A stretch of DNA of 64,000 bases, taken from contig JAUYJU010000027.1 of the NCBI GenBank assembly GCA_030700155.1, forward strand, positions 147,066 through 211,065, in the 5' to 3' direction. The DNA is from Candidatus Nanoarchaeia archaeon. GTDB taxonomy: Archaea; Nanobdellota; Nanobdellia; SCGC-AAA011-G17; JAUYJU01. Shown here piece after piece: positions 1 through 64,000 of the stretch; within the stretch, counting starts at the first letter, position 1; each line of letters opens with the position of its first letter. The notes beneath the pieces are model-generated. The model saw nothing but the letters and a program-made list of their open reading frames with translations, ran no database searches and was not told where the DNA came from. A program made the position numbers and the translations under genes.

Positions 1-706
1 ACATTTTCATAGCAATTGCTCTTTCAACAGCATCAATATTTCCTGCAGGAGGCTCACTCAAACCCATTAACATATGATGAGAAACAATTATTGGTTTTGC
101 ATAGCCCAGTTTATCAGCAACTTCTCTTGCAAGAACATTAACTTTTCTCTGATCCATTCCAAGTTGACATGCATCAGCTTTTAAGTAGAATATATCCGCA
201 GCCTGCATACATGGATATAATATCTGAGAAGCGTGTAAAACATCTTTTTCACTTCTGCCCATTATTTGGGAGGTTCTTATTATTCTTTGTAAGGTATTAT
301 GTCTTGCAACTTCCATAACTATCTTCCAATAATTATCATCTTTAACTAAATCAGAAGCCCAGATAAATTCAACATTTTTTAAATCCATTCCAGAAGCTTT
401 CCAAACTTCAATAAAATATTCTCCAACGGTTTGAATCTTCTTCAAATCACCATCCAGCTTATTATTGGCCCAGGCATGCCAATCTGCAACAAGCATTTTA
501 AATTTAAAGCCAGCTTTAGTCATCTTATTTATATTTATAGCCCTTAAGATTGCTTGAGCTATATGTATTTGCCCGCTGGGTTCAAATCCATCATAAGCTA
601 TTGGGGTCTTCTTTTTCTTCAATAAATCTTTTAGTTCTTCTTTAGTAATTATTTCTTCTCCAACTTCTTCTACAAGTTTTATCCTTAAATCAATATCCAT
701 AGTCAT
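1..706 (-). CDS. tyrS: Tyrosyl-tRNA synthetase, N-terminal part. The gene runs off the left edge and the C-terminus is outside the window
   Basis: My reverse-strand translation from the ATG at 706 gives MTMDIDLRIKLVEEVGEEI...AYDGFEPSGQIHIAQAI...LVADWHAW. The archaeal TyrRS signature GFEPSG-IH (HIGH region) is present. This ORF is not in the supplied track because it is truncated. Confidence 0.55.
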   Translation of the reverse strand, partial: MTMDIDLRIKLVEEVGEEIITKEELKDLLKKKKTPIAYDGFEPSGQIHIAQAILRAININKMTKAGFKFKMLVADWHAWANNKLDGDLKKIQTVGEYFIEVWKASGMDLKNVEFIWASDLVKDDNYWKIVMEVARHNTLQRIIRTSQIMGRSEKDVLHASQILYPCMQAADIFYLKADACQLGMDQRKVNVLAREVADKLGYAKPIIVSHHMLMGLSEPPAGNIDAVERAIAMKM

Positions 707-796
707 ATCTTTTATAGCATTATTTATATAGCTTTCCGTAAACTTTACGGAAATTTCTCAGTTACGCTTATTAAGTAACTTAAGTAAATTTATATA

Positions 797-1135
797 ATGG
801 AAGAAAAAACTATATTCAAATTAAGCCTAATATCCTCAATTATAGGCATTATTTTGATAATAGGTATAACAAATAGCTTAGAACCCCAGACTATCAAAAT
901 TTTAGATATAAATAGGGATTTATTAGATCAGCAGGTGAAGGTTTCAGGAAAAATTGACTCAATTATTAAAAAAGACAGTCTAACTATACTAAATGTAAAA
1001 GATGTAAAAACAATTCCCATCGTCCTATTTGAAAATGCAGACTTTAAAAAAGGATCAAAAGTAGAGGTTACTGGAAGGGTTTCTGAATTTCAAAAAGAAC
1101 TACAAATAACTGCTTCTTATATAAAAACAGTTTAA
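797..1135 (+). CDS. Membrane-anchored small protein with a possible OB-fold; hypothetical
   Basis: N-terminal TM helix (LSLISSIIGIILIIGI) followed by a beta-rich ~80 aa domain. Confidence 0.3.
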   Translation: MEEKTIFKLSLISSIIGIILIIGITNSLEPQTIKILDINRDLLDQQVKVSGKIDSIIKKDSLTILNVKDVKTIPIVLFENADFKKGSKVEVTGRVSEFQKELQITASYIKTV

Positions 1136-2019
1136 TAAACTCCAAGATCCTTTTCTTTTAAAGTGTTCTTATCAATAGTTTCAAATTCAGCATAATCTTC
1201 AAGTGATGGTTGTCCAAAACAGATATCATAATATTCACACTTTCCACCGTTCCATTTACATTTTCTATTGGGTTCCTCAGTTTTTGGATAATCTTCTAAT
1301 TTGTTTGAAACAGTTTTCTCTTTTATGTTTTCAATCTCTCCTTTAGCGTAATCCAACAAGTCTTTGCTAACATCTAAAAGAATTTCACTAACTCCATCGT
1401 AACTTACAAAATATATTCCAACCTTATTTGGTAATTTTCCATGTTCTTCAAAATATAATAAGGAATAGATTGCCAATTGTAATTTATAAGCATCATTCAT
1501 AGACGAATTAGAAGTTGTCTTATAATCCATAATTCTTACTTCATCACCTAAACTTTCAATAACATCAATAAAACCCTGCACCCTATAATATTCAGAGAAA
1601 TATTTTTTCTCTCTTAGGGGTTTAATCCTTTCAAACGCATCCTCAAAACCTTTATCCGTATACAATTTCAACCTATGTTTAAACAACTCAAACCAATTCA
1701 AAGCCATCAAAACTGCTTGTTCGAAATATTTCGCTATTTCTTCGTCCGTCAAAGCAAATTCTTTGATTACTTCCTCTTTCTCTTTCCAAAATTGAACGGT
1801 TAATTCTTGTAATTTACTTTTGAATACAGTTTCGTAATTATCAAAATCTAAATCTTTAGTCTCAAGATTGTAAATATTTTCTAAAACAGAATGAACAACA
1901 TTTCCCCTAATCATATGAATATTTGGCGGAGTAGGAAGCTTCTTTACATACCTATAAAAATACTTTCTGGCACAATAATTATACAGATTTATAGATGATG
2001 GTGATTCAATTCTTGTCAT
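1132..2019 (-). CDS. PD-(D/E)XK nuclease with a 4-Cys cluster, Cas4/RecB-exonuclease-like
   Basis: Motifs GFIDVI (motif II Asp), MDYKT (D/ExK), QLAIY (QxxxY), N-terminal Cys (YNYCARKY) and C-terminal CKWNGGKCEYYDIC, typical of Cas4/DUF83. No cas genes or CRISPR nearby. Confidence 0.55.
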   Translation of the reverse strand: MTRIESPSSINLYNYCARKYFYRYVKKLPTPPNIHMIRGNVVHSVLENIYNLETKDLDFDNYETVFKSKLQELTVQFWKEKEEVIKEFALTDEEIAKYFEQAVLMALNWFELFKHRLKLYTDKGFEDAFERIKPLREKKYFSEYYRVQGFIDVIESLGDEVRIMDYKTTSNSSMNDAYKLQLAIYSLLYFEEHGKLPNKVGIYFVSYDGVSEILLDVSKDLLDYAKGEIENIKEKTVSNKLEDYPKTEEPNRKCKWNGGKCEYYDICFGQPSLEDYAEFETIDKNTLKEKDLGVY

Positions 2020-2085
2020 TTTCGGAAGATTTCCGGATTTTTTCCAGAAAGTAATATTAATGCGTTTCTTTATTTAAAGAATTAT

Positions 2086-3285
2086 ATGCTACTAGAGATA
2101 TTTTCCGCAACCTTATTGGGCCTTCTTGCAGGCATCGTAACCGGCTTAGTTCCAGGAATACACATAAATTTAGTTGCTGTATTTCTGCTAAGTTTAGCTC
2201 CACTGCTTTTAGAATTTTTTCAACCCATGACATTAGCCATTTTCATCGTTTCAATGTCAGTAAACCATACTTTCTTAGATACAATACCCTCAATTTTCTT
2301 GGGAGCCCCAGACCCAGATGCAGCATTATCTATTTTACCAGGGCACCAATTATTATTAGAAGGTAAAGGTTACGAAGCAGTGGCTTTAACGATCATAGGT
2401 TCTTTTTTTAGCCTTATTATTGCTTTAATCCTAACACCACTTATTATTTTAGTTTCAAGGTTTATCTATCCGCTAATACAAAGTAAAATAGGTTGGATCT
2501 TAATTGTAGCTTGTTTACTTTTAATCATTAAAGAAAGGGGTTCAAAACTACTTGCACTAGTTTTATTTTTTCTTTCTGGAACTTTGGGAATAGCTATATT
2601 AAACTCAACCATTAAAGATCCACTATTTCCACTTTTCTCCGGTTTATTTGGAATATCTTCATTAATATTAAGTTTAAATTCAAAAACTGAATTACCTCTA
2701 CAAGAGATAACCTTCCCAGTACTAGAAAAAATTCAAACGATAAAATCATTAACACTTTCAATAATAACTGGAATCTGTTCAGCATTTACTCCTGGATTAG
2801 GACCAAGTCAAGCAGCCGCATTATCTACAACATTTTTTAAAAATTTAAAATCAAAATATTTTTTAATTATCATTGGAGGATTATCAACTATAAATATGGT
2901 AGTTGGTTTCATAGCACTCTATACTATCAATAAAGCAAGAAATGGTTCAGTAATTGCTATTTCAAAACTAATCCAAACGTTCACTTTTAATGATTTAATC
3001 TTACTATTATCTGTAACACTCTTTGTTGGAGGCATAGCAACGATATTAGCTTTGAGTATAACTAAAATATTCTCAAAATTTGTAGAAAGAGTAAATTACA
3101 AAAAATTGTGCATCAGCATTATTCTGCTTATCACTGCACTAACCTTAATTTTAAGTGGTCCATTAGGTCTGCTTGTACTTACCACCTCAACCCTGCTTGG
3201 AATGATTCCTCAAACAAGCACAGTACAAAGGCATCACTTAATGGGCTGCTTATTATTACCTGTTATTTTATTTTTTATACTCTAG
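2086..3285 (+). CDS. Polytopic membrane protein, TctA/DUF112-like
   Basis: About 10 predicted TM segments and a duplicated G-x-x-PG-x-G motif (GLVPGIH, FTPGLGP). Confidence 0.4.
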   Translation: MLLEIFSATLLGLLAGIVTGLVPGIHINLVAVFLLSLAPLLLEFFQPMTLAIFIVSMSVNHTFLDTIPSIFLGAPDPDAALSILPGHQLLLEGKGYEAVALTIIGSFFSLIIALILTPLIILVSRFIYPLIQSKIGWILIVACLLLIIKERGSKLLALVLFFLSGTLGIAILNSTIKDPLFPLFSGLFGISSLILSLNSKTELPLQEITFPVLEKIQTIKSLTLSIITGICSAFTPGLGPSQAAALSTTFFKNLKSKYFLIIIGGLSTINMVVGFIALYTINKARNGSVIAISKLIQTFTFNDLILLLSVTLFVGGIATILALSITKIFSKFVERVNYKKLCISIILLITALTLILSGPLGLLVLTTSTLLGMIPQTSTVQRHHLMGCLLLPVILFFIL

Positions 3286-6200
3286 CCAAACCACTTAACT
3301 AATCCTTCTTGTTTTTCTGGATCTTTTCCAAATACACTCTCAACCATTTCCTTAACCAATTCTAAACTTTGTTTTAAGTAAGCCGGTAAGTCATATTTTT
3401 TAGCAAGTTCTAAGCTGGGTTCTAAATATTTTACAACAGAGCCTTCAGCAACAGTAAATAATATCTTCCCACCACAATCACAAACTCCAGCAAGTGGCGG
3501 TCTCCTAAACTTCTCATTGCATTTCACACACCTAAACTCTTGTGTTGAGAACTTTCTTAAATTACCACGTATATCTCTTATGAAATGCCTCTCAATAACT
3601 AATCGTGCAACATCAGATTCATCAACAGCCCTTAATTTTTCAGCTATCGCCATTTGTCCTAAAACCTTTTCCTGCATAGTAGGTATTGATTTATATGCAG
3701 AACATAAAACTCCAGCATTTATGTCTGTGGTATCGTGAGTAAATCCAAAATCTGTGAATTGTTTATCAGACCCTAATAAATCTTTAACAATTGGGATTTT
3801 AACCTCCCAAGGACCTTTATATGCTAAAGCGGCTTCATATAGTTCTAAAGGATATTTAAAAGCTACATCCATATTGAAAACCATGTCATCAGCTTCTTTT
3901 GGAGTTAAAACAGAAGTCAAAACTAAGGGTTCATCTTGTTTGGCTCCACGATGCGCAGGCAAATATTTCTTTGAAAAATTCAAAAATGCATCCATCACCA
4001 ACATTATTCCAGCTTCATCGCCGTCACATCGAGTATTGATTATCTGATCTCCCCAAAGGATATTCCTATCTTCTTTACTCTTCCAATCTATCTCAACACA
4101 ATAAGAATTTTTATCATCTTCGACAATTTCAACTTTCTTAACATAATCTGCAAAGTAATCTGAAGCAGAAATCAAAGGAACTTGCTTATTGTTAAATTTG
4201 GTAAATCTCCCAACAGAATCCCTAATCATCAATAAAGAATCTTTCTTTGCAGTTCCACATTTCAGTAGATGATCTCGTAGTAAGCTGGCATCTTGTCCAG
4301 AAATAATTAAGTGGTGCAAAACGTGTTTCTTTGGTTCTTTATTTAGTCTTTTGTAAATATCTAAAACTGTTTTTCCGGGTAGTCTTGGTTTTGTTTTTAA
4401 ATATCTGCTAACTATGTTCAATTTAAGTAAGAGTAGCGCAATATCTTCAAGTAATGAATGACTGACCGAATAGAAGGCAATTAAATTTCTTGCGGTATTG
4501 ACTGTTCCATCTCCTTCAAAATAAGAGGCTAAAAAACTAAGGAGGTTCTGTTCATTTAAAGAAAACATAAAACTGGGGACTCTTTTATCATAAGCATTCT
4601 TCCCGGCACCAGTGGCCTTTAAAAGCAAATATAATAATTTATTAGTTATAGTAATCCTGCCATCAACTGCTTTTAAATTCTTATAATCAAAAAGAACATT
4701 CAATGAATTGATTAGCTTATCCTGCATTTTTTTATCGAACATTCTAAAGCTTACTTGACTCACCCATTTATTCGTCCTAGAGTACCCTTCAGAAAGATAA
4801 TAACCTAACATCTCACAAAATTCCTTAGTTATCTTAAGGTGCCTATCCAATTCAAATTCGCTAAATTTACATCTCAACTTTAAATCTCCAACATTTAGCT
4901 GTAGTTTTTCATAATCTTGTAAAGTTACATATTTGCTCCATCTTTGTAGCTCAGTAATCTCCCTTCCAAGAATCTGACAAAGTTTCTTTTTCCCAACGGA
5001 TTTTGCAAAATTATAAAAATCATAACTTTCAGAAGCAACTAAAATTTGTCTTTTCTCTGCATCTGACAACTTTTCAATAAATAGTTTAACCAAATCTATA
5101 CTTCCTTTCTGTTTAATTGGAATATTCAACTTATCAGAAACCGCAACTTTATCTCCAACTTTTGCATCAATCGCCTCTTTAAATTTAAAAGTTTTTGAAT
5201 CTTCACTCAAGTACATAAATTTATGAGTTGGCGTCATTACATATTCTCTATTTGTAGCAGTAGTAACTTTTACCCATTTTTTAGTTAAAGGTCCTTTGAC
5301 AAAATACTTAATTTTTTTATAGACTAATTCTCTTGTATCTGGATCAATTCCTAATGCAAACAAACATTTTTTACATTCCACTTTTAAAGTGCCAACGCCA
5401 TCAATCACTGAAGTTTTAGCCCCCTCTTTAAGTAAGTTTTCAACATAAGCACCAATATCTTCGTTCAATAACTCTTCTTTATCACAATCATAATAGACAA
5501 ATTTAGTTTTCGGATGTACACAATCTCTTCTCATCATAGAGTGTAAATAAGGGTGCGCATAAAATCCCTGTGTTTTTGAAAAACCAATAATTCTGCATAC
5601 AATTGCCGCGGTGGTGTGTGGACTTAATCCTAAAGCCAAATGTCCAACCAAGTCTAATTTATTCTTTAGTTTATAATAAGGTGGTAAATTATATACTTTA
5701 ATAAGAAGTTCATCAATGAAGTTACAAACTCTAAACAAAACTTCAGCTGCGTTCTCTTCTAAACTGTCTGGACAAGCAGGTAATACAATATCCTGGGGCT
5801 TGATAACTAAAATTTGTTCATCATTTTCTAAAGGCTTTCCATATACATCCTTAATGTAACCTAATTCCTTCAATCTCTGCACAGAAGTTCCAATTTCTTT
5901 TGGTTTGAAGTGGGTTATAGTTGTTTCAGTCATGTCATATCTTATTGTTCCATCTTTATTGACGTACAAATTATGTTTAGCCCTTAAAATTCCTTTAACT
6001 AATTGCTCTGGTACATGGCCCTCATTACTAGTTCCCCTTACCCCCTTTATTAATTCTGGATAAGTGTTTGTCTCTAGTTTCAAAAGTGCCCTATTAAAAT
6101 AATGATTAATGTCTAATTTCTTTTTTGAATAAGAAAAAGTTTTTTCATGGCAATTTTTATTTTCTGTTTTTTTATTACATATGGCACAGAAAAATAATTG

Positions 6201-8216
6201 TTTACATTTTACCTCGCACACTTCACAAGAACGATAAACCGTCTCTTCATTACAAGAAGGACAAAGATACATAGGGAATTGAGAAGTTACAGCTCCTTTT
6301 TCAAGAGCCTCCTGAAAACACCTTAACCTTCCGCCTTCATTTCCAACCGGAAATAAAACTTGTGGGCTGCCAGTTAGTTTTCTCATTTTTGCTTTTTCTG
6401 GTCTTCCCATTCTTGCACCAATATAAGTGCCACACTTATCCCTTATTTTTAAACCGGGGTTTAATGCCTCAAGAACTTTCTCCTTGTCTAATCTTAAATT
6501 AGTCAGGCTGGCCTTAAGAGCAATCGCCCAATCACCATCTACAACAATATACTCATTTGTAGCAAGAATATGTGGAACCCCTAATAACTCAAGTGTTCTT
6601 TTTGGATCGGCATCAATATCACTCTGCATGTCAAAAGTAAAGGGCATAACAATTTTATCTTCATTTATTGCACTTTTCTCAACAAGTTCAACTAAAGTTT
6701 TTAATTGTCTGATATTAATTGCATCCCAATGGAAAGTATACCTTGGGTGTAATGGGACCCCATATTTTTCAGAAATTTCTATTGACTCCTTGGCAGTTAA
6801 TTTGGTTTTATGAACCTCAGAAATTAAAGATTTAACTTTATTATTAGTCTCTTTGCCCCGTGTGGCTTTCTCCAATTCGGCAGAATACCACTCTTCATTA
6901 TAACCGGCTGGAACAAGAACATGACCCCTATCTAAAAAATCACCATAGTTAATTAATAGGTCTCCTAAATAAATTATTTCTTCAACATCTTTTACAACTT
7001 GTTTTGCTGCATCTTCTGTTTCTAAAAAAGCAACATTTCCATTTTTTAATTTCACAATTGGACCTTCAATGGTATCACAAACAGCAAGCACAGTAGCTTT
7101 TCCAGGTCTTTCTGTTTTAAGTTGGCTGCCAATCGCCAAAAAATTGTCTAGAACGACCATTGTGGCGGGATGTATTGCTTGAGAAGAGAAACCAGAAGTT
7201 CTTGCTCTCCCATATCTCAATCTAAAACCCCCTTTAGCCATAGGGTGTGTAAATACTGGTCTTCCAGCAACAAGGTCTTTAATAAAAGTAAAATCTGGTT
7301 TTATTTTAACATCGCTTTTTTCTTGAGTTTTACCTTTAGATTTCAGTTGTTTCTGTTTTTCTACAAAATCCCCCATAAATTGCCAATCTTCCATATCAAA
7401 ATCTTTGTTCCACTTCGAAAATCTTGACCAGAATTTTGCAGCTTTTTGTGTCAGCCCTTCAGCAATGACTAAACACACCCCATTTCTTAATCTATCAGTC
7501 TCTACCCTGGGTAATCTTTTATAATTAGTAACTTCAAGTTTTTCAGATGGATCTCCATTAATTTGTACTGGTAATTTGCTAACCATTAGTCTGATTTCTT
7601 CTTCACTTGGCAAATATTGTAAATTCGTAATTCTCTCATGGAAATCTGATAGTTCTGTAACAAATCTTTCAATTTCATCGTGTGTGGGGTCATAAGGAGC
7701 ATAGCCCATCTTTCTCCTAACATAATCACACAAGGCTACAAATGCGCACGTGGCTGTCGTACCTGCACTTCTTATTGGTCCAGAAAAATATAATGAAAAA
7801 AAATCTTTGCCCTCTTTTGTTTTTTTAAATTCTAACCTTGAAAAACCTTCTAATGGTGAAGCTACAACCCCATTTGTGAGATAAGCCATGGCAATTCTTA
7901 AACCAACTTCTATTGCCTCTTTTTCACTTTCAAATTTACAAAATTTTTGTTGTGCAACTTCATGAGCAATTACAAAACCAACTCTCCAATCTTGAGTACC
8001 ATACTCTTTCTCTAATTCTATAAGCCTTTCAGAAATACCACAGCCTTTAACTTGGGGGGCAACTGTAGAAATCAAACCCTCTACCCTCTCAAAAACATTT
8101 TTAGCAAGAGTTATGTCTACAAAATCTTCAGGATCAAAACCCTTTAACTTGGCTTTATTAGCCAGGTCATAAGCTTCAGTTACTTGCTTTTCTATTTCCT
8201 CAAAGTATTCTTTCAT
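3282..8216 (-). CDS. polD2: DNA polymerase II (PolD) large subunit DP2, containing an intein
   Basis: 1644 aa with a C4 zinc finger (CPSCNEETVYRSCEVCEVKC). The catalytic-region motif RRD...CDGDEAGIMLVMDAFLNFS is split by an intein. The ATG overlaps the DP1 stop (ATGA). Confidence 0.85.
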   Translation of the reverse strand: MKEYFEEIEKQVTEAYDLANKAKLKGFDPEDFVDITLAKNVFERVEGLISTVAPQVKGCGISERLIELEKEYGTQDWRVGFVIAHEVAQQKFCKFESEKEAIEVGLRIAMAYLTNGVVASPLEGFSRLEFKKTKEGKDFFSLYFSGPIRSAGTTATCAFVALCDYVRRKMGYAPYDPTHDEIERFVTELSDFHERITNLQYLPSEEEIRLMVSKLPVQINGDPSEKLEVTNYKRLPRVETDRLRNGVCLVIAEGLTQKAAKFWSRFSKWNKDFDMEDWQFMGDFVEKQKQLKSKGKTQEKSDVKIKPDFTFIKDLVAGRPVFTHPMAKGGFRLRYGRARTSGFSSQAIHPATMVVLDNFLAIGSQLKTERPGKATVLAVCDTIEGPIVKLKNGNVAFLETEDAAKQVVKDVEEIIYLGDLLINYGDFLDRGHVLVPAGYNEEWYSAELEKATRGKETNNKVKSLISEVHKTKLTAKESIEISEKYGVPLHPRYTFHWDAINIRQLKTLVELVEKSAINEDKIVMPFTFDMQSDIDADPKRTLELLGVPHILATNEYIVVDGDWAIALKASLTNLRLDKEKVLEALNPGLKIRDKCGTYIGARMGRPEKAKMRKLTGSPQVLFPVGNEGGRLRCFQEALEKGAVTSQFPMYLCPSCNEETVYRSCEVCEVKCKQLFFCAICNKKTENKNCHEKTFSYSKKKLDINHYFNRALLKLETNTYPELIKGVRGTSNEGHVPEQLVKGILRAKHNLYVNKDGTIRYDMTETTITHFKPKEIGTSVQRLKELGYIKDVYGKPLENDEQILVIKPQDIVLPACPDSLEENAAEVLFRVCNFIDELLIKVYNLPPYYKLKNKLDLVGHLALGLSPHTTAAIVCRIIGFSKTQGFYAHPYLHSMMRRDCVHPKTKFVYYDCDKEELLNEDIGAYVENLLKEGAKTSVIDGVGTLKVECKKCLFALGIDPDTRELVYKKIKYFVKGPLTKKWVKVTTATNREYVMTPTHKFMYLSEDSKTFKFKEAIDAKVGDKVAVSDKLNIPIKQKGSIDLVKLFIEKLSDAEKRQILVASESYDFYNFAKSVGKKKLCQILGREITELQRWSKYVTLQDYEKLQLNVGDLKLRCKFSEFELDRHLKITKEFCEMLGYYLSEGYSRTNKWVSQVSFRMFDKKMQDKLINSLNVLFDYKNLKAVDGRITITNKLLYLLLKATGAGKNAYDKRVPSFMFSLNEQNLLSFLASYFEGDGTVNTARNLIAFYSVSHSLLEDIALLLLKLNIVSRYLKTKPRLPGKTVLDIYKRLNKEPKKHVLHHLIISGQDASLLRDHLLKCGTAKKDSLLMIRDSVGRFTKFNNKQVPLISASDYFADYVKKVEIVEDDKNSYCVEIDWKSKEDRNILWGDQIINTRCDGDEAGIMLVMDAFLNFSKKYLPAHRGAKQDEPLVLTSVLTPKEADDMVFNMDVAFKYPLELYEAALAYKGPWEVKIPIVKDLLGSDKQFTDFGFTHDTTDINAGVLCSAYKSIPTMQEKVLGQMAIAEKLRAVDESDVARLVIERHFIRDIRGNLRKFSTQEFRCVKCNEKFRRPPLAGVCDCGGKILFTVAEGSVVKYLEPSLELAKKYDLPAYLKQSLELVKEMVESVFGKDPEKQEGLVKWFG
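4035..5522 (-). mobile_element. Intein with a LAGLIDADG homing-endonuclease domain inside DP2, about residues 899-1394
   Basis: N-terminal Cys (codon 5522..5520) follows extein ...HSMMRRD. Block B TPTHKF. LAGLIDADG motifs YYLSEGYSRT and FLASYFEGDGTV. Block F SYCVEID. The terminal Asn (codon 4037..4035, ...ILWGDQIIN) is followed by T-R-CDGDE. The exact C-terminal junction is uncertain. Confidence 0.7.
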
Positions 8217-9859
8217 TTTTCCTCTTCATTAAAACTAAGCATCTTAACTTGTCTTGATTTTAAATTAAATAAAACAACTTTACTCTTGTCAGGTTGAATC
8301 CCATATTTTTCCTGCATAGATGTTTGATCTTGCCAGCAACCACAACAAATATTGATAACCCCATTATAACTGCCAACACTGGCCTTATGCATATGCCCCG
8401 AAACAAAAATATCTGGAATTTTATCAATTACTAAAGCGTCCTCTTCTGGATCAGGAATTATCTGTGCAGAACCGTGGGTTGGAGCCAAATGTCTTTTCTT
8501 TAATAAAAATTTCATTATTGCGTCTACATTTTGTCCGTTAAATGAATTCCTCACACTCTCAACGTTCTCCATATAATGATGAAAACTATATCCGTGGTAG
8601 AGTAAGATATCAAACCCCTTGAAGTTCTCAGAAGCATGTATGTTAACAACACCAGGATTACTTACTACAGTTAAATTAGGTAAACTTGTGAACGATTTCG
8701 CATAATTATTAAATGCTGGTTGTGGTTCAGCAAGCCTTAACGAATCGTGATTTCCAGGACAAACAATCATTTGTATATCTTTCCTTACCTTGCTGAAAAT
8801 TTCCGCGCAAAGTTCATATTGCTGTACGACATCTTTAACTGCGAGATCTTGATCTTGTTTGGGATAAATGCCGACGCCATCAATTATGTCTCCCGCCATT
8901 ATCAAATACTTAACTTTAGTGGCTATTTTTCTTTGGCTTGAGTCTCCAACTTCTCCATTAAGCCAACTAACGAATTTTTTAAGATCATTTATTAAACACA
9001 ACTCACTTCCAATTTGTAAATCAGAAATGAAAGCAGCATAGACCTCGTCTTCAGATTTTTTGATCTCTTGATTCATTATGTCTGGAAAAATTATTTGGTT
9101 TGCAAAAATTATCTCATTACCATAAAATCCCTTTATACCTATAACCTCGTCCTCGCAAATATCTTCTCCAAGTTGCATTAGCTCTGGATAGTTTTGGCTT
9201 ATTAGTACGCTTATTTTACCTGTTGGATCTTCCAAACTTAAAAGAAGGTTCCCATTTTTAGTTTTTGATTTTGAATATACCAAGCCAATTATGCTTGTTT
9301 CTTCTCTTGTAGTTTTAGATAGCACCCTATTAATGGAAGTTACCTCTTGCATTTCTTGTCTAGATTGTAATATTTTTCTTATTGCCTCATATCTATTCTT
9401 AAAATACTGCACAAAATCATTAAGTTCACGTTTTTTTGTTTTATCTTTGTAAGATTTAACAACTATAACGCTTGTAGAAGAAGCTTCTGGTGTTTCAACT
9501 TCCAGTTTTGTTTCTGGCGTTTCAACTTCCTTTAATATAGCATTCAATTTCTTGGTTTTTTTGTTGTCAACATTATAGTTCAACAAGTCTAAGAAAGTCC
9601 CATATATCTTTTCATCCTTTCCTTTCTCATGGTATACTCTTGATTTTTCAAATTCATACCAATTAATATCTACAACATTACTTCCTTGATTAAAAGCATT
9701 ATACAAATCTTTATTCAAAACTAAAGGCCTCTCTTTTGTAGAAACTCTTGCAGAGAAATCCTCTATAAATCCAGATTCATCAAAGTTAGCGGTCTCAAAA
9801 ATATCAGGACTAATTAAATATCCCCTATCCAATAATCTGGCTACATCCTCTTTTTTCAT
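8213..9859 (-). CDS. polD1: DNA polymerase II (PolD) small subunit DP1
   Basis: Calcineurin/Mre11-type phosphoesterase motifs IMAGDIIDGVG, VCPGNHD and SGHMHK. It sits directly upstream of DP2 and is coupled to cdc6 by an ATGA overlap. Confidence 0.85.
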   Translation of the reverse strand: MKKEDVARLLDRGYLISPDIFETANFDESGFIEDFSARVSTKERPLVLNKDLYNAFNQGSNVVDINWYEFEKSRVYHEKGKDEKIYGTFLDLLNYNVDNKKTKKLNAILKEVETPETKLEVETPEASSTSVIVVKSYKDKTKKRELNDFVQYFKNRYEAIRKILQSRQEMQEVTSINRVLSKTTREETSIIGLVYSKSKTKNGNLLLSLEDPTGKISVLISQNYPELMQLGEDICEDEVIGIKGFYGNEIIFANQIIFPDIMNQEIKKSEDEVYAAFISDLQIGSELCLINDLKKFVSWLNGEVGDSSQRKIATKVKYLIMAGDIIDGVGIYPKQDQDLAVKDVVQQYELCAEIFSKVRKDIQMIVCPGNHDSLRLAEPQPAFNNYAKSFTSLPNLTVVSNPGVVNIHASENFKGFDILLYHGYSFHHYMENVESVRNSFNGQNVDAIMKFLLKKRHLAPTHGSAQIIPDPEEDALVIDKIPDIFVSGHMHKASVGSYNGVINICCGCWQDQTSMQEKYGIQPDKSKVVLFNLKSRQVKMLSFNEEEK

Positions 9860-11061
9860 AATCCCAAACTATCTTTCAATAAATTGTTAATTTTTGGCAC
9901 CGTTGAATCTGGAATAGCTAATCCAATTTGTCTTGTCCTACCATATCTTCCTTTAGAAATTACTTTAGCATTAATTATTCCAAGCATTTCTAACTCGGCA
10001 ACAATGTCAGAAACCCTCCTCTGTGTTAATGGTCTAACCCCTGATTTAAAACAAGCGGTTTTATAGAGCTCATATATGTCTCCAGTAAAAATCGGAGACT
10101 TTGCTCCAATACAGATATTAAAAATAGAATGTAAAACTAATTTGAATTGTTTTGGTTGGGTGTTCACAATATCTAATACCCTATCCCTTTCAATCTTTTC
10201 TTCGGCTTGGTCTATGAAATCCACTACAATTTCAGTGCTACCCTTTCTCTCGGCTAATTCTCCTGCAACCCTTAATAATTCTAAGGCCCTTCTTGCATCA
10301 CCGTGTTCTCTTGCCGCAAAGGCAGCACACTTCTCAATTACCCCTTCTTTTAGTGCACCTTTTCTGAAAGCAACGTCTGCTCTTTGTTTTAATATTTTTT
10401 GTAGTTGAATTGCATTATAAGGAGAAAAAACCATTTCCTCTTCACTTAAACTTGATTTTACTCTTGGATCCAGTTGATCAGTAAACATTAAATCATTAGA
10501 AATTCCTATAATAGATACGTCTGCGTTCTTTAGCTCTGTATTTAATCTAGTTAAGTTATAGAGTATTTCATCACCTGCTTTTGAAACAAGTTGATCAATC
10601 TCATCTAAAACAATTATCAACAGTTTTTCATTATCGTCTAATGCTCTCAAAAATAGTTTATATATCTCATCCGTTGGTAAACCTGTAGCTGGAACTTCTT
10701 GTCCAAACTCCCTAGCTAATTGTGCAATTAACCTATATTCAGTATCTGCAACCCTTTTTAGTTTACAATTTAAATAGAAAACTTTTAAATTAATATTATT
10801 TTTCTTAGCAATCTCTTCAATTTGGTCTGTTGTATGTTTAACACTTAATGTTTTTCCACTGCCAGTTTTACCATAAATAAAAACATTTGAAGGTTTTTCT
10901 AGTCTCAACGCTGGAGCAAGTATTCCTGCAAGTTGTTCAATTTGTGTTGTCCTATAAGGTACGCTCTTTGGTGTATAATTGCCCTGTAGTGCTTTTTTAT
11001 TGATAAAGATAGGCTCTTTCTTCAAGAAACCCTCTAAAAAACCAGCTAATTTTTGCGACAT
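9856..11061 (-). CDS. cdc6: Orc1/Cdc6 replication initiator
   Basis: Walker A GKTGSGKT, Walker B LIIVLDEID, AAA+ sensor regions and a C-terminal winged helix. It lies adjacent to an AT-rich intergenic region. Confidence 0.9.
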   Translation of the reverse strand: MSQKLAGFLEGFLKKEPIFINKKALQGNYTPKSVPYRTTQIEQLAGILAPALRLEKPSNVFIYGKTGSGKTLSVKHTTDQIEEIAKKNNINLKVFYLNCKLKRVADTEYRLIAQLAREFGQEVPATGLPTDEIYKLFLRALDDNEKLLIIVLDEIDQLVSKAGDEILYNLTRLNTELKNADVSIIGISNDLMFTDQLDPRVKSSLSEEEMVFSPYNAIQLQKILKQRADVAFRKGALKEGVIEKCAAFAAREHGDARRALELLRVAGELAERKGSTEIVVDFIDQAEEKIERDRVLDIVNTQPKQFKLVLHSIFNICIGAKSPIFTGDIYELYKTACFKSGVRPLTQRRVSDIVAELEMLGIINAKVISKGRYGRTRQIGLAIPDSTVPKINNLLKDSLGL

Positions 11062-11586
11062 GATTATTTATATTACTATGAGAAGTATTTAAACAAATTT
11101 GTAAACTAACATATACACCGACACCTCTATTTCCTGTAGAAGAAATGATATATAAATGATCAAATAATTTTCTGTTATCATTAAGTGTGAGTAACCTTTA
11201 CTTCTTTTGGAATTTTAAAGGGATAAATTTAAATTAAATTATATTATATTCTACAACACAGAAAAACATATAAACTAAATTATATAATATAAAATAAATA
11301 ATATTAATATAATATAATCTTAAGCCTTCTAATATCATTTTAACCATTTTTTTCAATTTAATTCCATTCAATTAAAAATAGCTTAAAAAGTAGTTATATA
11401 GATACAAGAATAACCAAACAACAAAACAAATACTAAACTTTTTATGAGTAAAACTCCACATGAAATGGTGGTGGGGGTGTAATATCATAAAAACACTTCC
11501 ACTCCAAAAAAGGTTAGAATATTATATTACTACCTAGCTATAAAAGACTAGAAAACTTTATATATCTACATACCCAAAACAAACCT
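11062..11586. promoter_or_regulatory. Candidate chromosomal replication origin (oriC) with ORB-like elements flanking an AT-rich DUE
   Basis: A 525-bp non-coding AT-rich region sits next to cdc6. At 11454..11479 the sequence CTCCACATGAAATGGTGGTGGGGGTG has a dyad core plus a G-string, like Pyrococcus-type ORBs. The reverse orientation at ~11120..11145 gives TCTACAGGAAATAGAGGTG. A weaker copy TTCCACTCCAAAAAAGG lies at 11497. The interval 11200..11420 is almost pure A/T. Confidence 0.45.
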
Positions 11587-11868
11587 ATGCAACCATATAA
11601 TTCTGAAGTAAAAGAAGAAAAAAGACATGCCAAACAATTAATTGGTAAAACAGTTGTTACTAAATCAGGTAAGAGGTTTGGAGAAGTAGGAAATTTAGTT
11701 TTTGAACAAAGAACAGGAGAGTTAATCCACTTATTATTAAGAAATTTAACTTCCTACGCAGATGGTCTAGAATTAGATCGAGATCCTAACGGAAGCATCA
11801 TTATCCCATTTTCTTCTGTAATTGCAGTTGGAGATTTTGTAGTGGTAGAAGAAGACGATATAATTTAA
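11587..11868 (+). CDS. PRC-barrel domain protein
   Basis: 93 aa with a GK-x-V-x-x-x-G-x-x-x-G-x-V pattern ([21 protein letters not shown]) and an acidic tail, typical of archaeal PRC barrels. Confidence 0.45.
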
Positions 11869-11884
11869 TTATTTCTTAATTCCC

Positions 11885-13729
11885 ATGAAATATAAGACTA
11901 CTAAAGAAATAAAAGTACCTAAATCTATTATTGATCAAATTATTGGTCAGGACGAAGCTGTTAATGTAATTAAAAAAGCAGCCAAACAAAAACGCCATGT
12001 TCTATTAATAGGAGATCCGGGAACAGGAAAGTCGATGCTTGGACAGGCAATGGCAGAATTGCTTCCCAAAGAAAAACTTCAAGATATTGTTTCCTTTCAC
12101 AACCTTTCAGATGAAAACTACCCACTAATCAGAACCTTTCCAAAAGGAGAAGCAAAATCCTTAATAGAGAAGGCAAAAATACAAAGTTCAGGAACATTTA
12201 GACATCAAAATATTTTCTTTTTTGCATTAGTTATCTTATCTTTGATTGCGCCTTGGTGGATCAGAAAAGATTATGGGGATATAATGGCTGCAGCTTCTTT
12301 AATCGGAAGCATGATTTTTTTAGGAGCCTTTGTTTTATTTATGAACGTAAGTAGAAGGATGAAAACTTCTTCAAAAATTCCAAAATTAATTGTAGATAAT
12401 TCAGATAAAGGTAATGCTCCATTTATTGATGCAACAGGTGCGCATGCAGGCGCTTTATTGGGAGATGTTTTACATGACCCTTTTCAAAGTGGAGGATTAG
12501 GAACACCAGCCTATGAAAGGGTAATTGGTGGAATGATCCATAAGGCAGATAAAGGCGTTTTATTCCTTGATGAGATCGGCTTACTTTCACCAAGAACTCA
12601 ACAAGAATTACTTACAGCCGTACAAGAAAAAAAATATCCAATAACTGGGCAATCTGAAAGGTCTGCAGGGGCAATGGTTAGAACAGAACCAGTTCCTTGT
12701 GATTTTGTTATGGTCTCAGCAGGCAATTTAGAAACACTAAAGAAAATGCACCCTGCACTAAGGTCACGTGTTCGTGGTTATGGTTATGAAGTTCACATGA
12801 ACAACACCATGGAAGATACAGAACTCAACAGAGACAAGATTGTTCTATTCATAGCACAAGAAGTTATCAAAGACAGAAAAATTCCACATTTCTCAAAAGA
12901 AGCAGTTGATTTAATTATCGAAGAGGCAAAAAGACGTGCTGGAAGAGCAGGTAGACTAACACTAAGATTAAGAGAACTTGGTGGTTTAGTAAGGGCAGCA
13001 GGAGACCTAGCTCTAGATGAAAAATCAAAATTTGTTCAACCTTCTCACCTTATAAAAGCAAAAATACTAGCAAGGACTTTAGAACAACAAATTGTAGACA
13101 AATACATTGAAAATAAAAAATTATATGAAGTTATCAAGACCTCAGGAACGATGGTAGGCAGAGTTAATGGTTTGGCTGTGATGGGAACAGAAGACGGCCA
13201 TTATTCTGGTTTGGTTTTACCTATAGAATCAGAAGTAGTCCCCGGTGGTAAAAAACAATTTATTGCAACAGGTAAACTTGGAGAGATTGCACAAGAAGCA
13301 GTCAAAAATGTTTCAGCAATAGTTCTAAAAAACTTTGGTGAAGATTTAAAATCTAAATACGATGTTTTCGTTCAATTCTTACAGACAGCAGATTCTGGTG
13401 TTGAGGGAGATTCAGCTTCAATCGCAGTTGCAACTGCAATACTTTCAGCATTAAAGAAAATCCCGATAAGACAAGATACTGCCATGACAGGTTCACTTTC
13501 AGTTAGAGGAGATGTAATGGCCATTGGCGGAGTAACACAAAAAATAGAAGCTGCAATTCAAGCAGGAATTAAACGCGTCATAATACCAAAGGCAAATGAA
13601 AAAGACGTTATGCTTTCAAAAGAACACCAACAACAAGTTAAAGTTATTCCAGTTACAAACATCAAAGAAGTTTTAAAAGAAGCAATGGATTCTAAACTAA
13701 AAGATAAATTCTTAAAAGATATTAATTAA
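11885..13729 (+). CDS. lonB: Archaeal membrane-bound Lon protease (LonB)
   Basis: AAA+ Walker A GDPGTGKS, a membrane insertion (two TM helices near residues 110-150), and a protease domain with Ser-Lys dyad context [10 protein letters not shown]... Confidence 0.85.
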
Positions 13730-13732
13730 AAA

Positions 13733-14269
13733 CTACAACGCCCGAAGTTCTGCAGACTTGTGTAAATAATGGTCGGAATGGAATTCAGCAAGTTCCCTAA
13801 AACTTACAAGTTGACTTTTATTTACTTCATTTAAATCCCTTCTGCTAATTTTAGCCAATTCTCTTAAAACATCATTTGGTGGCGCATATTTTTTAAAGAA
13901 AGCTTCGTCTCTCTCACCATAATCTTTTCTTGTATTGTGGTAGTCTAAAGCCCGCGCATATCTCATAAATTCTGATCCATTTTTAGGTTTCAATAATTTC
14001 TCATAAGGGTGCAATAATCGCAAATGTTTAATTACAGTAGCATAAATCATCCTTCTTGAATTTTCATTTAACCTAGGACCAACACCATCAATCAAACAAA
14101 TTAAGTCTCTTTCTAACTTGTTAAATACCCCTGCAAGATGAATATACCTTCCACCCTCAACCATAGTTCCATCAACACAACCACCAGGACCAACCATATC
14201 CCCCCAAGAGTTTCTCAAGAATAAATACTTTATGCTTCTAGGTGATTTATTTGTTCCATTTACACCCAA
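13733..14269 (-). CDS. Hypothetical protein with a helical C-terminus and a possible HEPN-like R-x5-H motif
   Basis: 178 aa. The motif RELAEFH sits near the C-terminus. The gene overlaps the SNase gene by 23 bp. Confidence 0.25.
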   Translation of the reverse strand: MGVNGTNKSPRSIKYLFLRNSWGDMVGPGGCVDGTMVEGGRYIHLAGVFNKLERDLICLIDGVGPRLNENSRRMIYATVIKHLRLLHPYEKLLKPKNGSEFMRYARALDYHNTRKDYGERDEAFFKKYAPPNDVLRELAKISRRDLNEVNKSQLVSFRELAEFHSDHYLHKSAELRAL

Positions 14270-14705
14270 TCTTATTTAAAATTGCATTTTTCTCAGCAAT
14301 TACAATCTCTTCCTTATACTTTTCATTTCCAGGGAAAAATCTCGCAACAGCATAACCCTCAGAAATCATTCTCAAGTTAATATTATCTCCATCAAGAAGG
14401 ATATACGCAAGCAACCTACCATATTGATCCGTTCTTTCAGGTCCAAATTCAACGTTAACTTCTTTACCCAAAACAAGTTCACTTAATCTCTCTTTAGCGA
14501 CATCATAACAAGTATGCCCCCGTTCATCAGTGTCAATACCCAAAAGTCGAACATGATCTCCACCTTCTATCACCAAAGTATCACCATCTACTATCTTAGT
14601 TACAAAAGCCATCTTAGAATCATTAACAACTTCACCAGTAAAACTAAAATTCATAAAAAATCCAACCAAAAACCCGATAATCAAACCAACGAAAATCCAC
14701 TTCAT
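14247..14705 (-). CDS. Membrane-anchored thermonuclease (staphylococcal nuclease, SNase-like)
   Basis: N-terminal TM anchor, then VDGDT...VRLLGIDTDE...R...Y, the micrococcal nuclease catalytic signature. Confidence 0.7.
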   Translation of the reverse strand: MKWIFVGLIIGFLVGFFMNFSFTGEVVNDSKMAFVTKIVDGDTLVIEGGDHVRLLGIDTDERGHTCYDVAKERLSELVLGKEVNVEFGPERTDQYGRLLAYILLDGDNINLRMISEGYAVARFFPGNEKYKEEIVIAEKNAILNKIGCKWNK

Positions 14706-14770
14706 AAGATTAAAGGTTTAGAAAGTCTTTTTAATGATTACTCAAGAATTTCCGTAAGATTTACGGCCAA

Positions 14771-16141
14771 TCAAATTAAAGTATTCTTAATCTGACTCAA
14801 AGAATTCTTGAATGAGCGATAGTCACTTGGGGTTTTTGGGACGGTACATTTCCTACCTTCATGTCCAGGAACGTAAATATGAATGTGTTTGCTGCCATGT
14901 TCAACAACAAACCCCAATTTTTGTAGTTCACTTATCATAGAACCAGTTACTTTCCTATCAGCAGTTTTGAATATTTTATTCAGCGCACCTACCAAAGTTT
15001 CACGTTCTCCAGTTTCAGTGTTAAGTTTTAATACCTCTGAAAGTAAGTCACATCTTCTTGAGTCTTTTTGTACAGTATCACGCGCTTGTTCAATGGCCTT
15101 TATAACCATATCACTAAGTTCTCCCTGATATAACTCACTTATCTGTGGACTAACAAGCAATTCTCCATCAGTAGTATACTTACTCTTTTTTGCAAGCCTT
15201 GCTTCAAGAGTATTTATATGTTTTTCAAGTTTTTTTACTTCTAATTCTTTACTGTCAATTTGGTCTATTGCTAAATTCAAGGCTTCTTCTGGACTTATCT
15301 TTTTTGAAGAACGAAGTTCCTCAAGTTTTTCAGCCACCTTTAGATTTATTATTCCATCAAAAGTAAGTTCTTTAGGTAAAAGTGTGAAAAGAGCCTCTTC
15401 TTCAACCATCCTATAAATCTTATCTGCTACCTGGCTAACATTTGGTAATAGGTATTCTCTTCTACCATTAGGCCAATAAATACCAACCGCACCACCAAAA
15501 ATATTTCTGCCATTTGTTGCTTTACGAAGTTGATAAGAGAAGTTAATTGAGGGTTCCACCAAAACGTGTGCCATCCCACTAAGGTTTTTTGCCAATTCTT
15601 CTGACCTTACAATATAACCAGAACGCTCTCTGCTTATGTAGAGTATGGGTAAATTATTATCTGCCCTATTATTTATTAGTTCAACAATAAACTCAAGATC
15701 TTCTTCGTTGATGGAATAAGGTTCTGCCTTTACACGCAATATTTTCCCATCATAAGCCCCACCAAAAGACCTAACTAGGTCATTAACAATACGCGGCTTC
15801 AGTAAACCACGAGTCCCATTACCTATTTTTTTTGTTTCAAAATCGTGAACTACGGCTACATTGAAAGAACCATCTTGTTTTTGTCCAACAACATCAGTTG
15901 TACGTAGAGAATCCTTATCCCGTTCCATCAATCTAACACCAAAAGAGGTATTGTAAGTGGCGTTAAGTACTCCTATGGCTTGAGAGTTATAGTTGAAATC
16001 TTCTTTTGCAAGGCCCTCAAGAGACTCTGCAGATAAATTTCTATGCGGACTTCCAGTTATCCAGGTTCCTACAATATTTGCAAGGTCTTCAAAAGTCCTA
16101 TTTGGATTCACCGGAAAGACAGCCTGGTATATTGTTGCCAT
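14771..16141 (-). CDS. Large hypothetical protein (456 aa) with a C-terminal HicA/YcfA-like domain
   Basis: The C-terminal 55 aa LQKLGFVVEHGSKHIHIYVPGHEGRKCTVPKTPSDYRSFKNSL match the HicA mRNA-interferase fold signature (GSH.....h.....vP.H...). I do not recognise the N-terminal ~390 aa (central coiled coil). Confidence 0.5.
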   Translation of the reverse strand: MATIYQAVFPVNPNRTFEDLANIVGTWITGSPHRNLSAESLEGLAKEDFNYNSQAIGVLNATYNTSFGVRLMERDKDSLRTTDVVGQKQDGSFNVAVVHDFETKKIGNGTRGLLKPRIVNDLVRSFGGAYDGKILRVKAEPYSINEEDLEFIVELINNRADNNLPILYISRERSGYIVRSEELAKNLSGMAHVLVEPSINFSYQLRKATNGRNIFGGAVGIYWPNGRREYLLPNVSQVADKIYRMVEEEALFTLLPKELTFDGIINLKVAEKLEELRSSKKISPEEALNLAIDQIDSKELEVKKLEKHINTLEARLAKKSKYTTDGELLVSPQISELYQGELSDMVIKAIEQARDTVQKDSRRCDLLSEVLKLNTETGERETLVGALNKIFKTADRKVTGSMISELQKLGFVVEHGSKHIHIYVPGHEGRKCTVPKTPSDYRSFKNSLSQIKNTLI

Positions 16142-16227
16142 AATCTCTAGTTTATAGTATATACTTTATAAACTTTCCTAATAGTATCACAAAGCTTAAA
16201 TAACTAAATTGAATCACCAATTCTACA

Positions 16228-16674
16228 ATGGCAGTAATAGGTTTTAAATTTGACACAATACATATTGAAAAGAAAGCAGTACCTTCTGGAGAAATAAGTA
16301 TCTCAAACAACGTTAAGCTAACAGAGATATCAGAAGCTAAAATTAACGTTGGCGGAGAGCACAAGGCCCTAAAGGTAGATTTTGAATATATGGTGAATTA
16401 TAAGCCAGACATAGGGGATTTAAAATTAACAGGAAATTTAGTATATATGGATGAAAAACAAAAACAAGATGCAGTACTAAAAGCATGGAAAGAAAAAAAA
16501 GTTTTGGATAATAAATTCTCTTTATCAGTAACTAATAAAATCCTTTCTAAATGCAATATAAAGGCAATAGAGCTTTGTTCAGAAGTTAATCTACCTTCTC
16601 ATATCAGTTTACCTGTAGCAAAGTCTACAAAGCCAGTTTCTTCAAAGCCAAACCCTAATAATTACATAGGTTAA
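16228..16674 (+). CDS. Hypothetical protein
   Basis: 148-aa ORF divergent from the HicA-fusion gene. No recognisable motif. Confidence 0.3.
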   Translation: MAVIGFKFDTIHIEKKAVPSGEISISNNVKLTEISEAKINVGGEHKALKVDFEYMVNYKPDIGDLKLTGNLVYMDEKQKQDAVLKAWKEKKVLDNKFSLSVTNKILSKCNIKAIELCSEVNLPSHISLPVAKSTKPVSSKPNPNNYIG

Positions 16675-16768
16675 TATTTTTAATAAATATTATAATATTT
16701 CTAGATATATTATAATCTACTTTTGGTTATACCGAATACCTTTTATACTACTAGCATTTCAGCAGTTT

Positions 16769-17038
16769 ATGTCAATGTTATCAGAAGACAAAGTAAAGAA
16801 AATCAAAGAGCAGATCTTGGTAGAATTATATCACCAAGGCCTAAAACCCATTTTTACAAGCGAATTAGCATCTTTAATAATTAGAGATGAAGAGTTCACT
16901 AAGCGTCTTTTACAAGCCCTAATGAAAGACAACCTTGTTGTCGAAGTTAATAAGTCTGCAAAAGGCAACACTTATTCCAAATGGAAAAGATGGAAATTAT
17001 CAGATAGCGCATATAAGGCAATGCAACAAGTATACTGA
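16769..17038 (+). CDS. Small winged-helix DNA-binding protein
   Basis: 89 aa with a helix-turn-helix-like core (FTSELASLIIRDEEFTKRLLQALMKDNLV) and a basic wing. Confidence 0.35.
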   Translation: MSMLSEDKVKKIKEQILVELYHQGLKPIFTSELASLIIRDEEFTKRLLQALMKDNLVVEVNKSAKGNTYSKWKRWKLSDSAYKAMQQVY

Positions 17039-17091
17039 ATATACCAAAATTTTATTAACTTACCCTTCTTTCGACAACATCAAGGGGAGTT

Positions 17092-17715
17092 ATGGTAGAT
17101 TTCGACAGCATCAAAGATGCATTTTTAAAAGTTAAGGAAGATATTCAACGTTTAGAAAAAGAGCTAGCAGAAGCTAAAAAGGCTAATTTAGAACAAAAAG
17201 AAGCCATTTTAGCCTTAAATAAGAAAATCGGTAACCTTTTAAGTTCTGATAAAAGTTTAGAGTTAAATAACAACTTTTTAGAAGAAAGTTCCATAGGAAA
17301 TGATGGGGTTCTTTCGACATCGACGGTTTCGACAGTAACGCCTTCGACAACATTTCGACAGTCTTTCGACAGCAACATCGACGACAACCCCATAGTTGCA
17401 GATATTAAAAAGAAATTCCAAAGTCTCACAGAAAGGGAATTTGCAGTTTTTGCTGCAACCTACCAATTAGAAGAGGAATTTGGCTCACAAGTGACCTATG
17501 CAGATTTAGCTGTAAAACTCTCACTTTCTAGATCTTCAATCAGGGACCACGTAGGAGAGCTTTTATTGAAGAAAGTTCCACTAATTAAACACCAGGCAGG
17601 AGATCGTAAGGTCTCACTTTCTATAAAAAAAGACTTTAGGGACCTGAATGTTATGTCTCAAATCCTCACTTTTAGAGGTTCCCTAGCAAATCAACGTCAA
17701 CTCTCTTCTTTCTAG
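17092..17715 (+). CDS. Coiled-coil protein with a C-terminal sigma-70-region-4-like HTH, putative regulator
   Basis: N-terminal coiled coil (QRLEKELAEAKKANLEQKEAIL). The C-terminus LTEREFAVFAATYQLEEEFGSQVTYADLAVKLSLSRSSIRDHV resembles sigma-70 region 4 / LuxR. The 5' region carries TTCGACA heptamer repeats. Confidence 0.4.
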   Translation: MVDFDSIKDAFLKVKEDIQRLEKELAEAKKANLEQKEAILALNKKIGNLLSSDKSLELNNNFLEESSIGNDGVLSTSTVSTVTPSTTFRQSFDSNIDDNPIVADIKKKFQSLTEREFAVFAATYQLEEEFGSQVTYADLAVKLSLSRSSIRDHVGELLLKKVPLIKHQAGDRKVSLSIKKDFRDLNVMSQILTFRGSLANQRQLSSF

Positions 17716-17858
17716 GATTATTTGAAACCTCACTTTTTGATTTTTGATACTTTTGGCCTATAGAATGAGTCAATATACCCACTAATTTTGATCTAAATCA
17801 CCTAAATATTAAACTCTAAACCCTCACTTTCTAACTTTATTTTAATTTATACTTATTT

Positions 17859-17929
17859 ATTAGGTATTTACTTACATAGTAGTATTAATACTTAACATAT
17901 AAGTATAATATACCTACATAATAAGTAAA
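17859..17929. repeat. 71-bp direct repeat, copy 1, containing the 12-bp palindrome AGTATTAATACT
   Basis: Read identical by eye to 18034..18104. The palindrome is at 17881..17892. Confidence 0.8.
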
Positions 17930-18033
17930 AACCATTAAAAACGCCCAATTACATCCAAATTACCGTAGATCTTATGTTATTTTTTGATATATTTACTCTC
18001 ACTTTTGATTACATTTAGATTATAATCTTACAA

Positions 18034-18104
18034 ATTAGGTATTTACTTACATAGTAGTATTAATACTTAACATATAAGTATAATATACCTACATAATAAG
18101 TAAA
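18034..18104. repeat. 71-bp direct repeat, copy 2, containing AGTATTAATACT
   Basis: Read identical by eye to 17859..17929. The palindrome is at 18056..18067. A third palindrome copy, TAAGTATTAATACTTA, is at 19347..19362. Confidence 0.8.
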
Positions 18105-18164
18105 TTACCCTCACTTTCACCACTTCTTTTTTAGCTACAAACCAAACAAACCCTACAATTTAAT

Positions 18165-18537
18165 GCGTCGATCACGTCTATAGACGCGTCGTAGACGCGT
18201 CCATTCACTCACTTTTAGTAAAATTCGCAACCGGAAATCTTCCGAACGGCATTTCTCATGCCTGCTCAGAAACCAATAAACTAACTCCCCGCTTCTTCTG
18301 GGGCTCACTTTCTTAATCCGGAAATCTTCCGAACGACTTTTTTAGGTGTTGGTGCCGCCTAATTTTATTTAACCCACAGACTGTCTAGACTCCCCTTTTC
18401 AAATCCGGAAATCCTTCAGAACACCAGAAATTCTCAGGAAACTGTAACCAAGTAGCAAGTACAAAATTAGAACGCGTCTACGACATGTCGTCGACGCGTC
18501 TATAGACGTCTTAGACGCGTCGTAGACGCGTCCAAAA
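18165..18537. repeat. GC-rich structured non-coding region: paired ACGCGT/GACGCGTC palindrome clusters flanking three CCGGAAATCTTCCG inverted-repeat units spaced about 87 bp apart
   Basis: The left cluster at 18165..18202 and the right cluster at 18471..18533 share CGTCTATAGACG plus AGACGCGTCGTAGACGCGTCC. IR units lie at 18231, 18318 and 18405. The third is degenerate. Confidence 0.75.
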
Positions 18538-18570
18538 AGTTTATATTCTAGCAAATACTACTATTTTAGC

Positions 18571-19245
18571 ATGGCTATACTATCAATATTTGCTAAGAAG
18601 AGCCCATCTGAAGGCTTAGAACAAAAATTAGCAGTTATAGACCGAAATATTTTCAATTCTTTTAGTGCAGTCAAAGAAGATTTTAGATCAATCAAAAGAT
18701 GGATAGAACATTTTGATGAAATCGACAAAAAACATGACATAGAAATATATGAATTAAAAGGCGAACTTAGATATCTTCGAACAACCTTAAGGGAAGTTCG
18801 CGATCAACAAGAAGAATTACGATCAAGCAGGCTTCATGAATCTCCCCCAAGGTATTATGAAGCACATCAGCAAAAAAGACAACCAATAGTAGAGGATATA
18901 GTCGAAGCAGAAGAGTTTGAGATTGTACCTCAAGTACAAACTCCAGTCAAAGTTGATATGGATCAATTTACTGATACTCAAAAAGCCATTTTTTCTAGGT
19001 TGGGAATCATACAAAAAGAAAGTTCTCAACCCTGGATCCCGCTTAAACATTTGGCTCATGAAGTTTATCCGGAAAAAGAGTACAATGATGTTCGTTCTAC
19101 ATTATCGGAATATATGGGGTTGTTATCAGACGCAGGCTTAATTAAAAGAACAAGAAAAGGAAAACAAACTTTCGTTTCTGTTTCTGAAAAAGGAAAACAA
19201 TTATTTGCTGATAACAGAAAGAAATTAAAACCTAAAGTAAAGTAA
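18571..19245 (+). CDS. Coiled-coil protein with a C-terminal winged helix, putative DNA-binding (regulator or Rep-like) protein
   Basis: N-terminal heptad-repeat region (IEIYELKGELRYLRTTLREVRDQQEEL). The C-terminus has wH-like LSEYMGLLSDAGLIKRTRKGKQTFVSVSEKG. The gene sits immediately downstream of the iteron-like region. Confidence 0.4.
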   Translation: MAILSIFAKKSPSEGLEQKLAVIDRNIFNSFSAVKEDFRSIKRWIEHFDEIDKKHDIEIYELKGELRYLRTTLREVRDQQEELRSSRLHESPPRYYEAHQQKRQPIVEDIVEAEEFEIVPQVQTPVKVDMDQFTDTQKAIFSRLGIIQKESSQPWIPLKHLAHEVYPEKEYNDVRSTLSEYMGLLSDAGLIKRTRKGKQTFVSVSEKGKQLFADNRKKLKPKVK

Positions 19246-19297
19246 TTTTATTTTAAACTTTAAAAAGATTATTTAAAGAGTTGATACAACTAATAAG

Positions 19298-19317
19298 AAG
19301 AATAAAACTTTTAAGCA
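19298..19317. repeat. 3'-end motif AGAATAAAACTTTTAAGCAA, copy 1 of 3
   Basis: The same motif recurs at 19931..19956 and 20582..20603, each at the stop of a consecutive + strand gene. Confidence 0.7.
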
Positions 19318-19434
19318 AAAACTAAAAGATTTAGTATACTACATATTAAGTATTAATACTTATTATGTAAGGATAACTATTAAAATAAGAGTAGTAAAGT
19401 TAAATTTATAACAAACCTATGCACTATATATCCT

Positions 19435-19929
19435 ATGGGAATTGAACTTAACATTCGAGAAATGAAAGAAGAAAAACCCAAAGATGATTCATTATTTCAA
19501 TGGGGCCTATTAATAGGTCTGATTGCTGGGGGAGTAGTGGGTGGTGTTTTAGGTTACAATCTTGGAAAATGGGTGCCAAAGCCAGCATCTACAAGCTCCA
19601 TAAAACAAATAAAAGGCTATCAGGGAACTGTTAAAGAGGTTTATACTGTTAGTTATAATCGTGCAGATAATTATTTACCGTTCAGAGTAAGCATTGCTCC
19701 AGAGGAAAAAACACCAAATGCAGAATATCTTATCAAATGTATAGATCGCCCAAATAGGGGTAGTTCTAAAATAAATTTATCCAAGCTAGAGGAGTTAATT
19801 AAGCCAGAAATGGGCATTGTGTTAAATCTAGATCAAGCATTACACCGTAAAGAATTATTAATAGACCCTACAAAGATCCTGAGTGTCGGAGGAATAAATA
19901 AAGATTTACTATTAATTAAAATAAAATAA
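19435..19929 (+). CDS. Membrane-anchored hypothetical protein
   Basis: A single TM helix (WGLLIGLIAGGVVGGVLGY), then a soluble domain. Confidence 0.3.
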   Translation: MGIELNIREMKEEKPKDDSLFQWGLLIGLIAGGVVGGVLGYNLGKWVPKPASTSSIKQIKGYQGTVKEVYTVSYNRADNYLPFRVSIAPEEKTPNAEYLIKCIDRPNRGSSKINLSKLEELIKPEMGIVLNLDQALHRKELLIDPTKILSVGGINKDLLLIKIK

Positions 19930-20064
19930 TCAAGAATAAAACTTTTAAGCAATTCTAATAACTTACTGCATAAGCGTAAACGTATCGTATAATAACCATT
20001 ATCAGGCATTGTCTAGTACCATATATACGAACCTTTTTATACTAATTTTGCGTATAATACTATT

Positions 20065-20586
20065 ATGACTGGGGATTATATTCTTTTACCAAAACAAACT
20101 CCAAATGGAAGACCGATGGTAAAATGCGTAAAGTGTGGCAAAATCAAAGAACATCATGCAAGGGGGCATTGTAACTGGTGTTTTAGAAAGTACTTATGGA
20201 CACCCAAAAAGATAACCTGCAAGGAGTGCGGTAGAGAAAGAAACCATAAAGCTTATGGATTATGTGGCGGATGTCATGTTAGGCTAAAACATTATGATAA
20301 CGTCCTTCGTTATAATGCAAAAAAATATCACAACATTGAGTTAGAATATTATCGAGAGATTACCAAGAAGTGCGACAATTGTAATTTTTCTAAGATTGTT
20401 AATATTCATCATTTAGATGGCAATACAAGAAATAATGATAGAAAAAATGTGGTCGGGTTATGTCCAAATTGTCATAAAATGATTCATATGTATAAATATT
20501 TTGAAGAAATTAAAGAAAGTCTAGCAGAGAAGGGCTTTGATGTTTCAATGGTTCATCCTTCAAACTATGTGAATCACAGAAAATAA
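20065..20586 (+). CDS. HNH endonuclease with N-terminal zinc-ribbon repeats
   Basis: Two C-x2-C...H/C modules (CVKCGKIKEHHARGHCNWC and CKECGRERNHKAYGLCGGCH). The C-terminal HNH motif is NIHHLDGNTRNNDRKNVVGLCPNCHKMIH. Confidence 0.65.
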   Translation: MTGDYILLPKQTPNGRPMVKCVKCGKIKEHHARGHCNWCFRKYLWTPKKITCKECGRERNHKAYGLCGGCHVRLKHYDNVLRYNAKKYHNIELEYYREITKKCDNCNFSKIVNIHHLDGNTRNNDRKNVVGLCPNCHKMIHMYKYFEEIKESLAEKGFDVSMVHPSNYVNHRK

Positions 20587-20611
20587 AACTTTTAAGCAAT
20601 TCTCAAAGATT

Positions 20612-20633
20612 AAATCTTCACTTATACGAACTA
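20612..20633. repeat. 22-bp direct repeat ATCTTCACTTATACGAACTAAA, copy 1
   Basis: Identical to 21222..21243. The 12-mer core TTATACGAACTA recurs at 30454..30465, immediately 5' of the integrase ATG. Confidence 0.7.
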
Positions 20634-20636
20634 AAT

Positions 20637-20975
20637 TCACTCAAGTTCAATAATTAACTTACGATCTTGAGGATGGATATATGCCTCTTTACCCTCTTTC
20701 AGTTTTAAGTATTCAGCAAGCTTTTTTGGAATCCTTACAGCAAGAGAATTGCCGCTCTTGGATATTTTAGTTTTTTGTCCAATACCCCAAATCCCTTTTT
20801 CTTTAGCAATCTTTTCAATTTTTTCCACATATTTAGAATCTGTAAATAATTCTCCGCACTCAGAACACTTTTCTCCAGGATAAGTTCCCAAATCTACACC
20901 AAACAATACATGTTTTTCTTTCACAGGTTTCAATTTTCCTTTTTCACAGATAGGACATATTTCCATATTTACCAC
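20637..20975 (-). CDS. Zn-ribbon plus AbrB/MazE-like (swapped-hairpin) domain protein, putative antitoxin
   Basis: N-terminal CPICEKG...CSECGE zinc ribbon. C-terminal GNSLAVRIPKKLAEYLKL matches the SpoVT/AbrB fold. It overlaps the downstream small ORF by 7 bp. Confidence 0.45.
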   Translation of the reverse strand: MVNMEICPICEKGKLKPVKEKHVLFGVDLGTYPGEKCSECGELFTDSKYVEKIEKIAKEKGIWGIGQKTKISKSGNSLAVRIPKKLAEYLKLKEGKEAYIHPQDRKLIIELE

Positions 20976-21172
20976 CTTGGTTTTACAGTTATAATGTAAT
21001 GCACATCTTTTATTTTCTTGTATACTACACTAAAATAACCGTATTCACTAACAAGCTTATCTGGCGCTTGTCTAAATTTGCTTCCACCTTTAATTGCCAA
21101 TTCAACTTCTTTCATTGAAATGCCCCTATCGATCATTTTTTCTTCAGCATGCTTACTTAGTTTTATGATCAA
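20969..21172 (-). CDS. Small DUF4258-like protein, putative toxin partner
   Basis: The 67-aa sequence MIIKLSKHAEEKMIDRGISMKEVELAIKGG resembles the conserved N-terminus of the DUF4258 RelE-fold family. Confidence 0.3.
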   Translation of the reverse strand: MIIKLSKHAEEKMIDRGISMKEVELAIKGGSKFRQAPDKLVSEYGYFSVVYKKIKDVHYIITVKPRW

Positions 21173-21221
21173 AGTAACACCGGTAATACCAGTAAGTACT
21201 AGTTATATTTAAACTTTTCCA

Positions 21222-21243
21222 TCTTCACTTATACGAACTAAAA
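21222..21243. repeat. 22-bp direct repeat ATCTTCACTTATACGAACTAAA, copy 2
   Basis: Identical to 20612..20633. The two copies bracket the 610-bp TA cassette. Confidence 0.7.
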
Positions 21244-21250
21244 ACAATAT

Positions 21251-21526
21251 TTATACTCTCTTAAATAAATTTCCAACATTATCATAAGCTTCTTTTCTAT
21301 GCTTTAACGCAATGCATACTAAAGTACCAGCTTCAATAAAGAAGAAAAGTCTATAGTCTCCCAGTCTTAATTTTCTTAATGGCTTAAATCCATGCAGTTC
21401 TTGGCTAATCTTAGTTATTCTATCACTATTGGCTATTAATTTTTCCTCTATCTTTTTTAGATAAGTTGCATGTAAATTATACTTTTTAAGATCGGTTTTT
21501 ATGTACTCTACAAACCTTACTAACAT
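21251..21526 (-). CDS. RelE/ParE-family toxin
   Basis: 91 aa with LRKLRLGDYRLFFFIE...CIALKHRKEAY, the typical RelE core. It abuts the upstream small ORF (stop and start adjacent). Confidence 0.55.
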   Translation of the reverse strand: MLVRFVEYIKTDLKKYNLHATYLKKIEEKLIANSDRITKISQELHGFKPLRKLRLGDYRLFFFIEAGTLVCIALKHRKEAYDNVGNLFKRV

Positions 21527-21757
21527 TTATTTCATCTCTGCAATTATCTGTTCAGAAGTTAAGAGTTTGGTTTTACCTTTCTTTAAGGCATTAATTCTTT
21601 CATTTAGAAGGTCTTTAGTTTCTTGGTTTAATTCTAGTTTATCCTCAATAAGTCGACTTACTACCTCGTTATAGGTCTCACTCTCAATTATTTTGAAATT
21701 ATCTAATTGCTCTACGACCTCCGATTTCAGTTTGATTTGTCTACTTGAGTTTACCAT
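21527..21757 (-). CDS. Putative antitoxin of the RelE-type pair
   Basis: 76-aa helical protein immediately upstream of and contiguous with the RelE-like gene. Confidence 0.4.
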   Translation of the reverse strand: MVNSSRQIKLKSEVVEQLDNFKIIESETYNEVVSRLIEDKLELNQETKDLLNERINALKKGKTKLLTSEQIIAEMK

Positions 21758-21837
21758 GGTAGATTACAGTGTTCCAGTCTATTTAAAGCTGTCTATACCC
21801 CAAATTATTATAAAGTCAAATCATTTCAATAAAGTTA

Positions 21838-22130
21838 TGACACAAGATAAACCAAAACAAGATTTAGCAGATATTTGTCTACAAGAAGCAGCACTTGCAA
21901 CAATCAAACTCCCAAAAAGCCAACCGATCAATGCAGAGATTCACATTTCAAGTCTCACTGAACTTTCTCCAGAAGCAAGAAAAAATTTAACAAAAACACC
22001 ATATCAAATTCAACCAGAAAAAGAAAAAAGTGAGACTTTAAAAGATCAACAAAAAGACTGCCCCCACTATATGTCAAGTGCAGCAGCATTATACAGAAAA
22101 CCAGGCGAAGAACTACCAGAAGATCTTTAA
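21838..22130 (+). CDS. Hypothetical protein. The start is trimmed from the track ORF 21693..22130
   Basis: MTQDKPKQDLADICLQEAALA... The longer track ORF would overlap the antitoxin gene antisense. Confidence 0.25.
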
Positions 22131-22438
22131 GCTGCCTTAGAGTTAGGATTTATTGATAGTATCTCTTCTTCTCCAACATCTTCCCCAGATTCTTTCAATA
22201 ACTTCCAAGTCTTTTTTAAAGAAATCTCAGCAGCTTTTGTAAGTTTTTCATTCTGCATCAGATAAGATATAACCTTTTTATTCTTAGAACTGATAAAACC
22301 ATTGTACATCTCTCTTAACTGTATAAATAAGGTAATTACCTGAAATTTAGCCACTAAATTTTTATTTGCGAATTCAAACAGTTCAGCACATTCCACTAGA
22401 ATAGTTTCAATACCTACTGGAGCAATTGGTGGAACCAT
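22127..22438 (-). CDS. Hypothetical protein
   Basis: 103-aa ORF with no recognisable motif. Confidence 0.25.
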   Translation of the reverse strand: MVPPIAPVGIETILVECAELFEFANKNLVAKFQVITLFIQLREMYNGFISSKNKKVISYLMQNEKLTKAAEISLKKTWKLLKESGEDVGEEEILSINPNSKAA

Positions 22439-22485
22439 ATTAAACTAAACACAAAAGTGAGCTTTAAACCTTTCTATTTTAGATA

Positions 22486-23028
22486 TCATGGGCACACAAA
22501 AAAGTACAAATCTCCAGTATCAATAGACAAGTGATAATTTATCTGCAATAATTGTTTTATTAACATAAATGTCAAAGTAATTGAAATTAAATTTAAAACT
22601 ATTGAAGTACAAGTTGCCCATTTATATTTCTCATTATAACCACTTATCCAAAGTATTAACAAAGAAAAATTAACAATTAAACTTAAAACAACCAACCACA
22701 TTACAACTTTAAAATCATTACGAATTCCTGCCAGTCTAATCTCTTGTCTTTCGGTTTTTGTCAAACTGCAAAATTCAGTTATGTTAGGTCTCACTTCAAC
22801 CCCATAGTCATAAGGAATTGAAGTAAATATTTTCCATAAATTTAAATTGCTTATTTTAGATGAGGATAAAGAGAAACTCACTTCCTCACAAGAAATATTT
22901 TTTTCTTCACATGCAGTTAAATGTCCCCCTTCATGATAATTAATTACAAACTTATCAAAAAGCAGGTTTATTGGAACAACTAAGATAGTCACTAAGATAA
23001 ATATTCCGAGGAGATAGTATTTATCCAT
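22486..23028 (-). CDS. Small integral membrane protein with an HExxH motif, possible membrane metalloprotease-like
   Basis: HEGGH at residues ~33-37 lies between TM helices. There are 4-5 TM segments. An 11-nt G tract sits 6 bp upstream of the ATG. Confidence 0.3.
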   Translation of the reverse strand: MDKYYLLGIFILVTILVVPINLLFDKFVINYHEGGHLTACEEKNISCEEVSFSLSSSKISNLNLWKIFTSIPYDYGVEVRPNITEFCSLTKTERQEIRLAGIRNDFKVVMWLVVLSLIVNFSLLILWISGYNEKYKWATCTSIVLNLISITLTFMLIKQLLQINYHLSIDTGDLYFFVCP

Positions 23029-23034
23029 ACTTTG

Positions 23035-23045
23035 CCCCCCCCCCC
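23035..23045. repeat. Homopolymeric C11 tract (G11 on the coding strand of the downstream gene)
   Basis: Eleven consecutive C in a ~30% GC genome, 6 bp upstream of the start codon at 23028. Confidence 0.8.
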
Positions 23046-23056
23046 GATTATAACTC

Positions 23057-24205
23057 TCATTTTTTAACTCTCCTTTTTTTAAACCATAATCTTACAAATA
23101 TCAAAAACAAGATTACAGTTAATATAAATGGTAAAATTACAAGTTCACTCCAGAAACTTTCCAAAGAGATTCTAAGCCCCTTTGGTTTTTGTATTTCAGC
23201 AGCTTTTGTCGGAATCTGTTCTTTGGGTTTTACTGCTGGAGTTTCTCCCCCAATTGCCTCTCCACCAGGAGCTACTCCTTCAGGTTGACTAGTCTTAACT
23301 ATTGTTGCTGTTGGCCAATTGCTTTTTCCACCCTGTCGAGCCTGACCCGCTATTGCACCTTCTTCAAGACTGTATTCAGTAAAGTGGGTAACGTTGAAAA
23401 TGGCTGTTCCACCAGAATAACTAATTATTGTACAAATTGTATCTGGACATTCCACATCGTCTTTCAAAATTATTGGATCTGAAAAAGTTAAATTATATAA
23501 TTCAATAGTTGCAGACTTATTTAATTGTATTAAATCTTCACTACTAATCAAAATTCTGTTGTTGCTTATTATAGTGTAAGCACTTAAATTAATTAATAAC
23601 CGCGCCTCATCACCATACCCATAAGTATTATCACTTAAATTTATAACTTCACCAAATGTAATTTTACCAAAATTAGGAGAATGTAAGATCATATTTTCTA
23701 AATTTTGTTGCTCACTTTTATTTAAAGCAGAAAAGTTAGTGGTATCAGCAATAGGATCTTCGTATTCAGTAGGTAATTCAACATCTTCACCAAGAGTTTC
23801 ACTAACAAAGAAAATAACAGTTACGCTGCTTAATTGATTAAAGCTATCATTTGCATAAACTCTAAGTGTATTTGAACCTTCACTTGCATTAAATGTAAAA
23901 TTTGCAGTTAGTGTAGTATTTGCACCACCATTTAAACTATAAAATCTACTATCCAGATTAGAATCATTAATTGTAAAATTAAATAATAGATTTAACCCAT
24001 GATTATAAGTCAAATTCCTTGGGGAACTTATATTTATTGAAGGAAAATCATCAGTAACTGTAATATTTACCGCGGCATCAGAAGTAACAGCGTAAGTATC
24101 TATCAAAGACCCGCCAATTATTTCTATAAGATTAAAATTAGAAAGTAAAGCCAAACTAACTAAAATAAATAATGCTGCAACTATTATTCTTTTGTCTCTT
24201 TCCAC
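23057..24205 (-). CDS. Cell-surface protein (N-terminal signal/TM, C-terminal TM anchor, many N-x-S/T sequons)
   Basis: N-terminal hydrophobic segment. C-terminal LVILPFILTVILFLIFVRLWFKKRRVKK. Numerous NxT/NxS sites. Confidence 0.4.
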   Translation of the reverse strand: MERDKRIIVAALFILVSLALLSNFNLIEIIGGSLIDTYAVTSDAAVNITVTDDFPSINISSPRNLTYNHGLNLLFNFTINDSNLDSRFYSLNGGANTTLTANFTFNASEGSNTLRVYANDSFNQLSSVTVIFFVSETLGEDVELPTEYEDPIADTTNFSALNKSEQQNLENMILHSPNFGKITFGEVINLSDNTYGYGDEARLLINLSAYTIISNNRILISSEDLIQLNKSATIELYNLTFSDPIILKDDVECPDTICTIISYSGGTAIFNVTHFTEYSLEEGAIAGQARQGGKSNWPTATIVKTSQPEGVAPGGEAIGGETPAVKPKEQIPTKAAEIQKPKGLRISLESFWSELVILPFILTVILFLIFVRLWFKKRRVKK

Positions 24206-24215
24206 GTTTCATTTT

Positions 24216-24800
24216 TTATTTTTTCTTCCTTACAAATAATAGGATTAGTACCAATATAGCTACTATTAAAAATACTAAGAAGGTTTTTGTTCCAAATTCA
24301 GTAAATGCTTTACTACTAACAACTTCAGCAGTTACAGGATTAGTTTCTCCAGCTGGACTTACCACAATAGGTATTCTAGTTCCTACAGCAGTTGTAAACT
24401 GAACCATATTACCTGCTTCTTCCTCTCCTAATTGACTGAATAAAACAGCAACTTCATATGTCTTACCAAAAGGAGCATTATTAGGGATAGTTATCTTAAT
24501 TTTTACATCAACATCTTTTTTACCAAAAGGAACTTTGTAGATTTCATTACCCACTAAACTAGCAATATCAGAACCGTCTCCTATCTTAGCACCCAATCTA
24601 ATGTCTTCTTCTCCAACCATATTTTGTAAGATTAAAGATATTACTTTTGTTTCCCCTGGTTTCATACTTAATACATGGCCTTCCCAATAAGGGCTAGTTA
24701 CACCAAAAGCACTAACTAATGGAAGTATAATTAACAAAATTGAGATACTCATAATTGCAAATCTAATTTTATTTTTCATCATTGTATACTTACCGTCCAT
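24216..24800 (-). CDS. Cell-surface protein with N-terminal signal and C-terminal TM anchor
   Basis: C-terminal FLVFLIVAILVLILLFVRKKK. A beta-rich ectodomain. Confidence 0.4.
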   Translation of the reverse strand: MDGKYTMMKNKIRFAIMSISILLIILPLVSAFGVTSPYWEGHVLSMKPGETKVISLILQNMVGEEDIRLGAKIGDGSDIASLVGNEIYKVPFGKKDVDVKIKITIPNNAPFGKTYEVAVLFSQLGEEEAGNMVQFTTAVGTRIPIVVSPAGETNPVTAEVVSSKAFTEFGTKTFLVFLIVAILVLILLFVRKKK

Positions 24801-25795
24801 AACCCAACATTTCCTGTGGAATATGCTTGTGGTGTTGCACCTGCAGTTACTTCTGTAATACAGAAGAATATCTGTTCTTGTCCAATTGTATTATCATTGA
24901 TACTATTGTTACCTCTTGTCAAGTTTCCATCTGGACCGGTAACAACAGCAGTATTATTTATAAGTTGTGTGCTTACTGAATCAACTTTATTACATTCAAC
25001 CGGTGGTGATCCACCAGCATTAGTGTCAACACTAAAGTTACTTACATTCAAGTACCTTGACTCCACAGTTTCACCTTGTAAGTTGACTGCAGTAATATTC
25101 AGATTACCTATTGTTATGTTCTTATTTCCAGTATTATTTATAGTTATTGGATCATTACTTGAAGTTTGATTTGTAGCTCCAACTGCAACTGATGACCATG
25201 TTAATGAACTAGGTGCCATTACCATTGCAGCAGTTTGTTGTAATGTGAAATTACTTGAAGTATTAGTTCCAACTGATCCACCGATGTCTCTGACTGTTGC
25301 ATTTACGGTAATATTTCCTGGAGCATCAAAAAACCAAATATTAATTGCGCAAGTATAATTAGCAGTACTACTGTTAAGGTCTGCAACAAATTCACAACTT
25401 GAATTAAATCTTATTGCCCCGCCCTCAGTTTGAGTTACATCAAATTGCGCTTGAGCAGAAGTATCATTTAAATCAGTAACCCCATCTGAGTCAGTAGCTA
25501 GGAAAGAAAATTCTACTGCTGTTGTGCTTGCTTCAGTAATACTCTGCGCACCTATTATTGAAACCGCATTTACACCAGGTGCAACACTACTTACAGTTAT
25601 ATTAACAGAAGTATTAGCATTTTGTGCCATACCAGTTATTAAATTACCCTGAGAATTTTCTAAAATATTAACCATACTTGACCAGAATAAAGGTAAAGAT
25701 AAAAATAAAATTGCTAATAAGACGTATAATGAATCATGATTGCCCTTAGGCATCTCACCACTTCCTTTAACCATCAAATTTACATAATTATTCAT
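24779..25795 (-). CDS. Surface protein paralog sharing the C-terminal ~250-aa domain of the giant protein
   Basis: The C-terminus ...ITINNTGNKNITIGNLNITAVNLQGE...AGATPQAYSTGNVGLWTVSIQ is near-identical to the C-terminus of the 1329-aa protein. Confidence 0.5.
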   Translation of the reverse strand: MNNYVNLMVKGSGEMPKGNHDSLYVLLAILFLSLPLFWSSMVNILENSQGNLITGMAQNANTSVNITVSSVAPGVNAVSIIGAQSITEASTTAVEFSFLATDSDGVTDLNDTSAQAQFDVTQTEGGAIRFNSSCEFVADLNSSTANYTCAINIWFFDAPGNITVNATVRDIGGSVGTNTSSNFTLQQTAAMVMAPSSLTWSSVAVGATNQTSSNDPITINNTGNKNITIGNLNITAVNLQGETVESRYLNVSNFSVDTNAGGSPPVECNKVDSVSTQLINNTAVVTGPDGNLTRGNNSINDNTIGQEQIFFCITEVTAGATPQAYSTGNVGLWTVSIQ

Positions 25796-25819
25796 ATTTA
25801 TAAACCTTTTTAAATTGTT

Positions 25820-28800
25820 TTATTGTATACTTACCGTCCATAAACCAACATTTCCTGTGGAATAAGCTTGTGGTGTTGCACCTGCAGTTATGTTTACTAA
25901 GCAGAAGTATACTTCTTCTTGTCCAAGACTAGCAGAGTTGTTACCTCTTGTCAAGTTTCCATCAGCTCCAGTTATTACACTTGTAGCATTTACTAATTGG
26001 ATTCCACCACATTCTACAGGAGGACTTCCTCCAGTGGCAGTATGCACAGTAAAGTTACTTACATTCAAGTATCTACTTCTGATTATTTCACCTTGCAAGT
26101 TAATTGCAGTAATATTCAAATTACCGATTGTAATATTTTTATTTCCAGTATTATTTATTGTCAAAGGATCATTCGTAGATGTTTGATTACCAACACCAAT
26201 GCTTAATGCATCCCAAGTCAATGCACTTGGTGCCATTACCATTGCAGCAGTTTCTTGTAAAGTGAAATTACTTGAAGTATTTGCACCAGTTTCAGCACTT
26301 AAATCTTTAATGGTGGCATTTACAGTCCAATTTCCAGCAGCATCAAAGTACCATAAATCTACTGTGCAAGTATAGTTAGCAGTTGAAGCATTAAGATCTC
26401 CGACAAGTAAACAACTTGTATTGGATCTTGTTGTTTCTCCAATAGCTTGGAATTCTGCAGTAGCTGAGCTATCATTCAAGTCATCCACTCCATCTGAATC
26501 TGAAGCTAGGAATGAGAACTGCACAGCAGTTGTACTTGCTTCAGTAATACTCTGCGCAGCAATTACTGAAACGTTGTGTGCAGTAGGAGCAACATTTGTT
26601 ATTTCAGTTACAGTAAATATTGAGTTACTTATAGCGAAACTACAATTGCTATCTCCATCACACCATTGGAAGTTCCAAGTATATCCACCAGCGACAACAT
26701 TTGAAACATTTATACTAGTTACAGCAGTAGTTCCTGTAACACTTACAGTTTGATTAGCAACCCAACTTCCAGAGATGTTGTGATATAATGTAGCATTAGC
26801 TAATCCTCTTGCATCACTTGCATTTGAATCAAATCTCCAAGTAGTTGAAGTATTTGAAGTCGCATTTGGCGGACTAGTTAAATTAATTCCACTAGGAGGA
26901 TTATTTATAGTGAAAGTAAAGTTAGCATCTGATTGGTTGCAGTTTCCAGCAGCATCGCACCACTGCACATTCCAAGTGTAACCACCATCAACAATATCTG
27001 TAACATTCATAGTTGTTACAACTCCACTAGTTCCACTTACAGTTACAGTTTGATTCGCAGTCCATGATCCAGAGATATTGTGGTATAATGTAGCGTTTAC
27101 CAATCCCAACGCGTCGCTTGCGTTGGATTCAAATCTCCAAGTTCTTGAAGTGTTTATTACCTCATTTGCGGGACTAGATAGGTTTACATCGCTTGGTCTT
27201 GCTGAGTCTACAGTGAAAGTAAAGTTAGCATTTGATTGGTTGCAATTTCCAGCAGCATCGCACCACTGCACATTCCAAATATATCTTCCATCTATTACAT
27301 TTGAAACATTTATTATTGTTCTAACTTGACTTGTTCCACTTACAGTTACAGTTTGATTCGCAGTCCATGATCCAGAGATATTGTGGTATAATGTAGCATT
27401 CACAACTCCAACACTATCGCTAGCATTAGATTCAAATGACCAGGTAGTAGACCTATTCAATTCATTGTTAGGTGGCATTGTTAAGTTAACTGCACTTGGT
27501 CTTGTATTATCAGCAGCTTGAACATAGGTTACATTAAAGAATAATGCATCAATAACCATACCATCTCTACCACCATTTGAAGTTCTTGTAACTCCAATTC
27601 TTGCTACAGCCTTAGTACCACTACCGAAGAAACTATCACAAGTCCAAGTTTCACCAATGTTAGTTACATTTTGACAGATTAATACTGGTGATGTGGTTCC
27701 ACCATTGAAACAAGTTGTATTCACATTAGTAAATGAAGCATTTGCATCTGCATCTACCTTTACAATACATTGCGTAGGGTCAGTAGCATCAACATTCCAA
27801 TCATAACATAACCAAACATCTCCAACAGAGTCACAATCCGTAACTGAAGAATTGCCAGTTTGCATATGGACGTTTCCCCAAACATTCTTATTGTAAGTGG
27901 TAGTTTCAGTGCTACCGCCATCACAAAGCCTATCTGCAGTACCGCAGGTTCCAGGATAAGTACCGGCACACGCATCATCAAAGGTATCTGCATTTGCAAC
28001 CGAGCTACCTAAACTACAAGCTGTAGCCCCAAGATCCGTAGTTCCATCAGGGAAAGCTTGAGGGTCAATTATATGGTCAAATTCCAAGTAAGCATAATCT
28101 AAGCCTTCTTTGTTAACTATCTTTAAATCAAAGGCATCTGAACTTCCTACCAAATTGGTTAAATAAATTGTATAGTAAGTTGTATTAGTAATTATTGGGA
28201 ATTCAGCAATCTTTGTAGACGAATTGTAATAATAAACTTCTAAAGTGGTGTTTAATCCCTGAGTATTTCTAGCATAAACTGTAATATCATTAGTTGAATT
28301 AAGTTTTTGTTCAAATGTAACTCTGACATATTCACTATGGTTGATTGGTCCAGACCAGATATTATCTAAAGATTTAGTCTCGTTGTAAATCTCTGAAATT
28401 AACACATAATTACTATCCAAGTGACTAGCTTTAGTTATTTCAATTACAATATCAAAGGTCTGATTACTTAAGTGAGGAGTTACCCAATAGATTTCATCTA
28501 CCAATCCATTGTTGTTATTATCTTTATACTCAGTTATTGCATGGGTTTGTCTTGAACCGTTTACAATCCAGTATAATTTGATTGAAGATTGTTTGGCATC
28601 AGCTATATTTGTGAAAGTAGAAACATTTTCATAATTCATTGCAGAATAAATTATAATTCTCTTTCCATCAGAAGTTTCTTCTTCAAATATCTGAGGAGCT
28701 TCAGTTTCGTATTCAATTTCTACTTCTTCAATTTCTTGTTCTACAACTAAGGAAGTTGCATTAGGTTCTTCAAAGATTGCAAAGCCAGTTATGAATGCAA

Positions 28801-29809
28801 AGAATCCAGTTATTGGATTAGGCGAACTAATTACATCAGAAGTTATATCTACAGTTTCATTGTTCTCTACTTTCTTTATAGATAATATTGAAACTTCTTT
28901 AGGCAACTCTATTTCTAAGTTAGTTGTCTTTTCTTTTAGTTTTATAATCTTCTTCCATTTAACTGGCTGACCAATAACCGCTCCATATTGTATTGTTTGC
29001 TCAGTTTCAACATCAGCATTAATTATAGTCAGGTTAATAGGAACTTCTTCAGTTACATTTTCAACAATAGTTTCATCTACTTCAGTTGTAACATTAGTTA
29101 TATTTGTAACTTCGCATCTTACCTTAGCATCTATCTTACTAATGATTACTTGATCATTAGAGTCATACACATACGCATGCAGCGCCTTACTTCCTTCTTT
29201 ATCCGTTGTCTGACAGTAAGTGAATGGACTGTTCAATTCTTGATCTACCTGAGGCAATGCCTTAGTTCCGGAGATATATCCTTTGGCATAACTTCCATTA
29301 CTCCACGAAATAGTCTCACATACAGTAAAGTTAGTTCCATCATAATCACAATAGTATTCTGTTATGTTCACAGTAGCACTGATACCAGTTTCATTAATTT
29401 CACTCAAGTTTCCATCTGTAACATTGAATACTGCAAATCCAGTAATATCAGAATCTAAGTAGAATAAACTTAATCCTAACATTCCGAATACAGCAAAGAT
29501 TAATAGTGCAGTTAACAATACCTTATTGTTTTCTGTTTGTTTTATCTTATCTTCACATATCTTTAAGTGTTCTCTATAAACCCTTATGCAGTTGTCATAA
29601 TAATTATTCCATTGTTCTAAAGTTCTGTTCTTTAATACATTCTTTAATGTAGATTCATATTCTTCATACTTGACACTACCCCTTGCAAATTGAGCGTTTA
29701 ATTTATCCACAAATCTATTTAGCTTAATCTTTGCATTTTCGCAAACTTCAATATTCCTGATTAGTCTAATCTTTCTCTTTTCCAGACTAGCTAGTTTATT
29801 GTTTTGCAT
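25820..29809 (-). CDS. Giant (1329 aa) N-glycosylation-rich surface protein or adhesin with a type II membrane topology
   Basis: A ~95-aa cytoplasmic coiled-coil N-terminus, a single TM helix (LLTALLIFAVFGMLGLSLFYL), a Cys-rich region, 3x ~100-aa tandem repeats (NATLYHNISGSW...ANFTFTV), and a C-terminal domain shared with the adjacent paralog. Confidence 0.6.
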   Translation of the reverse strand: MQNNKLASLEKRKIRLIRNIEVCENAKIKLNRFVDKLNAQFARGSVKYEEYESTLKNVLKNRTLEQWNNYYDNCIRVYREHLKICEDKIKQTENNKVLLTALLIFAVFGMLGLSLFYLDSDITGFAVFNVTDGNLSEINETGISATVNITEYYCDYDGTNFTVCETISWSNGSYAKGYISGTKALPQVDQELNSPFTYCQTTDKEGSKALHAYVYDSNDQVIISKIDAKVRCEVTNITNVTTEVDETIVENVTEEVPINLTIINADVETEQTIQYGAVIGQPVKWKKIIKLKEKTTNLEIELPKEVSILSIKKVENNETVDITSDVISSPNPITGFFAFITGFAIFEEPNATSLVVEQEIEEVEIEYETEAPQIFEEETSDGKRIIIYSAMNYENVSTFTNIADAKQSSIKLYWIVNGSRQTHAITEYKDNNNNGLVDEIYWVTPHLSNQTFDIVIEITKASHLDSNYVLISEIYNETKSLDNIWSGPINHSEYVRVTFEQKLNSTNDITVYARNTQGLNTTLEVYYYNSSTKIAEFPIITNTTYYTIYLTNLVGSSDAFDLKIVNKEGLDYAYLEFDHIIDPQAFPDGTTDLGATACSLGSSVANADTFDDACAGTYPGTCGTADRLCDGGSTETTTYNKNVWGNVHMQTGNSSVTDCDSVGDVWLCYDWNVDATDPTQCIVKVDADANASFTNVNTTCFNGGTTSPVLICQNVTNIGETWTCDSFFGSGTKAVARIGVTRTSNGGRDGMVIDALFFNVTYVQAADNTRPSAVNLTMPPNNELNRSTTWSFESNASDSVGVVNATLYHNISGSWTANQTVTVSGTSQVRTIINVSNVIDGRYIWNVQWCDAAGNCNQSNANFTFTVDSARPSDVNLSSPANEVINTSRTWRFESNASDALGLVNATLYHNISGSWTANQTVTVSGTSGVVTTMNVTDIVDGGYTWNVQWCDAAGNCNQSDANFTFTINNPPSGINLTSPPNATSNTSTTWRFDSNASDARGLANATLYHNISGSWVANQTVSVTGTTAVTSINVSNVVAGGYTWNFQWCDGDSNCSFAISNSIFTVTEITNVAPTAHNVSVIAAQSITEASTTAVQFSFLASDSDGVDDLNDSSATAEFQAIGETTRSNTSCLLVGDLNASTANYTCTVDLWYFDAAGNWTVNATIKDLSAETGANTSSNFTLQETAAMVMAPSALTWDALSIGVGNQTSTNDPLTINNTGNKNITIGNLNITAINLQGEIIRSRYLNVSNFTVHTATGGSPPVECGGIQLVNATSVITGADGNLTRGNNSASLGQEEVYFCLVNITAGATPQAYSTGNVGLWTVSIQ
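26609..27505. repeat. Three tandem ~300-bp DNA repeats encoding the ~100-aa Ig-like repeats of the giant surface protein
   Basis: Protein repeats at residues ~769-868, 869-968 and 969-1067. The spurious + strand ORFs 26421..26753 and 27078..27329 are mutually similar, confirming DNA-level repetition. Confidence 0.7.
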
Positions 29810-30341
29810 CCTTCTCCATAGAATTTTTATAAGTTGTCCAGATTGTACGTTCGTCTCTCTTCAGCAACAATGCAATTTCATGATAGGATAATTGATAAGA
29901 ATCTTTCAGATAAGCGACAATATTTTCTAAAACTCCAAGCTTTTTATTTTTCAAAATTGAAGCTGGAATTAAATAATTGGATTCTAAATTTTCAAATTTA
30001 ATCGGAAGTTTGTTTTTGCTTGAATTATAAGCCTGCCAAACAGATTTAGAATCACGATCAATCAAAGAAGCTATTTTTTTATTTTTAAAGCCAAGGTTTT
30101 CTTTTAGATATTTACAGATGCTTTCTAAAGCCCCCAATTCTTTGGAAAATATAGAAACCGGAATTAAAACATCAGATTCTAATTCATTAATTAATTCAAC
30201 AGCAGACTTTTTTTCTTTTAATTTATCATATAGTGCTTGGAATCTTAGAAACTCAACAAAATCTTTCTTTTCTTCTTGCTTAATCGGACTAGTAAAATCT
30301 ACATCTTTCCTGTTTTTTGTACTCTTTTTTCTATTTAACAA
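29796..30341 (-). CDS. Tandem-duplicated sigma-70-region-4-like HTH protein, putative regulator of the surface-protein operon
   Basis: Two ~55-aa repeats (LIPVSIFSKELGALESICKYLKENLGF...IASLIDRDSKSVWQAY and LIPASILKNKKLGVLENIVAYLKDSYQLSYHEIALLLKRDERTIWTTY). It overlaps the giant gene start by 14 bp. Confidence 0.4.
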   Translation of the reverse strand: MLNRKKSTKNRKDVDFTSPIKQEEKKDFVEFLRFQALYDKLKEKKSAVELINELESDVLIPVSIFSKELGALESICKYLKENLGFKNKKIASLIDRDSKSVWQAYNSSKNKLPIKFENLESNYLIPASILKNKKLGVLENIVAYLKDSYQLSYHEIALLLKRDERTIWTTYKNSMEKDAKQ

Positions 30342-30465
30342 AGTAAATATTACTATTTAGATAGGTACAATATATAAATGTGCCTATTAATAGTCTATTC
30401 AAATAAGTATAATATCTATTTAACTAAGTAGAAGACCTTTTATATCTAATCGCATTATACGAACT

Positions 30466-31290
30466 ATGGATAAAAAAGAGGTTATTCAGAAAGTCCAGAC
30501 AGAGCTCAAAATTCAGGGAAAAAGTCCAAGAACCCAAAGGATGTATACTTTTTTCAATGAAAATTTCTTAGATTTTATTAAAAAGTCTCCAGACTCAGTA
30601 ATCCAGGATGACATTAAATCCTTCTTCGCTTATCTTTTATCAGACAAAAAATATAATGCTTCTTCAGTTGCATTAGCAAGATGCGCATTACGTTTTTGTT
30701 ATGATGAAATATTGGGAAAAAATATTGTAACTAATATAAAAACTCCAAAATTTCAAAGAAAAATCCCAGAAATTCCATCTAAAACAGAGATTAGATTAAT
30801 GTTAGACCATTCCAAGAACTTAAAAAATAAAATAATGATAGAATTTCTTTACTCTTCAGGCTTAAGAGTTTCAGAATTAGCAAATCTAAAAATAAAAGAT
30901 TTAAATCTAGAGGAAAAAACCGGTTTATTAAAATCCGGAAAGGGTGGAAAAGATAGATTTTTCATAATGTCGGAGTTATTAGTTAAAGATTTAAAAGAAT
31001 ATTTAAAAAATCATAAAGAAGAATATTTATTAATTGGTTTTGACGGCCCAATTTCAACTAGGTCCATACAAAAATCAATTCAAAGAACTGCAAAAAGAGC
31101 AAACATACAAAAGAAAATTTATCCGCATCTACTAAGGCACGCTTTTGCAACGCATTTATTAGAGGATGGTGTAGATATAAGGCATATTCAGGTTTTGCTT
31201 GCGCATTCAAATCTTCAAACTACTGCTTGGTATACTCAAGTTTCAACAAAAGAATTAAAAAAGATTAAAAGTCCTTTAGATACAATTTAA
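30466..31290 (+). CDS. Tyrosine recombinase/integrase (XerC/D-like)
   Basis: N-terminal SAM-like domain. Catalytic R...HxxR...Y signature: HLLRHAFATHLL and LLAHSNLQTTAWYTQV. Confidence 0.8.
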   Translation: MDKKEVIQKVQTELKIQGKSPRTQRMYTFFNENFLDFIKKSPDSVIQDDIKSFFAYLLSDKKYNASSVALARCALRFCYDEILGKNIVTNIKTPKFQRKIPEIPSKTEIRLMLDHSKNLKNKIMIEFLYSSGLRVSELANLKIKDLNLEEKTGLLKSGKGGKDRFFIMSELLVKDLKEYLKNHKEEYLLIGFDGPISTRSIQKSIQRTAKRANIQKKIYPHLLRHAFATHLLEDGVDIRHIQVLLAHSNLQTTAWYTQVSTKELKKIKSPLDTI

Positions 31291-32003
31291 CCCAAATAAC
31301 TTAAATTTTTCTTAGTCGCAATTTGTTCTTTAGACTGTTGAGTTTTTTCCATCAATTCCCTCAATTGCCTTTCAAAGTCTTCAGCTTTTTTGATTAAAGG
31401 TTTAGGATCAATCTTTAATCCTAAATATTTATCAAGAACATCAATTATCTTAGCAGAAGCTCTCGCATCAGGAAAATTATTTACAGTCTCTGCAAAAATA
31501 AATGTAGTTTTTAAATTTCTTTTAACTAATAAAGCACCACTTACCCCCATAATAATCCCTTCTCTTAATTCTTTAGCACCAGTCTTAGCTAATTTTTTAT
31601 GATCTCCATCCCCGACAAAAAAAGCATTGCCACCACTACTAGGTCTTTCACTGCTTGATCCAATACCTTCAATGCTGATAACTTCTTTAGCATTCAAATC
31701 TTTAGCCAATTTACAAATAGCATCTGCTAATGCCCACTCAATACCCTTTACATCAGTTAAAGCGTGTAGAATCACTATATTGGTTTTTGGATCATAAAAG
31801 ATTCCTAAAGGTTCAACTGCTTCACCTTCATGAACAGCAATTACAGGAGGAACTTCTTTTATTCTAATCCTACCTATTTCTTTAGCTTTTAAATGTCTTA
31901 TTAAGAATTCAGTAGTTATTGTTCCAACAAGTCCAAAACCTGGAAAACCCTCTATTATTATGGGGTTCTTTGGCTTCTTATCTAAAATCACCTTCATTTT
32001 CAT
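31287..32003 (-). CDS. PAC2-family proteasome assembly chaperone
   Basis: The N-terminal motif IIIEGFPGFGLVGTI is characteristic of archaeal PAC2/COG1938 proteins. Confidence 0.5.
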   Translation of the reverse strand: MKMKVILDKKPKNPIIIEGFPGFGLVGTITTEFLIRHLKAKEIGRIRIKEVPPVIAVHEGEAVEPLGIFYDPKTNIVILHALTDVKGIEWALADAICKLAKDLNAKEVISIEGIGSSSERPSSGGNAFFVGDGDHKKLAKTGAKELREGIIMGVSGALLVKRNLKTTFIFAETVNNFPDARASAKIIDVLDKYLGLKIDPKPLIKKAEDFERQLRELMEKTQQSKEQIATKKNLSYLG

Positions 32004-32156
32004 TTATTCAATTGCTAATATTCTTTAAATACCTTTCCATAAAACTCAGTTTTGCATAAAACATTAAATCCTTAAAGGTTCTTTAATATATAGTTTCTAA
32101 CCGTTGCCACCTTGCCAACTACACCACAAAAGTACTTATAAATAAAATTACCTCCT

Positions 32157-32846
32157 ATGAGAATGAATGTAAGATTAGCGGAACTTTTTGGAGCAATGAT
32201 GGGAGATGGTTGTTTATCTTTAATTAACAACAAATCAGAAAATAGAAAAAGAAAAATAGCTCTTCTAACGGGACATTTAAAACACGATTACAATTATTAT
32301 ACTAGAGTAATTCAACCAATAGTCAAGGAAAATTTTAAGATAAATGGTTATATCAAAAAACGCGAAAAAAGAAATTGTATTTATTATGAAATAGGTGGAG
32401 TCGTATTTGACTTTCTAAATAATGAAGGATTTCCCATAGGGTTAAAAACCAAACTTTTTATACCTCAAAAAATTTTAAGAAAACGTCAATTAGCTAGGGC
32501 ATGTGTAAGGGGCATTTTTAATACCGCTGGAACTATTTATCGAAGATATAGAAAAAAATATAACAAACATCCAAAAATCTACAACTATCAAGTTATTCAA
32601 TTTAAATTAAACAGTAAAAGAACAATAAAACAAATTAAAGGTGTACTTGACAGGATCAATATTAATTCAAATAGAATTATTAGGGATAAGAAAAGTTATG
32701 TACTTAGAATAACGGACCAAACAGGCATTAAAAAATTCATGGAAAAAATCCGTCCAAGTAATAATTACCACGTAGAAAGATATATAAATCATATTTCAGA
32801 CATTTCTGACAAAGGGCTCGTAGCTCAGCCTGGTCAGAGCACTTGA
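32157..32846 (+). CDS. Free-standing LAGLIDADG homing endonuclease
   Basis: The N-terminal LAELFGAMMGDGCLS is a canonical LAGLIDADG motif. A second degenerate copy is LARACVRGIFNTAGTI. The annotated 3' end overlaps the 5' part of the downstream tRNA. Confidence 0.6.
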   Translation: MRMNVRLAELFGAMMGDGCLSLINNKSENRKRKIALLTGHLKHDYNYYTRVIQPIVKENFKINGYIKKREKRNCIYYEIGGVVFDFLNNEGFPIGLKTKLFIPQKILRKRQLARACVRGIFNTAGTIYRRYRKKYNKHPKIYNYQVIQFKLNSKRTIKQIKGVLDRININSNRIIRDKKSYVLRITDQTGIKKFMEKIRPSNNYHVERYINHISDISDKGLVAQPGQST

Positions 32847-32927
32847 AAGTCTTAAAGGCTTGGTGAAGCTCTTATGCCATCAGACGGAGCGACCAAGGGG
32901 TCGAGGGTTCGAATCCCTCCGAGCCCG
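32814..32927 (+). tRNA. tRNA gene about 40 nt longer than canonical (intron or introns likely, possibly at non-canonical positions). Anticodon not assigned
   Basis: Acceptor GGGCTCG pairs with CGAGCCC. D-arm GCTC-AGCCTGGTCA-GAGC. T-arm GAGGG-TTCGAAT-CCCTC. There is extra sequence between the D-arm and the variable region. I could not fold a canonical 7-nt anticodon loop with U33 by hand. Confidence 0.55.
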
Positions 32928-32985
32928 TTCTATTATTACTATCGAATATAAAAACTTATAAAAATATGAACAACTTCTGAGAGTT

Positions 32986-33822
32986 ATGGACAAAGAAACT
33001 TACTTAATTTTTCATAATGTAGATGGAAGCGTATCCCACTTAAAGAACCTACTGAATATGGAAGCAAATAAATATTATTGCTTAGGAAATTTAGTTAAAA
33101 AAGAAATTAAATTTGGATCAGATTTAGAAGAAAGTTTTGAATGTTTAGATATTTTTAGAAGAAAAAATAATGGAATATTATTTACAGGAGAAGCTGAAAG
33201 AAACTTGGTAAATATGATTTATGATAAAGAAAGCCAACACAAAAGTTTAATCAACACTTTAATTGAAAAACCAGATATTGAACATTTACAAAAAGGAAGA
33301 ACAGTTTCCTGCATTAAAGCTATTGGAACTTATTTTATGCCAAAAGCACCGAATAATTCATTTAAGGCTGAAGATTGGGATGAAAACTGGAGCAACCACG
33401 ACGAAATTTTAAAAGAATCAAGAAAAAACCAAAAAATAGAAGCTTGCGATTTAGAGAGAGCAGAGCTTTATGATTCTTATGAGGAGATTATACTCTCATT
33501 AATGGATTACCTAGTATGGCCGCAAGAAAGAGATTATCCAAGGTATTCATTTTTCTTTATGGGAAATAGATACGAAAATGCAATGTGGAAAAAAGTTAGT
33601 GGGGATTTAAAATTATTCTCAACTTCAACAAATCAACCCGAGATAATGAAAATTATGCTAAACCAAAAGGAAGGGCCACACATAATTACTCCAGGGTCTG
33701 CAAAACATGGACTTTTCTGCAGATTTACTATTCCAGATATGAAACTAGAACTATTCAGCGAGCCAGATTTTAGAGAAACAAGGGAAATTAAAAAGATAGG
33801 ATTTAAAAAGAAATTACCTTAA
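32986..33822 (+). CDS. Hypothetical protein
   Basis: 278-aa ORF with no recognisable motif. Confidence 0.3.
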   Translation: MDKETYLIFHNVDGSVSHLKNLLNMEANKYYCLGNLVKKEIKFGSDLEESFECLDIFRRKNNGILFTGEAERNLVNMIYDKESQHKSLINTLIEKPDIEHLQKGRTVSCIKAIGTYFMPKAPNNSFKAEDWDENWSNHDEILKESRKNQKIEACDLERAELYDSYEEIILSLMDYLVWPQERDYPRYSFFFMGNRYENAMWKKVSGDLKLFSTSTNQPEIMKIMLNQKEGPHIITPGSAKHGLFCRFTIPDMKLELFSEPDFRETREIKKIGFKKKLP

Positions 33823-34662
33823 TATATCATAGAAAACATCAAAGATTGGTTTTTCTGTAGATACAGCATAGAATTTTGCACCAGTTTCAGCACATGCTTC
33901 TTTTATATTATGTTGATGTTCTTCTAATTTTGTAAAATATCTCTTTCTTAAAAAAGGCCCTATAAAAGTTCTTAATATAGAACTTGTTTCTAAATCCTTT
34001 AATTTATAATCCCCTTCAATATTTAATTTAGATTCAGTTTTATCCAAAACTTGAATTAATTTTACATCATTCCTTTTAAATCTATAAAGAACATTTTTAA
34101 TTTCTTCAATATCATACAAGAAATCAGACACAATTACAATCAAAGATTTTGAATCAACAAATTTTTTATATTTGGATAAAGATACACCCAATTTCGAAGT
34201 ACCAATTGGTCTTTTTTTATTTAAGTAATCAAAAACTTTCATCAACTGACCTTTACCCTTTTGAGCTTTAAACACCTCAAGTTTATCTGAAAAAGTAGAT
34301 ATGACAAACTTTTCATTATTTTTCAGAGCCATATACGCAAAACCCATAGCAAGCATACCAGAATAACTTGATTTTTTGAAAGGCTTTCCAAAATCCATGC
34401 TTGCGCTCATGTCAAGGACAACATGAACAGTTAAATTTCTTTCAGCTTCAAATTTTCTTACAAAGAGATCGTCAGTTCTAGCATAAACTCTCCAATCTAT
34501 ATTTTTTATATCATCTCCTGGAGCATAAATTCTATGGTCTTTAAAAAGCAAACCTTCACCAGCAAATTCAGATTGTCTCTCCCCAACATAATTAGAGGTA
34601 ACTCTTTTATTGATTATTAAGCTAAGTTTATCCAAATGTCTAAGAAACTCTAAATCAATCAT
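33814..34662 (-). CDS. DUF58-family protein (vWA-like) of the MoxR operon
   Basis: The motif FKDHRIYAPGDDIKNIDWRVYART and a DxSxS-like VVLDMSASMDF. It overlaps the moxR gene. Confidence 0.6.
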   Translation of the reverse strand: MIDLEFLRHLDKLSLIINKRVTSNYVGERQSEFAGEGLLFKDHRIYAPGDDIKNIDWRVYARTDDLFVRKFEAERNLTVHVVLDMSASMDFGKPFKKSSYSGMLAMGFAYMALKNNEKFVISTFSDKLEVFKAQKGKGQLMKVFDYLNKKRPIGTSKLGVSLSKYKKFVDSKSLIVIVSDFLYDIEEIKNVLYRFKRNDVKLIQVLDKTESKLNIEGDYKLKDLETSSILRTFIGPFLRKRYFTKLEEHQHNIKEACAETGAKFYAVSTEKPIFDVFYDILR

Positions 34663-35594
34663 TTTAACAGTTTTTGAATAACATCATCCTCATTCATATT
34701 ATTCCTTTCAGCCTCAAAACTCAAGATTATCCTATGTCTTAATACAGCTGGCGCAATATAATTTATATCCTCTTTACTAACATAATTTCTTCCTTCAATA
34801 AGCGCATTTGCTTTAGCAGCTAAGATTACTCCTATTGAGGCCCTTGGAGAAGCACCGTACTGTATCAGATCTTTCTTTTGTCTAGTTCTTGCAATTAGAT
34901 CAACAGCATATTTTTTTAAATCATTTGAAACAGGAACCTGTCTTGTCAATTTTTGTAAATAATTTATATGTTCCTTGCTCAGTACAGGTTTTAATATAAC
35001 ACTTTCACCTTCTTCAGTATATTGATTGACAATTTCAATTTCCTCTCCAAAAGTTGGATAATCGGCTTTAATTTTTAACAAGAAACGATCAGATTGAGCT
35101 TCAGGTAATTGGAACGTTCCCTCTTGTTCAATTGGGTTTTGTGTTGCCAAAACAAAAAATGGTTTGTCTAACTTAAAAGTTTTATTTCCAACAGTAACTT
35201 GTTTTTCCTGCATAGCTTCTAATAATGCAGACTGAGATTTTGGTGTTGCCCTATTTATTTCATCAGCAAGTACAATATTTGCAAAAACTGGTCCTTCCTG
35301 AAATTTAAATTCCCTATGTCCATGACCTTTTTCTTCTAAAATATAAGTTCCTGTAATATCTGATGGCATTAAGTCGGGAGTATTTTGTATTCTAGAAAAT
35401 TTCAAACCCATTAAACTTGAAAGAGTCCTAACAGCCAAAGTTTTAGCAAGTCCAGGATAACCTTCAACTAAAGCGTGAGAATCAGCAAGCATGGCTATTA
35501 ACATTTGTTTGATCATTTCTTTTTGACCAATAACAACTTTACCCGCTTCTCTAAAAACCTGATCAAGATGAACTTTAACCTCTTGTGCTTTCAT
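34659..35594 (-). CDS. MoxR-family AAA+ ATPase
   Basis: Walker A GYPGLAKT, Walker B VLADEINR, and the sensor ATQNP. Confidence 0.85.
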   Translation of the reverse strand: MKAQEVKVHLDQVFREAGKVVIGQKEMIKQMLIAMLADSHALVEGYPGLAKTLAVRTLSSLMGLKFSRIQNTPDLMPSDITGTYILEEKGHGHREFKFQEGPVFANIVLADEINRATPKSQSALLEAMQEKQVTVGNKTFKLDKPFFVLATQNPIEQEGTFQLPEAQSDRFLLKIKADYPTFGEEIEIVNQYTEEGESVILKPVLSKEHINYLQKLTRQVPVSNDLKKYAVDLIARTRQKKDLIQYGASPRASIGVILAAKANALIEGRNYVSKEDINYIAPAVLRHRIILSFEAERNNMNEDDVIQKLLK

Positions 35595-35595
35595 T

Positions 35596-36378
35596 TTAAT
35601 TTGCTCCAGTTATGCTCTCATAATAATTTTTCACTATTTCTTGATTTTCTTTTGAGATTCTCTCATTATAAGATGAATCTGTGGTAGCATATATATCTTG
35701 CGGAAATTGTTCATTAAATTCCTTATTTTCTACATCACTTACTTTATTTATATTTATACCGCTTGCAGCCGTATCTAAAGTAAGGTCAATCTCTTCCAAA
35801 CCAAGCTCCGCAACAGACTCTTCCCCATATATGTTTTCATCGCCTTCTTCAAAGCCTATTTCAGTTATGTTGCCAAAAATACTTCTCTGCTCTTCCCCTA
35901 TAAGGTTGCTTACGCCTTCCACAGCCTCTTTCCAGCCGATTATTGCAAAATTAGAAGCAGAAGAGAGTATAACCAAAAAAGACATTATTGATATAAAGAA
36001 TATTTTAGTGAATAACTTTTTATCCCCAAGAAAAGCTCCGGTGTTTACATATTTAACGTCACGCAACACATCATCATTCAAACTCCTAATCAATTCATTA
36101 TCCCTTCCAAGATTATCCGCTACTGTTCTCAATCTTTCTTTTAATTTAGGTACTCTTTTCTCAACATACCTATAGTTTATACTACGTATCTTTCTTCTTC
36201 CAAATACTACAAAATAAACAAAGAAAGGAATTAAGGCATAATAACCCGGAATTTTAAAAAGTATAAATAGTAAACAAAAAACTAAAAAAACTAAAACAGA
36301 ATCTATAAAATTTGTAAACAAAGTAACAAATAATACAAGTTTCTTTATTTCAGCTAACGCCCTTACTAATGCTTTCAT
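35596..36378 (-). CDS. Membrane protein of the MoxR/vWA operon
   Basis: Several TM helices. Adjacent to moxR. Confidence 0.3.
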   Translation of the reverse strand: MKALVRALAEIKKLVLFVTLFTNFIDSVLVFLVFCLLFILFKIPGYYALIPFFVYFVVFGRRKIRSINYRYVEKRVPKLKERLRTVADNLGRDNELIRSLNDDVLRDVKYVNTGAFLGDKKLFTKIFFISIMSFLVILSSASNFAIIGWKEAVEGVSNLIGEEQRSIFGNITEIGFEEGDENIYGEESVAELGLEEIDLTLDTAASGININKVSDVENKEFNEQFPQDIYATTDSSYNERISKENQEIVKNYYESITGAN

Positions 36379-36383
36379 TAAGT

Positions 36384-36968
36384 TTAAGACCCCGCAAGTT
36401 GTTGTTTTAGATCATCATTATCATCTTCTAATTTGCGGATGGTAGCTTCAAGTTTGTCTATCTCTGATTGTAAATCTGCATTCTCACTTTGTAAAAGTTT
36501 TATTTTATCTTTCAGCTCATCCTTTTCACTTTTAACATCTTCAAAAACATCTTCCAATTCATTTTCACGCTTTTCTTTTACCTGAAGATCTGTTTGCAAT
36601 TTATTCAGATTATTTTCTCTTTCTAATAAGTCAGCTTTGACTTTATCAAGTTCAACAACTTTAGCTGTAAAGTCTTCATTGATATTATTTAATTTACTTT
36701 GATAAAAAGTCGTTGTTCCAAGCAAACCAGCAGTAACGACAACCACAATCATCAATAAGAAAAAACTTGAATCGGTTTTGATGTATTTATTATTCAAACT
36801 AAATTTAACTTTATGTGTTTCTGGATCTACTAAAGAATCTTTAAGACTAGGTTCTGATTTTTTAATATGTTTATCAGCACTAGCTTCTCTTAATCTTTCT
36901 ATTTCTCTTTGTATTTTCTTTATTTTCCTTTCCTGTAGTTTAACTGTTAATTTATTTAGGAAGCCCAT
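36384..36968 (-). CDS. Coiled-coil membrane protein
   Basis: One TM helix followed by a long heptad-repeat coiled coil. Confidence 0.3.
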   Translation of the reverse strand: MGFLNKLTVKLQERKIKKIQREIERLREASADKHIKKSEPSLKDSLVDPETHKVKFSLNNKYIKTDSSFFLLMIVVVVTAGLLGTTTFYQSKLNNINEDFTAKVVELDKVKADLLERENNLNKLQTDLQVKEKRENELEDVFEDVKSEKDELKDKIKLLQSENADLQSEIDKLEATIRKLEDDNDDLKQQLAGS

Positions 36969-36969
36969 G

Positions 36970-39414
36970 TTAATATTGTCTTTGTCTGCTCCATCTCTTA
37001 TTTTCAGCTATTCTTCTTACACATATCTCAAATAATAAGATTACTATGGCAGCCAATATAAATGGCCATCTGAAGTATTTCCTATCATCTAAAGTCCTTC
37101 TGGATTGAGACCTAATGGCATTTACCATGCCCTCAAGGTCATTTTCTTCAAACATTAAGCCACCAGTGCTTTGTACTATACTTGTAAGTTGTTCATTTAA
37201 GCTTACACCCTCATATTCTTTCGGATAATTAACTGCAAAAGTAGCTCCAATTAATGAATGGAATCCCGTAGCATCAATTTCAATAGTTCCTTTATACAAA
37301 TCTTCTCCAAACTTATAAAATGCCACACCATCAGCAGCAGGTTGTTTATCTTCCTTCACAGTTATTTCAACACCTTCACCAACTCGCGTATCTTGTATAT
37401 CCACAAATCTATCTAAATTTCTTTCAGGATCTCCTATTACCCAGTTCATTGTTCTAGTTATTAATTTCGAATTCTTTTTATTTAATAATTCTCCTGCCCA
37501 CTTAGATCCATCATCTGTTGATAACAAAGCAACTCTTCCAAGCCCATATCTCCAAACAGTCAATAAAGGCTCACCAGTATCAGTTGTAATCAATAATTGG
37601 GCAGTTGATTTAGGTATAACTTGATTAAATCCAGTTACACTTGCGCTTAATTCCAAATCAGATGTAATGAAATGATTATCATTTAAAACTACAACCAAAA
37701 AATCACTTCCTGCTGGTTTCTTTCCAGAAGAATCGCCAAACAACACATTAATTTTCTGTGGAGATTCTAAACCTTTGAAAAATAATGCACTTTCAACACA
37801 AGAATCTGCAATTGCATTATACAATAATTGTGCACCATAACCTACAGCATGTTCTGATCCACATTCATGTTTACTAATCGGGGTTTCTTCAACACTTATG
37901 AAGATTACTTTAATCCCTTTCTCATCAGCAAGTTTAACATAATTTGTAGTTGCTTGTGAACCACCAGATTTACCATCAGATATTAATATCAAATTTTTAT
38001 TTCCAGGAACATTTTCTAGCATTTCAATTGCCTTAGCTACACCAACAGGAACATAAGTATTACCCAAATCTTGAATTGCTTTTATTTTACTCTCAAGTTC
38101 AGCACGTTTTTGCCCCAAGGGAGAAAGATCTGAAACAGTATAAACTTTAGTATTAAAACCAATAACTCCAACATTGCTGTTATCTCCAATGTTACTTAAG
38201 GCGCTCAAAGCTAATGCTTTTTCAACATCAGATGCACTGTCTTGACCAAATGCTTCAGACGTACTTGTGGAGATGTCTATTGCAATAACCACATTCATTT
38301 TTTCTCCTTCATCTTCTTTAGCGCCAGAAACAAAAGAAGGCAATAATGATTCAATTAAAGATCCCTTGTAAAATCCTTTATCCAAAGAAGTTTGTCCACC
38401 TACAACTAGTAAACCATTGCCTTCAGAGATATAATCTCCTAGACTACTTACAGAAGAAGCTAGATTATCTGCATGAATATCATTTATTACAACAGCATGC
38501 ATGCTTTGATAATTTGATAAGAAATCAAGTTTATTTGTAACATAAAGTTCATCCAATATAACTTTCATTGGACTATCCTTATCACTATAAAATCCAATTT
38601 TTGGTTTTTCAACTACTTTTATTGTTTTATAATAAACATTATTTTGTGAAAAATGATCTTTATCTAATATTCTTGCAGTAATTTTATGATAACCAGAACT
38701 AAAACTCTTGCTTATAGTTACACTGTCTCTAACTTGTCCTTCGTATGCTTTTTCTCCATCAACTTCAACTAAAATATTCCTTGTGGTAGTTCCATCAAGA
38801 ATAATAGTATAAGTACTTTCAACATCAGCACTTATTTTGGTAGGCCCAACTACTTTTATGCTTGAATCATCTTTCTTTGGTTTCAAGTTGACTACATTTA
38901 AGGTTGCATTAATTCTTTTGGCATAAAGACCTATATCGCCTAAAGCTGAACCATAATTGTTATTCCCATCAGTAATTAATAAAATACTTTCATCTCTTTC
39001 CATATTCCTTAATAAAGCATCGCCCAAAGCAGTCCTATTTTCTTCACCAAATTGCTTGTATTCAACTTCGACATAATTTTCTAATTGTTCTTTCAAATTA
39101 GGCCCCACATTTTGATCAAATAGACTAAATGAAGTAGAATTATCCACCAAAATTTTTACAAAAGGATCTCCCTGTATGGTTGTAGATTCTAAAGAAAAAG
39201 GAGAGGCCATAGCAATTAAGATTAAAAAGAAAATTAGCGTTCTTGTTAGTAATATAAATCTTCTTTCTTTTCTTCTTGGTCTAGTATCACTAAAAATTAT
39301 AAAATCTTTCTTTATCAATGCCATTAATACAAAGAAGATAGGGATAATCAATAACAACAGCAAAGGTCTCTCTAATAAGCTAAATTCTTTCAGTAAGTTT
39401 GCAAAGTCTTGCAA
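36970..39414 (-). CDS. Membrane-anchored von Willebrand factor A domain protein (BatA/BatB-like)
   Basis: N-terminal TM helices, the MIDAS motif VVIAIDISTSTS, and a C-terminal TM. Confidence 0.6.
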   Translation of the reverse strand: MQDFANLLKEFSLLERPLLLLLIIPIFFVLMALIKKDFIIFSDTRPRRKERRFILLTRTLIFFLILIAMASPFSLESTTIQGDPFVKILVDNSTSFSLFDQNVGPNLKEQLENYVEVEYKQFGEENRTALGDALLRNMERDESILLITDGNNNYGSALGDIGLYAKRINATLNVVNLKPKKDDSSIKVVGPTKISADVESTYTIILDGTTTRNILVEVDGEKAYEGQVRDSVTISKSFSSGYHKITARILDKDHFSQNNVYYKTIKVVEKPKIGFYSDKDSPMKVILDELYVTNKLDFLSNYQSMHAVVINDIHADNLASSVSSLGDYISEGNGLLVVGGQTSLDKGFYKGSLIESLLPSFVSGAKEDEGEKMNVVIAIDISTSTSEAFGQDSASDVEKALALSALSNIGDNSNVGVIGFNTKVYTVSDLSPLGQKRAELESKIKAIQDLGNTYVPVGVAKAIEMLENVPGNKNLILISDGKSGGSQATTNYVKLADEKGIKVIFISVEETPISKHECGSEHAVGYGAQLLYNAIADSCVESALFFKGLESPQKINVLFGDSSGKKPAGSDFLVVVLNDNHFITSDLELSASVTGFNQVIPKSTAQLLITTDTGEPLLTVWRYGLGRVALLSTDDGSKWAGELLNKKNSKLITRTMNWVIGDPERNLDRFVDIQDTRVGEGVEITVKEDKQPAADGVAFYKFGEDLYKGTIEIDATGFHSLIGATFAVNYPKEYEGVSLNEQLTSIVQSTGGLMFEENDLEGMVNAIRSQSRRTLDDRKYFRWPFILAAIVILLFEICVRRIAENKRWSRQRQY

Positions 39415-39434
39415 GGAATTTAATTGTATAGCGA

Positions 39435-41240
39435 TTATAAATCACCCCTAGTTTTTATATATAAAATTTCTAAAAATAATAATACTGCTATTATAGTAAG
39501 TAATTCCATTTCTAAATTTTTAGGAACGTTTTCTTTACCCTTTTCTATCTTAATCTCTTGTACATTTTTCTTCTCTTCACCACCAAGATTAATATTAGAT
39601 TCCTTTTCACTTATTAAATTGGCAGCAATTTTTCTATTGCCTATTGTATAAACTCCTATTTGATCAAACACAAAAGCGCCACTATCTATAATTCCCTCAG
39701 GAGTTCTAATGTTTTGATTTTCTTCTAAAATTAAACTATCGCCAGTTCTTACATTAAGTAAAGAAATATCATCTTGATTAGTTAAAAACTTTAAGGAGTT
39801 TATCCAATAAATTGGATAGTAAGGGCTTAATTTGAAATCCCCGCCTTCATCCATAATACCATAATACAATACATTACCGCTTCCTAATCTACTAAAAGAA
39901 ATTACTGGCGCACCTTCAGCAGATATAACTGTTATTGCTTCATCTTTTGATTCAGCACCAAAATATTTATCAACCCTTCCAAATTCAACATCCCTTGTAA
40001 ACATTGTGGCTTGCTCAACATTTAATACAGCTTTCCCTCTCTCACTCAATATTTTAACAGGTAATAAATTTTGATAAGATATTCTTCCCATATTTGGTTG
40101 CGCATTAATGATTAAATTAGCTCCTGCACTAACTTTTTGTTCTATTTCAGAGAAAGTACCCGTAATTATGCTATTGGGATCAACATTATCTACCACATAG
40201 ACATCATAATCCCCGCTTGGAATTATTGGTGGTTCTGCAATTTCTAATGTAACGTAACTTGCAGACGTCAGAGCAGATTTTAAGAATACAGATTCCGAAT
40301 TAGTAATCAGCAAAACTTTTATTGTTCTGTCTTCTGGAGCGCTAACATAAGCAACATTATCTACCAAAAAATCATCCTTTTCTAAAATCTCTAGTTTTGT
40401 TATGCCATTAGGTGTTTTAAAGGAAAAAGGTTCAACGCTTTCAGATTGTATATAAATTTGTTTTGTAGTTCCTTCAATTTTCAAGTTAATCGTCTTATCT
40501 TTTTGATCAAAATTCTTTACAAAGACAGTAGTTGACTCATCTTCCACATCTAAATCAATTATACCCACATTATTTTTTTTAGAAGTTCCAGAAAGATCTA
40601 TGAACTCAACACTCAAACCCCGAGATCTTAAAGCATTCGCAGCAATTACAGGATCTGCACCTTCAGTATTTTTAAAATCACTTAAAACAAAAACTTTTCC
40701 TTTGTTCCCTAAAACTTCTCCAGCAAGTAATATTGATTCACCTATTTTTGATCTTTCATCACTAACTTTCAACATTCTTAATCTATCTTGTGCCTCTCCT
40801 TTATTTCCATCCTTCAATAAAATTTCAGGAGCACTTCTTGCAAGAACAATTGTATTTTTAGAACCTAATAATCTTTCAGCTTCAGACATTGCTAAATCAA
40901 ACCTTGTATTACCTAATTCTTTTACTTGAGAACTTGCGCTAACATCGATTACAATTGCAACGTTATCTGAGATTACATCAGCACTAACCCAAGTATAAGG
41001 ACCAAGTAAAAATAAAGATAGTAAACTTAATAATAATAATTGAAGTAAAAATAAAGGATCCTTTATAAAATTTCTTAAGAATGATTTTCTTTTATCTGCT
41101 CCAGTAGTTTGCATGAAAAACATCAAAGAAGGAATTGACATTTCTTTGGGTCTTGGTCTTATCAGGTAAAGGATAACAAGTGGAATCAAACTTAAAAAAG
41201 CATACCATCCCAAAGGGTTAGTTATCCCAAATGAAGCCAT
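39435..41240 (-). CDS. Membrane-anchored vWA-domain protein (Bat-like)
   Basis: N-terminal TM helices, the MIDAS motif VAIVIDVSASS, and a C-terminal TM. Confidence 0.5.
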   Translation of the reverse strand: MASFGITNPLGWYAFLSLIPLVILYLIRPRPKEMSIPSLMFFMQTTGADKRKSFLRNFIKDPLFLLQLLLLSLLSLFLLGPYTWVSADVISDNVAIVIDVSASSQVKELGNTRFDLAMSEAERLLGSKNTIVLARSAPEILLKDGNKGEAQDRLRMLKVSDERSKIGESILLAGEVLGNKGKVFVLSDFKNTEGADPVIAANALRSRGLSVEFIDLSGTSKKNNVGIIDLDVEDESTTVFVKNFDQKDKTINLKIEGTTKQIYIQSESVEPFSFKTPNGITKLEILEKDDFLVDNVAYVSAPEDRTIKVLLITNSESVFLKSALTSASYVTLEIAEPPIIPSGDYDVYVVDNVDPNSIITGTFSEIEQKVSAGANLIINAQPNMGRISYQNLLPVKILSERGKAVLNVEQATMFTRDVEFGRVDKYFGAESKDEAITVISAEGAPVISFSRLGSGNVLYYGIMDEGGDFKLSPYYPIYWINSLKFLTNQDDISLLNVRTGDSLILEENQNIRTPEGIIDSGAFVFDQIGVYTIGNRKIAANLISEKESNINLGGEEKKNVQEIKIEKGKENVPKNLEMELLTIIAVLLFLEILYIKTRGDL

Positions 41241-41318
41241 GTTCTATAAAACAATGCTTTCCCTTAAATATATTGCTGTTACATAAACCTTTTAAATGAA
41301 TGGTTACTATCCATAACT

Positions 41319-41996
41319 ATGCGTAAATTAACGTTAATCACATCTCTTATTTTATTACTTTTAATAGCTGGTTGTGTCAAACCAATAATAGATGATCAAA
41401 CAGGAAATGGCTTAGGAGATAGTATAGAAGAAGATAAAAAAATTGACCCACAACTTCTTGAATTATTAGATAAAAAAGACAATGTTGCTAATATAAAATA
41501 TGAATACAGCAGACCTCCAGATGACGCAAAAGTTTACATCTATTCAGTTCGTGGAGATAAAGCAAGAGTAGACTTACCAAGATTCAATGTTTATCCTAAA
41601 GATCAACCTAAGATAGATACAGTTTATTTAGAATTCGATGAGAGAATAGCTACAGGTTATTGTGAATATAGAGATATTTGTAAGGGTATAGATGCAGATC
41701 AGCCATTTGAAGTAGCAATAGGTAATTATTTCCAGAAGACTCCATATGATTGGCTTAAAGAGATTCCAGTTGATAAAGCCAGCATAGTTGGTTCAGAACA
41801 GATTGGACCAAGAACAGCTTCAGTAGTTGAATACACAGAAGGTGGAACATTAATTAGAGTATTCATAGAAGAATTTTATCATTTACCTTTGAGAGTAGAA
41901 GTTAAATCTCCTTTAGGAGATGATTACGCTCATACTTATAAAATCCTTGATATGGAAAGAGTTAAGCCAGAAGAAGTTCTTCATCAACAAAGATAA
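41319..41996 (+). CDS. Secreted protein or lipoprotein, hypothetical
   Basis: The signal peptide ends in a lipobox-like LLIAGC. Confidence 0.3.
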   Translation: MRKLTLITSLILLLLIAGCVKPIIDDQTGNGLGDSIEEDKKIDPQLLELLDKKDNVANIKYEYSRPPDDAKVYIYSVRGDKARVDLPRFNVYPKDQPKIDTVYLEFDERIATGYCEYRDICKGIDADQPFEVAIGNYFQKTPYDWLKEIPVDKASIVGSEQIGPRTASVVEYTEGGTLIRVFIEEFYHLPLRVEVKSPLGDDYAHTYKILDMERVKPEEVLHQQR

Positions 41997-42015
41997 AAAT
42001 TAATAAAAAATAAAA

Positions 42016-42291
42016 TTAAAGTAGCTCTTGAATTCTTTCAATATGTTCAGCTACTCTTTCTCCAGATTCAGTTAATTTGATGGTCTTAATTCTACCTTGT
42101 TTATCAAAGTCAACTAAGTTAGCCTTCTCCATTTCTTGGAGAATCTTAACAGCATGTGAATATGTACAATCAACTTCTTTAGCTAATACAGAACCATATC
42201 TGCTTTTAGTGTTTTTTCTTAAAGCAACTAGAATCATAGCTGGTTTACGTCTAAAGAACACCTCAAAAATTTCTTTGCTCTTCTTAGTCAT
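42016..42291 (-). CDS. Small winged-helix transcriptional regulator
   Basis: 91 aa. HTH core YGSVLAKEVDCTYSHAVKILQEMEKANLV. Confidence 0.4.
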   Translation of the reverse strand: MTKKSKEIFEVFFRRKPAMILVALRKNTKSRYGSVLAKEVDCTYSHAVKILQEMEKANLVDFDKQGRIKTIKLTESGERVAEHIERIQELL

Positions 42292-42463
42292 TAATTTTCC
42301 CCCCGTAAGTATCTAACTTTATGAGAATAACCCTCGCTTGTATTTAAACCTTTGCTTTTGATTATATAGGTCATAGTATATATGTGCTAAAATTAAATTC
42401 TCATTGCTTAAAAAGTTTTAGAATAAGATAAACTTTAAATACAAATTAGATGTAGTTACTATT

Positions 42464-43756
42464 ATGCTAGATATAAGGTTTGTAAAAGAAAATTCAGATG
42501 TTGTAAAAGAATCAATAAAGAAAAGATTCAAACAAGCTAAGCTAAGTTTGGTTGATGATTCTATTGGTTTATATGATCAATGGTTAAAACTTAAAAAAGA
42601 GTCAGACGACCTTAGGGCCCAAAGAAATAAGGTTTCAGAAGAAATCAACAAATTACAAAAATCAGGCAAGGATATCAAGGAAAAAGTAAAAGAGATAAAA
42701 CAGATTCCAGAAAAAATAAAACAGATTGAAGAAAAACAAAATGAGTTACACACAAACTTAAATAAAACTTTAAAACAAATTCCAAATCTATTACACTCTT
42801 CAGTTCCTATAGGAGAAGATGAATCAAAAAATAAAATTCTTAGAACTTTTGGTACAAAAACTAAATTTTCTTTCCTTCCAAAATCTCACACAGACATAAT
42901 TGAAAATTTAGAGTTAGTAGAATTAGAAAGAGCAGCAAAAGTTTCAGGCGCAAGATTTTATTATATTAAAGACGAATTAGTAGAATTAGAATGGGCTTTG
43001 ATAAAATTTGCAATGGATTACTTAAAGAAAAAAGGTTTTACATTAATTAGAACTCCAAACATGGCACGTTCAGAAGCAATTGAAGGCGCAGCAGAACTTG
43101 GAGACTTCAACGAAACTCTGTATGGGATTAAAGATGAAGATTTATTCTTAGTTGCAACAGCTGAACATACTTTGGCTTCGTTACACATGAATGAAATGCT
43201 TACTTGCGAATTACCTTACAAATATGCCGGAATAAGTGAATGTTTCAGAAAAGAAGCAGGGGCTCACGGAAAAGATCAAAAAGGAATTTTCAGAGTTCAC
43301 GAATTCAGGAAAGTGGAACAATTTATTTATTCAAATCCAAAAGATTCATATAAACACATGGAGGAAATAGTAAAAAACGCAGAAGAACTTTTCAAAAAAT
43401 TAAAACTTCCATATCGCGTAGTTAATATTGCTTCAGGAGCATTAAATGATACTGCTGCAAAGAAATGTGATATAGAAATCTGGATGCCTGCACAAAAAGA
43501 ATATCGTGAATTAGTTTCAGTTTCAAATTGTTTAGATTATCAATCAAGAAAGCTTGGAATAAGATTCAAAGGTAAAGATGGAACATTCCACCCGCACTTA
43601 ATTAATGGAACCGCAATAGCAACACCAAGAATTTTAGTGGCAATTATAGAAAATTTCCAGCAAAAAGACGGTTCAATAAAGATACCTGCAGTTTTGCACA
43701 AATATTTAGGTTTCAAGAAGATTTCACCTAAGAAAAAGCCACATTCTAAAAGATAA
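42464..43756 (+). CDS. serS: Seryl-tRNA synthetase
   Basis: N-terminal coiled-coil arm. Class II motifs (FRKEAG, RVHEFRKVEQFIY, GTAIATPR). Confidence 0.85.
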   Translation: MLDIRFVKENSDVVKESIKKRFKQAKLSLVDDSIGLYDQWLKLKKESDDLRAQRNKVSEEINKLQKSGKDIKEKVKEIKQIPEKIKQIEEKQNELHTNLNKTLKQIPNLLHSSVPIGEDESKNKILRTFGTKTKFSFLPKSHTDIIENLELVELERAAKVSGARFYYIKDELVELEWALIKFAMDYLKKKGFTLIRTPNMARSEAIEGAAELGDFNETLYGIKDEDLFLVATAEHTLASLHMNEMLTCELPYKYAGISECFRKEAGAHGKDQKGIFRVHEFRKVEQFIYSNPKDSYKHMEEIVKNAEELFKKLKLPYRVVNIASGALNDTAAKKCDIEIWMPAQKEYRELVSVSNCLDYQSRKLGIRFKGKDGTFHPHLINGTAIATPRILVAIIENFQQKDGSIKIPAVLHKYLGFKKISPKKKPHSKR

Positions 43757-43788
43757 GCTTTAAAAACCGCATTCTCCCTATATATAGT

Positions 43789-44388
43789 ATGAAAATCTTA
43801 GCTACAGGGTGCATGCATAGCGATTCAAGATTAGCAAATGAACTTGCTATTCGTGCAAAACAAGAGAATGTAGATATGGTCTTAGTCTGTGGAGACTTGA
43901 CTATGTCAAACACTTCTACTGAAGGATTAATGGGCCCATTCAAAAAATTAGGATTAAATGTAGCTATCATACCTGGAAATCACGAACCAGTTGCAGTAGC
44001 AGACTTTTTAGCAGAAACTTATGGTGTTAAAAATTTACATGGAGATTCTCTAATTAAGAATAACATAGGATTTTTCGGATGCGGAGCAGCAAATATAGGA
44101 ATTCATAGGCTAGAAGACCAAGACGCTTATTATTTATTCTACAAAGGCTTCAAAAATTTAAGAGAAGTTCATAAAAAAATTATGGTTTCACATGTTCCTC
44201 CTTCAGGAACTTTGATGGAAAAACTTGTTCCAGGTTCAGGATCAGATGCAGTTAGAAAAGCCGTTGAAAGTTTCAAACCTGATTTTTTATTCTGTTCACA
44301 TTTACACGAAGCAGAAGGCATCGAAGAGATGATTGGAACTACAAAAGTGATTAATGTAGGCAGAAAAGGAACAATTCTAGATATCTAA
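43789..44388 (+). CDS. Calcineurin-like metallophosphoesterase
   Basis: The motifs GCMH, VLVCGDLT and IPGNHE. Confidence 0.6.
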   Translation: MKILATGCMHSDSRLANELAIRAKQENVDMVLVCGDLTMSNTSTEGLMGPFKKLGLNVAIIPGNHEPVAVADFLAETYGVKNLHGDSLIKNNIGFFGCGAANIGIHRLEDQDAYYLFYKGFKNLREVHKKIMVSHVPPSGTLMEKLVPGSGSDAVRKAVESFKPDFLFCSHLHEAEGIEEMIGTTKVINVGRKGTILDI

Positions 44389-44430
44389 ATCAAAAGGTTT
44401 AAATAAGATATTTCTAAAACTAGTTATTTT

Positions 44431-46593
44431 ATGGTAGAACTCCTAATAGCTGAAAAACCATCAGCAATGCAAAAAATTGCTGAAGCATTAGCAGATACTA
44501 AACCAAAAAAGAAATTTATTAACAAAATTGCTTATTATGAATTAGAACATAAAGGTAAAAAAATCCTAGTTGGATGTGCAGTTGGTCATTTATTTGGATT
44601 AGAACAAAAAAAGAAAAAAGGTTGGACATATCCAATTTTTGATGTTGAATGGAAACCAGCTTACAAATCCAAAAAATCTGCATTCTCAAAACCTTATTTT
44701 GAAGCTTTAGAAGAATTATCAAAACAAGCAGATGAATTCACGGTCTGCACAGATTATGATGAAGAAGGTTCTGTAATTGGTTTCAATGTTATTCGATATA
44801 TCTGTAATAAAAAAGATGGAAAAAGAATGAAGTTCTCCACTTTAACAAAAAAAGAATTAATAGAATCTTACGAAAATGCAACAAAACATTTAGATTTTCC
44901 ACAAATAGAAGCTGGAGAAGCTCGTCATATCTTAGACTGGATGTACGGAATCAACTTATCAAGGGCGCTTACTTTAGCAATAAAACAAACAGGCACTTTC
45001 AAGATAATGTCTGCAGGTAGAGTGCAAGGACCAGCTTTAAAGGTCATAGTAGACAGAGAAAAAGAAATTCAAGCTTTCAAACCAGAACCTTTTTGGGAGA
45101 TAGAGTTAGAATGTGTAGCAAATAAAAAAAGATTATTAGCTCAGCATAAAGAAGGTAAGTTCCAAGATAAAAAACAAGCAGACCAAGTTTTAAAAAATAC
45201 AAAAGGAAAAAAAGCTTCAGTAGAAGATGTTAAAGTTACAGAACAGATAAAAGAAGCCCCATATCCCCTTGACTTAACAAGTTTGCAGATGGAATCTTAC
45301 AAAGTTTTTGGAATCTCACCAAAAGAAACATTATCCTTAGCACAAGACCTTTACACCGCAGGATTAATTTCTTATCCAAGAACCTCCTCACAAAAGTTGC
45401 CGATAGCAATTCAATACAAAGAAATAATAAAACAATTACAAAAATTCCCAGAATATGAACATTTATGCTCAGAAGTTCTAAAAGGAAAATTAAAACCAAA
45501 TGAAGGTAAAAAATCAGACGCAGCACACCCTGCAATTTACCCGACAGCAGAACAACCTAAAAAACTTACAGAAAGACAACATAAATTATACGATCTAATT
45601 GTAAAAAGATTTTTAGCAACATTTGGAACACCAGCAACAAGAGAAACAGTTACTGTAAGTTTAGATGTAAATAAAGAAATTTTTGTAGCAAGAGGAACAA
45701 GAACAACAGTTCCTGGCTGGCATAATCTTTACGAACCTTATGTTAAATTAAAAGACGAAGAGATGCCTAAACTTGAAAAAGGAGAAGAAATTAAAGTTGA
45801 AAAAATAGATATTTTAGAAAAAGAAACTCAACCACCAAAAAGATACACACCAGCTTCTATAATAAAAGAACTAGAGAAAAAATCTTTAGGTACAAAAGCA
45901 ACTCGCGCTTCAATAGTTGATGCTTTATATGAAAGACACTATGTCAATGAAAAATCAATAGAAGCTACAAAATTAGGTATGGCTGCAGTAGAAACACTAG
46001 AAAAATACTGTCCAGAAATATTAGACGAAGCCTTAACAAGGCGTTTTGAGCAGGAAACAGACGAAATTAGGGAAAGGACCAAAAAAGAAGCAGAAGTTAT
46101 CAAAGAAGCAGAAGTATTTTTAGAAAAAGTCCTAAATAAATTCAAAGAACACGAAAAAGAAATTGGAGAAGGACTAATAAAATCAGTAATAGAAACAAGA
46201 GCAGAATTAAACACAGTCGCCCCTTGTAAAATTTGCAATAAAGGTAACTTAGAATTAAGACGTGGAAGATTTGGATTATTCGTAGCTTGTAATCAATACC
46301 CGGATTGTAAAACTACATTTTCAGTGCCTTCAAATGCTTTAGTAAAACCAACAGAAGGAGAATGTCCTCACTGCAATTCCCCAATGGTTTTAGTTATCAG
46401 AAAAGGTAAAAGACCTTTCAAATATTGTATCTCAAAAACTTGTCCGCCAAAAGTAGCCTGGATTGAAGAACAAAAGAAAAAGAAAGAAGAAGCAGATAAA
46501 ATACAAAAAGAATTACAAGAGCTTCCCAAAGAAAAAAAGAAAACTACAAAAAAAGTAATTAAGAAAAAAGTTTCAAAGAAAACTAAAGAATAA
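44431..46593 (+). CDS. topA: DNA topoisomerase IA (topoisomerase I/III family)
   Basis: The Toprim motif IAEKPS, active-site Tyr context GLISYPRTSSQ, and C-terminal zinc ribbons. Confidence 0.85.
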   Translation: MVELLIAEKPSAMQKIAEALADTKPKKKFINKIAYYELEHKGKKILVGCAVGHLFGLEQKKKKGWTYPIFDVEWKPAYKSKKSAFSKPYFEALEELSKQADEFTVCTDYDEEGSVIGFNVIRYICNKKDGKRMKFSTLTKKELIESYENATKHLDFPQIEAGEARHILDWMYGINLSRALTLAIKQTGTFKIMSAGRVQGPALKVIVDREKEIQAFKPEPFWEIELECVANKKRLLAQHKEGKFQDKKQADQVLKNTKGKKASVEDVKVTEQIKEAPYPLDLTSLQMESYKVFGISPKETLSLAQDLYTAGLISYPRTSSQKLPIAIQYKEIIKQLQKFPEYEHLCSEVLKGKLKPNEGKKSDAAHPAIYPTAEQPKKLTERQHKLYDLIVKRFLATFGTPATRETVTVSLDVNKEIFVARGTRTTVPGWHNLYEPYVKLKDEEMPKLEKGEEIKVEKIDILEKETQPPKRYTPASIIKELEKKSLGTKATRASIVDALYERHYVNEKSIEATKLGMAAVETLEKYCPEILDEALTRRFEQETDEIRERTKKEAEVIKEAEVFLEKVLNKFKEHEKEIGEGLIKSVIETRAELNTVAPCKICNKGNLELRRGRFGLFVACNQYPDCKTTFSVPSNALVKPTEGECPHCNSPMVLVIRKGKRPFKYCISKTCPPKVAWIEEQKKKKEEADKIQKELQELPKEKKKTTKKVIKKKVSKKTKE

Positions 46594-47212
46594 TTCCACT
46601 TTCAACTATTTTGAATATAATTTCTTTCTCTTCAGGTTTAATTACTTTTAATTTCCTAGGTTTAATATCCAAAGATATTAATTTTTTAGCAAATTTCTTA
46701 ATCATGTTTCCACCAACCATCATTTTTTCTACAGTTCCAGGTTTTGCATAAACCTGATTAGTTAAAATCACAGGAATCTTATTGTCCTTAACAATATGGG
46801 AGAATATCCTTAACTGCTCAATCATTTCATTATTAGTTTTCTTCAAATCAAGATGTAATTCTTTTCTATAGAATACACTCAAAGAATCAATTACAACCAA
46901 ACTAAATTTATTAATAACTTTAAAAATCTCTTTCAATTTAGTTACCTGTTCATCAAAATTTTTTACCCTCAACACAAATATATTCTGTAAAATTTCTTCA
47001 TGACTATTACCCACTAATTGCTTAAGTCTGTCAACAGAAAAGCCACCTTCAGTATCTATAAATAAAACTCTTTTACCCTGTTTGGCAGTTTCTATAGCTG
47101 CTAATAAAGCAAAAGTAGTCTTCCCAGAAGTTGCAGGACCATAGATGCAAGTAATTTCCTGACCAAAACCGCCTATAATATCATCAACCTCTTTGCAACC
47201 TATAGTGACCAT
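46583..47212 (-). CDS. radB: RadB (RecA/RadA paralog)
   Basis: 209 aa. Walker A GPATSGKTTFAL, then VLFIDTEGGFS. It lacks the N-terminal HhH domain of RadA. Confidence 0.7.
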   Translation of the reverse strand: MVTIGCKEVDDIIGGFGQEITCIYGPATSGKTTFALLAAIETAKQGKRVLFIDTEGGFSVDRLKQLVGNSHEEILQNIFVLRVKNFDEQVTKLKEIFKVINKFSLVVIDSLSVFYRKELHLDLKKTNNEMIEQLRIFSHIVKDNKIPVILTNQVYAKPGTVEKMMVGGNMIKKFAKKLISLDIKPRKLKVIKPEEKEIIFKIVESGIIL

Positions 47213-47302
47213 ACAACTAAATAATGCTTAAGCCTATAAATCATTTTCTATGATAGTAATAATACAAGAAAATTTATAAACTGTATACTAGAGTATACAA
47301 TT

Positions 47303-48391
47303 ATGATTTCAATCATCGGCGGGGGACCTTCTGGAAATTATACAGCTTACCTTCTAGCTAAAGCTGGAAAGCAAGTTGAAGTCTTTGAAGAACATAGAAA
47401 AACAGGAACTCCGGTTCAATGTACTGGGTTGACAACAAGTATGTTATCAGGTTTAGTTCCAATTTCTAAAGAATATTTAGTAAATAAAATAACAAGGACT
47501 AAAGTTTATTCTCCCAATGGAGATTTTGTTGAAATTCCATTAAAAGATAATTATGTTGTAAACAGAGAATACTTTGATACTCACTTAGCAAACAAAGCTA
47601 TGGACAAAGGAGCAGAATATAATTTTGGAAAAAGATTTATTTCATGCAAAGAAGGAAAACAGATTACAATGCAGTTTAATGATAATTCTGAAAAACAAAC
47701 TGATACACTAATTGGTGCTGATGGTCCTTCAAGTTTAGTTGCACGTTCAGCTAATTTATTTGGAAAAAGAGATTTTTATGTTGGAATGCAAGCTCGTGTA
47801 AAATTAGAATCAGAAAAAGATTTGATTGATTTTTATTTAGATGAAGATTGGTTTGGCTGGATTGTTCCAGAAGATGGAAAATTTGTAAGATTAGGAATTT
47901 GTGCAAGAACAGATGCAAACAAACACTTTACAAATTTTATAAATAAAGTTTCTTCAAAAAAAGACATTGTTGAATGGCAGTCAGGAATAATTCCCATTTA
48001 CAATTCAAGATTAAGAACACAAAAAGATAATATTTACTTAATTGGAGATGCTGCCACAATGGTTAAAGCAACAACTCACGGAGGAATAGTCCCTCATTTG
48101 CAAGCTGCAGAAGAATTAGCTAAAGCCATTATTGAAAACAAGAACTATGAGAAGCTTTGGAAAAAAAGTGTCGGACGTGAATTATGGTTAAGCCTGTTGA
48201 TGAGAAAGACTTTGGATAGGTTCTCAAAAAAGGATTACAACGACTTAATACAAATGGTAAAAAGAGAAAAAATCAAGCAGATTATAGGTAATATAGACCG
48301 CGATAAACCTTCTAAAATGGTTCCTAAATTACTGCTTGCAGAGCCAAGGTTCTTGAAATACAGCTTTAAAGGCCTATTAAGCCTGTTCTAA
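47303..48391 (+). CDS. Geranylgeranyl reductase-family FAD-dependent oxidoreductase
   Basis: The FAD-binding motif IIGGGPSGN, then conserved PVQCTGL, typical of archaeal GGR. Confidence 0.6.
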   Translation: MISIIGGGPSGNYTAYLLAKAGKQVEVFEEHRKTGTPVQCTGLTTSMLSGLVPISKEYLVNKITRTKVYSPNGDFVEIPLKDNYVVNREYFDTHLANKAMDKGAEYNFGKRFISCKEGKQITMQFNDNSEKQTDTLIGADGPSSLVARSANLFGKRDFYVGMQARVKLESEKDLIDFYLDEDWFGWIVPEDGKFVRLGICARTDANKHFTNFINKVSSKKDIVEWQSGIIPIYNSRLRTQKDNIYLIGDAATMVKATTHGGIVPHLQAAEELAKAIIENKNYEKLWKKSVGRELWLSLLMRKTLDRFSKKDYNDLIQMVKREKIKQIIGNIDRDKPSKMVPKLLLAEPRFLKYSFKGLLSLF

Positions 48392-48492
48392 TATACTACT
48401 CTCAAGTAACAACAAATAGAAAGCTTTAAATATAACCTCAAACTCCCTATTACTATGATTATGAGTAAAAACTCATAAAAAGGAAAAACAAA

Positions 48493-49080
48493 ATGACAAA
48501 TTCACAAAAAATAACAAGAGTAATAGACCCAATTCCAGCAGACGATGGAAGGTATAGAACACAGGATGAGTGGATAGAATTTTTTAACGAAGAAAGAAAA
48601 GCGATGATGTCTGGTCATGATGTTTATAGAGCACCAGACTCAGTACTGCAAAGTTTTAGAGAAGATTTTAGGACTAACTATGGGTTAATTACGAATACAA
48701 GCATAAGTTATAATCCAAACGATTTAAAAGCAAGAATAATTCAGGATTTTGGAAGCACAATTGTAACACCAAAGGAAACTTCTTTAGTTGTTCCTGTTTA
48801 CAGAGATGAACAAGTTGAGAAAGTAGCTAAAGGAGAAGGATTAAAATATTTACAAACTTTATTCGATACAGAAGATGATGCTTCTAAATTAATAGGAAGA
48901 TTAGAAGAAATAAGCGAGAAAGAAGCCAAAGATATTTTAATTTGGACACCAGATGAAACTGGTAGAGGAGAGCAGTCTAAAAGGGCTGTTGACTTCGGTT
49001 TCTACCACGGGAGGTTCCGTGTTGGCGGCGGATGGTGTGACTATGGTCGAGCTCGCGGGGTGTCAGTAAAGTCTGCGTAA
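48493..49080 (+). CDS. Hypothetical protein (MTN-start cluster, gene 1)
   Basis: 195-aa ORF. The start context is AAAATGACAAA. Confidence 0.3.
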   Translation: MTNSQKITRVIDPIPADDGRYRTQDEWIEFFNEERKAMMSGHDVYRAPDSVLQSFREDFRTNYGLITNTSISYNPNDLKARIIQDFGSTIVTPKETSLVVPVYRDEQVEKVAKGEGLKYLQTLFDTEDDASKLIGRLEEISEKEAKDILIWTPDETGRGEQSKRAVDFGFYHGRFRVGGGWCDYGRARGVSVKSA

Positions 49081-49096
49081 AGACTAGGAAATCAAA

Positions 49097-49540
49097 ATGA
49101 CAAACACCTATAATGTATTCAAAGTAAAAATGAAAAGTCCCGAGCTTGATTTTTGCGATGGCGATACAGATTTAATAGCTTTTGGAGCTAATGGAAGAAT
49201 TGTAACAAGACAACCAGAAGAATGTATACAAACATTTGCACGTGATATTTTGGAGCATAGAAGAGAAACATTAATTGAGAAATTAAGAGAAGATGCAGAC
49301 AAAAGTCCCATAACAAAACAATCACCTATAGATTTAAAATTTGCATGGGATTTACCTTATTACTCATCTCAGCGTCTTGTTGAGACACCAGATGAGGGCA
49401 TATGCACAGTGTTTGAATTTTCAAGGAGATTGAATGAAAATGAAAGAAATGTATTTTTACAATATTTACACTCAATATATGACCTTCTACGTGAAAGTCC
49501 AGAATACGAGTTTTGGAAAGATATAAAATCCAATCCATAA
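49097..49540 (+). CDS. Hypothetical protein (MTN-start cluster, gene 2)
   Basis: 147-aa ORF. The start context is AAAATGACAAA. Confidence 0.3.
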   Translation: MTNTYNVFKVKMKSPELDFCDGDTDLIAFGANGRIVTRQPEECIQTFARDILEHRRETLIEKLREDADKSPITKQSPIDLKFAWDLPYYSSQRLVETPDEGICTVFEFSRRLNENERNVFLQYLHSIYDLLRESPEYEFWKDIKSNP

Positions 49541-49558
49541 AAAGAAGGAAACAATAAA

Positions 49559-49672
49559 ATGACAAACTGTTTAAAATGCACATACGAATGGGAATCCAGG
49601 GTTTCAAATCCCAAAGAATGTCCTAGATGTAAGAGCAGATTAGACAGAACAGAAATACTAGAGGTAACACAA
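49559..49672 (+). CDS. Small zinc-ribbon protein (37 aa)
   Basis: My translation is MTNCLKCTYEWESRVSNPKECPRCKSRLDRTEILEVTQ, with C-x2-C...C-x2-C. This ORF is not in the track because it is short. Confidence 0.3.
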
Positions 49673-49917
49673 TGAGTATAGAAAACAAAGTAACAGCAGA
49701 AACACAAGTAATGAGTAATGCAGAAATTTTACTAGCTTGTGGCATGAAACCTTCAGACTCACAATTACTAAAGGCAATTAATACACAATATATTCTTGCT
49801 CAGACAGAAGAAGTTGGCAATCCAGGAAAAGGATCTTTAGATAGGACTCAAGAGCTAAGAAATTACAGCTGTCTAATATTACCAGAAAAAAATTACAAAA
49901 GGAGTGAACAAAAATGA
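49672..49917 (+). CDS. Hypothetical protein
   Basis: 81-aa ORF overlapping its neighbours by 1 and 4 bp. Confidence 0.25.
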   Translation: MSIENKVTAETQVMSNAEILLACGMKPSDSQLLKAINTQYILAQTEEVGNPGKGSLDRTQELRNYSCLILPEKNYKRSEQK

Positions 49918-50681
49918 CAAGCATAGCAACAACAAACTCAAATGAAAGTGATTTCATAGAAAAGAATTTACCTTATTTAGGAAAATCTTTGCCAGCCTTA
50001 GCAGCTACACTTCCATTAGATATGATTGGAGCATTAGGTAATATGGGATATATTCCTGACGACCCGACATCTTCATTAATGGCAGTAGCTGGTACTATGG
50101 GTGGTTATTTTGGAAGAGTAAGAGGTGCAGCAATCTCAGCATTAATACTTTACCCAATTGGAAAGGTTACAGAAGGCGTAATAAAATATAATCAAGGATT
50201 AGAATTAGAAAAAAATCTAAATCCAGATTATTTAAAAACAGCAGCTGTCGGTGGACTAGCAGCTTTAGTTGGTTACGCAGTTAATAAATGGGAAGAAACA
50301 ACTGGAAAAAATGCATTCAAAACTTTAGGAAATTACCTATTAGAACAAGGTAAAAAAGGTTGGAAAAAGTTTTCAACTAGAAAACCAACACCTTACGAAG
50401 TTAAAGAAGCAGAACAAAAAGCTGAACAGGATGAAATTAAATTCTTCAAGGAAGACCTTAAGAACAGACATAAAGAAGCTAAGCTAAGAGCTTGGAAAGC
50501 TAAAAAAGAAGCTAGAGTCTTAAAACGTGAAGGAGCAGTTTTAACTAGAGAAAAAGAACTTGCTGAAAAAAGAAAAGCTTTAGGTTTATATGAAAAAGCA
50601 GATAATGTAGTTGGATATGCACCTCAAGGTCCTCAAGAACCTGAAGTAAACCTAGCTCAACTGCTAGATTTAGACCAATAA
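49914..50681 (+). CDS. Membrane protein with a C-terminal Lys/Glu-rich coiled coil
   Basis: Two or three TM helices, then a charged helical tail. Confidence 0.3.
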   Translation: MTSIATTNSNESDFIEKNLPYLGKSLPALAATLPLDMIGALGNMGYIPDDPTSSLMAVAGTMGGYFGRVRGAAISALILYPIGKVTEGVIKYNQGLELEKNLNPDYLKTAAVGGLAALVGYAVNKWEETTGKNAFKTLGNYLLEQGKKGWKKFSTRKPTPYEVKEAEQKAEQDEIKFFKEDLKNRHKEAKLRAWKAKKEARVLKREGAVLTREKELAEKRKALGLYEKADNVVGYAPQGPQEPEVNLAQLLDLDQ

Positions 50682-50753
50682 TTATTACTATCTTATTCTT
50701 TATTTTAGGGAATAGAAAGCTTTATTAATTGTCTATGGCTTAATCCCAATAAA

Positions 50754-51317
50754 ATGGCAACTATTGCATCCAAGAAACTTAAGAAGAGATGGGTTAGTAT
50801 ATACTCCCAAAGACAATTCTTCAAAGGACAAGAAATTGGAGAGACTTTCACTAGTGATCCAACAGCTACAGTAGGAAAAGTTCTTAATATTAATTTAATG
50901 AATTTAACTGGAGATCCAAAAAAACAAAGTTTCAATGCAAGATTTAAAGTTACAGGTTCAGAAGAAGGAAAAGCAGTAGCTGATTTTATTGGATACCAGA
51001 TGGGAACTTCTCAAATTAAAAGATTAGTCAGGAAAGCAACAAATAAAATAGAAGACTCATTTGACGTAGAAACAAAAGATAAGGTAAAATTAAAAATCAA
51101 ACCATTGTTATTGACAAGAAATTTGGCACATAATAGCGTTTTGACATCACTAAGAAAACAAACAAGAGAATTTGTAGCAAACAGGTTCAAGGAAACAGAT
51201 TACAGTTCAATAGTTTCAGAGATAATTTCTGGTAAGTTGCAAAAAGATATCAAACTTACACTAAAAAAGACATACCCTATTAATATTGTAGAGATTAAGA
51301 CACTAAAAAAACTTTGA
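50754..51317 (+). CDS. rps3ae: Ribosomal protein S3Ae (eS1)
   Basis: KKLKKRWVSIYSQ...ETFTSDPTATVGKVLNINLMNLTGD matches the conserved S3Ae N-terminal region. Confidence 0.65.
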   Translation: MATIASKKLKKRWVSIYSQRQFFKGQEIGETFTSDPTATVGKVLNINLMNLTGDPKKQSFNARFKVTGSEEGKAVADFIGYQMGTSQIKRLVRKATNKIEDSFDVETKDKVKLKIKPLLLTRNLAHNSVLTSLRKQTREFVANRFKETDYSSIVSEIISGKLQKDIKLTLKKTYPINIVEIKTLKKL

Positions 51318-51323
51318 AAAAAG

Positions 51324-52382
51324 ATGGGGTTTTTAGATTTATTTAAAAGAGTACTCCCTCTCTCAGATAACGACCAATATTGTTTGCAATTATTGGAAGG
51401 AGAGGAAGAATACGAAGAGGTAAAACGCGTTATCAAAGAAGGCAAAGCTAAATTCTTATTGCAAAAATTCAATATCTCAATGTATCAAGATGGAGATTAT
51501 TTTCAGCTAGTTTCAGAATTTCCAGAACTTAATGAGTTATTGATGCAAGTAAATGCAAAACTTAAATTAATAGGTCAAAAAGATATTTATTCAAGATTTT
51601 CTAAAGATGCATTAAACTTAGTAAAGAAAATAATTTCTTCCAATATTGCAGGAATGAATTCAGCAAAAGATGTATTATCTTTGCAATTATTTAGCAAAGA
51701 ATATTTACATGTCTTATTATTCGGAGACAATCCCGCAATGAAAGCTTTAGCAAATAATGCTGCATATTTATCACCAAATGCAGTTGCAGTAAAAGCTGCA
51801 AGCGCAATGGCAAATAATTCTTTATCTCACGCAAATAACGGACTTGCAGTTATTCATGATTTAATGATGATGCATAGATTAGACCGGGCAGATTTTTACA
51901 CAGCACTTAATACAGGTTTTATAATGAAAGAAGGATTAAGAATGGAAACAAATGCAAAAATTTTAGCTACAATTACACCATCAGGTGGTTTAGAGCCCAC
52001 TGTGGAAAGAGTAAGATCTCAATTACCAGAAGATAAAATGATTAGTAAATTTCATTTAACCTTACTGGGAAGAAAAAGCATTGACAATCCACAAAAAATT
52101 GCAATCAAAAAGGAAGACCGTGAATTTATACAAGATTATATTAAACTAGCAAATACAATCAATGTCTCAATATCTAAGGAGTTTGAAGCAGATATTAAAC
52201 AATTCACTGAAAATTTAAAGAAAAAAGAGTATTATTTTTTTACAGATATTAGAGAAAACCTAACTGAGGCCATAGTTAATATGTCAAAATCTATGGCAAG
52301 ATCAAGGTTAACAGTTAATGTAGAGCCACAAGATGTACATAGGGCAAAAGAGATAGTTCTTGAATCCTTGAAAGGCAATTAA
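51324..52382 (+). CDS. MCM-like AAA+ core protein with degenerate Walker A and B (probably catalytically inactive)
   Basis: LHVLLFGDNPAMKALANNAAYLSPNAVAVKAASAMANNSLS aligns with MCM ILLVGDPGTAKSQ...APRAVYTTGKGSSAAGLT. ILATITPSGG aligns with the sensor-1 region VIAAANP. The Walker A K-S/T and Walker B DE are missing. Confidence 0.4.
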   Translation: MGFLDLFKRVLPLSDNDQYCLQLLEGEEEYEEVKRVIKEGKAKFLLQKFNISMYQDGDYFQLVSEFPELNELLMQVNAKLKLIGQKDIYSRFSKDALNLVKKIISSNIAGMNSAKDVLSLQLFSKEYLHVLLFGDNPAMKALANNAAYLSPNAVAVKAASAMANNSLSHANNGLAVIHDLMMMHRLDRADFYTALNTGFIMKEGLRMETNAKILATITPSGGLEPTVERVRSQLPEDKMISKFHLTLLGRKSIDNPQKIAIKKEDREFIQDYIKLANTINVSISKEFEADIKQFTENLKKKEYYFFTDIRENLTEAIVNMSKSMARSRLTVNVEPQDVHRAKEIVLESLKGN

Positions 52383-52421
52383 CGAAAGCTTTTTAAGTTC
52401 TTTAGATTGATTTTTATTCAC

Positions 52422-52498
52422 GCCTCCGTGGCTCAGTTCGGTAGAGCAGCGCACTTGTAATGCGCAGGCCGTGGGTTCAAATCCCTCCGGAGGCTCCA
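52422..52498 (+). tRNA. tRNA-Thr (anticodon TGT), CCA encoded
   Basis: GCCTCCG-TG-GCTC-AGTTCGGTA-GAGC-A-GCGCA-CTTGTAA-TGCGC-AGGCC-GTGGG-TTCAAAT-CCCTC-CGGAGGC-T-CCA. There is one U-U mismatch in the T-stem. Confidence 0.8.
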
Positions 52499-52548
52499 TT
52501 TTATTTTTAGTAACTTTTTTATATGCCCAAGATTATATTCAATTTTAC

Positions 52549-52620
52549 GGACTGGTAGTCTATCGGCATGACGCTTCTTTGACGTGGAAGAGGTAGCAGG
52601 TTCAATTCCTGCCCAGTCCA
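52549..52620 (+). tRNA. tRNA-Val (anticodon GAC)
   Basis: GGACTGG-TA-GTC(T)-ATCGGCA-(T)GAC-G-CTTCT-TTGACGT-GGAAG-AGGTA-GCAGG-TTCAATT-CCTGC-CCAGTCC-A. Confidence 0.75.
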
Positions 52621-52659
52621 TAGAAATCTTTAAAAACTCATTTTTTCAAAAGATTAAGC

Positions 52660-53580
52660 ATGACAGATACATTCACACTGGATGAAGTTTTGAACGGTGA
52701 AAATTTCATAATCACAGATGGAGTTAATGTTCAAGGAAGATGGTATGAAAGGGCAGTTTATCCTGCAGGTTCTTTTGCTAAATTAAACCAGGAAGTTCTG
52801 ACTATGTTAGTAGAACAAGAATTACCCGCAGCTTTAAATTGGGTTTCTAGCCCAAAGATTCATTTTGTCCAAAGGGGTGTTGATGAGTTACAAAGATTTG
52901 CAGGTATTATTAGTCATAAATTGAGTTCATTAAATGATTACGAAAAAGGTTCAAACAAATCAAGAACAAAATCAAAAAGAATAAAGATTAATGGTCCCGA
53001 AAGAGTAAACGGAAAAATTCTAATGGAAAATCTAAATTTAATGTATAATAATCTACTAAAGGTAGCCAAAAGGTCTATTTATGTTCCTGAAAATGAAGAA
53101 TTATTCAGAACGATTAGCAATTTAGTGGATGTTGTAGCAGACAATTCAAATGCGATTAAAGATTATAGTATGCGTCATCGTTATCAGGATGTCAGTTCAA
53201 GAAAAGCAGAAAATCTACATGCAGATGAACAAATTGTTGCAACAGCTATCTATAGGTCTGTTATTGGAGAACCTACAGCAATAGTAAGCGGGGATTCAGA
53301 CATAGGAAGGTTATTGTACCACACAGTGCGGCTTGTTACAAATTTAGAAATGCCAAATAATGCGCAATTTTATGACTTGTTCAATCAAAATCCAGTCTTT
53401 ACTTATTTCATAATTCATTCAGGAATGCTAGAACCTCATTTCAACACAGATAGTTTGAAGAAATTCAAGAGATTTGCAATAGAAGACATTAACGAACCAA
53501 GACTTGTAAGGACAAAACAAAGGTTAGAAGAGCTTTCTCGAGAAATATTAAGTCTAGCCACAGTAACAGCTACGCAGTAA
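52660..53580 (+). CDS. Hypothetical protein with a possible PIN/NYN-like nuclease core
   Basis: AENLHADEQIVATAIY...AIVSGDSDIGRLL resembles the D...SGDSD acidic motifs of PIN/NYN domains. Confidence 0.3.
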   Translation: MTDTFTLDEVLNGENFIITDGVNVQGRWYERAVYPAGSFAKLNQEVLTMLVEQELPAALNWVSSPKIHFVQRGVDELQRFAGIISHKLSSLNDYEKGSNKSRTKSKRIKINGPERVNGKILMENLNLMYNNLLKVAKRSIYVPENEELFRTISNLVDVVADNSNAIKDYSMRHRYQDVSSRKAENLHADEQIVATAIYRSVIGEPTAIVSGDSDIGRLLYHTVRLVTNLEMPNNAQFYDLFNQNPVFTYFIIHSGMLEPHFNTDSLKKFKRFAIEDINEPRLVRTKQRLEELSREILSLATVTATQ

Positions 53581-53613
53581 AATTTATATAGCCAGAGCCT
53601 CTTTTCTTTATAA

Positions 53614-54792
53614 ATGAAAAGAGGTAAAAGAGGAGAAGGTTCTCCAGTAGCGAATTTTATTTTGATGTTTGCCTTATTTGTAGTAGTCTACATTATTCTT
53701 TTACCGCCAGCTTCTAAAGAATCAGTCTTAACTCCAGGACCAGGATACCCAACAACAGGACCAGATTCTGCAGAAGGAAGAGTTTTACTTTCAGAATCCC
53801 CAGGATTAGTAAGACCATATCTTAAGGAAGTTCTTTCACAAAAATTAGCGCCTTTAAATCTATTTTCATATACAGAAACAGAACCAAGAATTTTAGTAAG
53901 AAGTTTGACAACTTACACTAGTTTTTTCTCAACTAAAAAAGAAGAATTGAAATTTGATTTGCCAGAACTTTATCAACTAACTCAATTAAGCACTTTATTT
54001 TTAGTCCAAGAAGGTAAAGGTAGATTAATTTTAAAGATAAACGGACAAGAATTTTACAATGATATTGTTTCAACTGCAGATTTACCTATAGAAATTCCAT
54101 TAAACTACCTTAAGACTAAAGACAATGTCTTAGAACTTTCAGTAAGTTCTCCAGGAGCAAATATTTTTGGAACAAATACTTATTACTTAAAAGACATTCA
54201 ATTAATTAAAAGATTTTCAGTTCAAAATGCAAGAGAAGCAAGAAACTTTATAGTTACAGAAGGAGAATATAAAAGTTTAGCTAGGTCAATACTTTCTTAC
54301 TTTGTAAATTGTTTAAGAGTCCGTGAATTAGGAAGTTTGAATATTTACTTGAATGGAAAAGAAGTTTCAAGTAGATTCTTGGTTTGCGATGCAGGTCATG
54401 TTGAATTAGAATTAAATCCTGATGATATGGTTGTTGGAGAAAATAAATTGGAATTTGAAGTTGATTCAGGACAATATGTATTGGAACAACTTGTTTTAGA
54501 TCATGAATTAGAATCAGAAGATTATCCTAAGTACTTCTTCTCATTACAAACATGGGAATATTTAGATGTTCAGGACGTATACACTAATGTAGATTTAGAA
54601 CTTGAATTTGATGACTTTGGTTATAGAAAAGCAGCTACAATGATAGTTAACGGAGAAAGAATTTATTTAGATACACAAGACAGAAGGGCCTTAATTGATA
54701 TCTCTGATTTTGTAATAGAAGGAGAAAACTTCGTTAAGATAATCCCAAATGAACATTTTGATATAGTTAATCTGCAAGTGGTTCTGAGGTAG
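53614..54792 (+). CDS. Membrane-anchored secreted protein with three internal ~100-aa repeats
   Basis: N-terminal TM helix. Repeated x-L-x-I-N-G-x-E modules (LILKINGQEFY, LNIYLNGKEVS, ATMIVNGERIY). Confidence 0.35.
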   Translation: MKRGKRGEGSPVANFILMFALFVVVYIILLPPASKESVLTPGPGYPTTGPDSAEGRVLLSESPGLVRPYLKEVLSQKLAPLNLFSYTETEPRILVRSLTTYTSFFSTKKEELKFDLPELYQLTQLSTLFLVQEGKGRLILKINGQEFYNDIVSTADLPIEIPLNYLKTKDNVLELSVSSPGANIFGTNTYYLKDIQLIKRFSVQNAREARNFIVTEGEYKSLARSILSYFVNCLRVRELGSLNIYLNGKEVSSRFLVCDAGHVELELNPDDMVVGENKLEFEVDSGQYVLEQLVLDHELESEDYPKYFFSLQTWEYLDVQDVYTNVDLELEFDDFGYRKAATMIVNGERIYLDTQDRRALIDISDFVIEGENFVKIIPNEHFDIVNLQVVLR

Positions 54793-54797
54793 TCATC

Positions 54798-55994
54798 ATG
54801 GCTACTGATAATAGTTATAAAGAAAAGAAAAAGATTCCTTGGTTAAAAGTAATTATCTTCATGTCTTTTTTAATAATCTTATTTTGGTTCATCATATTTT
54901 TCTGGAATAGATTAGGCACTATAGGCACTCAAGCAGAAATAGGTGTCGGAGAAGTTACAAAAACAGGAATTTTTGAACCAATAGTTGCTCCATTTAGAAA
55001 TTTAAATGCCTGGATTAGAGGAACCTATGGTTTTACAAAACCACAAGTTGCAGAAAAACAACCTTCTGGAATAAAAATTAAAAATTTTAAATCAGGCAGA
55101 ACTTATTTTGAAGCAGGACAACCAGTAACTTTAAGGGCAGATGTTCAAATTGATGCTTTGCCCAAAGACGACGCTTCAATTAGGTTTACTTGCCATTCTC
55201 CAGGTACAGCTTTCCAAGAAGATATTTTTGGAAAAATCAAGATGTCAAGAGCAGAAGGGGACACAATATACTTAGAAAAAGGAAAACCAACAACAACTTC
55301 AATTATCTGTGAATTTGAAGAAGGTATGCCGACAGTTGGAGGAAAACCAACAACAAGAAAAGTAACCTTATCCGGAGAATATATTAATTTTGCAACAAAA
55401 TCAGCTTTAAAGATTTACACCCTTGAAGACGAAGCTTTAATTGAATTCGGAACAAAAGATCCGTTTGAAGCTTCAGGTGTAGACGATCCGCTGCTCTCTT
55501 CAGATAGGACAATTAAACCAGAATGTAAAAGCGGTTGCGGTTTAACTAAATTATCTTTGATTACAAGTTCACAACCTTTGACAAGGTTAGGAACCTATAA
55601 TTTAGGTATATATCTGCAGAAAGATCAGGATTGGTATGGGTCAGTTAGCAGCATACAAGGAATAAAGTTAGTTGAATATCCAGATACATTAACTATTAAC
55701 AAATGTGACCCAGAAGTTACTTGGGAAGGCCAAATTGGCAATGGAGCTTTACTAAACCAAAGATTGCTTGCAAAAGAAGATATAATCTTGAATTGCGAAT
55801 TCCAAGTGACTAATCCAGACCAAAAACTTGGAGATAACGTTGGACAATTTGGAGTAGAAGCAGTTTATTATTATGAAGTTGAATCTTCAACAACAGTAGA
55901 AATAAAACCAGCTACAAATATTTCAAACAGCAGTTTAAATCCAGCAACAGGAAGTTTCATAATCGAAGGAGAATTAGCTAAAACTTTACAATGA
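54798..55994 (+). CDS. Membrane-anchored secreted beta-rich protein
   Basis: N-terminal TM helix. Translationally coupled to its neighbours. Confidence 0.35.
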   Translation: MATDNSYKEKKKIPWLKVIIFMSFLIILFWFIIFFWNRLGTIGTQAEIGVGEVTKTGIFEPIVAPFRNLNAWIRGTYGFTKPQVAEKQPSGIKIKNFKSGRTYFEAGQPVTLRADVQIDALPKDDASIRFTCHSPGTAFQEDIFGKIKMSRAEGDTIYLEKGKPTTTSIICEFEEGMPTVGGKPTTRKVTLSGEYINFATKSALKIYTLEDEALIEFGTKDPFEASGVDDPLLSSDRTIKPECKSGCGLTKLSLITSSQPLTRLGTYNLGIYLQKDQDWYGSVSSIQGIKLVEYPDTLTINKCDPEVTWEGQIGNGALLNQRLLAKEDIILNCEFQVTNPDQKLGDNVGQFGVEAVYYYEVESSTTVEIKPATNISNSSLNPATGSFIIEGELAKTLQ

Positions 55995-56920
55995 AAAAAT
56001 TAATCCTAATCTTATTATTAATGATTTTGTTAGTTGGCTGTGTAAAAATACCTACTTTCTCAAAATCAAAGACTCAATTATCAGTTGGTAGGGGAATATC
56101 AATGTCATTTCTTCCAAATTCTCCACCAAGGGAAATCCGTGGACCATTTATAGTTGCATTAGAATTTATTAATCACAATCCCAAAGAGATAACAGGTACT
56201 TTAAATTTAAGAGACGTGACTCCTTATGAAGGTTTTGACCCAATAAATATCCCGATTTTTTTAGAACCAGCAATAATTGAATACTCAGATATTCAAGATC
56301 CGCAAACAAGAGAGTTTCAAATAAAATCGTATAGTCCAAATGGCAAGATTGAAAACTTAGGAAGAATTGATTATAGGGGAGCAGAAACAGGAGCAACAAC
56401 ACAGTTTATTGCTGAATTTGATTTTCCATACTCATCAAACTTTAATACTCAGTTATGTGTTGCAAGTTTTGGAGCAAGACAAGTTAGCTGCCCACAACAA
56501 GAAGTAATTTCAGGACAAAGACTAGGATTTGAAAATGAATTTGCTCCAATCACAGCTTCAGTTAAAAAAACTGCAACATCAACTACACCCGGGCAAGCAT
56601 TAATCAATTTAGAGGTTGAACTAAGAAATGTTGGTGGCGGAGAAATAAAAGGAAGTGAATTTTTAATGGCAGAATTAGACATGATTGGAGAAGGTATAAA
56701 TTTTGAATGCTCATCAATAAATGCAGTTCAGCAATCTGGAAATTCTTTTGATATTCAGTTAGATGCTAACAAGGCAATAATAGATTGTTTTGCAGACGTA
56801 TCTTTTGCCGGAGACCTAGGAATATACAATCTTTACATTACTTTAAGCTACCCCTACAGGCTTGTAACCAATACTGGAGTTATCAAAGTCCAACCTACAA
56901 GAATATCAGACATTTTATAA
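55991..56920 (+). CDS. Putative lipoprotein, paralog of 56976..57920
   Basis: Lipobox LLVGC. GISMSFLPNSPPREI aligns with GLKFSFLENAPPEAV of the next gene. Confidence 0.35.
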   Translation: MKKLILILLLMILLVGCVKIPTFSKSKTQLSVGRGISMSFLPNSPPREIRGPFIVALEFINHNPKEITGTLNLRDVTPYEGFDPINIPIFLEPAIIEYSDIQDPQTREFQIKSYSPNGKIENLGRIDYRGAETGATTQFIAEFDFPYSSNFNTQLCVASFGARQVSCPQQEVISGQRLGFENEFAPITASVKKTATSTTPGQALINLEVELRNVGGGEIKGSEFLMAELDMIGEGINFECSSINAVQQSGNSFDIQLDANKAIIDCFADVSFAGDLGIYNLYITLSYPYRLVTNTGVIKVQPTRISDIL

Positions 56921-56975
56921 TGAGTTAAGTTTATAAACAAAATAATATTTAGAATATTAAGAAAGGGGCGATACT

Positions 56976-57920
56976 GTGAGAAAAATATTACTAATTTCAC
57001 TATTAATCTTAATCATTTCTCTAGCCGGATGTCAATTTAAAAGAGATGTTAGTGTGGAATCTTTAGGGGCTTATATAGGTGGAAGCACAGGTTTAAAATT
57101 CTCATTTCTAGAAAATGCCCCACCAGAAGCAGTTTATGATGAAAATCAAGACGAATTTGATATTGCTATTATGTTAGAAAATGAAGGAGAATATGATATC
57201 CCTTCTAATAAAATAATCTCTTCATTAAGTGGTATAAGGGCAGAAGATTTCAATGTTAATAATTTGAACCGGGTTCTTTCAACAAGTTTAGACGGTAAAA
57301 CAATTAGTGGTGGAGTTGCAGTTAGAGGTTCTCAAGATGAGTTGATATACGAAGGTGCAAAATACAAGCACGATTTGAAAGCAGATTTTTCAGCAAAGAT
57401 AATAGCCCACGTTTGTTATGAATACAAAACAGATGCAATCACAAGTCTTTGTTTAAAGAGAGACGTATTAAGACGCGGAGATGCAGCAGACACATGTTCA
57501 TTAGAGAATGACGCATTAAAATTAGATGTTTCAAGTGGACCAATCCAAGTTTCAAATACTCAACAAGTTCCTCGTAGCAAGAATGAAATAAAATTGACTT
57601 TTGAAGTTTCAAATTCAGGTTCAGGAGAAGTTTATGATCCTTCAGCTTTCAAAAATACTTGTTTCGGACAAGAAGATCAGATTGATAAAGTAAAAGTAAA
57701 AGTTACAAGTCCAGCAGATGGATTAAATATTAAATGTAAAACTCTTGGAGATTCACGTGAAGGCGTTGTTAAATTATTAGACGGAAAAAGATCTATTGAC
57801 TGTTCAATAAACACACAATCTGTTCAAGAAATAACTTTTGAAACCCCTGTACAAATAGAAGTAACTTACTTTTATAGGAATTCTATTTCAAAAGACATTA
57901 CAGTGTTTGCAGGAGAATAA
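56976..57920 (+). CDS. Putative lipoprotein, paralog of 55991..56920
   Basis: Lipobox ISLAGC. It shares the SFL-N-PP-E motif region with the preceding gene. Confidence 0.35.
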   Translation: MRKILLISLLILIISLAGCQFKRDVSVESLGAYIGGSTGLKFSFLENAPPEAVYDENQDEFDIAIMLENEGEYDIPSNKIISSLSGIRAEDFNVNNLNRVLSTSLDGKTISGGVAVRGSQDELIYEGAKYKHDLKADFSAKIIAHVCYEYKTDAITSLCLKRDVLRRGDAADTCSLENDALKLDVSSGPIQVSNTQQVPRSKNEIKLTFEVSNSGSGEVYDPSAFKNTCFGQEDQIDKVKVKVTSPADGLNIKCKTLGDSREGVVKLLDGKRSIDCSINTQSVQEITFETPVQIEVTYFYRNSISKDITVFAGE

Positions 57921-57953
57921 TCTTTAAATAAACTCCTTTATTAATTTTCAACT

Positions 57954-59177
57954 ATGATTGCAGATTTCCATATCCATTCTAGGTTTGCAGCAGCATGCTC
58001 TAAGCAAATTACTTTAGCAAATAATGAGAAGTATGCACGCATAAAAGGGATAGATATTCTTGGAACAGGCGACTTCCAACACCCAAAATGGAATGAAATT
58101 ATAAAGAAAGAATTAACCGAAGATGAAAATGGAATTCTTTGGAGTAAAACAAAATTCCCATTTATATGGCAAAGTGAAATATCTTTAATGTATTCTCAAG
58201 GTGGCAAAGGAAGAAGAATACATCTAGTTGTGTTGGCTCCTGGAAAAGAAGTCGCAGATCAGATAATTGAAGCTTACAAAAAAAGATGGAGAATTGATTA
58301 TGACGGAAGACCAATATTTGGAACTAGTTGCATTGAATTTACAGAAATGTTAATGGGTATTTCTAAAGATATTGAAATAATACCTGCTCATGCCTTTACG
58401 AGTTGGATGAGTGTATTCGGATCAAAATCAGGATTCAATTCATTACAAGAATGTTTTGGAGATCAAGTAAAACATATTCATGCAATTGAGACAGGGATTT
58501 CGTCTGATCCAATAATGAATAGAAGAATCAGCTCTTTAGATAATTTTCAATTAGTTTCATTTTCCGACATGCATAGTTTTTGGCCATGGCGCATAGGTAG
58601 AGAAGCAACTTTATTTGATTGCGAATTAAAATATAAAGATATCATTAAAGCGATTAGAACAGGTAATGGTTTAGCAGGCACTATTGAAACAGATCCAAGA
58701 TACGGGAAGTATCATGAAGACGGACATAGAAATTGTGATGTTCATATGAACTATAAAGATTCCAAAAAAGTTAATGGCGTCTGTCCGAAATGTAAAAGCC
58801 AAATGACCTTAGGGGTTGAATATAGAATAGAGGAATTGGCAGATAGAGCAGAACCGAAAAATGTCCCAAAATTTCATTCATTAATCCCATTATCAGAATT
58901 AATAGCTTCAGTTTATGGAATGAGTATGGTTTCTTCTAAAAAAGTTTGGGAAATCTTCAATAAACTAATTGCAAAATTCAAATCAGAGTTCAATATTTTA
59001 TTAAAGATTACAGAACAAGAACTAAATGAGGTTATAGATCCAAAATTAACTAAAGTAATACTTCTAAATAGAGAAGGAAAACTAGATCTCCTCCCAGGTT
59101 ATGATGGAGTATATGGAAAAATAGTTCTAAATGATAACCAATTAATCCAAAAACAAAAGAAATTGGCAGAATTCTAA
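57954..59177 (+). CDS. PHP-domain protein with a C-terminal zinc finger, endonuclease Q (EndoQ)-like
   Basis: N-terminal MIADFHIHSRF (PHP His cluster). Zinc-finger context CPKCKSQMTLGVEYRIEE. Similar in size (~400 aa) to EndoQ. Confidence 0.45.
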   Translation: MIADFHIHSRFAAACSKQITLANNEKYARIKGIDILGTGDFQHPKWNEIIKKELTEDENGILWSKTKFPFIWQSEISLMYSQGGKGRRIHLVVLAPGKEVADQIIEAYKKRWRIDYDGRPIFGTSCIEFTEMLMGISKDIEIIPAHAFTSWMSVFGSKSGFNSLQECFGDQVKHIHAIETGISSDPIMNRRISSLDNFQLVSFSDMHSFWPWRIGREATLFDCELKYKDIIKAIRTGNGLAGTIETDPRYGKYHEDGHRNCDVHMNYKDSKKVNGVCPKCKSQMTLGVEYRIEELADRAEPKNVPKFHSLIPLSELIASVYGMSMVSSKKVWEIFNKLIAKFKSEFNILLKITEQELNEVIDPKLTKVILLNREGKLDLLPGYDGVYGKIVLNDNQLIQKQKKLAEF

Positions 59178-59187
59178 GTTTAACCGA

Positions 59188-59394
59188 TTACTTTCCAGCC
59201 AATTTAATATCAGAAGCCTTTACAGTTTTTCTACCAGAATGATTAGCCAGTTCAACAGCTTTTTTACCTACTTTATCAGCATGTTCTTCTAATAAATCTC
59301 TAAGTGCTACTTTAGCTTCTTCAGATACCCTAGAAGCCCCACACTTCTTCAAAAGTTTCTCCATTGCAGCTGCAGGCAGTATAGTTCTTGTCAT
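59188..59394 (-). CDS. Archaeal histone (HMf family)
   Basis: The 68-aa sequence LPAAAMEKLLKKCGASRVSEEAKVALRDLLEEHADKVGKKAVELANHSGRKTVKASDIKLA aligns with HMfB. Confidence 0.85.
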   Translation of the reverse strand: MTRTILPAAAMEKLLKKCGASRVSEEAKVALRDLLEEHADKVGKKAVELANHSGRKTVKASDIKLAGK

Positions 59395-59682
59395 TTAAAT
59401 AACCTCAAATTAGGCTTATTTTATTAAATAGAGACTAAATCTATTTATAAATCTTTCTATAAACCGATTTTAGCCTTTTAAGTACTATTTTATTGGTTAA
59501 GAACAGCACCAAAATGTTTATAAACGTCCTAAAACAAAAAATTCATACCATTACAGACTGATCTTCGGATCAGAAAAAATAAACTGCCTAATTAAAGTAC
59601 AGCCGCTCGATTCTAAAGGCGACGGCGATCAGAAGTCTTAAGATCGCACTTAGACATGGGAGTATAACGACAAACTTAAACT

Positions 59683-60639
59683 ATGGGTGGAACAAGCAGA
59701 GTACACTGGCCTCGTAAAGGCAGTCAGCAATTTTGGCCTAGAGTTAGAGCTAAAAAACAAATAGCCAACGTTAATAGTTGGGCTAATTTAGATACAACTA
59801 AACTTCTTGGTTTCTTAGGTTATAAAGTCGGTATGACTCACGTTAAGATGCGTGATAACAAACCAACATCAATGACTAAAGGAGAGAATATCGCTGTTCC
59901 TTGCACAGTTATTGAATGCCCGCCTATAAAACCTCTTTCTATCCGTTTCTACCAAAAAACTCCATATGGTAAAAAATTAATTTCTGAGATTTTCTCAACA
60001 AAAGTTGACAAAAATATTAAAGCTTCTAAAAAACAAACAAAAGAACCTGAAAATTTTGATGATGTAAAACTTGTTGTTTATTCACAACCTAAACTTGCTG
60101 GTTTCCCAAAGAAATCTCAAGATTTAATTGAACTTGGTATCTCTGGAAAGAAAGAAGAAAAACTAAAACTAGCAAAAGACCTTTTAGAAAAAGAAATTAA
60201 AATTTCAGAAGTTTTCAAAGAAGGACAATTCTTAGATGTACATGGAGTATCCAAAGGTAAGGGTTACCAAGGTACTGTTAAGAGATACGGAGTTAAAATC
60301 AGACGTCATAAATCAGAAAAAACAAAACGTGGAGTTGGAAATTTAGGTTCATGGACTCCAAAAAGAGTTGCAATTACAGTTGCTCAGGCAGGTAAGATGG
60401 GTTACCATAAGAGAACAGAATACAACAAATGGCTTATGAAAATCTCTTCAGATCCAAAAGAAGTAAATCCTAAAGGTGGATTTGTAAATTATGGAAATGT
60501 AAAAACAGATTTTATACTGATTAAGGGTTCAGTTCCTGGAGCTTCTAAACGTGCAATAACTTTAACTGAGCCAATAAGATTTTTAGGTAAACCACTGACT
60601 GCAGAGATTACAGCAGTAGATTTGGAGAGTAAACAATGA
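59683..60639 (+). CDS. rpl3: Ribosomal protein L3 (uL3)
   Basis: GYKVGMTHV, the conserved uL3 signature. First gene of the ribosomal protein cluster. Confidence 0.9.
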   Translation: MGGTSRVHWPRKGSQQFWPRVRAKKQIANVNSWANLDTTKLLGFLGYKVGMTHVKMRDNKPTSMTKGENIAVPCTVIECPPIKPLSIRFYQKTPYGKKLISEIFSTKVDKNIKASKKQTKEPENFDDVKLVVYSQPKLAGFPKKSQDLIELGISGKKEEKLKLAKDLLEKEIKISEVFKEGQFLDVHGVSKGKGYQGTVKRYGVKIRRHKSEKTKRGVGNLGSWTPKRVAITVAQAGKMGYHKRTEYNKWLMKISSDPKEVNPKGGFVNYGNVKTDFILIKGSVPGASKRAITLTEPIRFLGKPLTAEITAVDLESKQ

Positions 60640-61538
60640 AAGCAAATTATTTTGATTCAACAGGAAAGAAAATAAAACAATTTGATTTGCCATCTCAATT
60701 CTCAGAAGAATTTAGACCAGATTTAATAAAACGTGCAGTTCTTGCTGTTCAGTCTAATACAAGACAAGCTTATGGTGTAGCACCTAGAGCTGGTAAAAGA
60801 CAGCACGGAAAACTTTCAAGAAGAAGACGTGACTACAAATCAAGCTATGGTATCGGTATATCAAGAGTTCCTAGAAAGATATTATGGCATCGTGGAACCC
60901 AATTTGGTTGGGTAGGAGCTTACGCACCTCATACTGTTAAAGGAAGAGTAGCACATCCACCCAAAGCTGGAAAAGTTTGGAGCGAAAAAATAAATATCAA
61001 AGAAAGAAAGAAAGCAATAAGATCAGCACTTTCAGCAACAATTGATGCAGATATTGTAAAGACAAGAGGACATTTATTTAATGAATTACCAACTGTTATT
61101 GATTCAAAAATAGAATCTTTAGAAAAAACCCACAAGGTTATAGAACTTTTCAATAACTTAGGTTTACAAGATGAAGTTCAAAGATTACAATACAGAAAAA
61201 TTAGAGCTGGTAAAGGTAAATCAAGAGGAAGAAAATACAAAACAAAAACAGGACCTTTATTGGTAGTTTCAGGAACTTGCGCATTAACAAATGCCGCAGA
61301 AAATATACCCGGAGTTAAGGTTTGCAATGTTCGCAAATTAAATGCAGAGCTTTTAGCACCTGGAACAAGTGCAGGTCGTTTGACAATTTACACTGATAAA
61401 GCATTAGAAATTATGGAAAAAGAAAAACTTTTCCTTACAAATGAGAAAATTGCTAAAGAAGTAAAAGAAGAAAAGAAAGAAACAAAGAAAACTGAAGTTA
61501 AACCAAAGAAAGAAACAACAAAGAAGGTAAAAAAGTAA
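60636..61538 (+). CDS. rpl4: Ribosomal protein L4 (uL4) with a Lys-rich C-terminal extension
   Basis: Position and the motifs HRGTQFGWVGAYAPH...GKGKSRGRKY. Confidence 0.85.
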   Translation: MKANYFDSTGKKIKQFDLPSQFSEEFRPDLIKRAVLAVQSNTRQAYGVAPRAGKRQHGKLSRRRRDYKSSYGIGISRVPRKILWHRGTQFGWVGAYAPHTVKGRVAHPPKAGKVWSEKINIKERKKAIRSALSATIDADIVKTRGHLFNELPTVIDSKIESLEKTHKVIELFNNLGLQDEVQRLQYRKIRAGKGKSRGRKYKTKTGPLLVVSGTCALTNAAENIPGVKVCNVRKLNAELLAPGTSAGRLTIYTDKALEIMEKEKLFLTNEKIAKEVKEEKKETKKTEVKPKKETTKKVKK

Positions 61539-61539
61539 A

Positions 61540-61797
61540 ATGGATGCATATCAAATAATAAAACACCCAATATCAACAGAAAAAGCTGTTAGATTAATGG
61601 AATCAGAAAATAAATTAATTTTTATAGTTGATAGAAGGTCTTCAAAAATAGAAATAAAACAAGCCTTAGAAGAAATTTTTAAAATAAAAGCAGAAAAAAT
61701 TAACACTTTAATTAACAAAGGTGAGAAAAAAGCATACGTAAAGTTGCCAAAAGAAACACCTGCTTTAGATATTGCAACTAAGATGGGACTGATATAA
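61540..61797 (+). CDS. rpl23: Ribosomal protein L23 (uL23)
   Basis: 85 aa with HPISTEKAV...LIFIVD, in conserved operon position. Confidence 0.8.
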   Translation: MDAYQIIKHPISTEKAVRLMESENKLIFIVDRRSSKIEIKQALEEIFKIKAEKINTLINKGEKKAYVKLPKETPALDIATKMGLI

Positions 61798-61798
61798 T

Positions 61799-62533
61799 AT
61801 GGGTAAACCACTAACACAACAGAAACGTGGAAAAGGTTCAATGACCTACACTGCTAATACTCATAAGGCCATTGGTGAGTTAAGATATGCAAGTTATACT
61901 GAACAAGAAAAGAACGGAGTAATAAAAGCTACAATAAAAGATTTGCATCACTCAACTATTCATTCAGCACCCGTAGCAGAAATAATTTATGAAAATGGAG
62001 AAAAAGCATTTTTAGCAGCACCAGAAAAAATGAAAGTTTCAGATGAAATACAAGTAGGGTTAAAAGCAACAGTTTCAAATGGCAATATATTACCTTTAAA
62101 GAGTATACCTGAGGGTACAACAATTTTCAATATTGAATCACAACCTGGAGATGGTGGAGCATTCTGTAGAACTGCAGGGGCTTCAGCAAGAATAGTCATT
62201 AACACTCCAGAAAAAGTTACAGTAGAACTTCCTTCAAAGAAAAAGAAAGATTTCAATCCAGAATGTAGAGCAACAATAGGAACTATCGCTGGATCAGGAA
62301 GACTTGATAAACCCTGGTTGAAAGCTGGAAAAGTACACCATGCAATGAGGGCTAAAGGACAGCTTTACCCAGTTACATCTGGAGTAGCTATGAATGCCGT
62401 AGATCACCCATTCGGTTCAGGTAGAGGAAGACATGTTGGTAAGTCAATGACACCTCCAAGATGGGCTCCACCAGGTAGAAATGTAGGAAGAATACATGCA
62501 AGAAAGACCGGAAGAGGAGGAAAGAAGTCATAA
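61799..62533 (+). CDS. rpl2: Ribosomal protein L2 (uL2)
   Basis: GSGRGRHVGKSMTPPRWAPPG..., the highly conserved uL2 C-terminus. Confidence 0.9.
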   Translation: MGKPLTQQKRGKGSMTYTANTHKAIGELRYASYTEQEKNGVIKATIKDLHHSTIHSAPVAEIIYENGEKAFLAAPEKMKVSDEIQVGLKATVSNGNILPLKSIPEGTTIFNIESQPGDGGAFCRTAGASARIVINTPEKVTVELPSKKKKDFNPECRATIGTIAGSGRLDKPWLKAGKVHHAMRAKGQLYPVTSGVAMNAVDHPFGSGRGRHVGKSMTPPRWAPPGRNVGRIHARKTGRGGKKS

Positions 62534-62535
62534 AA

Positions 62536-62930
62536 TGGCATTAAAAGAATTTAGGTACAAAGGTAAAACTGAAGCAGAATTGAAACAATTAGACACAAAA
62601 CAATTGATGGCAATGCTCCCATCTAGAAAAAGACGTTCATTGAAACGCGGATTTACAGATGCACAAAAAGCACTTTTAGATAAAATAAAGAAATTCAGAG
62701 AAGGAAAAAGAAAAAAACCAGTTAAGACTCATTGTCGTGATATGATTATCCTTCCAGAAATGATAGGATTAACAATTCACATTCACAACGGTAAAGAATT
62801 CAAGCCAATTGCAATAACTGCTGAAATGATAGGGCTTTACCTTGGTGAGCTGTCACACACAAGACAAAAGATAGTGCACTCAGCACCCGGAATAGGAGCT
62901 ACTAAATCAAGTTCAGTAGCAACCAAGTAA
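62536..62930 (+). CDS. rps19: Ribosomal protein S19 (uS19)
   Basis: MALKEFRYKGKT...GKEFKPIAITAEMIGLYLGE. I used the start at 62536 rather than the track start at 62496, which overlaps rpl2. Confidence 0.85.
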
Positions 62931-62932
62931 AA

Positions 62933-63385
62933 ATGACAAACGCACACGAAGCAAAAGTAACTGCAAGATCCATGCCAGTTTCAACTAAGCATGTGATTGA
63001 GATTAGTAATTATATTAGGGGTAAAAATGTGCAGAAGTCAAAAGAATTCCTTGAGAATGTCCTAAAAATGAAATCAGCTGTTCCTATGAGGAGATATAGG
63101 AGTGCAGGACACAGAAAAGGTAAAGTTGGTCCAGGACGCTACCCTCAAAAAGCAACAAAAGAAGTTTTACGTTTATTAAAAAATTTAGAGTCTAACGCAC
63201 AAAATAAAGGTCTTGAAGTTGGAGCACTTTACATAAAAACAATAATACCTAATTTAGGAGAAACAATTCCACGTTACGGAAGAAATAGAGGACAAGCAAA
63301 AAGAACACATTTAGAAATTGTAGCAGAAGAAGCAGAAACTAAACCAAAGAAAGAAATAAAAAAGAAAACTGAGGAGAAGAAATAA
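62933..63385 (+). CDS. rpl22: Ribosomal protein L22 (uL22)
   Basis: Operon position. The basic protein has ARSMPVSTKHVIEISNYIRGK. Confidence 0.8.
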   Translation: MTNAHEAKVTARSMPVSTKHVIEISNYIRGKNVQKSKEFLENVLKMKSAVPMRRYRSAGHRKGKVGPGRYPQKATKEVLRLLKNLESNAQNKGLEVGALYIKTIIPNLGETIPRYGRNRGQAKRTHLEIVAEEAETKPKKEIKKKTEEKK

Positions 63386-64000
63386 TGATTGAAAGAAAGT
63401 TCATACAACAAAAAATGAAAGAATTCCATATACAAGAATATGTTTCTCAATTACTTAAAGGTACAGGATATTCACATACTGAAATACAGAGAACGCCTTT
63501 AGGCGAGAAAGTCATAATCTATACTACAAGGCCAGGTATAGTAGTTGGAAGAAAAGGAGAAAGTATTAACAAATTAACCTCAGTTTTAAAGACAAAATTT
63601 AATATGGAAAATCCACAAATAGAAATTGGAGAAGTCGCAAATCCAATGTTAGATGTCCATTACATTGCAGATAAGATTGCTTCAACTCTAGAAAGATTCG
63701 GTTCAAAGAGATTCAAATCAATAGGATACAAGACTTTACAGAACATACTTGATGCTGGAGCTTTAGGGGCAGAAATCGTTATTTCAGGAAAAGTTCCTAG
63801 TGCACGTGCAAAAAGATGGAGATTCAAAGCAGGTTATTTAAAAAAATCAGGAGACATATCAGAAAACCACGTACTAAAAGGATATACAACTGCGCAATTG
63901 AATTCAGGAATAGTAGGTATTAAAGTTTCAATAATGCCATCAACAATCAAACTTTTTGATAAGATTAATGTCAAATCTGCTGAAGAAGTTATAAAAAAGG
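63386..64000 (+). CDS. rps3: Ribosomal protein S3 (uS3), N-terminal part. The gene continues past the window end
   Basis: My translation MIERKFIQQKMKEFHIQEYVSQLLKGTGYSHTEIQRTPLGEKVIIYTTRPGIVVGRKGESI shows the KH domain. This ORF is not in the track because it is truncated. Confidence 0.8.

Follow-up and report, generated by a model that had tools for sequence, protein, structure and literature searches.

A putative cassette hot spot linked to dif-like sites and xerA near the replication origin of a woesearchaeal chromosome

The interval from 16700 to 31300 of the window (the whole 64-kb stretch of DNA analysed here) combines core genes with a cassette hot spot in a mosaic, and is not one element with its own integrase, as the first-pass annotation had proposed. 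It belongs to the chromosome of a Woesearchaeota (DPANN) archaeon and lies ~6-20 kb from the Orc1-linked replication origin. Only 19.25-30.45 kb is variable, measuring 11.2 kb here versus 2.3-3.5 kb in relatives sharing the flanks. On balance, we lean towards reading this stretch as a hot spot linked to dif and xerA, similar to the IMEX elements or the dif modules of Acinetobacter, where cassettes would have been exchanged through Xer-type recombination.

A variable stretch between conserved flanks

All of the features listed in the first-pass annotation are present at or near the positions it gave, and its view of both flanks as core genome holds: the PolD small subunit, Orc1/Cdc6 and LonB lie on the left, and the DUF58-MoxR-vWA operon, seryl-tRNA synthetase and topoisomerase I on the right. 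The order PolD-Orc1-PRC-LonB-h148-(h89 or 175-aa gene)-HTH207-spacer-wH224...XerA-PAC2 recurs in ~20 Woesearchaeota contigs, at LonB identities of 57-93%. In relatives, the position between wH224 and xerA holds one or more dif-type sites and a few small genes. For example, in locus L043 wH224 is followed by 1.5 kb, a dif-like site scoring 18/18 and then XerA-PAC2-tRNA-Lys-DUF58-MoxR, with 2.3 kb between wH224 and xerA; this distance is 2.3 kb in L051 and 3.5 kb in L052.

The proposed insertion therefore survives only in part: 19.25-30.45 kb is a lineage-specific insert relative to genomes that have both flanks, and the rest is core. Conserved synteny, which the annotation had named as evidence against an element, was found for the left third (16.7-19.2 kb) across the ~20 contigs, while 19.25-30.45 kb varies. 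Relatives with the same flanks hold a much shorter stretch; no empty-site strain at >95% identity, free or circular form, or attP-bearing element was found when sought. GC content is flat along the window (0.28-0.39), and the compositional shift that had been anticipated appears in tetranucleotide usage only over ~23-30 kb (z up to 3.8), corresponding to repetitive surface-protein genes; neither measure shifts over 16.7-23 kb.

dif-like sites in the wH224-xerA interval

The direct repeat TTATACGAACTA, previously suggested as an att repeat, appears from its sequence to be a genuine arm of a recombination site, found repeatedly where cassettes join. It corresponds to one arm of a dif-like site with the consensus TTC(G/A)(C/T)ATAA-N6-TTAT(A/G)(C/T)GAA. 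Exact copies are present at 20622, 21229 and 30455; each is on the + strand and lies in an intergenic junction between cassettes. With a one-mismatch copy at 45586 this makes four matches versus 0.29 expected, a count reached in none of 100 shuffles. From 26 distinct sites we derived the consensus A-n-TTC(a/g)(c/t)ATAA-TGTATr-TTATA(c/t)GAAct, whose 11-6-11 architecture with inner ATAA/TTAT matches the dif site of P. abyssi (PMC2958812).

The site family is confined to this locus. Across 10 loci, all 16 sites scoring >=16/18 lie inside the wH224-xerA interval, which represents 47.9 of 179 kb (p = 7e-10), and over all loci 27 sites reach this score versus 0.8 in shuffled sequence. At the boundaries of cassettes, many loci carry at least two strong sites. 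In four of them (L008, L009, L028, L041), 69% (site A) and 85% (site B) of the site columns are invariant compared with just 0-5% of the 40 nt on each side, which indicates that the sites are under selection, and the cargoes between these conserved sites share zero alignable bases. In IMG/VR, the same palindrome class occurs <=600 nt from a Xer-like gene in 12 of the 117 contigs carrying the palindrome. The whole 64-kb window contains no full two-arm site scoring >=14/18, and holds single-arm sites only.

We infer that XerA binds and recombines these sites, and that they represent the chromosomal dif. The host XerA would recombine dif-like sites on incoming DNA with the chromosomal dif beside its own gene, and cassettes that lack a recombinase would thus be inserted, swapped and stacked, which is how bacterial IMEX elements and the dif modules of Acinetobacter operate. 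In the window, decay would since have left only one arm of each site, and the array has therefore probably become fixed.

Cassettes and inter-cassette modules

In the window, single-arm sites are interspersed with an HNH cassette, a cassette encoding a toxin-antitoxin pair, and a 9-kb block with a second such pair and a surface operon. The array starts with h164, an L-type dif-like site, the HNH cassette, an R-arm site and the DUF4258/MazE toxin-antitoxin cassette, and continues with an R-arm site, a 9.2-kb block (ParE/DUF7557, three small ORFs and the surface operon) and the R-arm site of the xerA promoter. The ORFs searched from 19.2 to 30.4 kb showed no recombinase or transposase domain. 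The repeat-bounded cassettes of the first-pass annotation are borne out by two repeats: AATAAAACTTTTAAGCAA at 19298, 19932 and 20579, and the 22-nt ATCTTCACTTATACGAACTAAA at 20614-20635 and 21221-21242, with starts 607 nt apart.

Three non-coding modules separate the first cassettes. Box-1 (19304..19376, + strand), composed of AAAACTTTTAAGC and then the 30-nt palindrome TACATATTAAGTATTAATACTTATTATGTA, is retained after wH224 in L051, L052, L174 and L175. It is followed by h164 (19435..19929, +), a replaceable cassette gene for a membrane-anchored protein, and by Box-2 (19938..20010, +), which begins with AAAACTTTTAAGCAATTCTAA and ends in the L-type dif-like site (19983-20008; tatcgtataa TAACCA ttatcaggca). 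Box-1 and Box-2 are conserved around a gene that is non-homologous in four genomes: the window, L052 (183 aa), L051 (176 aa) and L174 (243 aa). About 70 nt of Box-2 are conserved with L052 and L051, and the homology ends directly after the L-type site. The Box-3 module with its R-type half site (20585..20636, +) includes the first 22-nt repeat and the TTATACGAACTA arm at 20622-20633, and the same composite is found between unrelated genes at 11680-11735 of L052.

Between Box-2 and Box-3 lies HNH173 (20065..20586, +), a recurrent mobile cassette encoding an HNH nuclease with zinc ribbons (PHROGs HNH, 5.9e-8; weaker matches in Pfam, NCBIfam and PADLOC). Its homologues are only sporadic (L004, L013 in inverted orientation, L028, L040, L042). 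A dif-like site lies within ~80 nt of the HNH gene in four of these five loci, the exception being L040, whose contig ends within the gene; in L028 sites are present on both sides, as they are here.

The toxin-antitoxin cassette (20637..21172, -) encodes a zinc-ribbon/AbrB-MazE antitoxin (20637-20975) and a DUF4258 toxin (20969-21172), and is bracketed by the 22-nt repeats, the second of which (21221..21242, +) carries an R-arm half site at 21229-21240. It is followed by a ParE toxin (21251-21526, -) and a DUF7557 antitoxin (21527-21757, -). All four genes score above Pfam cutoffs, in agreement with the two pairs originally annotated. Next come three small lineage-specific ORFs, at 21756-22130 (+), 22127-22438 (-) and 22486-23028 (-), without any Pfam, PHROGs or PADLOC match or homologue in related loci; the last is membrane-protein-like and carries an HEGGH motif.

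Surface-protein operon

The operon at 23057..30341 is transcribed right to left (- strand) and comprises HTH181 (29796-30341), surf1329 (25820-29809), surf338 (24779-25795), surf194 (24216-24800) and surf382 (23057-24205). The surface-protein genes (23057-29809) had been correctly recognized; they contain internal and tandem repeats and show tandem paralogy (repeats D3-D7), and the proteins encoded over ~23-30 kb look rich in Asn, Thr and Ser. HTH181 belongs to a family of at least 196 members. This is an ordinary woesearchaeal operon that is found elsewhere in another genome, since L170, from another Woesearchaeota genome, has an identical gene order at 39-60% identity. No xerA was found within the 19-kb L170 locus and no dif-like site adjoins its operon, so the operon may have come to its present place by ordinary rearrangement.

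Gene replacement with or without XerA

An unlikely but by no means negligible possibility is that the wH224-xerA stretch is an ordinary plasticity zone that tolerates gain, loss and rearrangement, and that XerA plays no part in gene capture. Replacement could proceed, for instance, if DNA taken up by the cell recombined homologously at conserved intergenic modules with promoter or terminator function, and the dif-like sequences would then be the chromosomal dif, its decayed duplicates and an XerA operator in the xerA promoter. Box-1, Box-2 and Box-3 (70-120 nt) are position-fixed across genomes while the genes between them differ, a pattern that flank-guided homologous replacement would give, and in other clades the box also appears to act as promoter for a conserved 43-aa zinc-ribbon gene. 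The conserved AAAACTTTTAAGC may be a plain promoter or terminator, in which case homologous recombination between such conserved intergenic modules would account for the swapping of cassettes with no need for XerA. The presence of half sites only in the window, and of the surface operon elsewhere without dif-like sites, also fits this explanation. However, in L008, L009, L028 and L041 conservation is confined to the 26-bp sites and the adjoining 40 nt have fully diverged, leaving no long homologous flanks beside the swapped cargo. Moreover, dimer resolution needs one site where many loci have at least two strong ones at cassette boundaries, and the HNH cassette adjoins a dif-like site even where its neighbours and orientation differ.

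Several observations count against capture by XerA. The 22-nt repeats look like a remnant of the outer left arm joined to the right arm without a spacer, a form that would not be usable by a tyrosine recombinase. If cassettes had simply integrated into dif one after another, a single perfect right arm would be expected, but three are present. Paired sites have unlike spacers, both in relatives (GATATG versus TGTATA) and here (TAACCA versus CTTCAC). It is also unusual for dif to lie this near oriC, and the window may not include the genome's genuine dif.

Core genes on both sides of the variable stretch

The original proposal of one integrated element (a plasmid, virus or island) with its own integrase, spanning 16700-31300 beside PAC2 and a tRNA, is very improbable and already largely refuted. 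Points in its favour are the tyrosine recombinase that closes the interval on one side, together with the iteron-like repeats, the toxin-antitoxin pairs and the HNH nuclease within it. The 12-mer direct repeats do exist, and PHROGs labels the recombinase an integrase. Nevertheless, no replication, capsid or conjugation genes or other phage or plasmid hallmarks were found in the interval in searches including Pfam and PHROGs, no repeated tRNA fragment was found when sought, composition does not shift over 16.7-23 kb, and both ends of the proposed element are occupied by core genes.

On the right, the recombinase (30466..31290, +; 274 aa, Phage_integrase and SAM_4 domains) matches the NCBIfam equivalog NF040815 recomb_XerA_Arch (236 bits versus a cutoff of 220). 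Its best PDB match is XerA of P. abyssi (4A8E, 4.5e-47), compared with which the motifs bearing catalytic residues are kept (GLRVSE, GKGGKDR, H-LRH-FATH, GHSNL/AHSNL and the C-terminal Tyr). PAC2 (31287-32003, -) adjoins xerA in seven related contigs and is near it in two more, usually with tRNA-Lys next, and identity to L051/L052 is similar for XerA (71.5%), PAC2 (70%) and MoxR (79%). The equivalog match, the synteny with PAC2 and a divergence like that of neighbouring core genes identify the recombinase as the housekeeping XerA of the host, and not the element-borne XerC/D-like integrase first annotated. From 30.45 kb onwards the sequence is core, comprising xerA, PAC2, tRNA-Lys and the MoxR operon. 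The annotation had rightly placed PAC2 and a tRNA after the recombinase: to the right of PAC2, a LAGLIDADG-like ORF occupies 32157-32846, and Rfam detects a tRNA with an intron (32814-32927, 51 bits) that was missed by ARAGORN. PAC2 is followed by tRNA-Lys(CTT) in L002, L041 and L043, and the tRNA intron is also present in L008 and L028.

The right edge of the variable stretch is marked by an R-arm half site (30439..30466, +), whose TTATACGAACTA arm at 30455-30466 sits between the xerA TATA box and start codon. An ATTAT(A/G)CGAA(C/T) arm is kept at this position in L007, L008, L009, L019, L028, L051 and L052 while the surrounding DNA has diverged. The arm is a candidate operator, through which XerA would probably repress its own gene.

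On the left, 16.2-19.2 kb is vertically inherited core, with h148, h89 and two paralogous coiled-coil winged-helix genes around a repeat-rich spacer. The small conserved protein h89 (16769..17038, +), identified by tblastn and ORF clustering, occupies the equivalent position in at least eight related contigs (L002, L020, L022, L026, L032, L050, L052, L174), with inverted copies in L031 and L049, and is replaced there by a 175-aa gene in other clades. HTH207 (17092..17715, +), a coiled-coil protein with a C-terminal HTH, and wH224 (18571..19245, +), which forms the left edge of the variable stretch, constitute one family (fam0), and the pair directly follows LonB-h148 in 18 loci; HTH207 is thus core and not cargo. 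The AlphaFold model of wH224 (mean pLDDT 73) shows a long N-terminal helix (residues 12-88) and a C-terminal winged helix (135-217), with weak fold or profile matches to AspA, TubR, ArsR-family regulators, Sso10a and ORC winged-helix domains, and its orthologues are present in every related locus. The several HTH regulators that were annotated amount to four HTH/winged-helix genes (h89, HTH207, wH224 and HTH181), all with weak Pfam matches.

The repeats of the iteron-like region are real, but they belong to a conserved core spacer (17716..18570, no strand assigned) and are not borne by an element: both the region and the two winged-helix genes are position-conserved across the order, and the motifs and layout are kept in the equivalent spacer of relatives at just 60-93% LonB identity. 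The palindrome GACGCGTC has five copies versus 0.03 expected, in arrays of 11-bp period (18165-18203, 18470-18536) that end just upstream of the TATA box of the next gene. Nine successive copies of CTCACTTT, all on the + strand, lie between 17520 and 18311, six of them co-oriented in the spacer (17729, 17823, 17998, 18110, 18208, 18304) and three within the HTH207 ORF; CCGGAAATCTTCCGA has three copies in the spacer, and the region also contains a 78-nt direct repeat. CTCACTT occurs 88 times over 17 loci, always on the + strand and at 29 times background density. The spacer has no Rfam match at E<=1, and most likely serves the two paralogs as an operator or as a nucleoprotein array.

Comparison with known systems

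An archaeal integron, with the recombinase as IntI and the small genes as cassettes separated by attC sites, is barely credible: tandem short, promoterless-looking cassettes with toxin-antitoxin pairs and related non-coding modules beside a tyrosine recombinase gene do recall the integrons reported in Archaea, including DPANN lineages (PMC9668308), and the NCBIfam XerA model also mentions "integron integrase" in its product name, but the TIGR02249 match is partial (179 versus a cutoff of 265, in two pieces), the IntI4 structure aligns in two stretches only, 274 aa leave no space for the IntI-specific domain, the junctions are 11-6-11 dif-type palindromes or single arms and not folded R''-L''/L'-R' attC structures, and the modules are position-fixed across genomes and do not move with cassettes.

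The hot spot resembles IMEX elements, which likewise encode no recombinase and sit at the host dif, have a good dif-like site at one border and a degenerate one at the other, stack in tandem, and are present or absent among related genomes sharing both flanks (PMC5357621, PMC9765430). Unlike in those systems, the host here is an archaeon with the single recombinase XerA and no FtsK, the cargo is tiny (1-2 genes, 0.4-1.5 kb) with no phage or large island, no free form or attP was found, and the sites of the window have decayed to single arms. A literature search found no archaeal IMEX. The dif (pdif) modules of Acinetobacter plasmids and chromosomes are also small, with one to a few genes that lie between 28-bp Xer sites and are moved from one context to another; toxin-antitoxin modules of ~0.8 kb are among them, and the inner parts of their arms are conserved and the outer parts variable (PMC6449649). 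However, they need XerC/XerD, alternate between C-D and D-C orientation and occur mostly on Rep_3 plasmids, whereas a single XerA and near-palindromic chromosomal sites beside xerA, near oriC, are found here.

With the XerA/dif systems that resolve chromosome dimers in Pyrococcus, Thermoplasma and Sulfolobus, the locus shares the recombinase family, the 11-6-11 site and the inner ATAA/TTAT (PMC2958812, PMC8371274), and a linked xerA/dif module has been reported for some archaea (PMC5357621). The Thermococcales dif is described as single-copy, away from xerA and in the termination region; in contrast, the sites here lie 0.05-7 kb from xerA (usually <1.5 kb), some 10-20 kb from the Orc1-linked origin, and often in 2-5 copies bracketing variable genes. 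XerS/difSL of streptococci and lactococci is likewise a single Xer recombinase genetically linked to its own site (PMC5357621), but it is bacterial and FtsK-dependent, and its site differs in sequence and length (31 bp in XerS). The lineage-specific cassettes of the window occupy the place where relatives have their dif-type site next to the housekeeping xerA, and this pattern suggests that Xer-type recombination captures genes in an archaeon.

Core gene order and the variable stretch

The window belongs to a DPANN archaeon of low GC content (about 32%). Scanning with LonB at one genome per species gave 30 contigs for comparison, nearly all labelled Woesearchaeota or Nanoarchaeota, with LonB identities of 57-73%. 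Closer relatives came from protein look-ups (related loci carry L-numbers): L050, in which LonB is 93% and wH224 80% identical to the window's proteins, and L051, L052, L174 and L175, with LonB at 81% and XerA at 71.5%. A metagenome scan with a wH224 alignment returned no close relative, the best matches being 50-55% identical on short contigs. By tblastn with the window proteins and all-against-all ORF clustering, we established a recurrent order: PolD(large)-PolD(small)-Orc1-[oriC]-PRC-LonB-h148-(h89 or a 175-aa gene)-HTH207-[500-850 nt spacer]-wH224-[variable]-XerA-(0-2 genes)-PAC2-tRNA-Lys. HTH207 (17092-17715) and wH224 (18571-19245) are paralogs, found always as a pair in this order. The recurrent gene order and this pairing indicate that 16.7-19.25 kb and the DNA from xerA onward are vertically inherited core. 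The left flank holds core genes for the PolD small subunit, Orc1/Cdc6 (NCBIfam equivalog) and LonB, together with an AT-rich intergenic region, and the right flank the DUF58-MoxR-vWA/BatA operon, seryl-tRNA synthetase and topoisomerase I.

The distance from wH224 to xerA is 2.3 kb in L043, 2.3 kb in L051, 3.5 kb in L052 and 11.2 kb in the window, between the same flanking genes and with no near-identical strain in the comparison. The best reference is L043, which reads wH224, a 43-aa zinc-ribbon gene, one perfect dif-like site, XerA, PAC2, tRNA-Lys, DUF58, MoxR, DUF7502 and vWA.

The first-pass annotation had taken 16700-31300 for a single integrated element or island ending at the recombinase. 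Its ingredients are all present, namely the toxin-antitoxin pairs, HNH gene, recombinase, PAC2, tRNA, repetitive non-coding region, 12-mer and core flanks (Pfam, PHROGs, Rfam, repeat counts). The island survives as an acquired variable segment, longer here than in relatives, and loses its boundaries, since both ends of the interval are core. Alignment to relatives recovered the shorter stretch in L043, L051 and L052, and no empty site in a near-identical strain. The expected compositional shift did not appear: GC is flat along the window, and it is only at 23-30 kb that tetranucleotide usage departs from the rest (z up to 3.8). That stretch corresponds to the repeat-rich surface-protein genes, and the deviation does not demonstrate foreign origin.

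Several further features were observed in the flanks. Between orc1/cdc6 and the PRC-barrel gene lies a 525-nt AT-rich intergenic region (11062-11586), the probable replication origin; at 11455 it has an ORB-like element, actccacatgaaatggtggtgggggtg, with similar motifs in L002 and L043. GC skew tracks gene orientation in the window and is uninformative for the origin. A second window-specific insertion (13733-16141) lies to the left of the interval, where h178 (13733-14269) and h456 (14771-16141) flank a staphylococcal-nuclease gene (14247-14705); L050 has this nuclease gene alone between LonB and h148, without h178 or h456. PADLOC matches h456 to the defence candidate HEC-07, and the C-terminal domain of this protein is HicA-like.

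Exact-protein look-ups gave no record for XerA or the MazE-like antitoxin, and for LonB and HNH173 only short same-strain Logan contigs (100% identical), with no empty site. These contigs (SRR13727534) break exactly at 13883, just after LonB, at 19932, at the repeat of the Box-2 module described below, and at 22130, the convergent junction past the ParE cassette. Repeats, or strain heterogeneity where cassettes meet, may lie behind these breaks.

The tRNA at 32814-32927 was missed by ARAGORN and detected by Rfam, with an intron. A LAGLIDADG-like ORF (32157-32846) abuts and overlaps its 5' end, at the tRNA-Lys(CTT) position. L028 (10449-10967) has a LAGLIDADG homologue beside an intron-containing tRNA, and the tRNA of L008 (21541-21666) also contains an intron. 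In L002, L041 and L043 the tRNA-Lys is intron-less, and tblastn found no LAGLIDADG homologue in these three loci.

The recombinase is an archaeal XerA

The tyrosine recombinase at 30466-31290 (Pfam-confirmed) matches the NCBIfam equivalog NF040815 (recomb_XerA_Arch) at 236 bits against a cutoff of 220, over 259 of 263 model positions, and falls under the cutoff for all XerC, XerD and IntI models. Its Pfam architecture is a SAM-like N-terminal domain (Phage_int_SAM_4) followed by the Phage_integrase catalytic domain. The closest solved structures are Pyrococcus abyssi XerA (4A8E; 4.5e-47) and Thermoplasma acidophilum XerA, and a full-length alignment with 4A8E keeps GLRVSE, GKGGKDR, H-LRH-FATH, (A/G)HSNL and the C-terminal Tyr. 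These motifs carry the catalytic residues of the family. The catalytic set of Xer recombinases is R-K-H-R-H/W-Y (PMC5357621).

PAC2 (31287-32003; Pfam-confirmed) adjoins XerA in L002, L007, L008, L028, L041, L043 and L052, and lies close to it in L015 and L051, with a 747-aa gene intervening in L051. Identities to L051/L052 are similar for XerA (71.5%), PAC2 (70%) and MoxR (79%), and xerA is retained in the minimal configurations of L043, L051 and L052. XerA is thus a vertically inherited chromosomal gene that keeps its position and has diverged like its neighbours. Together with the equivalog match and the likeness to the P. abyssi and T. acidophilum proteins, this divergence identifies it as the host's predicted dimer-resolution recombinase, and not, as had been proposed, the integrase of an element. 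When archaeal MAGs are annotated, a "XerC/D-like integrase" beside variable genes should not be taken to mark an island boundary.

Between the TATA box and the start of xerA, seven other diverged genomes carry the motif ATTAT(A/G)CGAA(C/T). HTH181, the first gene of the window's surface-protein operon, was considered as the counterpart of the gene preceding xerA in other clades and was rejected, the two not being homologous.

dif-like sites in related loci

A search of the related loci showed that the repeated 12-mer TTATACGAACTA of the window is one arm of a 26-28-bp near-palindrome, TTC(G/A)(C/T)ATAA-N6-TTAT(A/G)(C/T)GAA, which we scored out of 18. The consensus of 26 distinct sites is A-n-TTC(a/g)(c/t)ATAA TGTATr TTATA(c/t)GAAct, and TTTCATATAATGTATATTATACGAAC is an example of a full site. 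This consensus closely resembles E. coli dif and loxP. The dif site of P. abyssi, ATTGGATATAA-TCGGCC-TTATATCTAAA, has the same 11-6-11 architecture and the same inner ATAA/TTAT (PMC2958812).

The sites are confined to one place. In the ten loci holding both wH224 and xerA, all 16 of the 16 sites scoring at least 16/18 fall between these genes, an interval that makes up 47.9 of 179 kb (p = 7e-10). The full set of loci has 27 sites of this strength, where shuffled sequence gives 0.8, and strong sites stand beside xerA in relatives. They also appear to be under selection. Across L008, L009, L028 and L041, 69% of the columns of site A (spacer GATATG) and 85% of those of site B (spacer TGTATA) are invariant, compared with 0-5% in the 40 nt on each side, and no bases of the DNA between the two sites align among these four loci. 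The cargo of L028 is homologous to the HNH gene of the window. Site pairs bracket unrelated cargo in L008, L009, L028, L041, L005/L036, L013 and L026, and in L013 and L026 three to five sites form an array at successive intergenic junctions. Confinement, selection and cargo together argue that the dif-like sites of relatives are probably functional recombinase sites tied to this locus.

Scanning IMG/VR for the palindrome returned 117 contigs, a count that may approach chance for a collection of this size, and no Woesearchaeal element was among them; the scan is informative only through the 12 contigs with a Xer-like gene within 600 nt.

As for individual sites, that of L043 (12151, reverse strand; reverse complement CTTCGTATAATGTATGTTATATGAAA) has a 16-nt run in common with loxP, ATAACTTCGTATAATGTATGCTATACGAAGTTAT. 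TGTATA, the commonest spacer of these sites, is also that of E. coli dif. Vector contamination is unlikely, since the sites differ between MAGs.

At least 10 relatives have, between wH224 and dif, a gene for a 43-aa zinc-ribbon protein (MKFKENCPECKEKL...) with 70-89% DNA identity (L028 5373-5536, L008 15943-16107, L041 12358-12527, L043 11640-11799, and others), apparently driven by a AAAACTTTTAAGC box. A 165-nt conserved element upstream of site A, at one point taken to be non-coding in relatives, is really this gene, which is missing from the window. The whole clade of the window is without it, and there the AAAACTTTTAAGC box precedes a left-type (L-type) dif-like site.

Site arms, boxes and cassettes in the window

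The window holds exactly three copies of TTATACGAACTA, at 20622, 21229 and 30455, all on the + strand; with a single one-mismatch copy this makes 4 matches, against 0.29 expected. The att-like repeat pointed out in the first-pass annotation is real, and is one arm of a dif-like site. Direct repeats derived from the tRNA or another target, as expected of an integrase-encoding island, were not found at the two ends, the boundary repeats being dif arms only. The tRNA itself was rejected as an integration target, as no tRNA fragment is repeated and the 3' half occurs once only.

Three modules are common to the window, L051, L052, L174 and L175, each opening with the box AAAACTTTTAAGC directly past a stop codon. 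The first, Box-1, comes after wH224 and includes a 30-nt palindrome. Box-2 has at its end an L-type site (tatcgtataa TAACCA ttatcaggca at 19983 in the window, gggcgtataa TACTCA ttaggcgaaa in L051), and Box-3 (20585-20636 in the window, 11680-11735 in L052) carries the right half site, or R arm, TTATACGAACTAAA. The gene between Box-1 and Box-2 is non-homologous among the window, L052, L051 and L174, and homology between genomes of this clade stops immediately past the L-type site. The junctions that we inspected by eye consist of dif-type arms and a fixed box, kept by position.

The window thus reads Box-1, h164, Box-2 with its L-type site, HNH173, Box-3 with its R arm, the DUF4258/MazE pair, a second R arm, then the ParE/DUF7557 pair, three small ORFs and the surface-protein operon, and finally an R arm in the xerA promoter. 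It has one L-type site (19983) and three R-arm half sites (20622, 21229, 30455), and no two-arm site of at least 14/18 anywhere in the 64 kb. Two 22-nt repeats read as an outer left-arm remnant (CTTCAC) joined straight to the right arm. With fused arms of this kind and no two-arm site, the array of this genome looks decayed.

The HNH cassette occurs in 6 loci with differing neighbours and orientations, and a dif-like site lies within about 80 nt of it in 4 of 5 related loci. Exact-protein look-ups and the IMG/VR scan yielded no free form.

Cargo of the variable stretch

Both toxin-antitoxin pairs are above the Pfam cutoff: a MazE-like gene (20637-20975) with DUF4258 (20969-21172), and ParE (21251-21526) with DUF7557 (21527-21757). 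The HNH assignment of 20065-20586 comes from PHROGs (5.9e-8), other matches being weaker. Pfam, PHROGs and PADLOC mostly gave no matches for the cargo and the conserved unknowns, and in the main ORFs of 19.25-30.45 kb they detected no recombinase or transposase domain. Among the ORFs searched in the same stretch there were no replication, capsid or conjugation genes.

The surface-protein operon, HTH181-surf1329-surf338-surf194-surf382, is of a kind typical of Woesearchaeota. In L170 all five of its genes recur in unchanged order, at 39-60% identity; xerA is not in that 19-kb locus, and no dif-like site stands beside its surface-protein operon. The HTH181 family numbers at least 196 proteins. 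Within the operon, surf338 (within 24767-26830) is paralogous, in tandem, to the C-terminal third of surf1329 (71-83% DNA identity across about 1 kb), and surf1329 has three internal repeats of about 300 nt each (26643-27504). These repeats are a likely substrate for recombinational variation of the surface proteins.

A repeat array between the winged-helix paralogs

The region 17716-18570, between HTH207 and wH224, is non-coding and strongly repetitive. Its length class and motif content are kept across the order, with three to six CTCACTT(T) copies in one orientation and, after them, an array of GACG(C/T)GTC / CGTCTACGA at 11-bp period, which stops just short of the wH224 TATA box and is almost invariant among the window, L050, L052 and L032. 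In the HTH207-to-wH224 segment of 17 loci, 88 of 88 CTCACTT copies lie on the + strand, and their density is 29 times that of the background. The iteron-like region had been counted as part of the element; its conservation across the order at the same position speaks against this, and an integrated plasmid replicon or remnant was rejected on the same ground.

The wH224 protein is predicted to form a long helix and a winged helix (structure prediction, alignment of database matches). Its best matches are weak: the archaeal centromere-binding protein AspA, TubR, ArsR-type repressors, Sso10a and ORC winged-helix domains. Fold and profile searches with the paralogs gave only generic winged-helix matches (E about 3e-3 to 4e-2) and no family assignment, and Rfam reported nothing at E<=1 for 17650-18620. 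We infer that the array is a putative operator or nucleoprotein platform for HTH207/wH224, presumably autoregulatory; it is possibly centromere-like or auxiliary to the origin, and a + strand RNA over the CTCACTTT array is possible.

In the window, three motif clusters span 17070-18532: TTCGACA seven times (17070-17371, + strand), mostly inside the 5' part of the HTH207 ORF; CTCACTTT nine times (17520-18311, + strand), three of them inside that ORF; and GACGCGTC five times in the spacer region. L002 has CTTTCGACA repeats in the spacer and not in the ORF. A 78-nt direct repeat inside the spacer (17852-17929 and 18027-18104, 96% identical) is also found in L050 and is missing in both L052 and L032. 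The Box-1 palindrome (19349-19376) repeats its core, AGTATTAATACTTA..., and the 78-nt repeat may be a small unit that was duplicated or inserted.

How the locus may have been assembled

The explanation towards which we lean, by a modest degree, is that host XerA recombines incoming dif-like sites with the chromosomal dif beside xerA, building a cassette array that has since decayed here. Incoming DNA carrying such sites would be recombined into the locus, and cassettes without a recombinase of their own would thereby be inserted, exchanged and stacked; the sites of this genome would have decayed subsequently, and the arm in the xerA promoter would give XerA a means to repress its own gene. Several observations count against it: intact sites are missing from the window, three perfect right arms are present where simple serial integration predicts one, the spacers of paired sites differ, the surface operon of L170 lies without an adjacent dif-like site, and neither a free form nor a near-identical empty site was found.

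A possible but distinctly less probable account is an ordinary plasticity zone. Homologous replacement would then be guided by the conserved intergenic modules, and the dif-like sequences would be no more than dif, its relics and an operator. The fixed-position modules of the window's own clade fit this account, whereas in the L008 group the flanks are fully diverged around conserved sites, against replacement through long homology there. A single element bounded by its own integrase is very improbable, as its defining features fail: L043, L051 and L052 have xerA even in their minimal configurations, no repeat derives from the tRNA, and there is no composition shift. The least probable reading, an archaeal integron, was rejected because the 274-aa recombinase has no IntI domain, scoring 179 against a cutoff of 265 with TIGR02249, in two pieces, and aligning with IntI4 (2A3V) in two stretches only.

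Returning to XerA-driven exchange, the locus works most like bacterial IMEX elements and the dif modules of Acinetobacter (PMC5357621, PMC6449649), a class in which we do not claim membership for it because the window lacks intact flanking sites and Xer dependence is only presumed. The IMEX-like features are the lack of an own recombinase and presence/absence polymorphism among genomes sharing both flanks, and Acinetobacter dif modules include toxin-antitoxin modules of a size similar to the window's (PMC6449649). Archaeal integrons differ in requiring IntI and attC (PMC9668308). XerA/dif systems are known from archaea, with mention of linked xerA/dif modules (PMC5357621). In the literature that we covered, which is incomplete and includes a 2021 review of archaeal tyrosine recombinases, we found no archaeal Xer-exploiting element or multi-site cassette locus.

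Significance

Of greater interest are a cassette hot spot, conserved in Woesearchaeota and linked to xerA/dif near oriC, and a conserved repeat array with its winged-helix gene pair. Our tentative proposal, which we hold as a possibility, is that Woesearchaeota, and perhaps other DPANN, use their housekeeping XerA and conserved, non-identical dif-like sites beside xerA as an origin-near chromosomal platform for gene capture and cassette exchange, and that the strictly polar, conserved array of CTCACTTT and GACGCGTC repeats between the coiled-coil winged-helix paralogs is a new origin-proximal centromere-like or regulatory element. If so, the platform would be a functional analogue of integrons or of Acinetobacter dif modules that needs neither IntI nor attC, and its cassettes would be the first Xer-exploiting mobile cassettes described in Archaea.

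Archaeal dif has been described as single-copy and used only for chromosome-dimer resolution. The dif of Woesearchaeota likely lies within some 10-20 kb of oriC, a position that bears on the organisation of dimer resolution in archaea without FtsK. Only bacteria are known to have Xer-dependent mobility, in the form of IMEX and dif modules, through which toxins and antibiotic resistance spread. A xerA-linked locus in DPANN would, if the proposed mechanism is true, offer a testable set of natural XerA substrates, extend this mobility to the archaeal domain, and account for the exchange of toxin-antitoxin, nuclease and surface-protein genes among genome-reduced, symbiont-like archaea that carry no integrases.

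Follow-up and report, generated by a model that had tools for sequence, protein, structure and literature searches.

A helically phased array of palindromic boxes upstream of the conserved p224 gene in Nanoarchaeia: a probable autoregulatory control region

The GC-rich stretch at positions 18165-18537 of the window, that is, of the whole 64,000-nucleotide (64 kb) piece of chromosome analysed here, is probably the upstream control region of p224, a conserved gene of uncharacterised function; this reading is drawn from comparison of the sequence among relatives. The stretch carries two arrays of 8-bp palindromic boxes, GACG(CG)TC, which follow one another about 11 bp (one helical turn) apart, and the interpretation favoured is that these are cooperative autoregulatory arrays for the p224 protein, in a layout like that of parC and ParR with the motor gene absent.

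The host is the chromosome of a Nanoarchaeia (DPANN) metagenome-assembled genome of about 33% GC, in which the stretch lies within an 855-bp gap flanked on the same strand by the genes for p207 and p224 (Table 1). With 45.8% GC, it ranks first among all 373-nt windows of the 64 kb (mean 32.7%, sd 3.4), in agreement with the GC-rich region of about 370 bp described in the first-pass annotation, and its CpG content is approximately 7 times the window average in a genome that is otherwise CpG-poor. Hidden coding was sought in the gap by a six-frame comparison and not found: all frames and both strands were matched, indicating conserved DNA rather than a conserved reading frame. The window also holds an orc1/cdc6 gene at 9856-11061 and an intron-containing tRNA. 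A tblastn survey of contigs with p224 homologues, gathered by exact-protein look-up and pattern scans, identified the gene order Orc1/Cdc6-PRC-LonB-p148-(p89)-p207-gap-p224, both in relatives at 50-90% identity and in Woesearchaeota-type genomes in which p224 is just 25-38% identical (L005-L008, L017, L019, L028 and L035). Throughout the lineage the p224 locus stands 4-7 kb from orc1/cdc6, and the gap between p207 and p224 shrinks to 185 bp in L035.

Table 1. Coordinates in the window of the genes and of the sequence elements between them.
Feature	Position	Strand	Description
p207 gene	17092..17715	+	upstream neighbour, coiled-coil/winged-helix architecture
Nine CTCACTTT motifs	17520..18311	+	beginning within the 3' part of p207 and reaching into 18165-18537
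AT-rich zone	17852..18104		two 78-nt repeats (17852-17929, 18027-18104; family D1), TACTTA-N5-TAAGTA palindromes
Distal (left) array	18165..18202		four CGTC-centred units at 18166, 18176, 18187, 18198
Predicted dyad operator 1	18231..18244		CCGGAAATCTTCCG (CGGAA-N3-TTCCG), exact
Predicted dyad operator 2	18318..18331		CCGGAAATCTTCCG, exact, CTCACTTTCTTAAT just before
Predicted dyad operator 3	18405..18418		degenerate, 3 mismatches; orthologue near 4837 in L001, also degenerate
Predicted dyad operator 4	18424..18438		CCAGAAATTCTCAGG, decayed; orthologue in L001 (closest relative) is a perfect CCGGAAATCTTCCGG
Proximal (right) array	18470..18532		six GACG(CG)TC-type boxes, starts 18470/71, 18481, 18493, 18504, 18514, 18525
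BRE/TATA of p224	18533..18547	+	CAAAAAG TTTATATT; invariant in 10 relatives
p224 gene	18571..19245	+	proposed binder of the box arrays

The boxes of the proximal array are spaced at 10-12 bp (mean 11), with centres between about -96 and -42 from the p224 ATG, and the units of the distal array follow at intervals of 10, 11 and 11 bp and include two perfect GACGCGTC boxes, at 18183 and 18194. The distal cluster lies about 277 bp upstream of the proximal one and is a shortened direct copy of it (repeat family D2, a block of about 35 nt at 71-74% identity); the inverted relations of the clusters make up the repeat families I2, I18 and I24. The palindromic left and right clusters that had been reported at 18165..18202 and 18471..18533, the roughly 35 bp common to both and the inverted copy in the right cluster are therefore all present. 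Exact GACGCGTC occurs five times in the 64 kb, where 0.03 copies are expected, and all five lie inside the two clusters; if one mismatch is tolerated, the window has ten matches, six of them in 18165-18537, and no second array locus occurs in the window. The period is a strong one: the self-match of the proximal array at lag 11 is 0.52, a value that shuffled sequences never attained, and Tandem Repeats Finder reports 11-bp arrays at 18181-18201 and 18487-18532. The earlier description of the region as iteron-like thus holds for the GACGCGTC boxes, with their 11-bp period, and does not extend to the CCGGAAATCTTCCG dyads, which form a separate type of operator. A search of the known literature found no paper on GACGCGTC in archaea.

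Alignment of ten orthologous regions, from relatives at 50-80% protein identity, places the boxes at approximately -42, -52, -62/-64, -74, -84 and -94/-96 from the ATG, with one or two positions at most of these loci falling under the one-mismatch filter. The GACG and CGTC positions are invariant or almost so, and the 3-bp spacers differ; fixed boxes with varying spacers are the predicted pattern of a protein footprint, not of a stem. The distal cluster is present in all close relatives but L004 and also in L028-L030, where it lies 100-200 bp upstream, and in the group at 50% identity, too, part of the right cluster is directly repeated in the left one. Between the clusters the alignment is poor and rich in indels, the conserved exceptions being short heads of the form CTCACTT-(T/A-rich)-CGGAA-N3-TTCCG. 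Directly upstream of the BRE/TATA, 16 of 23 loci have their best self-match at lag 11, among them loci of distant homologues with 25-38% identity; in L005 and L016 the lag-11 self-match is no better than in shuffles (p = 0.06 and 0.79, respectively), and in six other loci, five of them L035-type, the peak is at lag 20.

The arrays have a defined relation to the p224 promoter. The TATA box begins at -31 from the ATG, and the last proximal box ends at 18532, 1 bp short of the BRE. Across the window, the preferred place of TATA-like heptamers is -33 to -28 from the ATG, where 16 of 54 genes have one, indicating that leaderless transcription is the norm and that the p224 TATA is a typical one. A sigma-70 promoter and intrinsic-terminator scan was set aside as inapplicable to archaea. 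Both arrays sit upstream of the BRE and cover neither the TATA box nor the transcription start, and given this position activation is as possible as repression.

The AlphaFold2 model of p224 has a short, hydrophobic N-terminus, a long helix at residues 12-88, a disordered acidic linker at 89-126 and a winged helix at 135-217, in accord with the coiled-coil plus winged-helix protein that had been read from the translation. The likeness to plasmid Rep proteins that was suggested at the same time is not upheld: no Rep family was found for p224 or p207 in Pfam, NCBIfam or PHROGs, and the model shows one winged helix with a coiled coil. A profile search gathered 341 clusters of the p224 family at 50% identity (E <= 0.001), nearly all of about 170-240 aa among the 150 matches listed, and no Pfam, NCBIfam or PHROG family reaches threshold for p224. 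Foldseek returned generic winged-helix matches only (AF1382, ArsR/SqrR, MarR, AspA, TubR, Sso10a-2 and ORC winged-helix domains; E ~3e-3), with 14-23% identity to TubR and AspA. The modelled p207 has the same architecture, with a helix at 4-55, a disordered segment at 53-97 and a winged helix at 100-194, and the two were considered as paralogues; this was rejected, as BLASTP detects no similarity between them despite the matching predicted architectures. For the function of both proteins, the searches of Pfam, NCBIfam, PHROGs, PDB sequences and Foldseek gave generic winged-helix matches only. A 2026 preprint on Nanobdellota describes a phylum-wide single-copy winged-helix regulator, OG0000296, and no link of p224 or p207 to it was found.

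The identity of the array binder is suggested by the way in which the boxes differ between lineages. The box units are TGACG(CG)TCA in L006, L007, L011, L012 and L035, GCGTTAGTAAT/GCGTCGGTAAC in L017 and L019, GAACCGT in L022, ACTTACGTTT in L024 and GTCAAGTAGTT/CTAAACAATAA in L028-L030. A p224 recognition helix of VRST.SEY or IRST.SEY goes with boxes of the ACG(C/T)GTC type, VRSM.SDY goes with the closely related TGACG(CG)TCA, and the helices IKSLLSAY, VRPMISLY and SRSAMAQL go with unrelated boxes, a correspondence that is qualitative and comes from about six lineages. The recognition helix of p207, in contrast, stays at or near EGCIRTY in lineages with unrelated arrays. Given that the class of box tracks the p224 helix while the p207 helix is constant, this qualitative evidence points to p224 as the predicted binder of the arrays.

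Under the favoured reading of cooperative autoregulation, dimers formed by the winged-helix domain of p224 would bind neighbouring boxes cooperatively, all from the same side of the double helix. The filament next to the promoter would stop 1 bp before the BRE and so control the access of TFB and TBP, resulting in autoregulation of p224, with repression as the likeliest outcome. Through its long N-terminal coiled coil, p224 could also connect the two arrays, so that the intervening DNA forms a loop, and a second factor, active also at other promoters, may occupy the dyads in this loop. The distances between the distal and proximal arrays among the loci are 159, 182, 267 and 276-277 bp, and no common helical phase was found in them; since they are not a constant multiple of the helical repeat, looping is unsupported by the phasing.

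The dyads between the arrays, CGGAA-N3-TTCCG, are of a different kind. Three had been listed in the first-pass annotation, at 18231, 18318 and 18405 with the third degenerate; these positions and the degeneracy are correct and the spacing is 87 and 87 bp rather than 87 and 86, and a fourth at 18424-18438 is to be added, so that two of the four dyads of the gap have decayed. The even 87-bp spacing is seen in the window and in L001 and is not general among relatives, in which the gaps hold 2-5 dyads at spacings of 74-89 bp. An 87-bp tandem repeat was considered and rejected, as Tandem Repeats Finder reports none and the three units of about 87 bp have a head of about 30 nt alone in common. Exact or compensated copies (CGNAA-N3-TTNCG) elsewhere in the window are found at 737, 2023-2036 and 14753-14766: that at 2023-2036 (minus strand) lies directly upstream of the ATG of a PD-(D/E)XK nuclease gene, and that at 14753-14766 is upstream of a gene of staphylococcal-nuclease type. 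In relatives, the p89 gene has a dyad after its TATA box and ahead of its ATG (TTTTTATATC-CGTAAATTTTACG-8 nt-ATG). The dyads are taken to be a separate operator type; ordinary genes, too, have them after the TATA box and ahead of the ATG, and, given that transcripts are leaderless, they would be untranscribed. They are thus predicted DNA operators of a second factor with several targets.

Further motifs extend the organised region upstream into p207. CTCACTTT occurs 13 times in the window, compared with 3.4 expected, and 9 of the 13 copies are concentrated at 17520-18311, three of them within p207, in its 3' part, and two in the GC-rich stretch (18208 and 18304). Their positions are conserved in relatives, with none on the minus strand, and within p207, 7 of 8 in-motif codons are invariant against 33 of 93 elsewhere (Fisher p = 0.006), indicating a constraint on synonymous sites. 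All six copies of TTTCGACA in the window fall at the start of p207 and in the part of p207 that encodes the linker. The AT-rich palindromes are limited to 17850-18102 and 19357 within the window, and 17716-18164 has a GC content of 24%. Autoregulation of p224 does not account for three features: the array of CTCACTT motifs, the AT-rich palindromes and a gene order beside oriC that is strongly conserved. All three hint at a role beyond self-regulation, and the CTCACTTT, TTTCGACA and AT-rich motifs taken together suggest that the 17.0-18.6 kb segment as a whole may be a multi-protein assembly site.

This raises the possibility that the stretch is a centromere-like or chromosome-anchoring site, where p224 and the arrays would assemble, on DNA close to the origin, into a complex resembling a segrosome or kinetochore. 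Such a complex might, speculatively, be linked to a partner or to the membrane by the coiled coil and perhaps also by the hydrophobic N-terminus, and autoregulation would be a by-product, as in ParR/parC or RacA/ram. Several observations are in keeping with this: two sets of 11-bp repeats lie at the binding protein's own promoter, as in R1 parC (PMC2241845); RacA, too, joins such protein parts and has clusters of GC-rich palindromes near the origin as its sites (PMC4914108); the locus is held at its short distance from orc1/cdc6 across the lineage; and the array locus is the only one in the 64 kb. AspA and TubR are also among the fold matches of p224, at the generic winged-helix level only and no better than ordinary ArsR/MarR repressors (E ~3e-3). 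Nevertheless, this alternative is unlikely for want of a motor: neither the window nor any relative has an NTPase of the ParA, ParM or TubZ type beside the locus. None was found in the ten ORFs at 13.7-21.5 kb or in the Pfam marks on the relatives' called genes; the deviant Walker box is absent from the 64 kb, in which the P-loop proteins are LonB, Orc1 and a RadA/KaiC-like protein only. The partition site that had been proposed earlier is matched by the parC-like layout, with a motor gene missing nearby. A more specific version, which seems rather unlikely, is that the p148-p207-arrays-p224 module next to orc1/cdc6 in Nanoarchaeia and Woesearchaeota is a motor-less, lineage-specific centromere or anchor, in which p224 would be the adaptor that coats the origin-proximal array and tethers or organises the origin region, with the CTCACTT and TTTCGACA arrays as the sites of p207.

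Given that the cluster encodes three or four proteins of DNA-binding type, and that at least five classes of cis motif occur in the same region, it could also be argued that the arrays are bound by p207, p89, p148 or an unlinked factor and that p224 is merely the regulated gene. However, this is improbable for three reasons: first, it is the p224 helix that changes with the class of box, and the p207 helix is nearly constant over unrelated arrays. Second, the arrays always abut the p224 promoter. Third, p89 is not detected by tblastn in most of the distant relatives that retain arrays.

The repeats adjoin a zone that is AT-rich and rich in palindromes, with orc1/cdc6 close by, and faint HTH_36 and DnaD_N matches are recorded on p207 orthologues in precomputed Pfam data. 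In a second origin or a replication-control element, the boxes would be initiator sites, the AT-rich 17716-18164 the unwinding element and p224 or p207 the initiator. This is very unlikely, since an ORB-bearing candidate with an AT-rich core lies at 11062-11586, beside orc1/cdc6, and is conserved in L004, and no ORB or mini-ORB occurs in 17716-18570. Furthermore, searches gave no match to a Rep or initiator family, relatives have a smaller AT-rich zone or none at all, with the gap itself down to 185 bp in L035, and the GC skew, a shift in which had been proposed as a check, makes no turn at 18 kb. The replication origin offered in the first-pass annotation is therefore unlikely, with this oriC candidate 7 kb away.

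The clusters could in principle pair as the long terminal stem of a structured non-coding RNA of about 370 nt, for example a processed or circularised RNA with flanking inverted repeats of archaeal type. The region is GC-rich in an AT-rich genome, and its single-sequence folds include a long terminal helix and exceed shuffled sequences in stability on either strand (z = -3.9 on the plus strand and -5.6 on the minus strand); this stability is uninformative, because any array of palindromes folds stably. Comparative evidence makes such an RNA, one of the earlier suggestions, hardly tenable. Rfam searches at both gathering and permissive thresholds, run on the window and on five relatives, returned only tRNAs, none of them in the gap. 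With RNAalifold on the ten orthologous regions the covariation term was 0.03: 30 of 31 pairs lack compensatory changes and derive from the invariant palindromes, and the sole pair with double changes lies in a dyad. The clusters are direct repeats of each other, non-palindromic parts included, the interior between them is poorly conserved and indel-rich, the hairpins are not kept in L001, and the right cluster lies upstream of the only recognisable promoter. It is concluded that the clusters are predicted protein-binding arrays, not an RNA stem.

An integrated plasmid or virus, also suggested earlier, is rejected, given that the gene order is chromosomal and conserved across the lineage and that plasmid, phage and viral relatives are absent: BLAST against plasmid and phage DNA collections gave no match to the region, no p224-family relative was found in viral contigs, and all nine box-pair matches in viral contigs lie in unrelated high-GC contigs.

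To our knowledge, there is nothing experimental on chromosome organisation, segregation or cell-cycle control in DPANN archaea, and most of their conserved proteins have no assigned function. The locus provides a concrete candidate protein-DNA pair, in which a family of some 340 clusters with no Pfam family is joined to an array beside a replication origin; what is new here is the attachment of a phased array layout to an uncharacterised, lineage-wide DPANN protein family. If p224 is only an autoregulated regulator, its family would offer a natural series for the study of specificity change in winged helices and an archaeal model for operator arrays that are cooperative and helically phased. 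If the site is centromere-like, it would be a motor-less chromosomal system with a bearing on DNA segregation in very small archaeal cells.

Comparison with known systems places the locus among several and within none. Plasmid iterons of the RepA, RepE and pi type are direct repeats of 17-22 bp, bound by Rep monomers with two winged-helix domains. Like iteron origins, the locus has phased repeats beside an AT-rich segment and a gene for a DNA-binding, probably self-regulating protein; unlike them, it has 8-bp palindromes every 11 bp, a protein with one winged helix and no Rep family, and a place on a conserved chromosome. With archaeal oriC, in which ORB elements are bound by Orc1/Cdc6, it has in common an origin-proximal position, repeated elements and an AT-rich neighbour, but the ORB and mini-ORB consensus is absent from the gap and ORB-like elements are found at 11062-11586 instead. 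TubR, which binds tubC, and AspA are winged-helix centromere-binding proteins (PMC6009700). In the type III TubR/tubC system and in AspA of pNOB8, winged-helix dimers cover iterated or nucleating sites that precede the operon encoding them and form a higher-order filament, a likeness to p224 that is proposed from its model; they are without a long N-terminal coiled coil, and the TubZ or ParB/ParA of their operons have no counterpart here.

The ram sites of Bacillus subtilis number about 25 and are spread over hundreds of kb, and are thus dispersed, in contrast to the one phased array at the protein's own promoter seen here. In RacA, a disordered linker connects the DNA-binding domain with a coiled coil, and the sites bound are GC-rich palindromes (TGACGCCGGCGTCA) that cluster near the origin (PMC4914108). 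The same three parts, and clustered palindromes with a GACGC/GCGTC core near the origin, are seen at the present locus, but the order of the domains is reversed, RacA is MerR/TnrA-like and p224 ArsR/MarR-like, no sequence similarity was found, and no partner of DivIVA type is known here. Since RacA is absent from the PDB sequence matches and from the best 50 fold matches listed, the kinship is limited to architecture and type of site.

In R1 parC, two sets of five 11-bp iterons surround the par promoter, one ParR dimer binds each iteron, binding on the phased sites is cooperative and the arrays also serve as operators for autoregulation (PMC2241845). The present locus likewise has two distinct sets of 11-bp repeats, of four and six units, at the promoter of the operon for the proposed binding protein. 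ParR is a ribbon-helix-helix protein, however, whereas p224 combines a coiled coil with a winged helix; in parC the two sets lie on either side of the promoter, 39 bp from each other, whereas both sets here are upstream of it and 159-277 bp apart; the parC iterons are simple direct repeats and the boxes here are palindromes; and the present site is chromosomal and archaeal, with no ParM-like motor gene. In summary, the locus departs in at least one defining feature from parC/ParR, TubR/tubC, AspA, RacA/ram and the iteron origins and is a member of none of these families, and by analogy with them it would work like a phased operator or a segrosome array.

All six copies of TTTCGACA in the 64 kb fall in 17069-17371 (+), two of them bordering the start codon of p207 and the other four lying within a CpG-rich stretch that codes for the disordered linker of this coiled-coil/winged-helix protein and is conserved at the nucleotide level in seven relatives. 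These copies look like a second box set, that of the p207 gene. CpG is strongly depleted in the window as a whole (frequency 0.0125 vs about 0.027 calculated from base composition). The few places where it is dense coincide with the motif arrays (17311-17390, 18165-18202 and 18470-18532).

A different motif, CTCACTTT, occurs nine times between 17520 and 18311, from p207 into the gap that separates it from p224, without exception on the plus strand; the whole window holds 13 copies vs 3.4 expected. Three of the nine lie in the p207 coding sequence, spread over two different reading frames, and at synonymous sites 7/8 codons inside the motifs are invariant vs 33/93 elsewhere (p = 0.006). The motif positions are kept in all relatives, with the variant CTCTCATTTT in place of CTCACTTT among distant ones. 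Given that its recognition helix is conserved, p207 is itself a candidate binder of these motifs. The predicted architecture of a long N-terminal helix, a disordered linker and a C-terminal winged helix is common to p207 and p224, similarity between the two is not detectable by sequence comparison, and with p148 they form a triad that stays together down to 25% identity.

The gap also carries AT-rich repeats with TACTTA-N5-TAAGTA palindromes, which within the window are confined to the three places tabulated (6 matches vs 0.5 expected). Downstream of p224, two identical copies of the 21-nt element AAGAATAAAACTTTTAAGCAA (19298-19318 and 19932-19952, 634 bp apart) precede two consecutive genes, one at 19435-19929 and an HNH/zinc-ribbon gene at 20065-20586. 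This variable region also holds a putative toxin-antitoxin pair or its remnant, the antitoxin-like product having an N-terminal zinc ribbon and its gene lying near the toxin-like one.

Features of the window and of related loci
Feature	Position (strand)	Remarks
orc1/cdc6	9856-11061 (-)	adjoins oriC candidate
oriC candidate	11062-11586	between orc1/cdc6 and PRC-barrel gene; ORB-like elements, AT-rich core
ORB-like element	11118-11145	reverse complement TTCTACAGGAAATAGAGGTGTC
ORB-like element	11452-11479	CTCCACATGAAATGGTGGTGGGGGT
AT-rich repeats	17852-17929, 18027-18104	78 nt each; 96% identical; carry palindromes
Third palindrome group	19340-19376	promoter region of next gene (19435)
MazE/AbrB-type antitoxin-like and ParE-toxin-like genes	20637-20975 (-) and 21251-21526 (-)	
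CGNAA-N3-TTNCG, window	737-749; 2023-2036 (-); 14753-14766 (-)	
CGNAA-N3-TTNCG, relatives	L001 2563; L031 2493; L032 2432; L036 1234	

The CGNAA-N3-TTNCG dyad is also found in ordinary promoter regions, those of genes for a PD-(D/E)XK/Cas4-like nuclease, a staphylococcal-nuclease-type protein and p89, and some of its copies are changed symmetrically (CGTAA..TTACG, CGCAA..TTGCG). This suggests a dyad-binding factor with a small regulon, possibly linked to DNA metabolism.

Elsewhere, a 114-nt tRNA gene at 32814-32927 (+), matched by Rfam at 51 bits and missed by ARAGORN, presumably contains an intron. The chromosomal oriC is likely the candidate beside orc1/cdc6, where ORB-like elements in inverted orientation border the AT-rich core (11225-11345); the related locus L004 keeps both elements, at about 1262-1295 and 1606-1633.

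Follow-up and report, generated by a model that had tools for sequence, protein, structure and literature searches.

Xer/dif is regarded in archaea as a single-copy housekeeping system. Among the closest described systems to the locus analyzed here are IMEX, namely the CTX, VGJ and TLC phages at dif1 of Vibrio and LME-1 at the XerL dif of Legionella (PMC5357621; PMC9765430). In IMEX as at the present locus, recombinase-less elements lie in or beside a dif-type site, direct dif-like repeats with one conserved and one degenerate arm form tandem arrays, and the recombinase is the chromosome-dimer resolvase of the host. The present locus differs from IMEX in its host, which is an archaeon, has XerA as its single recombinase and lacks FtsK, and in its position, since the site lies beside xerA and near cdc6 and not at the terminus. 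Furthermore, the cargo consists of a 607-bp toxin-antitoxin pair and a surface-protein block instead of phages, and one of the two site types, termed M, has no counterpart in IMEX.

The dif (pdif) modules of Acinetobacter plasmids likewise are small gene modules, often with toxin-antitoxin genes (PMC6449649; PMC13141974). Their 28-bp Xer sites occur many times per replicon, and the modules are shuffled between replicons; they are plasmid-borne, with inverted XerC/D-D/C sites, and need XerC and XerD (PMC6449649; PMC13141974). In contrast, direct repeats (all on the + strand), half-sites and a single recombinase were found here in a chromosomal context. The one-recombinase systems xerS/difSL of streptococci and lactococci and archaeal XerA/dif share with the locus a palindromic site adjoining the recombinase gene, the 11-6-11 architecture, and about half or more of the positions in common with bacterial dif (PMC5357621; PMC2958812). 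Known dif sites are single-copy, and dif of Thermococcales has AT-rich conserved flanks and does not lie beside xerA (PMC5357621; PMC2958812). Here, by contrast, several copies or half-sites of the second site type, D, were found together with an array of cargo genes. Finally, integrons, including those of archaeal MAGs, are similar in layout, with promoter-poor small ORFs that each end in a recombination-type site beside a tyrosine recombinase, and with a cargo made up chiefly of ORFans and toxin-antitoxin genes (PMC9668308). As described, archaeal integrons require an IntI domain and folded attC sites (PMC9668308), whereas the present locus has no IntI domain, attC fold or adjacent attI, its sites are short duplex palindromes and its cassettes have their own promoters.

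The window, i.e., the whole 64-kb stretch of DNA that was analyzed, has a conserved chromosomal context with cdc6, PolD, LonB and PAC2. Its tyrosine recombinase gene (30466..31290, + strand) codes for a protein with an N-terminal SAM-like and a catalytic domain (PF00589, 1.3e-41; PF13495, 7e-17). The 274-aa protein was assigned as XerA, scoring 236 bits against a cut-off of 220 for NCBIfam recomb_XerA_Arch (NF040815), and its catalytic set R, K, H, R, H, Y was complete in the alignment. The locus was compared with about 90 related Woesearchaeota/Nanoarchaeota loci, and 80 metagenome loci fetched by p148 only served as an unbiased sample. In this sample and in the window, the order p148, p207, p224, variable small genes, xerA and PAC2 was conserved. 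The module lies a few kb from cdc6, the distance being 5-10 kb in all contigs long enough.

The left-hand neighbors of the array are two putative DNA-binding proteins. The conserved p207 (17092..17715, + strand) is a coiled-coil protein with a C-terminal winged helix, and homologues with 29-40% identity occupy the same place in 30+ related loci; Pfam and PDB searches returned only weak HTH matches for it. The coiled-coil and winged-helix protein p224 (18571..19245, + strand), downstream of which the array begins, has homologues in 21 non-redundant related loci, and profile searches gave only weak ArsR/AspA-type wHTH matches. Against Pfam, NCBIfam and PDB profiles, p148, p207 and p224 all yielded just weak generic HTH or coiled-coil matches. 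The 855-nt non-coding gap between p207 and p224 (17716..18570) contains six CTCACTT boxes, all on the + strand, two 78-nt repeats, GACGCGTC iterons and CGGAAATCTTCCG palindromes. CTCACTT was 24-fold enriched in this gap of the related loci and occurred there exclusively on the + strand.

A scan of the 64-kb window revealed three exact copies of the 18-mer AATAAAACTTTTAAGCAA, all on the + strand (19301-19318, 19935-19952 and 20582-20599) and none away from the array locus. At up to three mismatches, five matches were found as compared to 1.05 expected, a number reached in 0 of 100 shuffles. Thus, the three copies reported in the initial annotation are real, with coordinates 1-3 bases out. Copies 1 (19298) and 2 (19932) share the 21-mer AAGAATAAAACTTTTAAGCAA, copy 3 reads GAAAATAAAAC..., and the TTCT extension is present in copies 2 and 3 and missing from copy 1. 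Similarly, a position at or just after a stop codon applies to copy 2, which begins 3-6 nt past the stop of 19435..19929, and to copy 3, which includes the TAA stop of 20065..20586, and only loosely to copy 1, which begins 53-56 nt past the stop of 18571..19245.

Comparison with the relatives identified the 18-mer as the conserved left half of M, a 33-bp imperfect palindrome TTAAAACTTTTAA-GCAAnnn-TTAAAnnTTTTA. Since positions outside the search pattern are conserved as well (T at -1, TTAAA at +18 to +22 and TTT at +26 to +28), M was defined as a 13-7-13 palindrome with a polar spacer. M1 (19302..19334, ATAAAACTTTTAA-GCAAAAA-CTAAAAGATTTAG) is a full 13-7-13 imperfect palindrome, with a right arm that equals the reverse complement of the left arm at 10 of 13 positions. 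In M2 (19936..19968, ATAAAACTTTTAA-GCAATTC-TAATAACTTACTG), left arm and spacer are conserved and the right arm is degenerate. M3 (20583..20615, ATAAAACTTTTAA-GCAATTC-TCAAAGATTAAAT) has the same spacer as M2, and its right arm enters a 22-bp repeat. All three lie on the + strand as direct repeats.

The M sites delimit single-gene units. The M1-M2 unit, 634 bp from repeat to repeat, carries the membrane-anchored ORFan p164 (19435..19929, + strand), of which no homologue was found in any related locus compared. The 647-bp M2-M3 unit carries a 173-aa HNH-type Zn-finger nuclease (20065..20586, + strand), the stop codon of which lies inside M3. HNH homologues with 46-51% identity were found in the arrays of three related loci at other positions and in other orientations. 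Between M2 and the HNH promoter, degenerate D-type remnants can be read from the sequence (19982..20032, + strand). Remnant 1, GTATCGTATAA-TAACCA-TTATCAGGCAT, agrees with the D core at 10 of 14 positions, and the arm of remnant 2, TATATACGAAC, abuts the BRE/TATA box of the HNH gene. Within this stretch, at 20024 just 5' of the promoter, lies a fourth, 9-nt copy of the D arm (TATACGAAC), and the layout of an arm followed by TTTATA was also seen in three related loci.

In the relatives, the M core (up to two mismatches) was largely confined to the same interval. From p224 to 2 kb past xerA, 56 matches (0.57/kb) were found, compared with 10 (0.020/kb) elsewhere, i.e., a 29-fold enrichment. The exact core of 16-18 nt is kept across genomes with orthologous proteins only 30-47% identical. 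Different small genes, mostly unrelated from genome to genome, fill this interval with the same motif between them, which bears out the proposed cassette-like organization and the link of the motifs to the recombinase locus. The HNH and ORF127 families reappear in different array positions and orientations; almost all cargo ORFs of the relatives were ORFans when searched against Pfam. The upstream ORF frequently stops at the TAA of M itself, the next start codon lies anywhere between 0 and 214 nt from M, the cassettes each have their own proximal promoter, and in about one third of cases, the orientation of M is independent of the neighboring gene. The suggestion that the motif is a shared generic terminator fails as a genome-wide signal, with the motif at just three of the window's roughly 60 gene ends and with the confinement to one interval in the relatives. 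A generic terminator or promoter was therefore rejected for a motif that is confined to the locus and lies at a variable distance from the next gene; M may still have a local transcriptional or architectural role.

Conserved genes, too, have M on either side, namely xerA (M-D-xerA-M) and, in four genomes, a PadR-like gene (M-padR-M), and wHTH genes accompany the array in every related locus. In several related loci, a Xer-like recombinase of about 205 aa, comprising the catalytic domain only, is closely flanked by M. Since M occurs there in both orientations and single genes, e.g., p224, are inverted in about one third of these loci, FimB/FimE invertases and shufflons come to mind; in contrast to these, the window has no short recombinase and its M copies are direct repeats. 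Among the 18-mer matches listed from other sequences, at least 13 archaeal MAGs carry the right-hand extension of M, 12 of them labelled Woese-, Pace- or Nanoarchaeota and one Methanosarcinales (34% GC). Most of the extension-bearing MAGs among these matches encode homologues of p148, p207, p224 or XerA, and most of the bacterial matches listed lack the extension. In viral contigs, the 15 matches of the 18-mer had no M-type right-hand extension, and the eight matches (six independent) of a longer M pattern were not accompanied by XerA-locus genes and are compatible with chance. One of these eight is on a terminase-bearing contig.

The second site type, D, is a dif-like 11-6-11 site, AGTTCGCATAA-N6-TTATGCGAACT, of which the 12-mer core TTATACGAACT is one arm. 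Hence, the two motifs, initially interpreted as one system, proved to be distinct site types upon comparison with the relatives. Eighteen D sites matching at least 12 of 14 core positions were found in relatives, with 15-21 of 28 positions identical to E. coli dif, which served as the reference. Seven of the 18 lie within 75 nt of the xerA start (about 0.05 expected), and six further ones within 160 nt of an M site; D is thus placed at or across the xerA start codon and near M sites. D half-sites at most 100 nt from M were observed eight times as compared to 0.86 expected, i.e., about nine-fold more. In the relatives, D sites are 28-bp palindromes, whereas only right arms are recognizable in the window. 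The xerA-proximal D-type site (30438..30465, + strand, TTTTATATCTA-ATCGCA-TTATACGAACT) abuts the ATG; its right arm is perfect and its left arm degenerate, with 10 of 14 core positions matching overall. The 12-mer TTATACGAACTA was confirmed at 30455-30466, its final A being the A of the xerA ATG. As a match of at least 12 nt to some part of the 22-mer occurred in 14% of shuffled windows (p ~0.14), this recurrence is insignificant on its own and its meaning is drawn from the comparative data, which identify the repeat core at the recombinase start as a recombinase-type, dif-like arm.

The 22-mer ATCTTCACTTATACGAACTAAA occurs exactly at 20614-20635 (DR-A) and 21221-21242 (DR-B), both on the + strand, with 0 copies expected by chance. 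The perfect direct repeats previously placed at 20612 and 21222 thus stand with corrected positions, and their measured spacing is 607 bp instead of 610 bp. DR-A consists of AT, the spacer CTTCAC, the D arm TTATACGAACT and AAA; DR-B has the ParE stop codon on one side and the toxin-antitoxin pair 1 promoter on the other. The related locus L193 contains a homologous composite of M and a full D site (5004-5055), the D site likewise being preceded by an M site and a convergent gene, and the 22-mer is identical to spacer and right arm of this D site at 17 of 20 positions with one gap. The offset of the D arm from the M core start is 37-38 nt in the window (DR-A/M3), in L193 and in a second related locus. 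No exact match of the 22-mer was found in viral and metagenome collections.

Between DR-A and DR-B lies toxin-antitoxin pair 1 (20637..21172, - strand), with its own BRE/TATA at about 21196-21212. As anticipated, Pfam identified an AbrB/MazE antitoxin (20637-20975, - strand; PF04014, 1.3e-6), which carries a Zn ribbon at its N-terminus, and a DUF4258 toxin-like protein (20969-21172, - strand; PF14076, 2.6e-8), and no recombinase is encoded in the cassette. The 9.2-kb block (21243..30454) that follows is missing from the p224-xerA interval of the relatives, and no homologues of it were found in the related loci compared. It contains, all on the - strand, a ParE/DUF7557 pair (21251-21757), four secreted surface-type proteins rich in Asn and Thr (23057-29809) and, at 29796-30341, an HTH protein, in addition to small ORFs. 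DUF4258 with MazE/AbrB and ParE with DUF7557 exceeded the Pfam gathering scores and are adjacent small genes of known type II toxin-antitoxin families. While the last M is 105-490 nt from the xerA start in relatives, M3 lies 9.8 kb from xerA in the window. As in IMEX, 22-bp repeats enclose a cassette without its own recombinase, and the 12-mer also bounds the 9.2-kb block.

That conserved sites mark a stretch of variable small genes suggests that a housekeeping recombinase may also insert and swap genes. The locus may have arisen when Xer mediated tandem insertions of the IMEX kind into a module that was ancestrally M-D-xerA, a reading to which we give about an even chance. From the sites, their conservation and positions and the variability of the cargo, we infer the binding of XerA to D as well as every recombination event and its direction. 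First, D would be the dif-like XerA site of the clade, placed ancestrally at the xerA start and just 3' of M, and M, with its asymmetric GCAA spacer, would mark the ends of gene units. Second, the ancestral M-D-xerA unit would have been split here by two tandem insertions, each flanked by direct repeats of a D half-site that comprises spacer and right arm, i.e., the 607-bp DUF4258/MazE cassette from DR-A to DR-B and the 9.2-kb block that reaches from DR-B to the arm at the ATG of xerA. Third, circular DNA with a dif mimic, lacking a recombinase of its own, would have been integrated by the host XerA, and each integration would regenerate the conserved arm on either side, as in bacterial IMEX. 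Recombination of DR-A with DR-B, which have identical spacers, could excise the toxin-antitoxin cassette again. The p164 and HNH single-gene units are bounded similarly by M, where XerA, another recombinase or homologous recombination might act; alternatively, M may serve the adjacent winged-helix proteins as an accessory site.

In favor of insertion, the sole other public contig of the region has the first base of the M2 repeat as its own first base. Several points argue against insertion. Strain-level presence/absence polymorphism was not found: exact-protein look-ups retrieved only a pair of short Logan contigs, both of sample SRR13727534, and the arrangement there, as in the one identical contig, was unchanged. 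The window has no complete D palindrome, and agreement with the arm consensus is only about 4 of 11 positions for the left arms at DR-A, at DR-B and next to xerA. The spacer at xerA is ATCGCA and that of the repeats CTTCAC, which simple conservative recombination does not predict for the 9.2-kb block. Some strain differences in related arrays break at gene ends without M or D, including the clearest strain-level breakpoint, seen among three related loci. Functional direct repeats should, moreover, be unstable.

Since M flanks conserved genes and resembles the local BRE/TATA, it may be transcriptional or architectural and not recombinational. The corresponding alternative, a possible but less probable one, holds that M, and perhaps D, is regulatory or architectural punctuation bound by p207, p224, the PadR-like protein or an autoregulating XerA, and acts as operator, insulator or bidirectional terminator of the transcription units of the locus. 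Indels of the ordinary kind and homologous recombination among the repeats would then account for the variable cargo, with the 22-bp repeat as a duplicated piece of intergenic DNA. The M-D-xerA-M and M-padR-M units, the constant presence of wHTH genes and the variable junctions without any site fit this explanation. In addition, the left arm of M, CTTAAAAsTTTTAAG, is similar to the local BRE/TATA consensus AAAGsTTTAAATA and has T4 runs on both strands, and several D sites are positioned like operators, directly 5' of TTTATA or over the xerA start. However, the variable distance of M from the start codons of cassettes with their own proximal promoters and its independence of gene orientation in about one third of cases speak against it, and it leaves unexplained why cargo between copies is unrelated, why families recur in other slots and orientations, and why D shares up to 21/28 positions with a genuine recombination site.

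Less likely still is a centromere-like or maintenance region, in which M and CTCACTT would form parS-like arrays for p207/p224 near oriC, together with xerA/dif and addiction genes, and the cassettes would be incidental insertions in a gene-poor, recombination-tolerant zone. The proximity of cdc6 and the two or three partly palindromic repeat kinds beside two DNA-binding proteins would be expected in this case, and p224 gave a profile match to the archaeal centromere-binding AspA. This match (E ~0.1) is, however, not significant, a ParA/SegA-type ATPase was not found in the conserved block, and M has a polar spacer and overlaps stop codons, neither of which is required of a symmetric centromere site.

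A canonical integron with an IntI-type integrase, attI and attC-bounded cassettes is very improbable. In its favor, the ORFs are small and run mostly in one direction, with a conserved site after each, a tyrosine recombinase is nearby and toxin-antitoxin cargo is typical of integron arrays; the initial annotation had drawn the analogy to attC/attI. The recombinase passed the XerA cut-off, whereas with TIGR02249 it reached 179 bits against a cut-off of 265, in two stretches without the IntI insertion. When the four motif regions were folded as single-stranded DNA, for either strand, no helix passed through the motifs, and no stable hairpin includes them. Fold z-scores were -0.6 to +1.5 in three of the four regions (lowest -0.64, highest +1.54) and about -2.8 in the M1 region, the latter due to a separate palindrome downstream of the motif. 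Rfam gave no match at E <=1, and the sites are duplex-type palindromes of 28-33 bp as compared to 55-140 nt for attC. Instead of an attI beside the integrase, relatives have the array upstream of xerA and a dif-like site at the gene start, and in the window, xerA is 9.8 kb away. The integron/attC reading was rejected on the folds, Rfam and the IntI model. Functionless repeats arising by chance or recent local duplication, through slippage in AT-rich intergenic DNA, can practically be dismissed: the genome has 32% G+C and the 12-mer match is insignificant alone, but the M core keeps the same syntenic interval across genomes with such divergent orthologues, and the 22-mer has its homologue in L193.

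DPANN archaea, which live on hosts and have tiny genomes, are believed to rely on gene exchange, yet the ways in which they gain genes are poorly understood. A full-text literature search returned no paper naming DPANN and XerA together, and the term IMEX is absent from a 2021 review of archaeal tyrosine recombinases. Judged by sequence comparison, the two site types mark the variable gene stretch beside xerA across a whole DPANN group. Under the Xer-mediated insertion reading, D is a candidate dif for the clade, found as Legionella dif was, via the elements inserted there, and the short M and D sites are possible genetic tools to try. Even if M is regulatory, an element of 16 nt conserved among genomes with proteins 30-47% identical is a strong lead to a new DNA-binding factor. 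More broadly, and rather doubtfully, XerA/dif might serve as a DPANN gene-capture platform near the replication origin, with D and M as dedicated sites and p207 and p224 as accessory proteins, as a duplex-site analogue of integrons that evolved independently from Xer. If so, mini-cassettes of 0.6 kb without a recombinase, pairs of toxin and antitoxin genes and blocks of several kb would be inserted, excised, inverted and swapped between genomes. A conserved hotspot with defined 28-33-bp sites beside xerA offers a concrete, testable route of gene gain.

In line with the initial annotation, a window search found three exact plus-strand copies of the 18-mer AATAAAACTTTTAAGCAA, lying at 19301, 19935 and 20582. 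The annotation's placement of every copy at or just after a stop codon held for copy 3, within which the HNH stop codon falls, and for copy 2, which starts 3-6 nt behind a stop codon, and held only loosely for copy 1, where the distance is 53-56 nt. The 22-mer ATCTTCACTTATACGAACTAAA is present in two exact copies, DR-A (20614-20635) and DR-B (21221-21242), spaced by 607 bp. As described initially, these direct repeats bracket a gene pair for a Zn-ribbon/AbrB-MazE antitoxin and a DUF4258 protein, and the neighbouring operon encodes ParE/DUF7557. The reported recurrence of the repeat core at the recombinase start was also observed: the 12-mer TTATACGAACTA occurs again at 30455-30466, and its last base is the A of the tyrosine recombinase ATG. 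This recurrence alone was not significant, since 14% of shuffled windows contained a match of at least 12 nt to part of the 22-mer. The repeat edges were sharp, and the sequences flanking the repeat copies did not align.

The window represents an archaeal chromosome with a G+C content of 32%, encoding PolD DP1/DP2 (with an intein carrying a LAGLIDADG domain in the large subunit DP2, 3282-8216, minus strand), Orc1/Cdc6, LonB, PAC2 and MoxR/DUF58. Among the matches listed, the nearest DNA and protein relatives were MAGs labelled Woesearchaeota, Pacearchaeota or Nanoarchaeota. The recombinase (30466-31290) passed the NCBIfam archaeal XerA equivalog model (236 bits versus a threshold of 220) and failed the integron-integrase model (179 versus 265 bits). 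The proposed attC/attI-like logic was contradicted by this score and by single-strand DNA folds of the four motif regions, which gave no helix through the motifs on either strand; together with an Rfam search that found nothing at the motifs, the folds ruled out an attC-like hairpin for the 18-mer. The locus does not qualify as an integron in the bacterial sense or in that of the archaeal MAGs of Ghaly et al. (PMC9668308), for which folded attC sites and an IntI domain are required. The alternative of a shared terminator was rejected in the sense of a general terminator or promoter, because the 18-mer occurs at only three of about 60 gene ends/starts in the window; the genes downstream of its copies each have their own BRE/TATA about 27-32 nt before the ATG.

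When the 18-mer was scanned against one genome per species, the matches listed were mostly single chance matches in bacteria, the majority without any extension. A longer consensus was common to at least 13 archaeal loci, i.e., 12 labelled Woese-, Pace- or Nanoarchaeota and one labelled Methanosarcinales (34% GC). These loci often contained multiple copies, 45-650 nt apart, and were syntenic with the window, with homologues of p148, p89, p207, p224 and XerA. In order to avoid selection bias, 80 metagenome loci were gathered via p148 alignment alone. They kept the order cdc6 - p87 - LonB - p55x - p148 - (p89) - p207 - p224 - [variable small ORFs] - xerA - ... - PAC2. The 98 kb from the p224 end to 2 kb past xerA contained 56 matches to the core AAAACTTTTAAGCAA (at most two mismatches), and the remaining 504 kb contained 10 (0.57/kb versus 0.020/kb). 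Bases beyond the search pattern were kept too (T at -1, TTAAA at +18 to +22 and TTT at +26 to +28), which makes the full element, M, an imperfect palindrome of 13-7-13 layout, TTAAAACTTTTAA-GCAAnnn-TTAAAnnTTTTA, with a strongly conserved left arm and a weaker right arm. Since its spacer is asymmetric, the site has polarity. In the window, M1 (19302) is complete, its arms being complementary at 10/13 positions; M2 (19936) and M3 (20583) have degenerate right arms and a common spacer, GCAATTC. A 468-nt gap (41997-42463) near the cumulative GC-skew minimum (~41-42 kb) holds, at 42404-42418 on the minus strand, a sequence that resembles M with a single T added (AAAACTTTTTAAGCAATGAG...). Beyond the xerA-linked locus, no other intergenic sequence of the window is M-like, the remaining near-matches being intragenic.

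The second element, D, was recognised from the sequence upstream of xerA in the relatives and is an 11-6-11 palindrome; pooling its arms gave the consensus AGTTCGCATAA/TTATGCGAACT. Across the non-redundant loci, which total 714 kb, 18 D sites with at least 12 of 14 core positions were found (shuffle mean of 8). Seven of these lie within 75 nt of the xerA start codon, several overlapping it (about 0.05 expected), and six further ones within 160 nt of an M site. The dif site of E. coli is GGTGCGCATAATGTATATTATGTTAAAT. Compared to this reference, the D sites were identical at 15-21 of 28 positions. For Thermococcales dif, Cortez et al. gave 14-18/28 (PMC2958812). On account of this likeness, D is best read as the putative dif-type site of the clade's XerA, and D and xerA would form a recombinase-plus-site module like xerS/difSL (PMC5357621).

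The window carries a perfect D right arm, TTATACGAACT, and in the 22-mer the 6-nt spacer CTTCAC directly precedes this arm. Within 100 nt of M, D half-sites were about 9-fold enriched (8 observed versus 0.86 expected). The distance from the start of the M core to that of the D arm is 37-38 nt in the window (M3 to DR-A) and in the related loci L193 and L213. L193 has a full D site, AGTTCCACTAA-TCTCTC-TTATACGAACT, directly behind an M site and a convergent gene, and its D spacer and right arm are identical to the window 22-mer at 17/20 positions, with one gap. The 12-mer is probably a XerA/dif-type arm, and there is little doubt that the two motifs serve as functional sites, conserved across the clade, of a variable locus linked to xerA. 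Good support exists for their conservation, placement and architecture.

In the relatives, 105-490 nt separate the last M from the start of xerA, and D lies in this interval. The window shows the order M3, DR-A half-site, 607-bp toxin-antitoxin cassette, DR-B half-site, a 9.2-kb block (21243..30454) and the D arm at the xerA ATG, and no homologues of the block genes were found in the related loci. The three direct repeats (spacer plus arm, or arm alone) are all on the plus strand. We infer a recombination mechanism in which recombinase-less circles would have integrated in tandem into a dif-type site, leaving three direct repeats. Integrative mobile elements exploiting Xer (IMEX; PMC5357621; LME-1/XerL, PMC9765430) show the same pattern as the direct spacer/arm repeats of the window, and Acinetobacter plasmids contain Xer-site-bounded modules carrying toxin-antitoxin genes (PMC6449649; PMC13141974). 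Possible older events are suggested by an additional D arm that abuts the promoter of the HNH gene (20022-20032) and by a degenerate D site behind M2 (19982-20009). The left arms of the D-type sites in the window are poor (about 4/11), and the spacer next to xerA is not the one found in the 22-mer; both count against the model. No empty site, circle or variant junction was present in the public sequences matched by protein and 22-mer look-ups. The only further public contig identical to the region, L001 (Logan SRR13727534_179575), matches window 19932-22130 at 100%. Its first base is also that of the 21-nt M2 repeat, and its end coincides with the stop codons, which overlap, of two convergent ORFs; its start could be a k=31 assembly-graph break from a variant junction, or chance. 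A second SRR13727534 contig (L018) indicates low coverage of the same organism in that sample. Judged from sequence, entry of the toxin-antitoxin cassette and the 9.2-kb block via XerA-mediated recombination has a nearly even chance of being correct.

M behaves in a cassette-like way: the ORFs between its copies are mostly ORFans and mostly unrelated across genomes, and a few cargo families reappear in other slots and orientations. The HNH nuclease family was found in the window, L182, L188 and L201; ORF127 adjoins xerA in L165 and is inverted at a different place in L201. The TAA inside M is often the stop codon of the upstream same-strand ORF, and the next start codon follows M by 0 to 214 nt. 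Three observations speak against a purely recombinational role. M also flanks conserved genes, both xerA and, in four genomes, one that is PadR-like; its left arm is similar to the local BRE/TATA consensus; and at the clearest strain-level breakpoint among the related loci, no site was present. That M is an accessory or regulatory site is somewhat less likely than not, and that it is itself a recombination site is slightly less likely still.

The PadR-like winged-helix gene, absent from the window, lies just past xerA with M on both sides in L091, L151, L159 and L202. A ~205-aa Xer-like recombinase with only the catalytic domain replaces full-length XerA in L151, L158, L174, L046, L076 and L025; M sites lie tightly on both sides of these short genes, and other repeats (AAAACGTTACA / ACGTAATAT) upstream. 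Relative to p207, p224 is inverted in about one third of the related loci (L138, L158, L166, L169, L175, L187, L191 and L126), and L151, L164 and L188 have an inverted xerA, so that inversion of single genes seems to be frequent in this region.

Between p207 and p224 lies a non-coding gap of 855 nt (17716-18570) that contains six CTCACTT boxes, all on the plus strand. In the equivalent gap of related loci, this box was 24-fold enriched, on the plus strand only (4.6/kb versus 0.19/kb). The gap also carries two 78-nt repeats (17852 and 18027), GACGCGTC-type iterons (18165-18201 and 18482-18536) and CGGAAATCTTCCG palindromes (18232 and 18319, with further copies at 2023 and 14753), and may represent an array of protein-binding sites or encode a non-coding RNA. 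A ~500-nt AT-rich stretch (11.1-11.5 kb) after cdc6 (9856-11061, minus strand) is a plausible origin. Between two membrane/surface-protein genes, an 11-G run on the minus strand (~23030-23050), directly upstream of ORF 22486-23028, is a candidate slippage (phase-variation) tract. A 1329-aa Asn/Thr-rich surface protein has three internal repeats of ~300 nt each, and its C-terminal ~340 residues are duplicated as an adjoining 338-aa ORF (24779-25795 and 25820-26840, minus strand; 74-83% DNA identity). An intron-containing tRNA (32814-32927) was detected by Rfam (51 bits) and missed by ARAGORN; a free-standing LAGLIDADG ORF (32157-32846) extends into it with its 3' end.

Profile searches of the winged-helix neighbours p207 and p224 against solved structures gave weak matches only. 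In a review from 2021 on the tyrosine recombinases of archaea, dif is presented as a single-copy site and the term IMEX does not occur, and a full-text literature search returned no paper mentioning DPANN together with XerA. The locus works most like IMEX arrays or dif modules, with an archaeal XerA/dif module of the single-recombinase type, adjoining its gene, as the basis; in addition it has a further conserved site type of 33 bp and, as conserved neighbours, two winged-helix genes.
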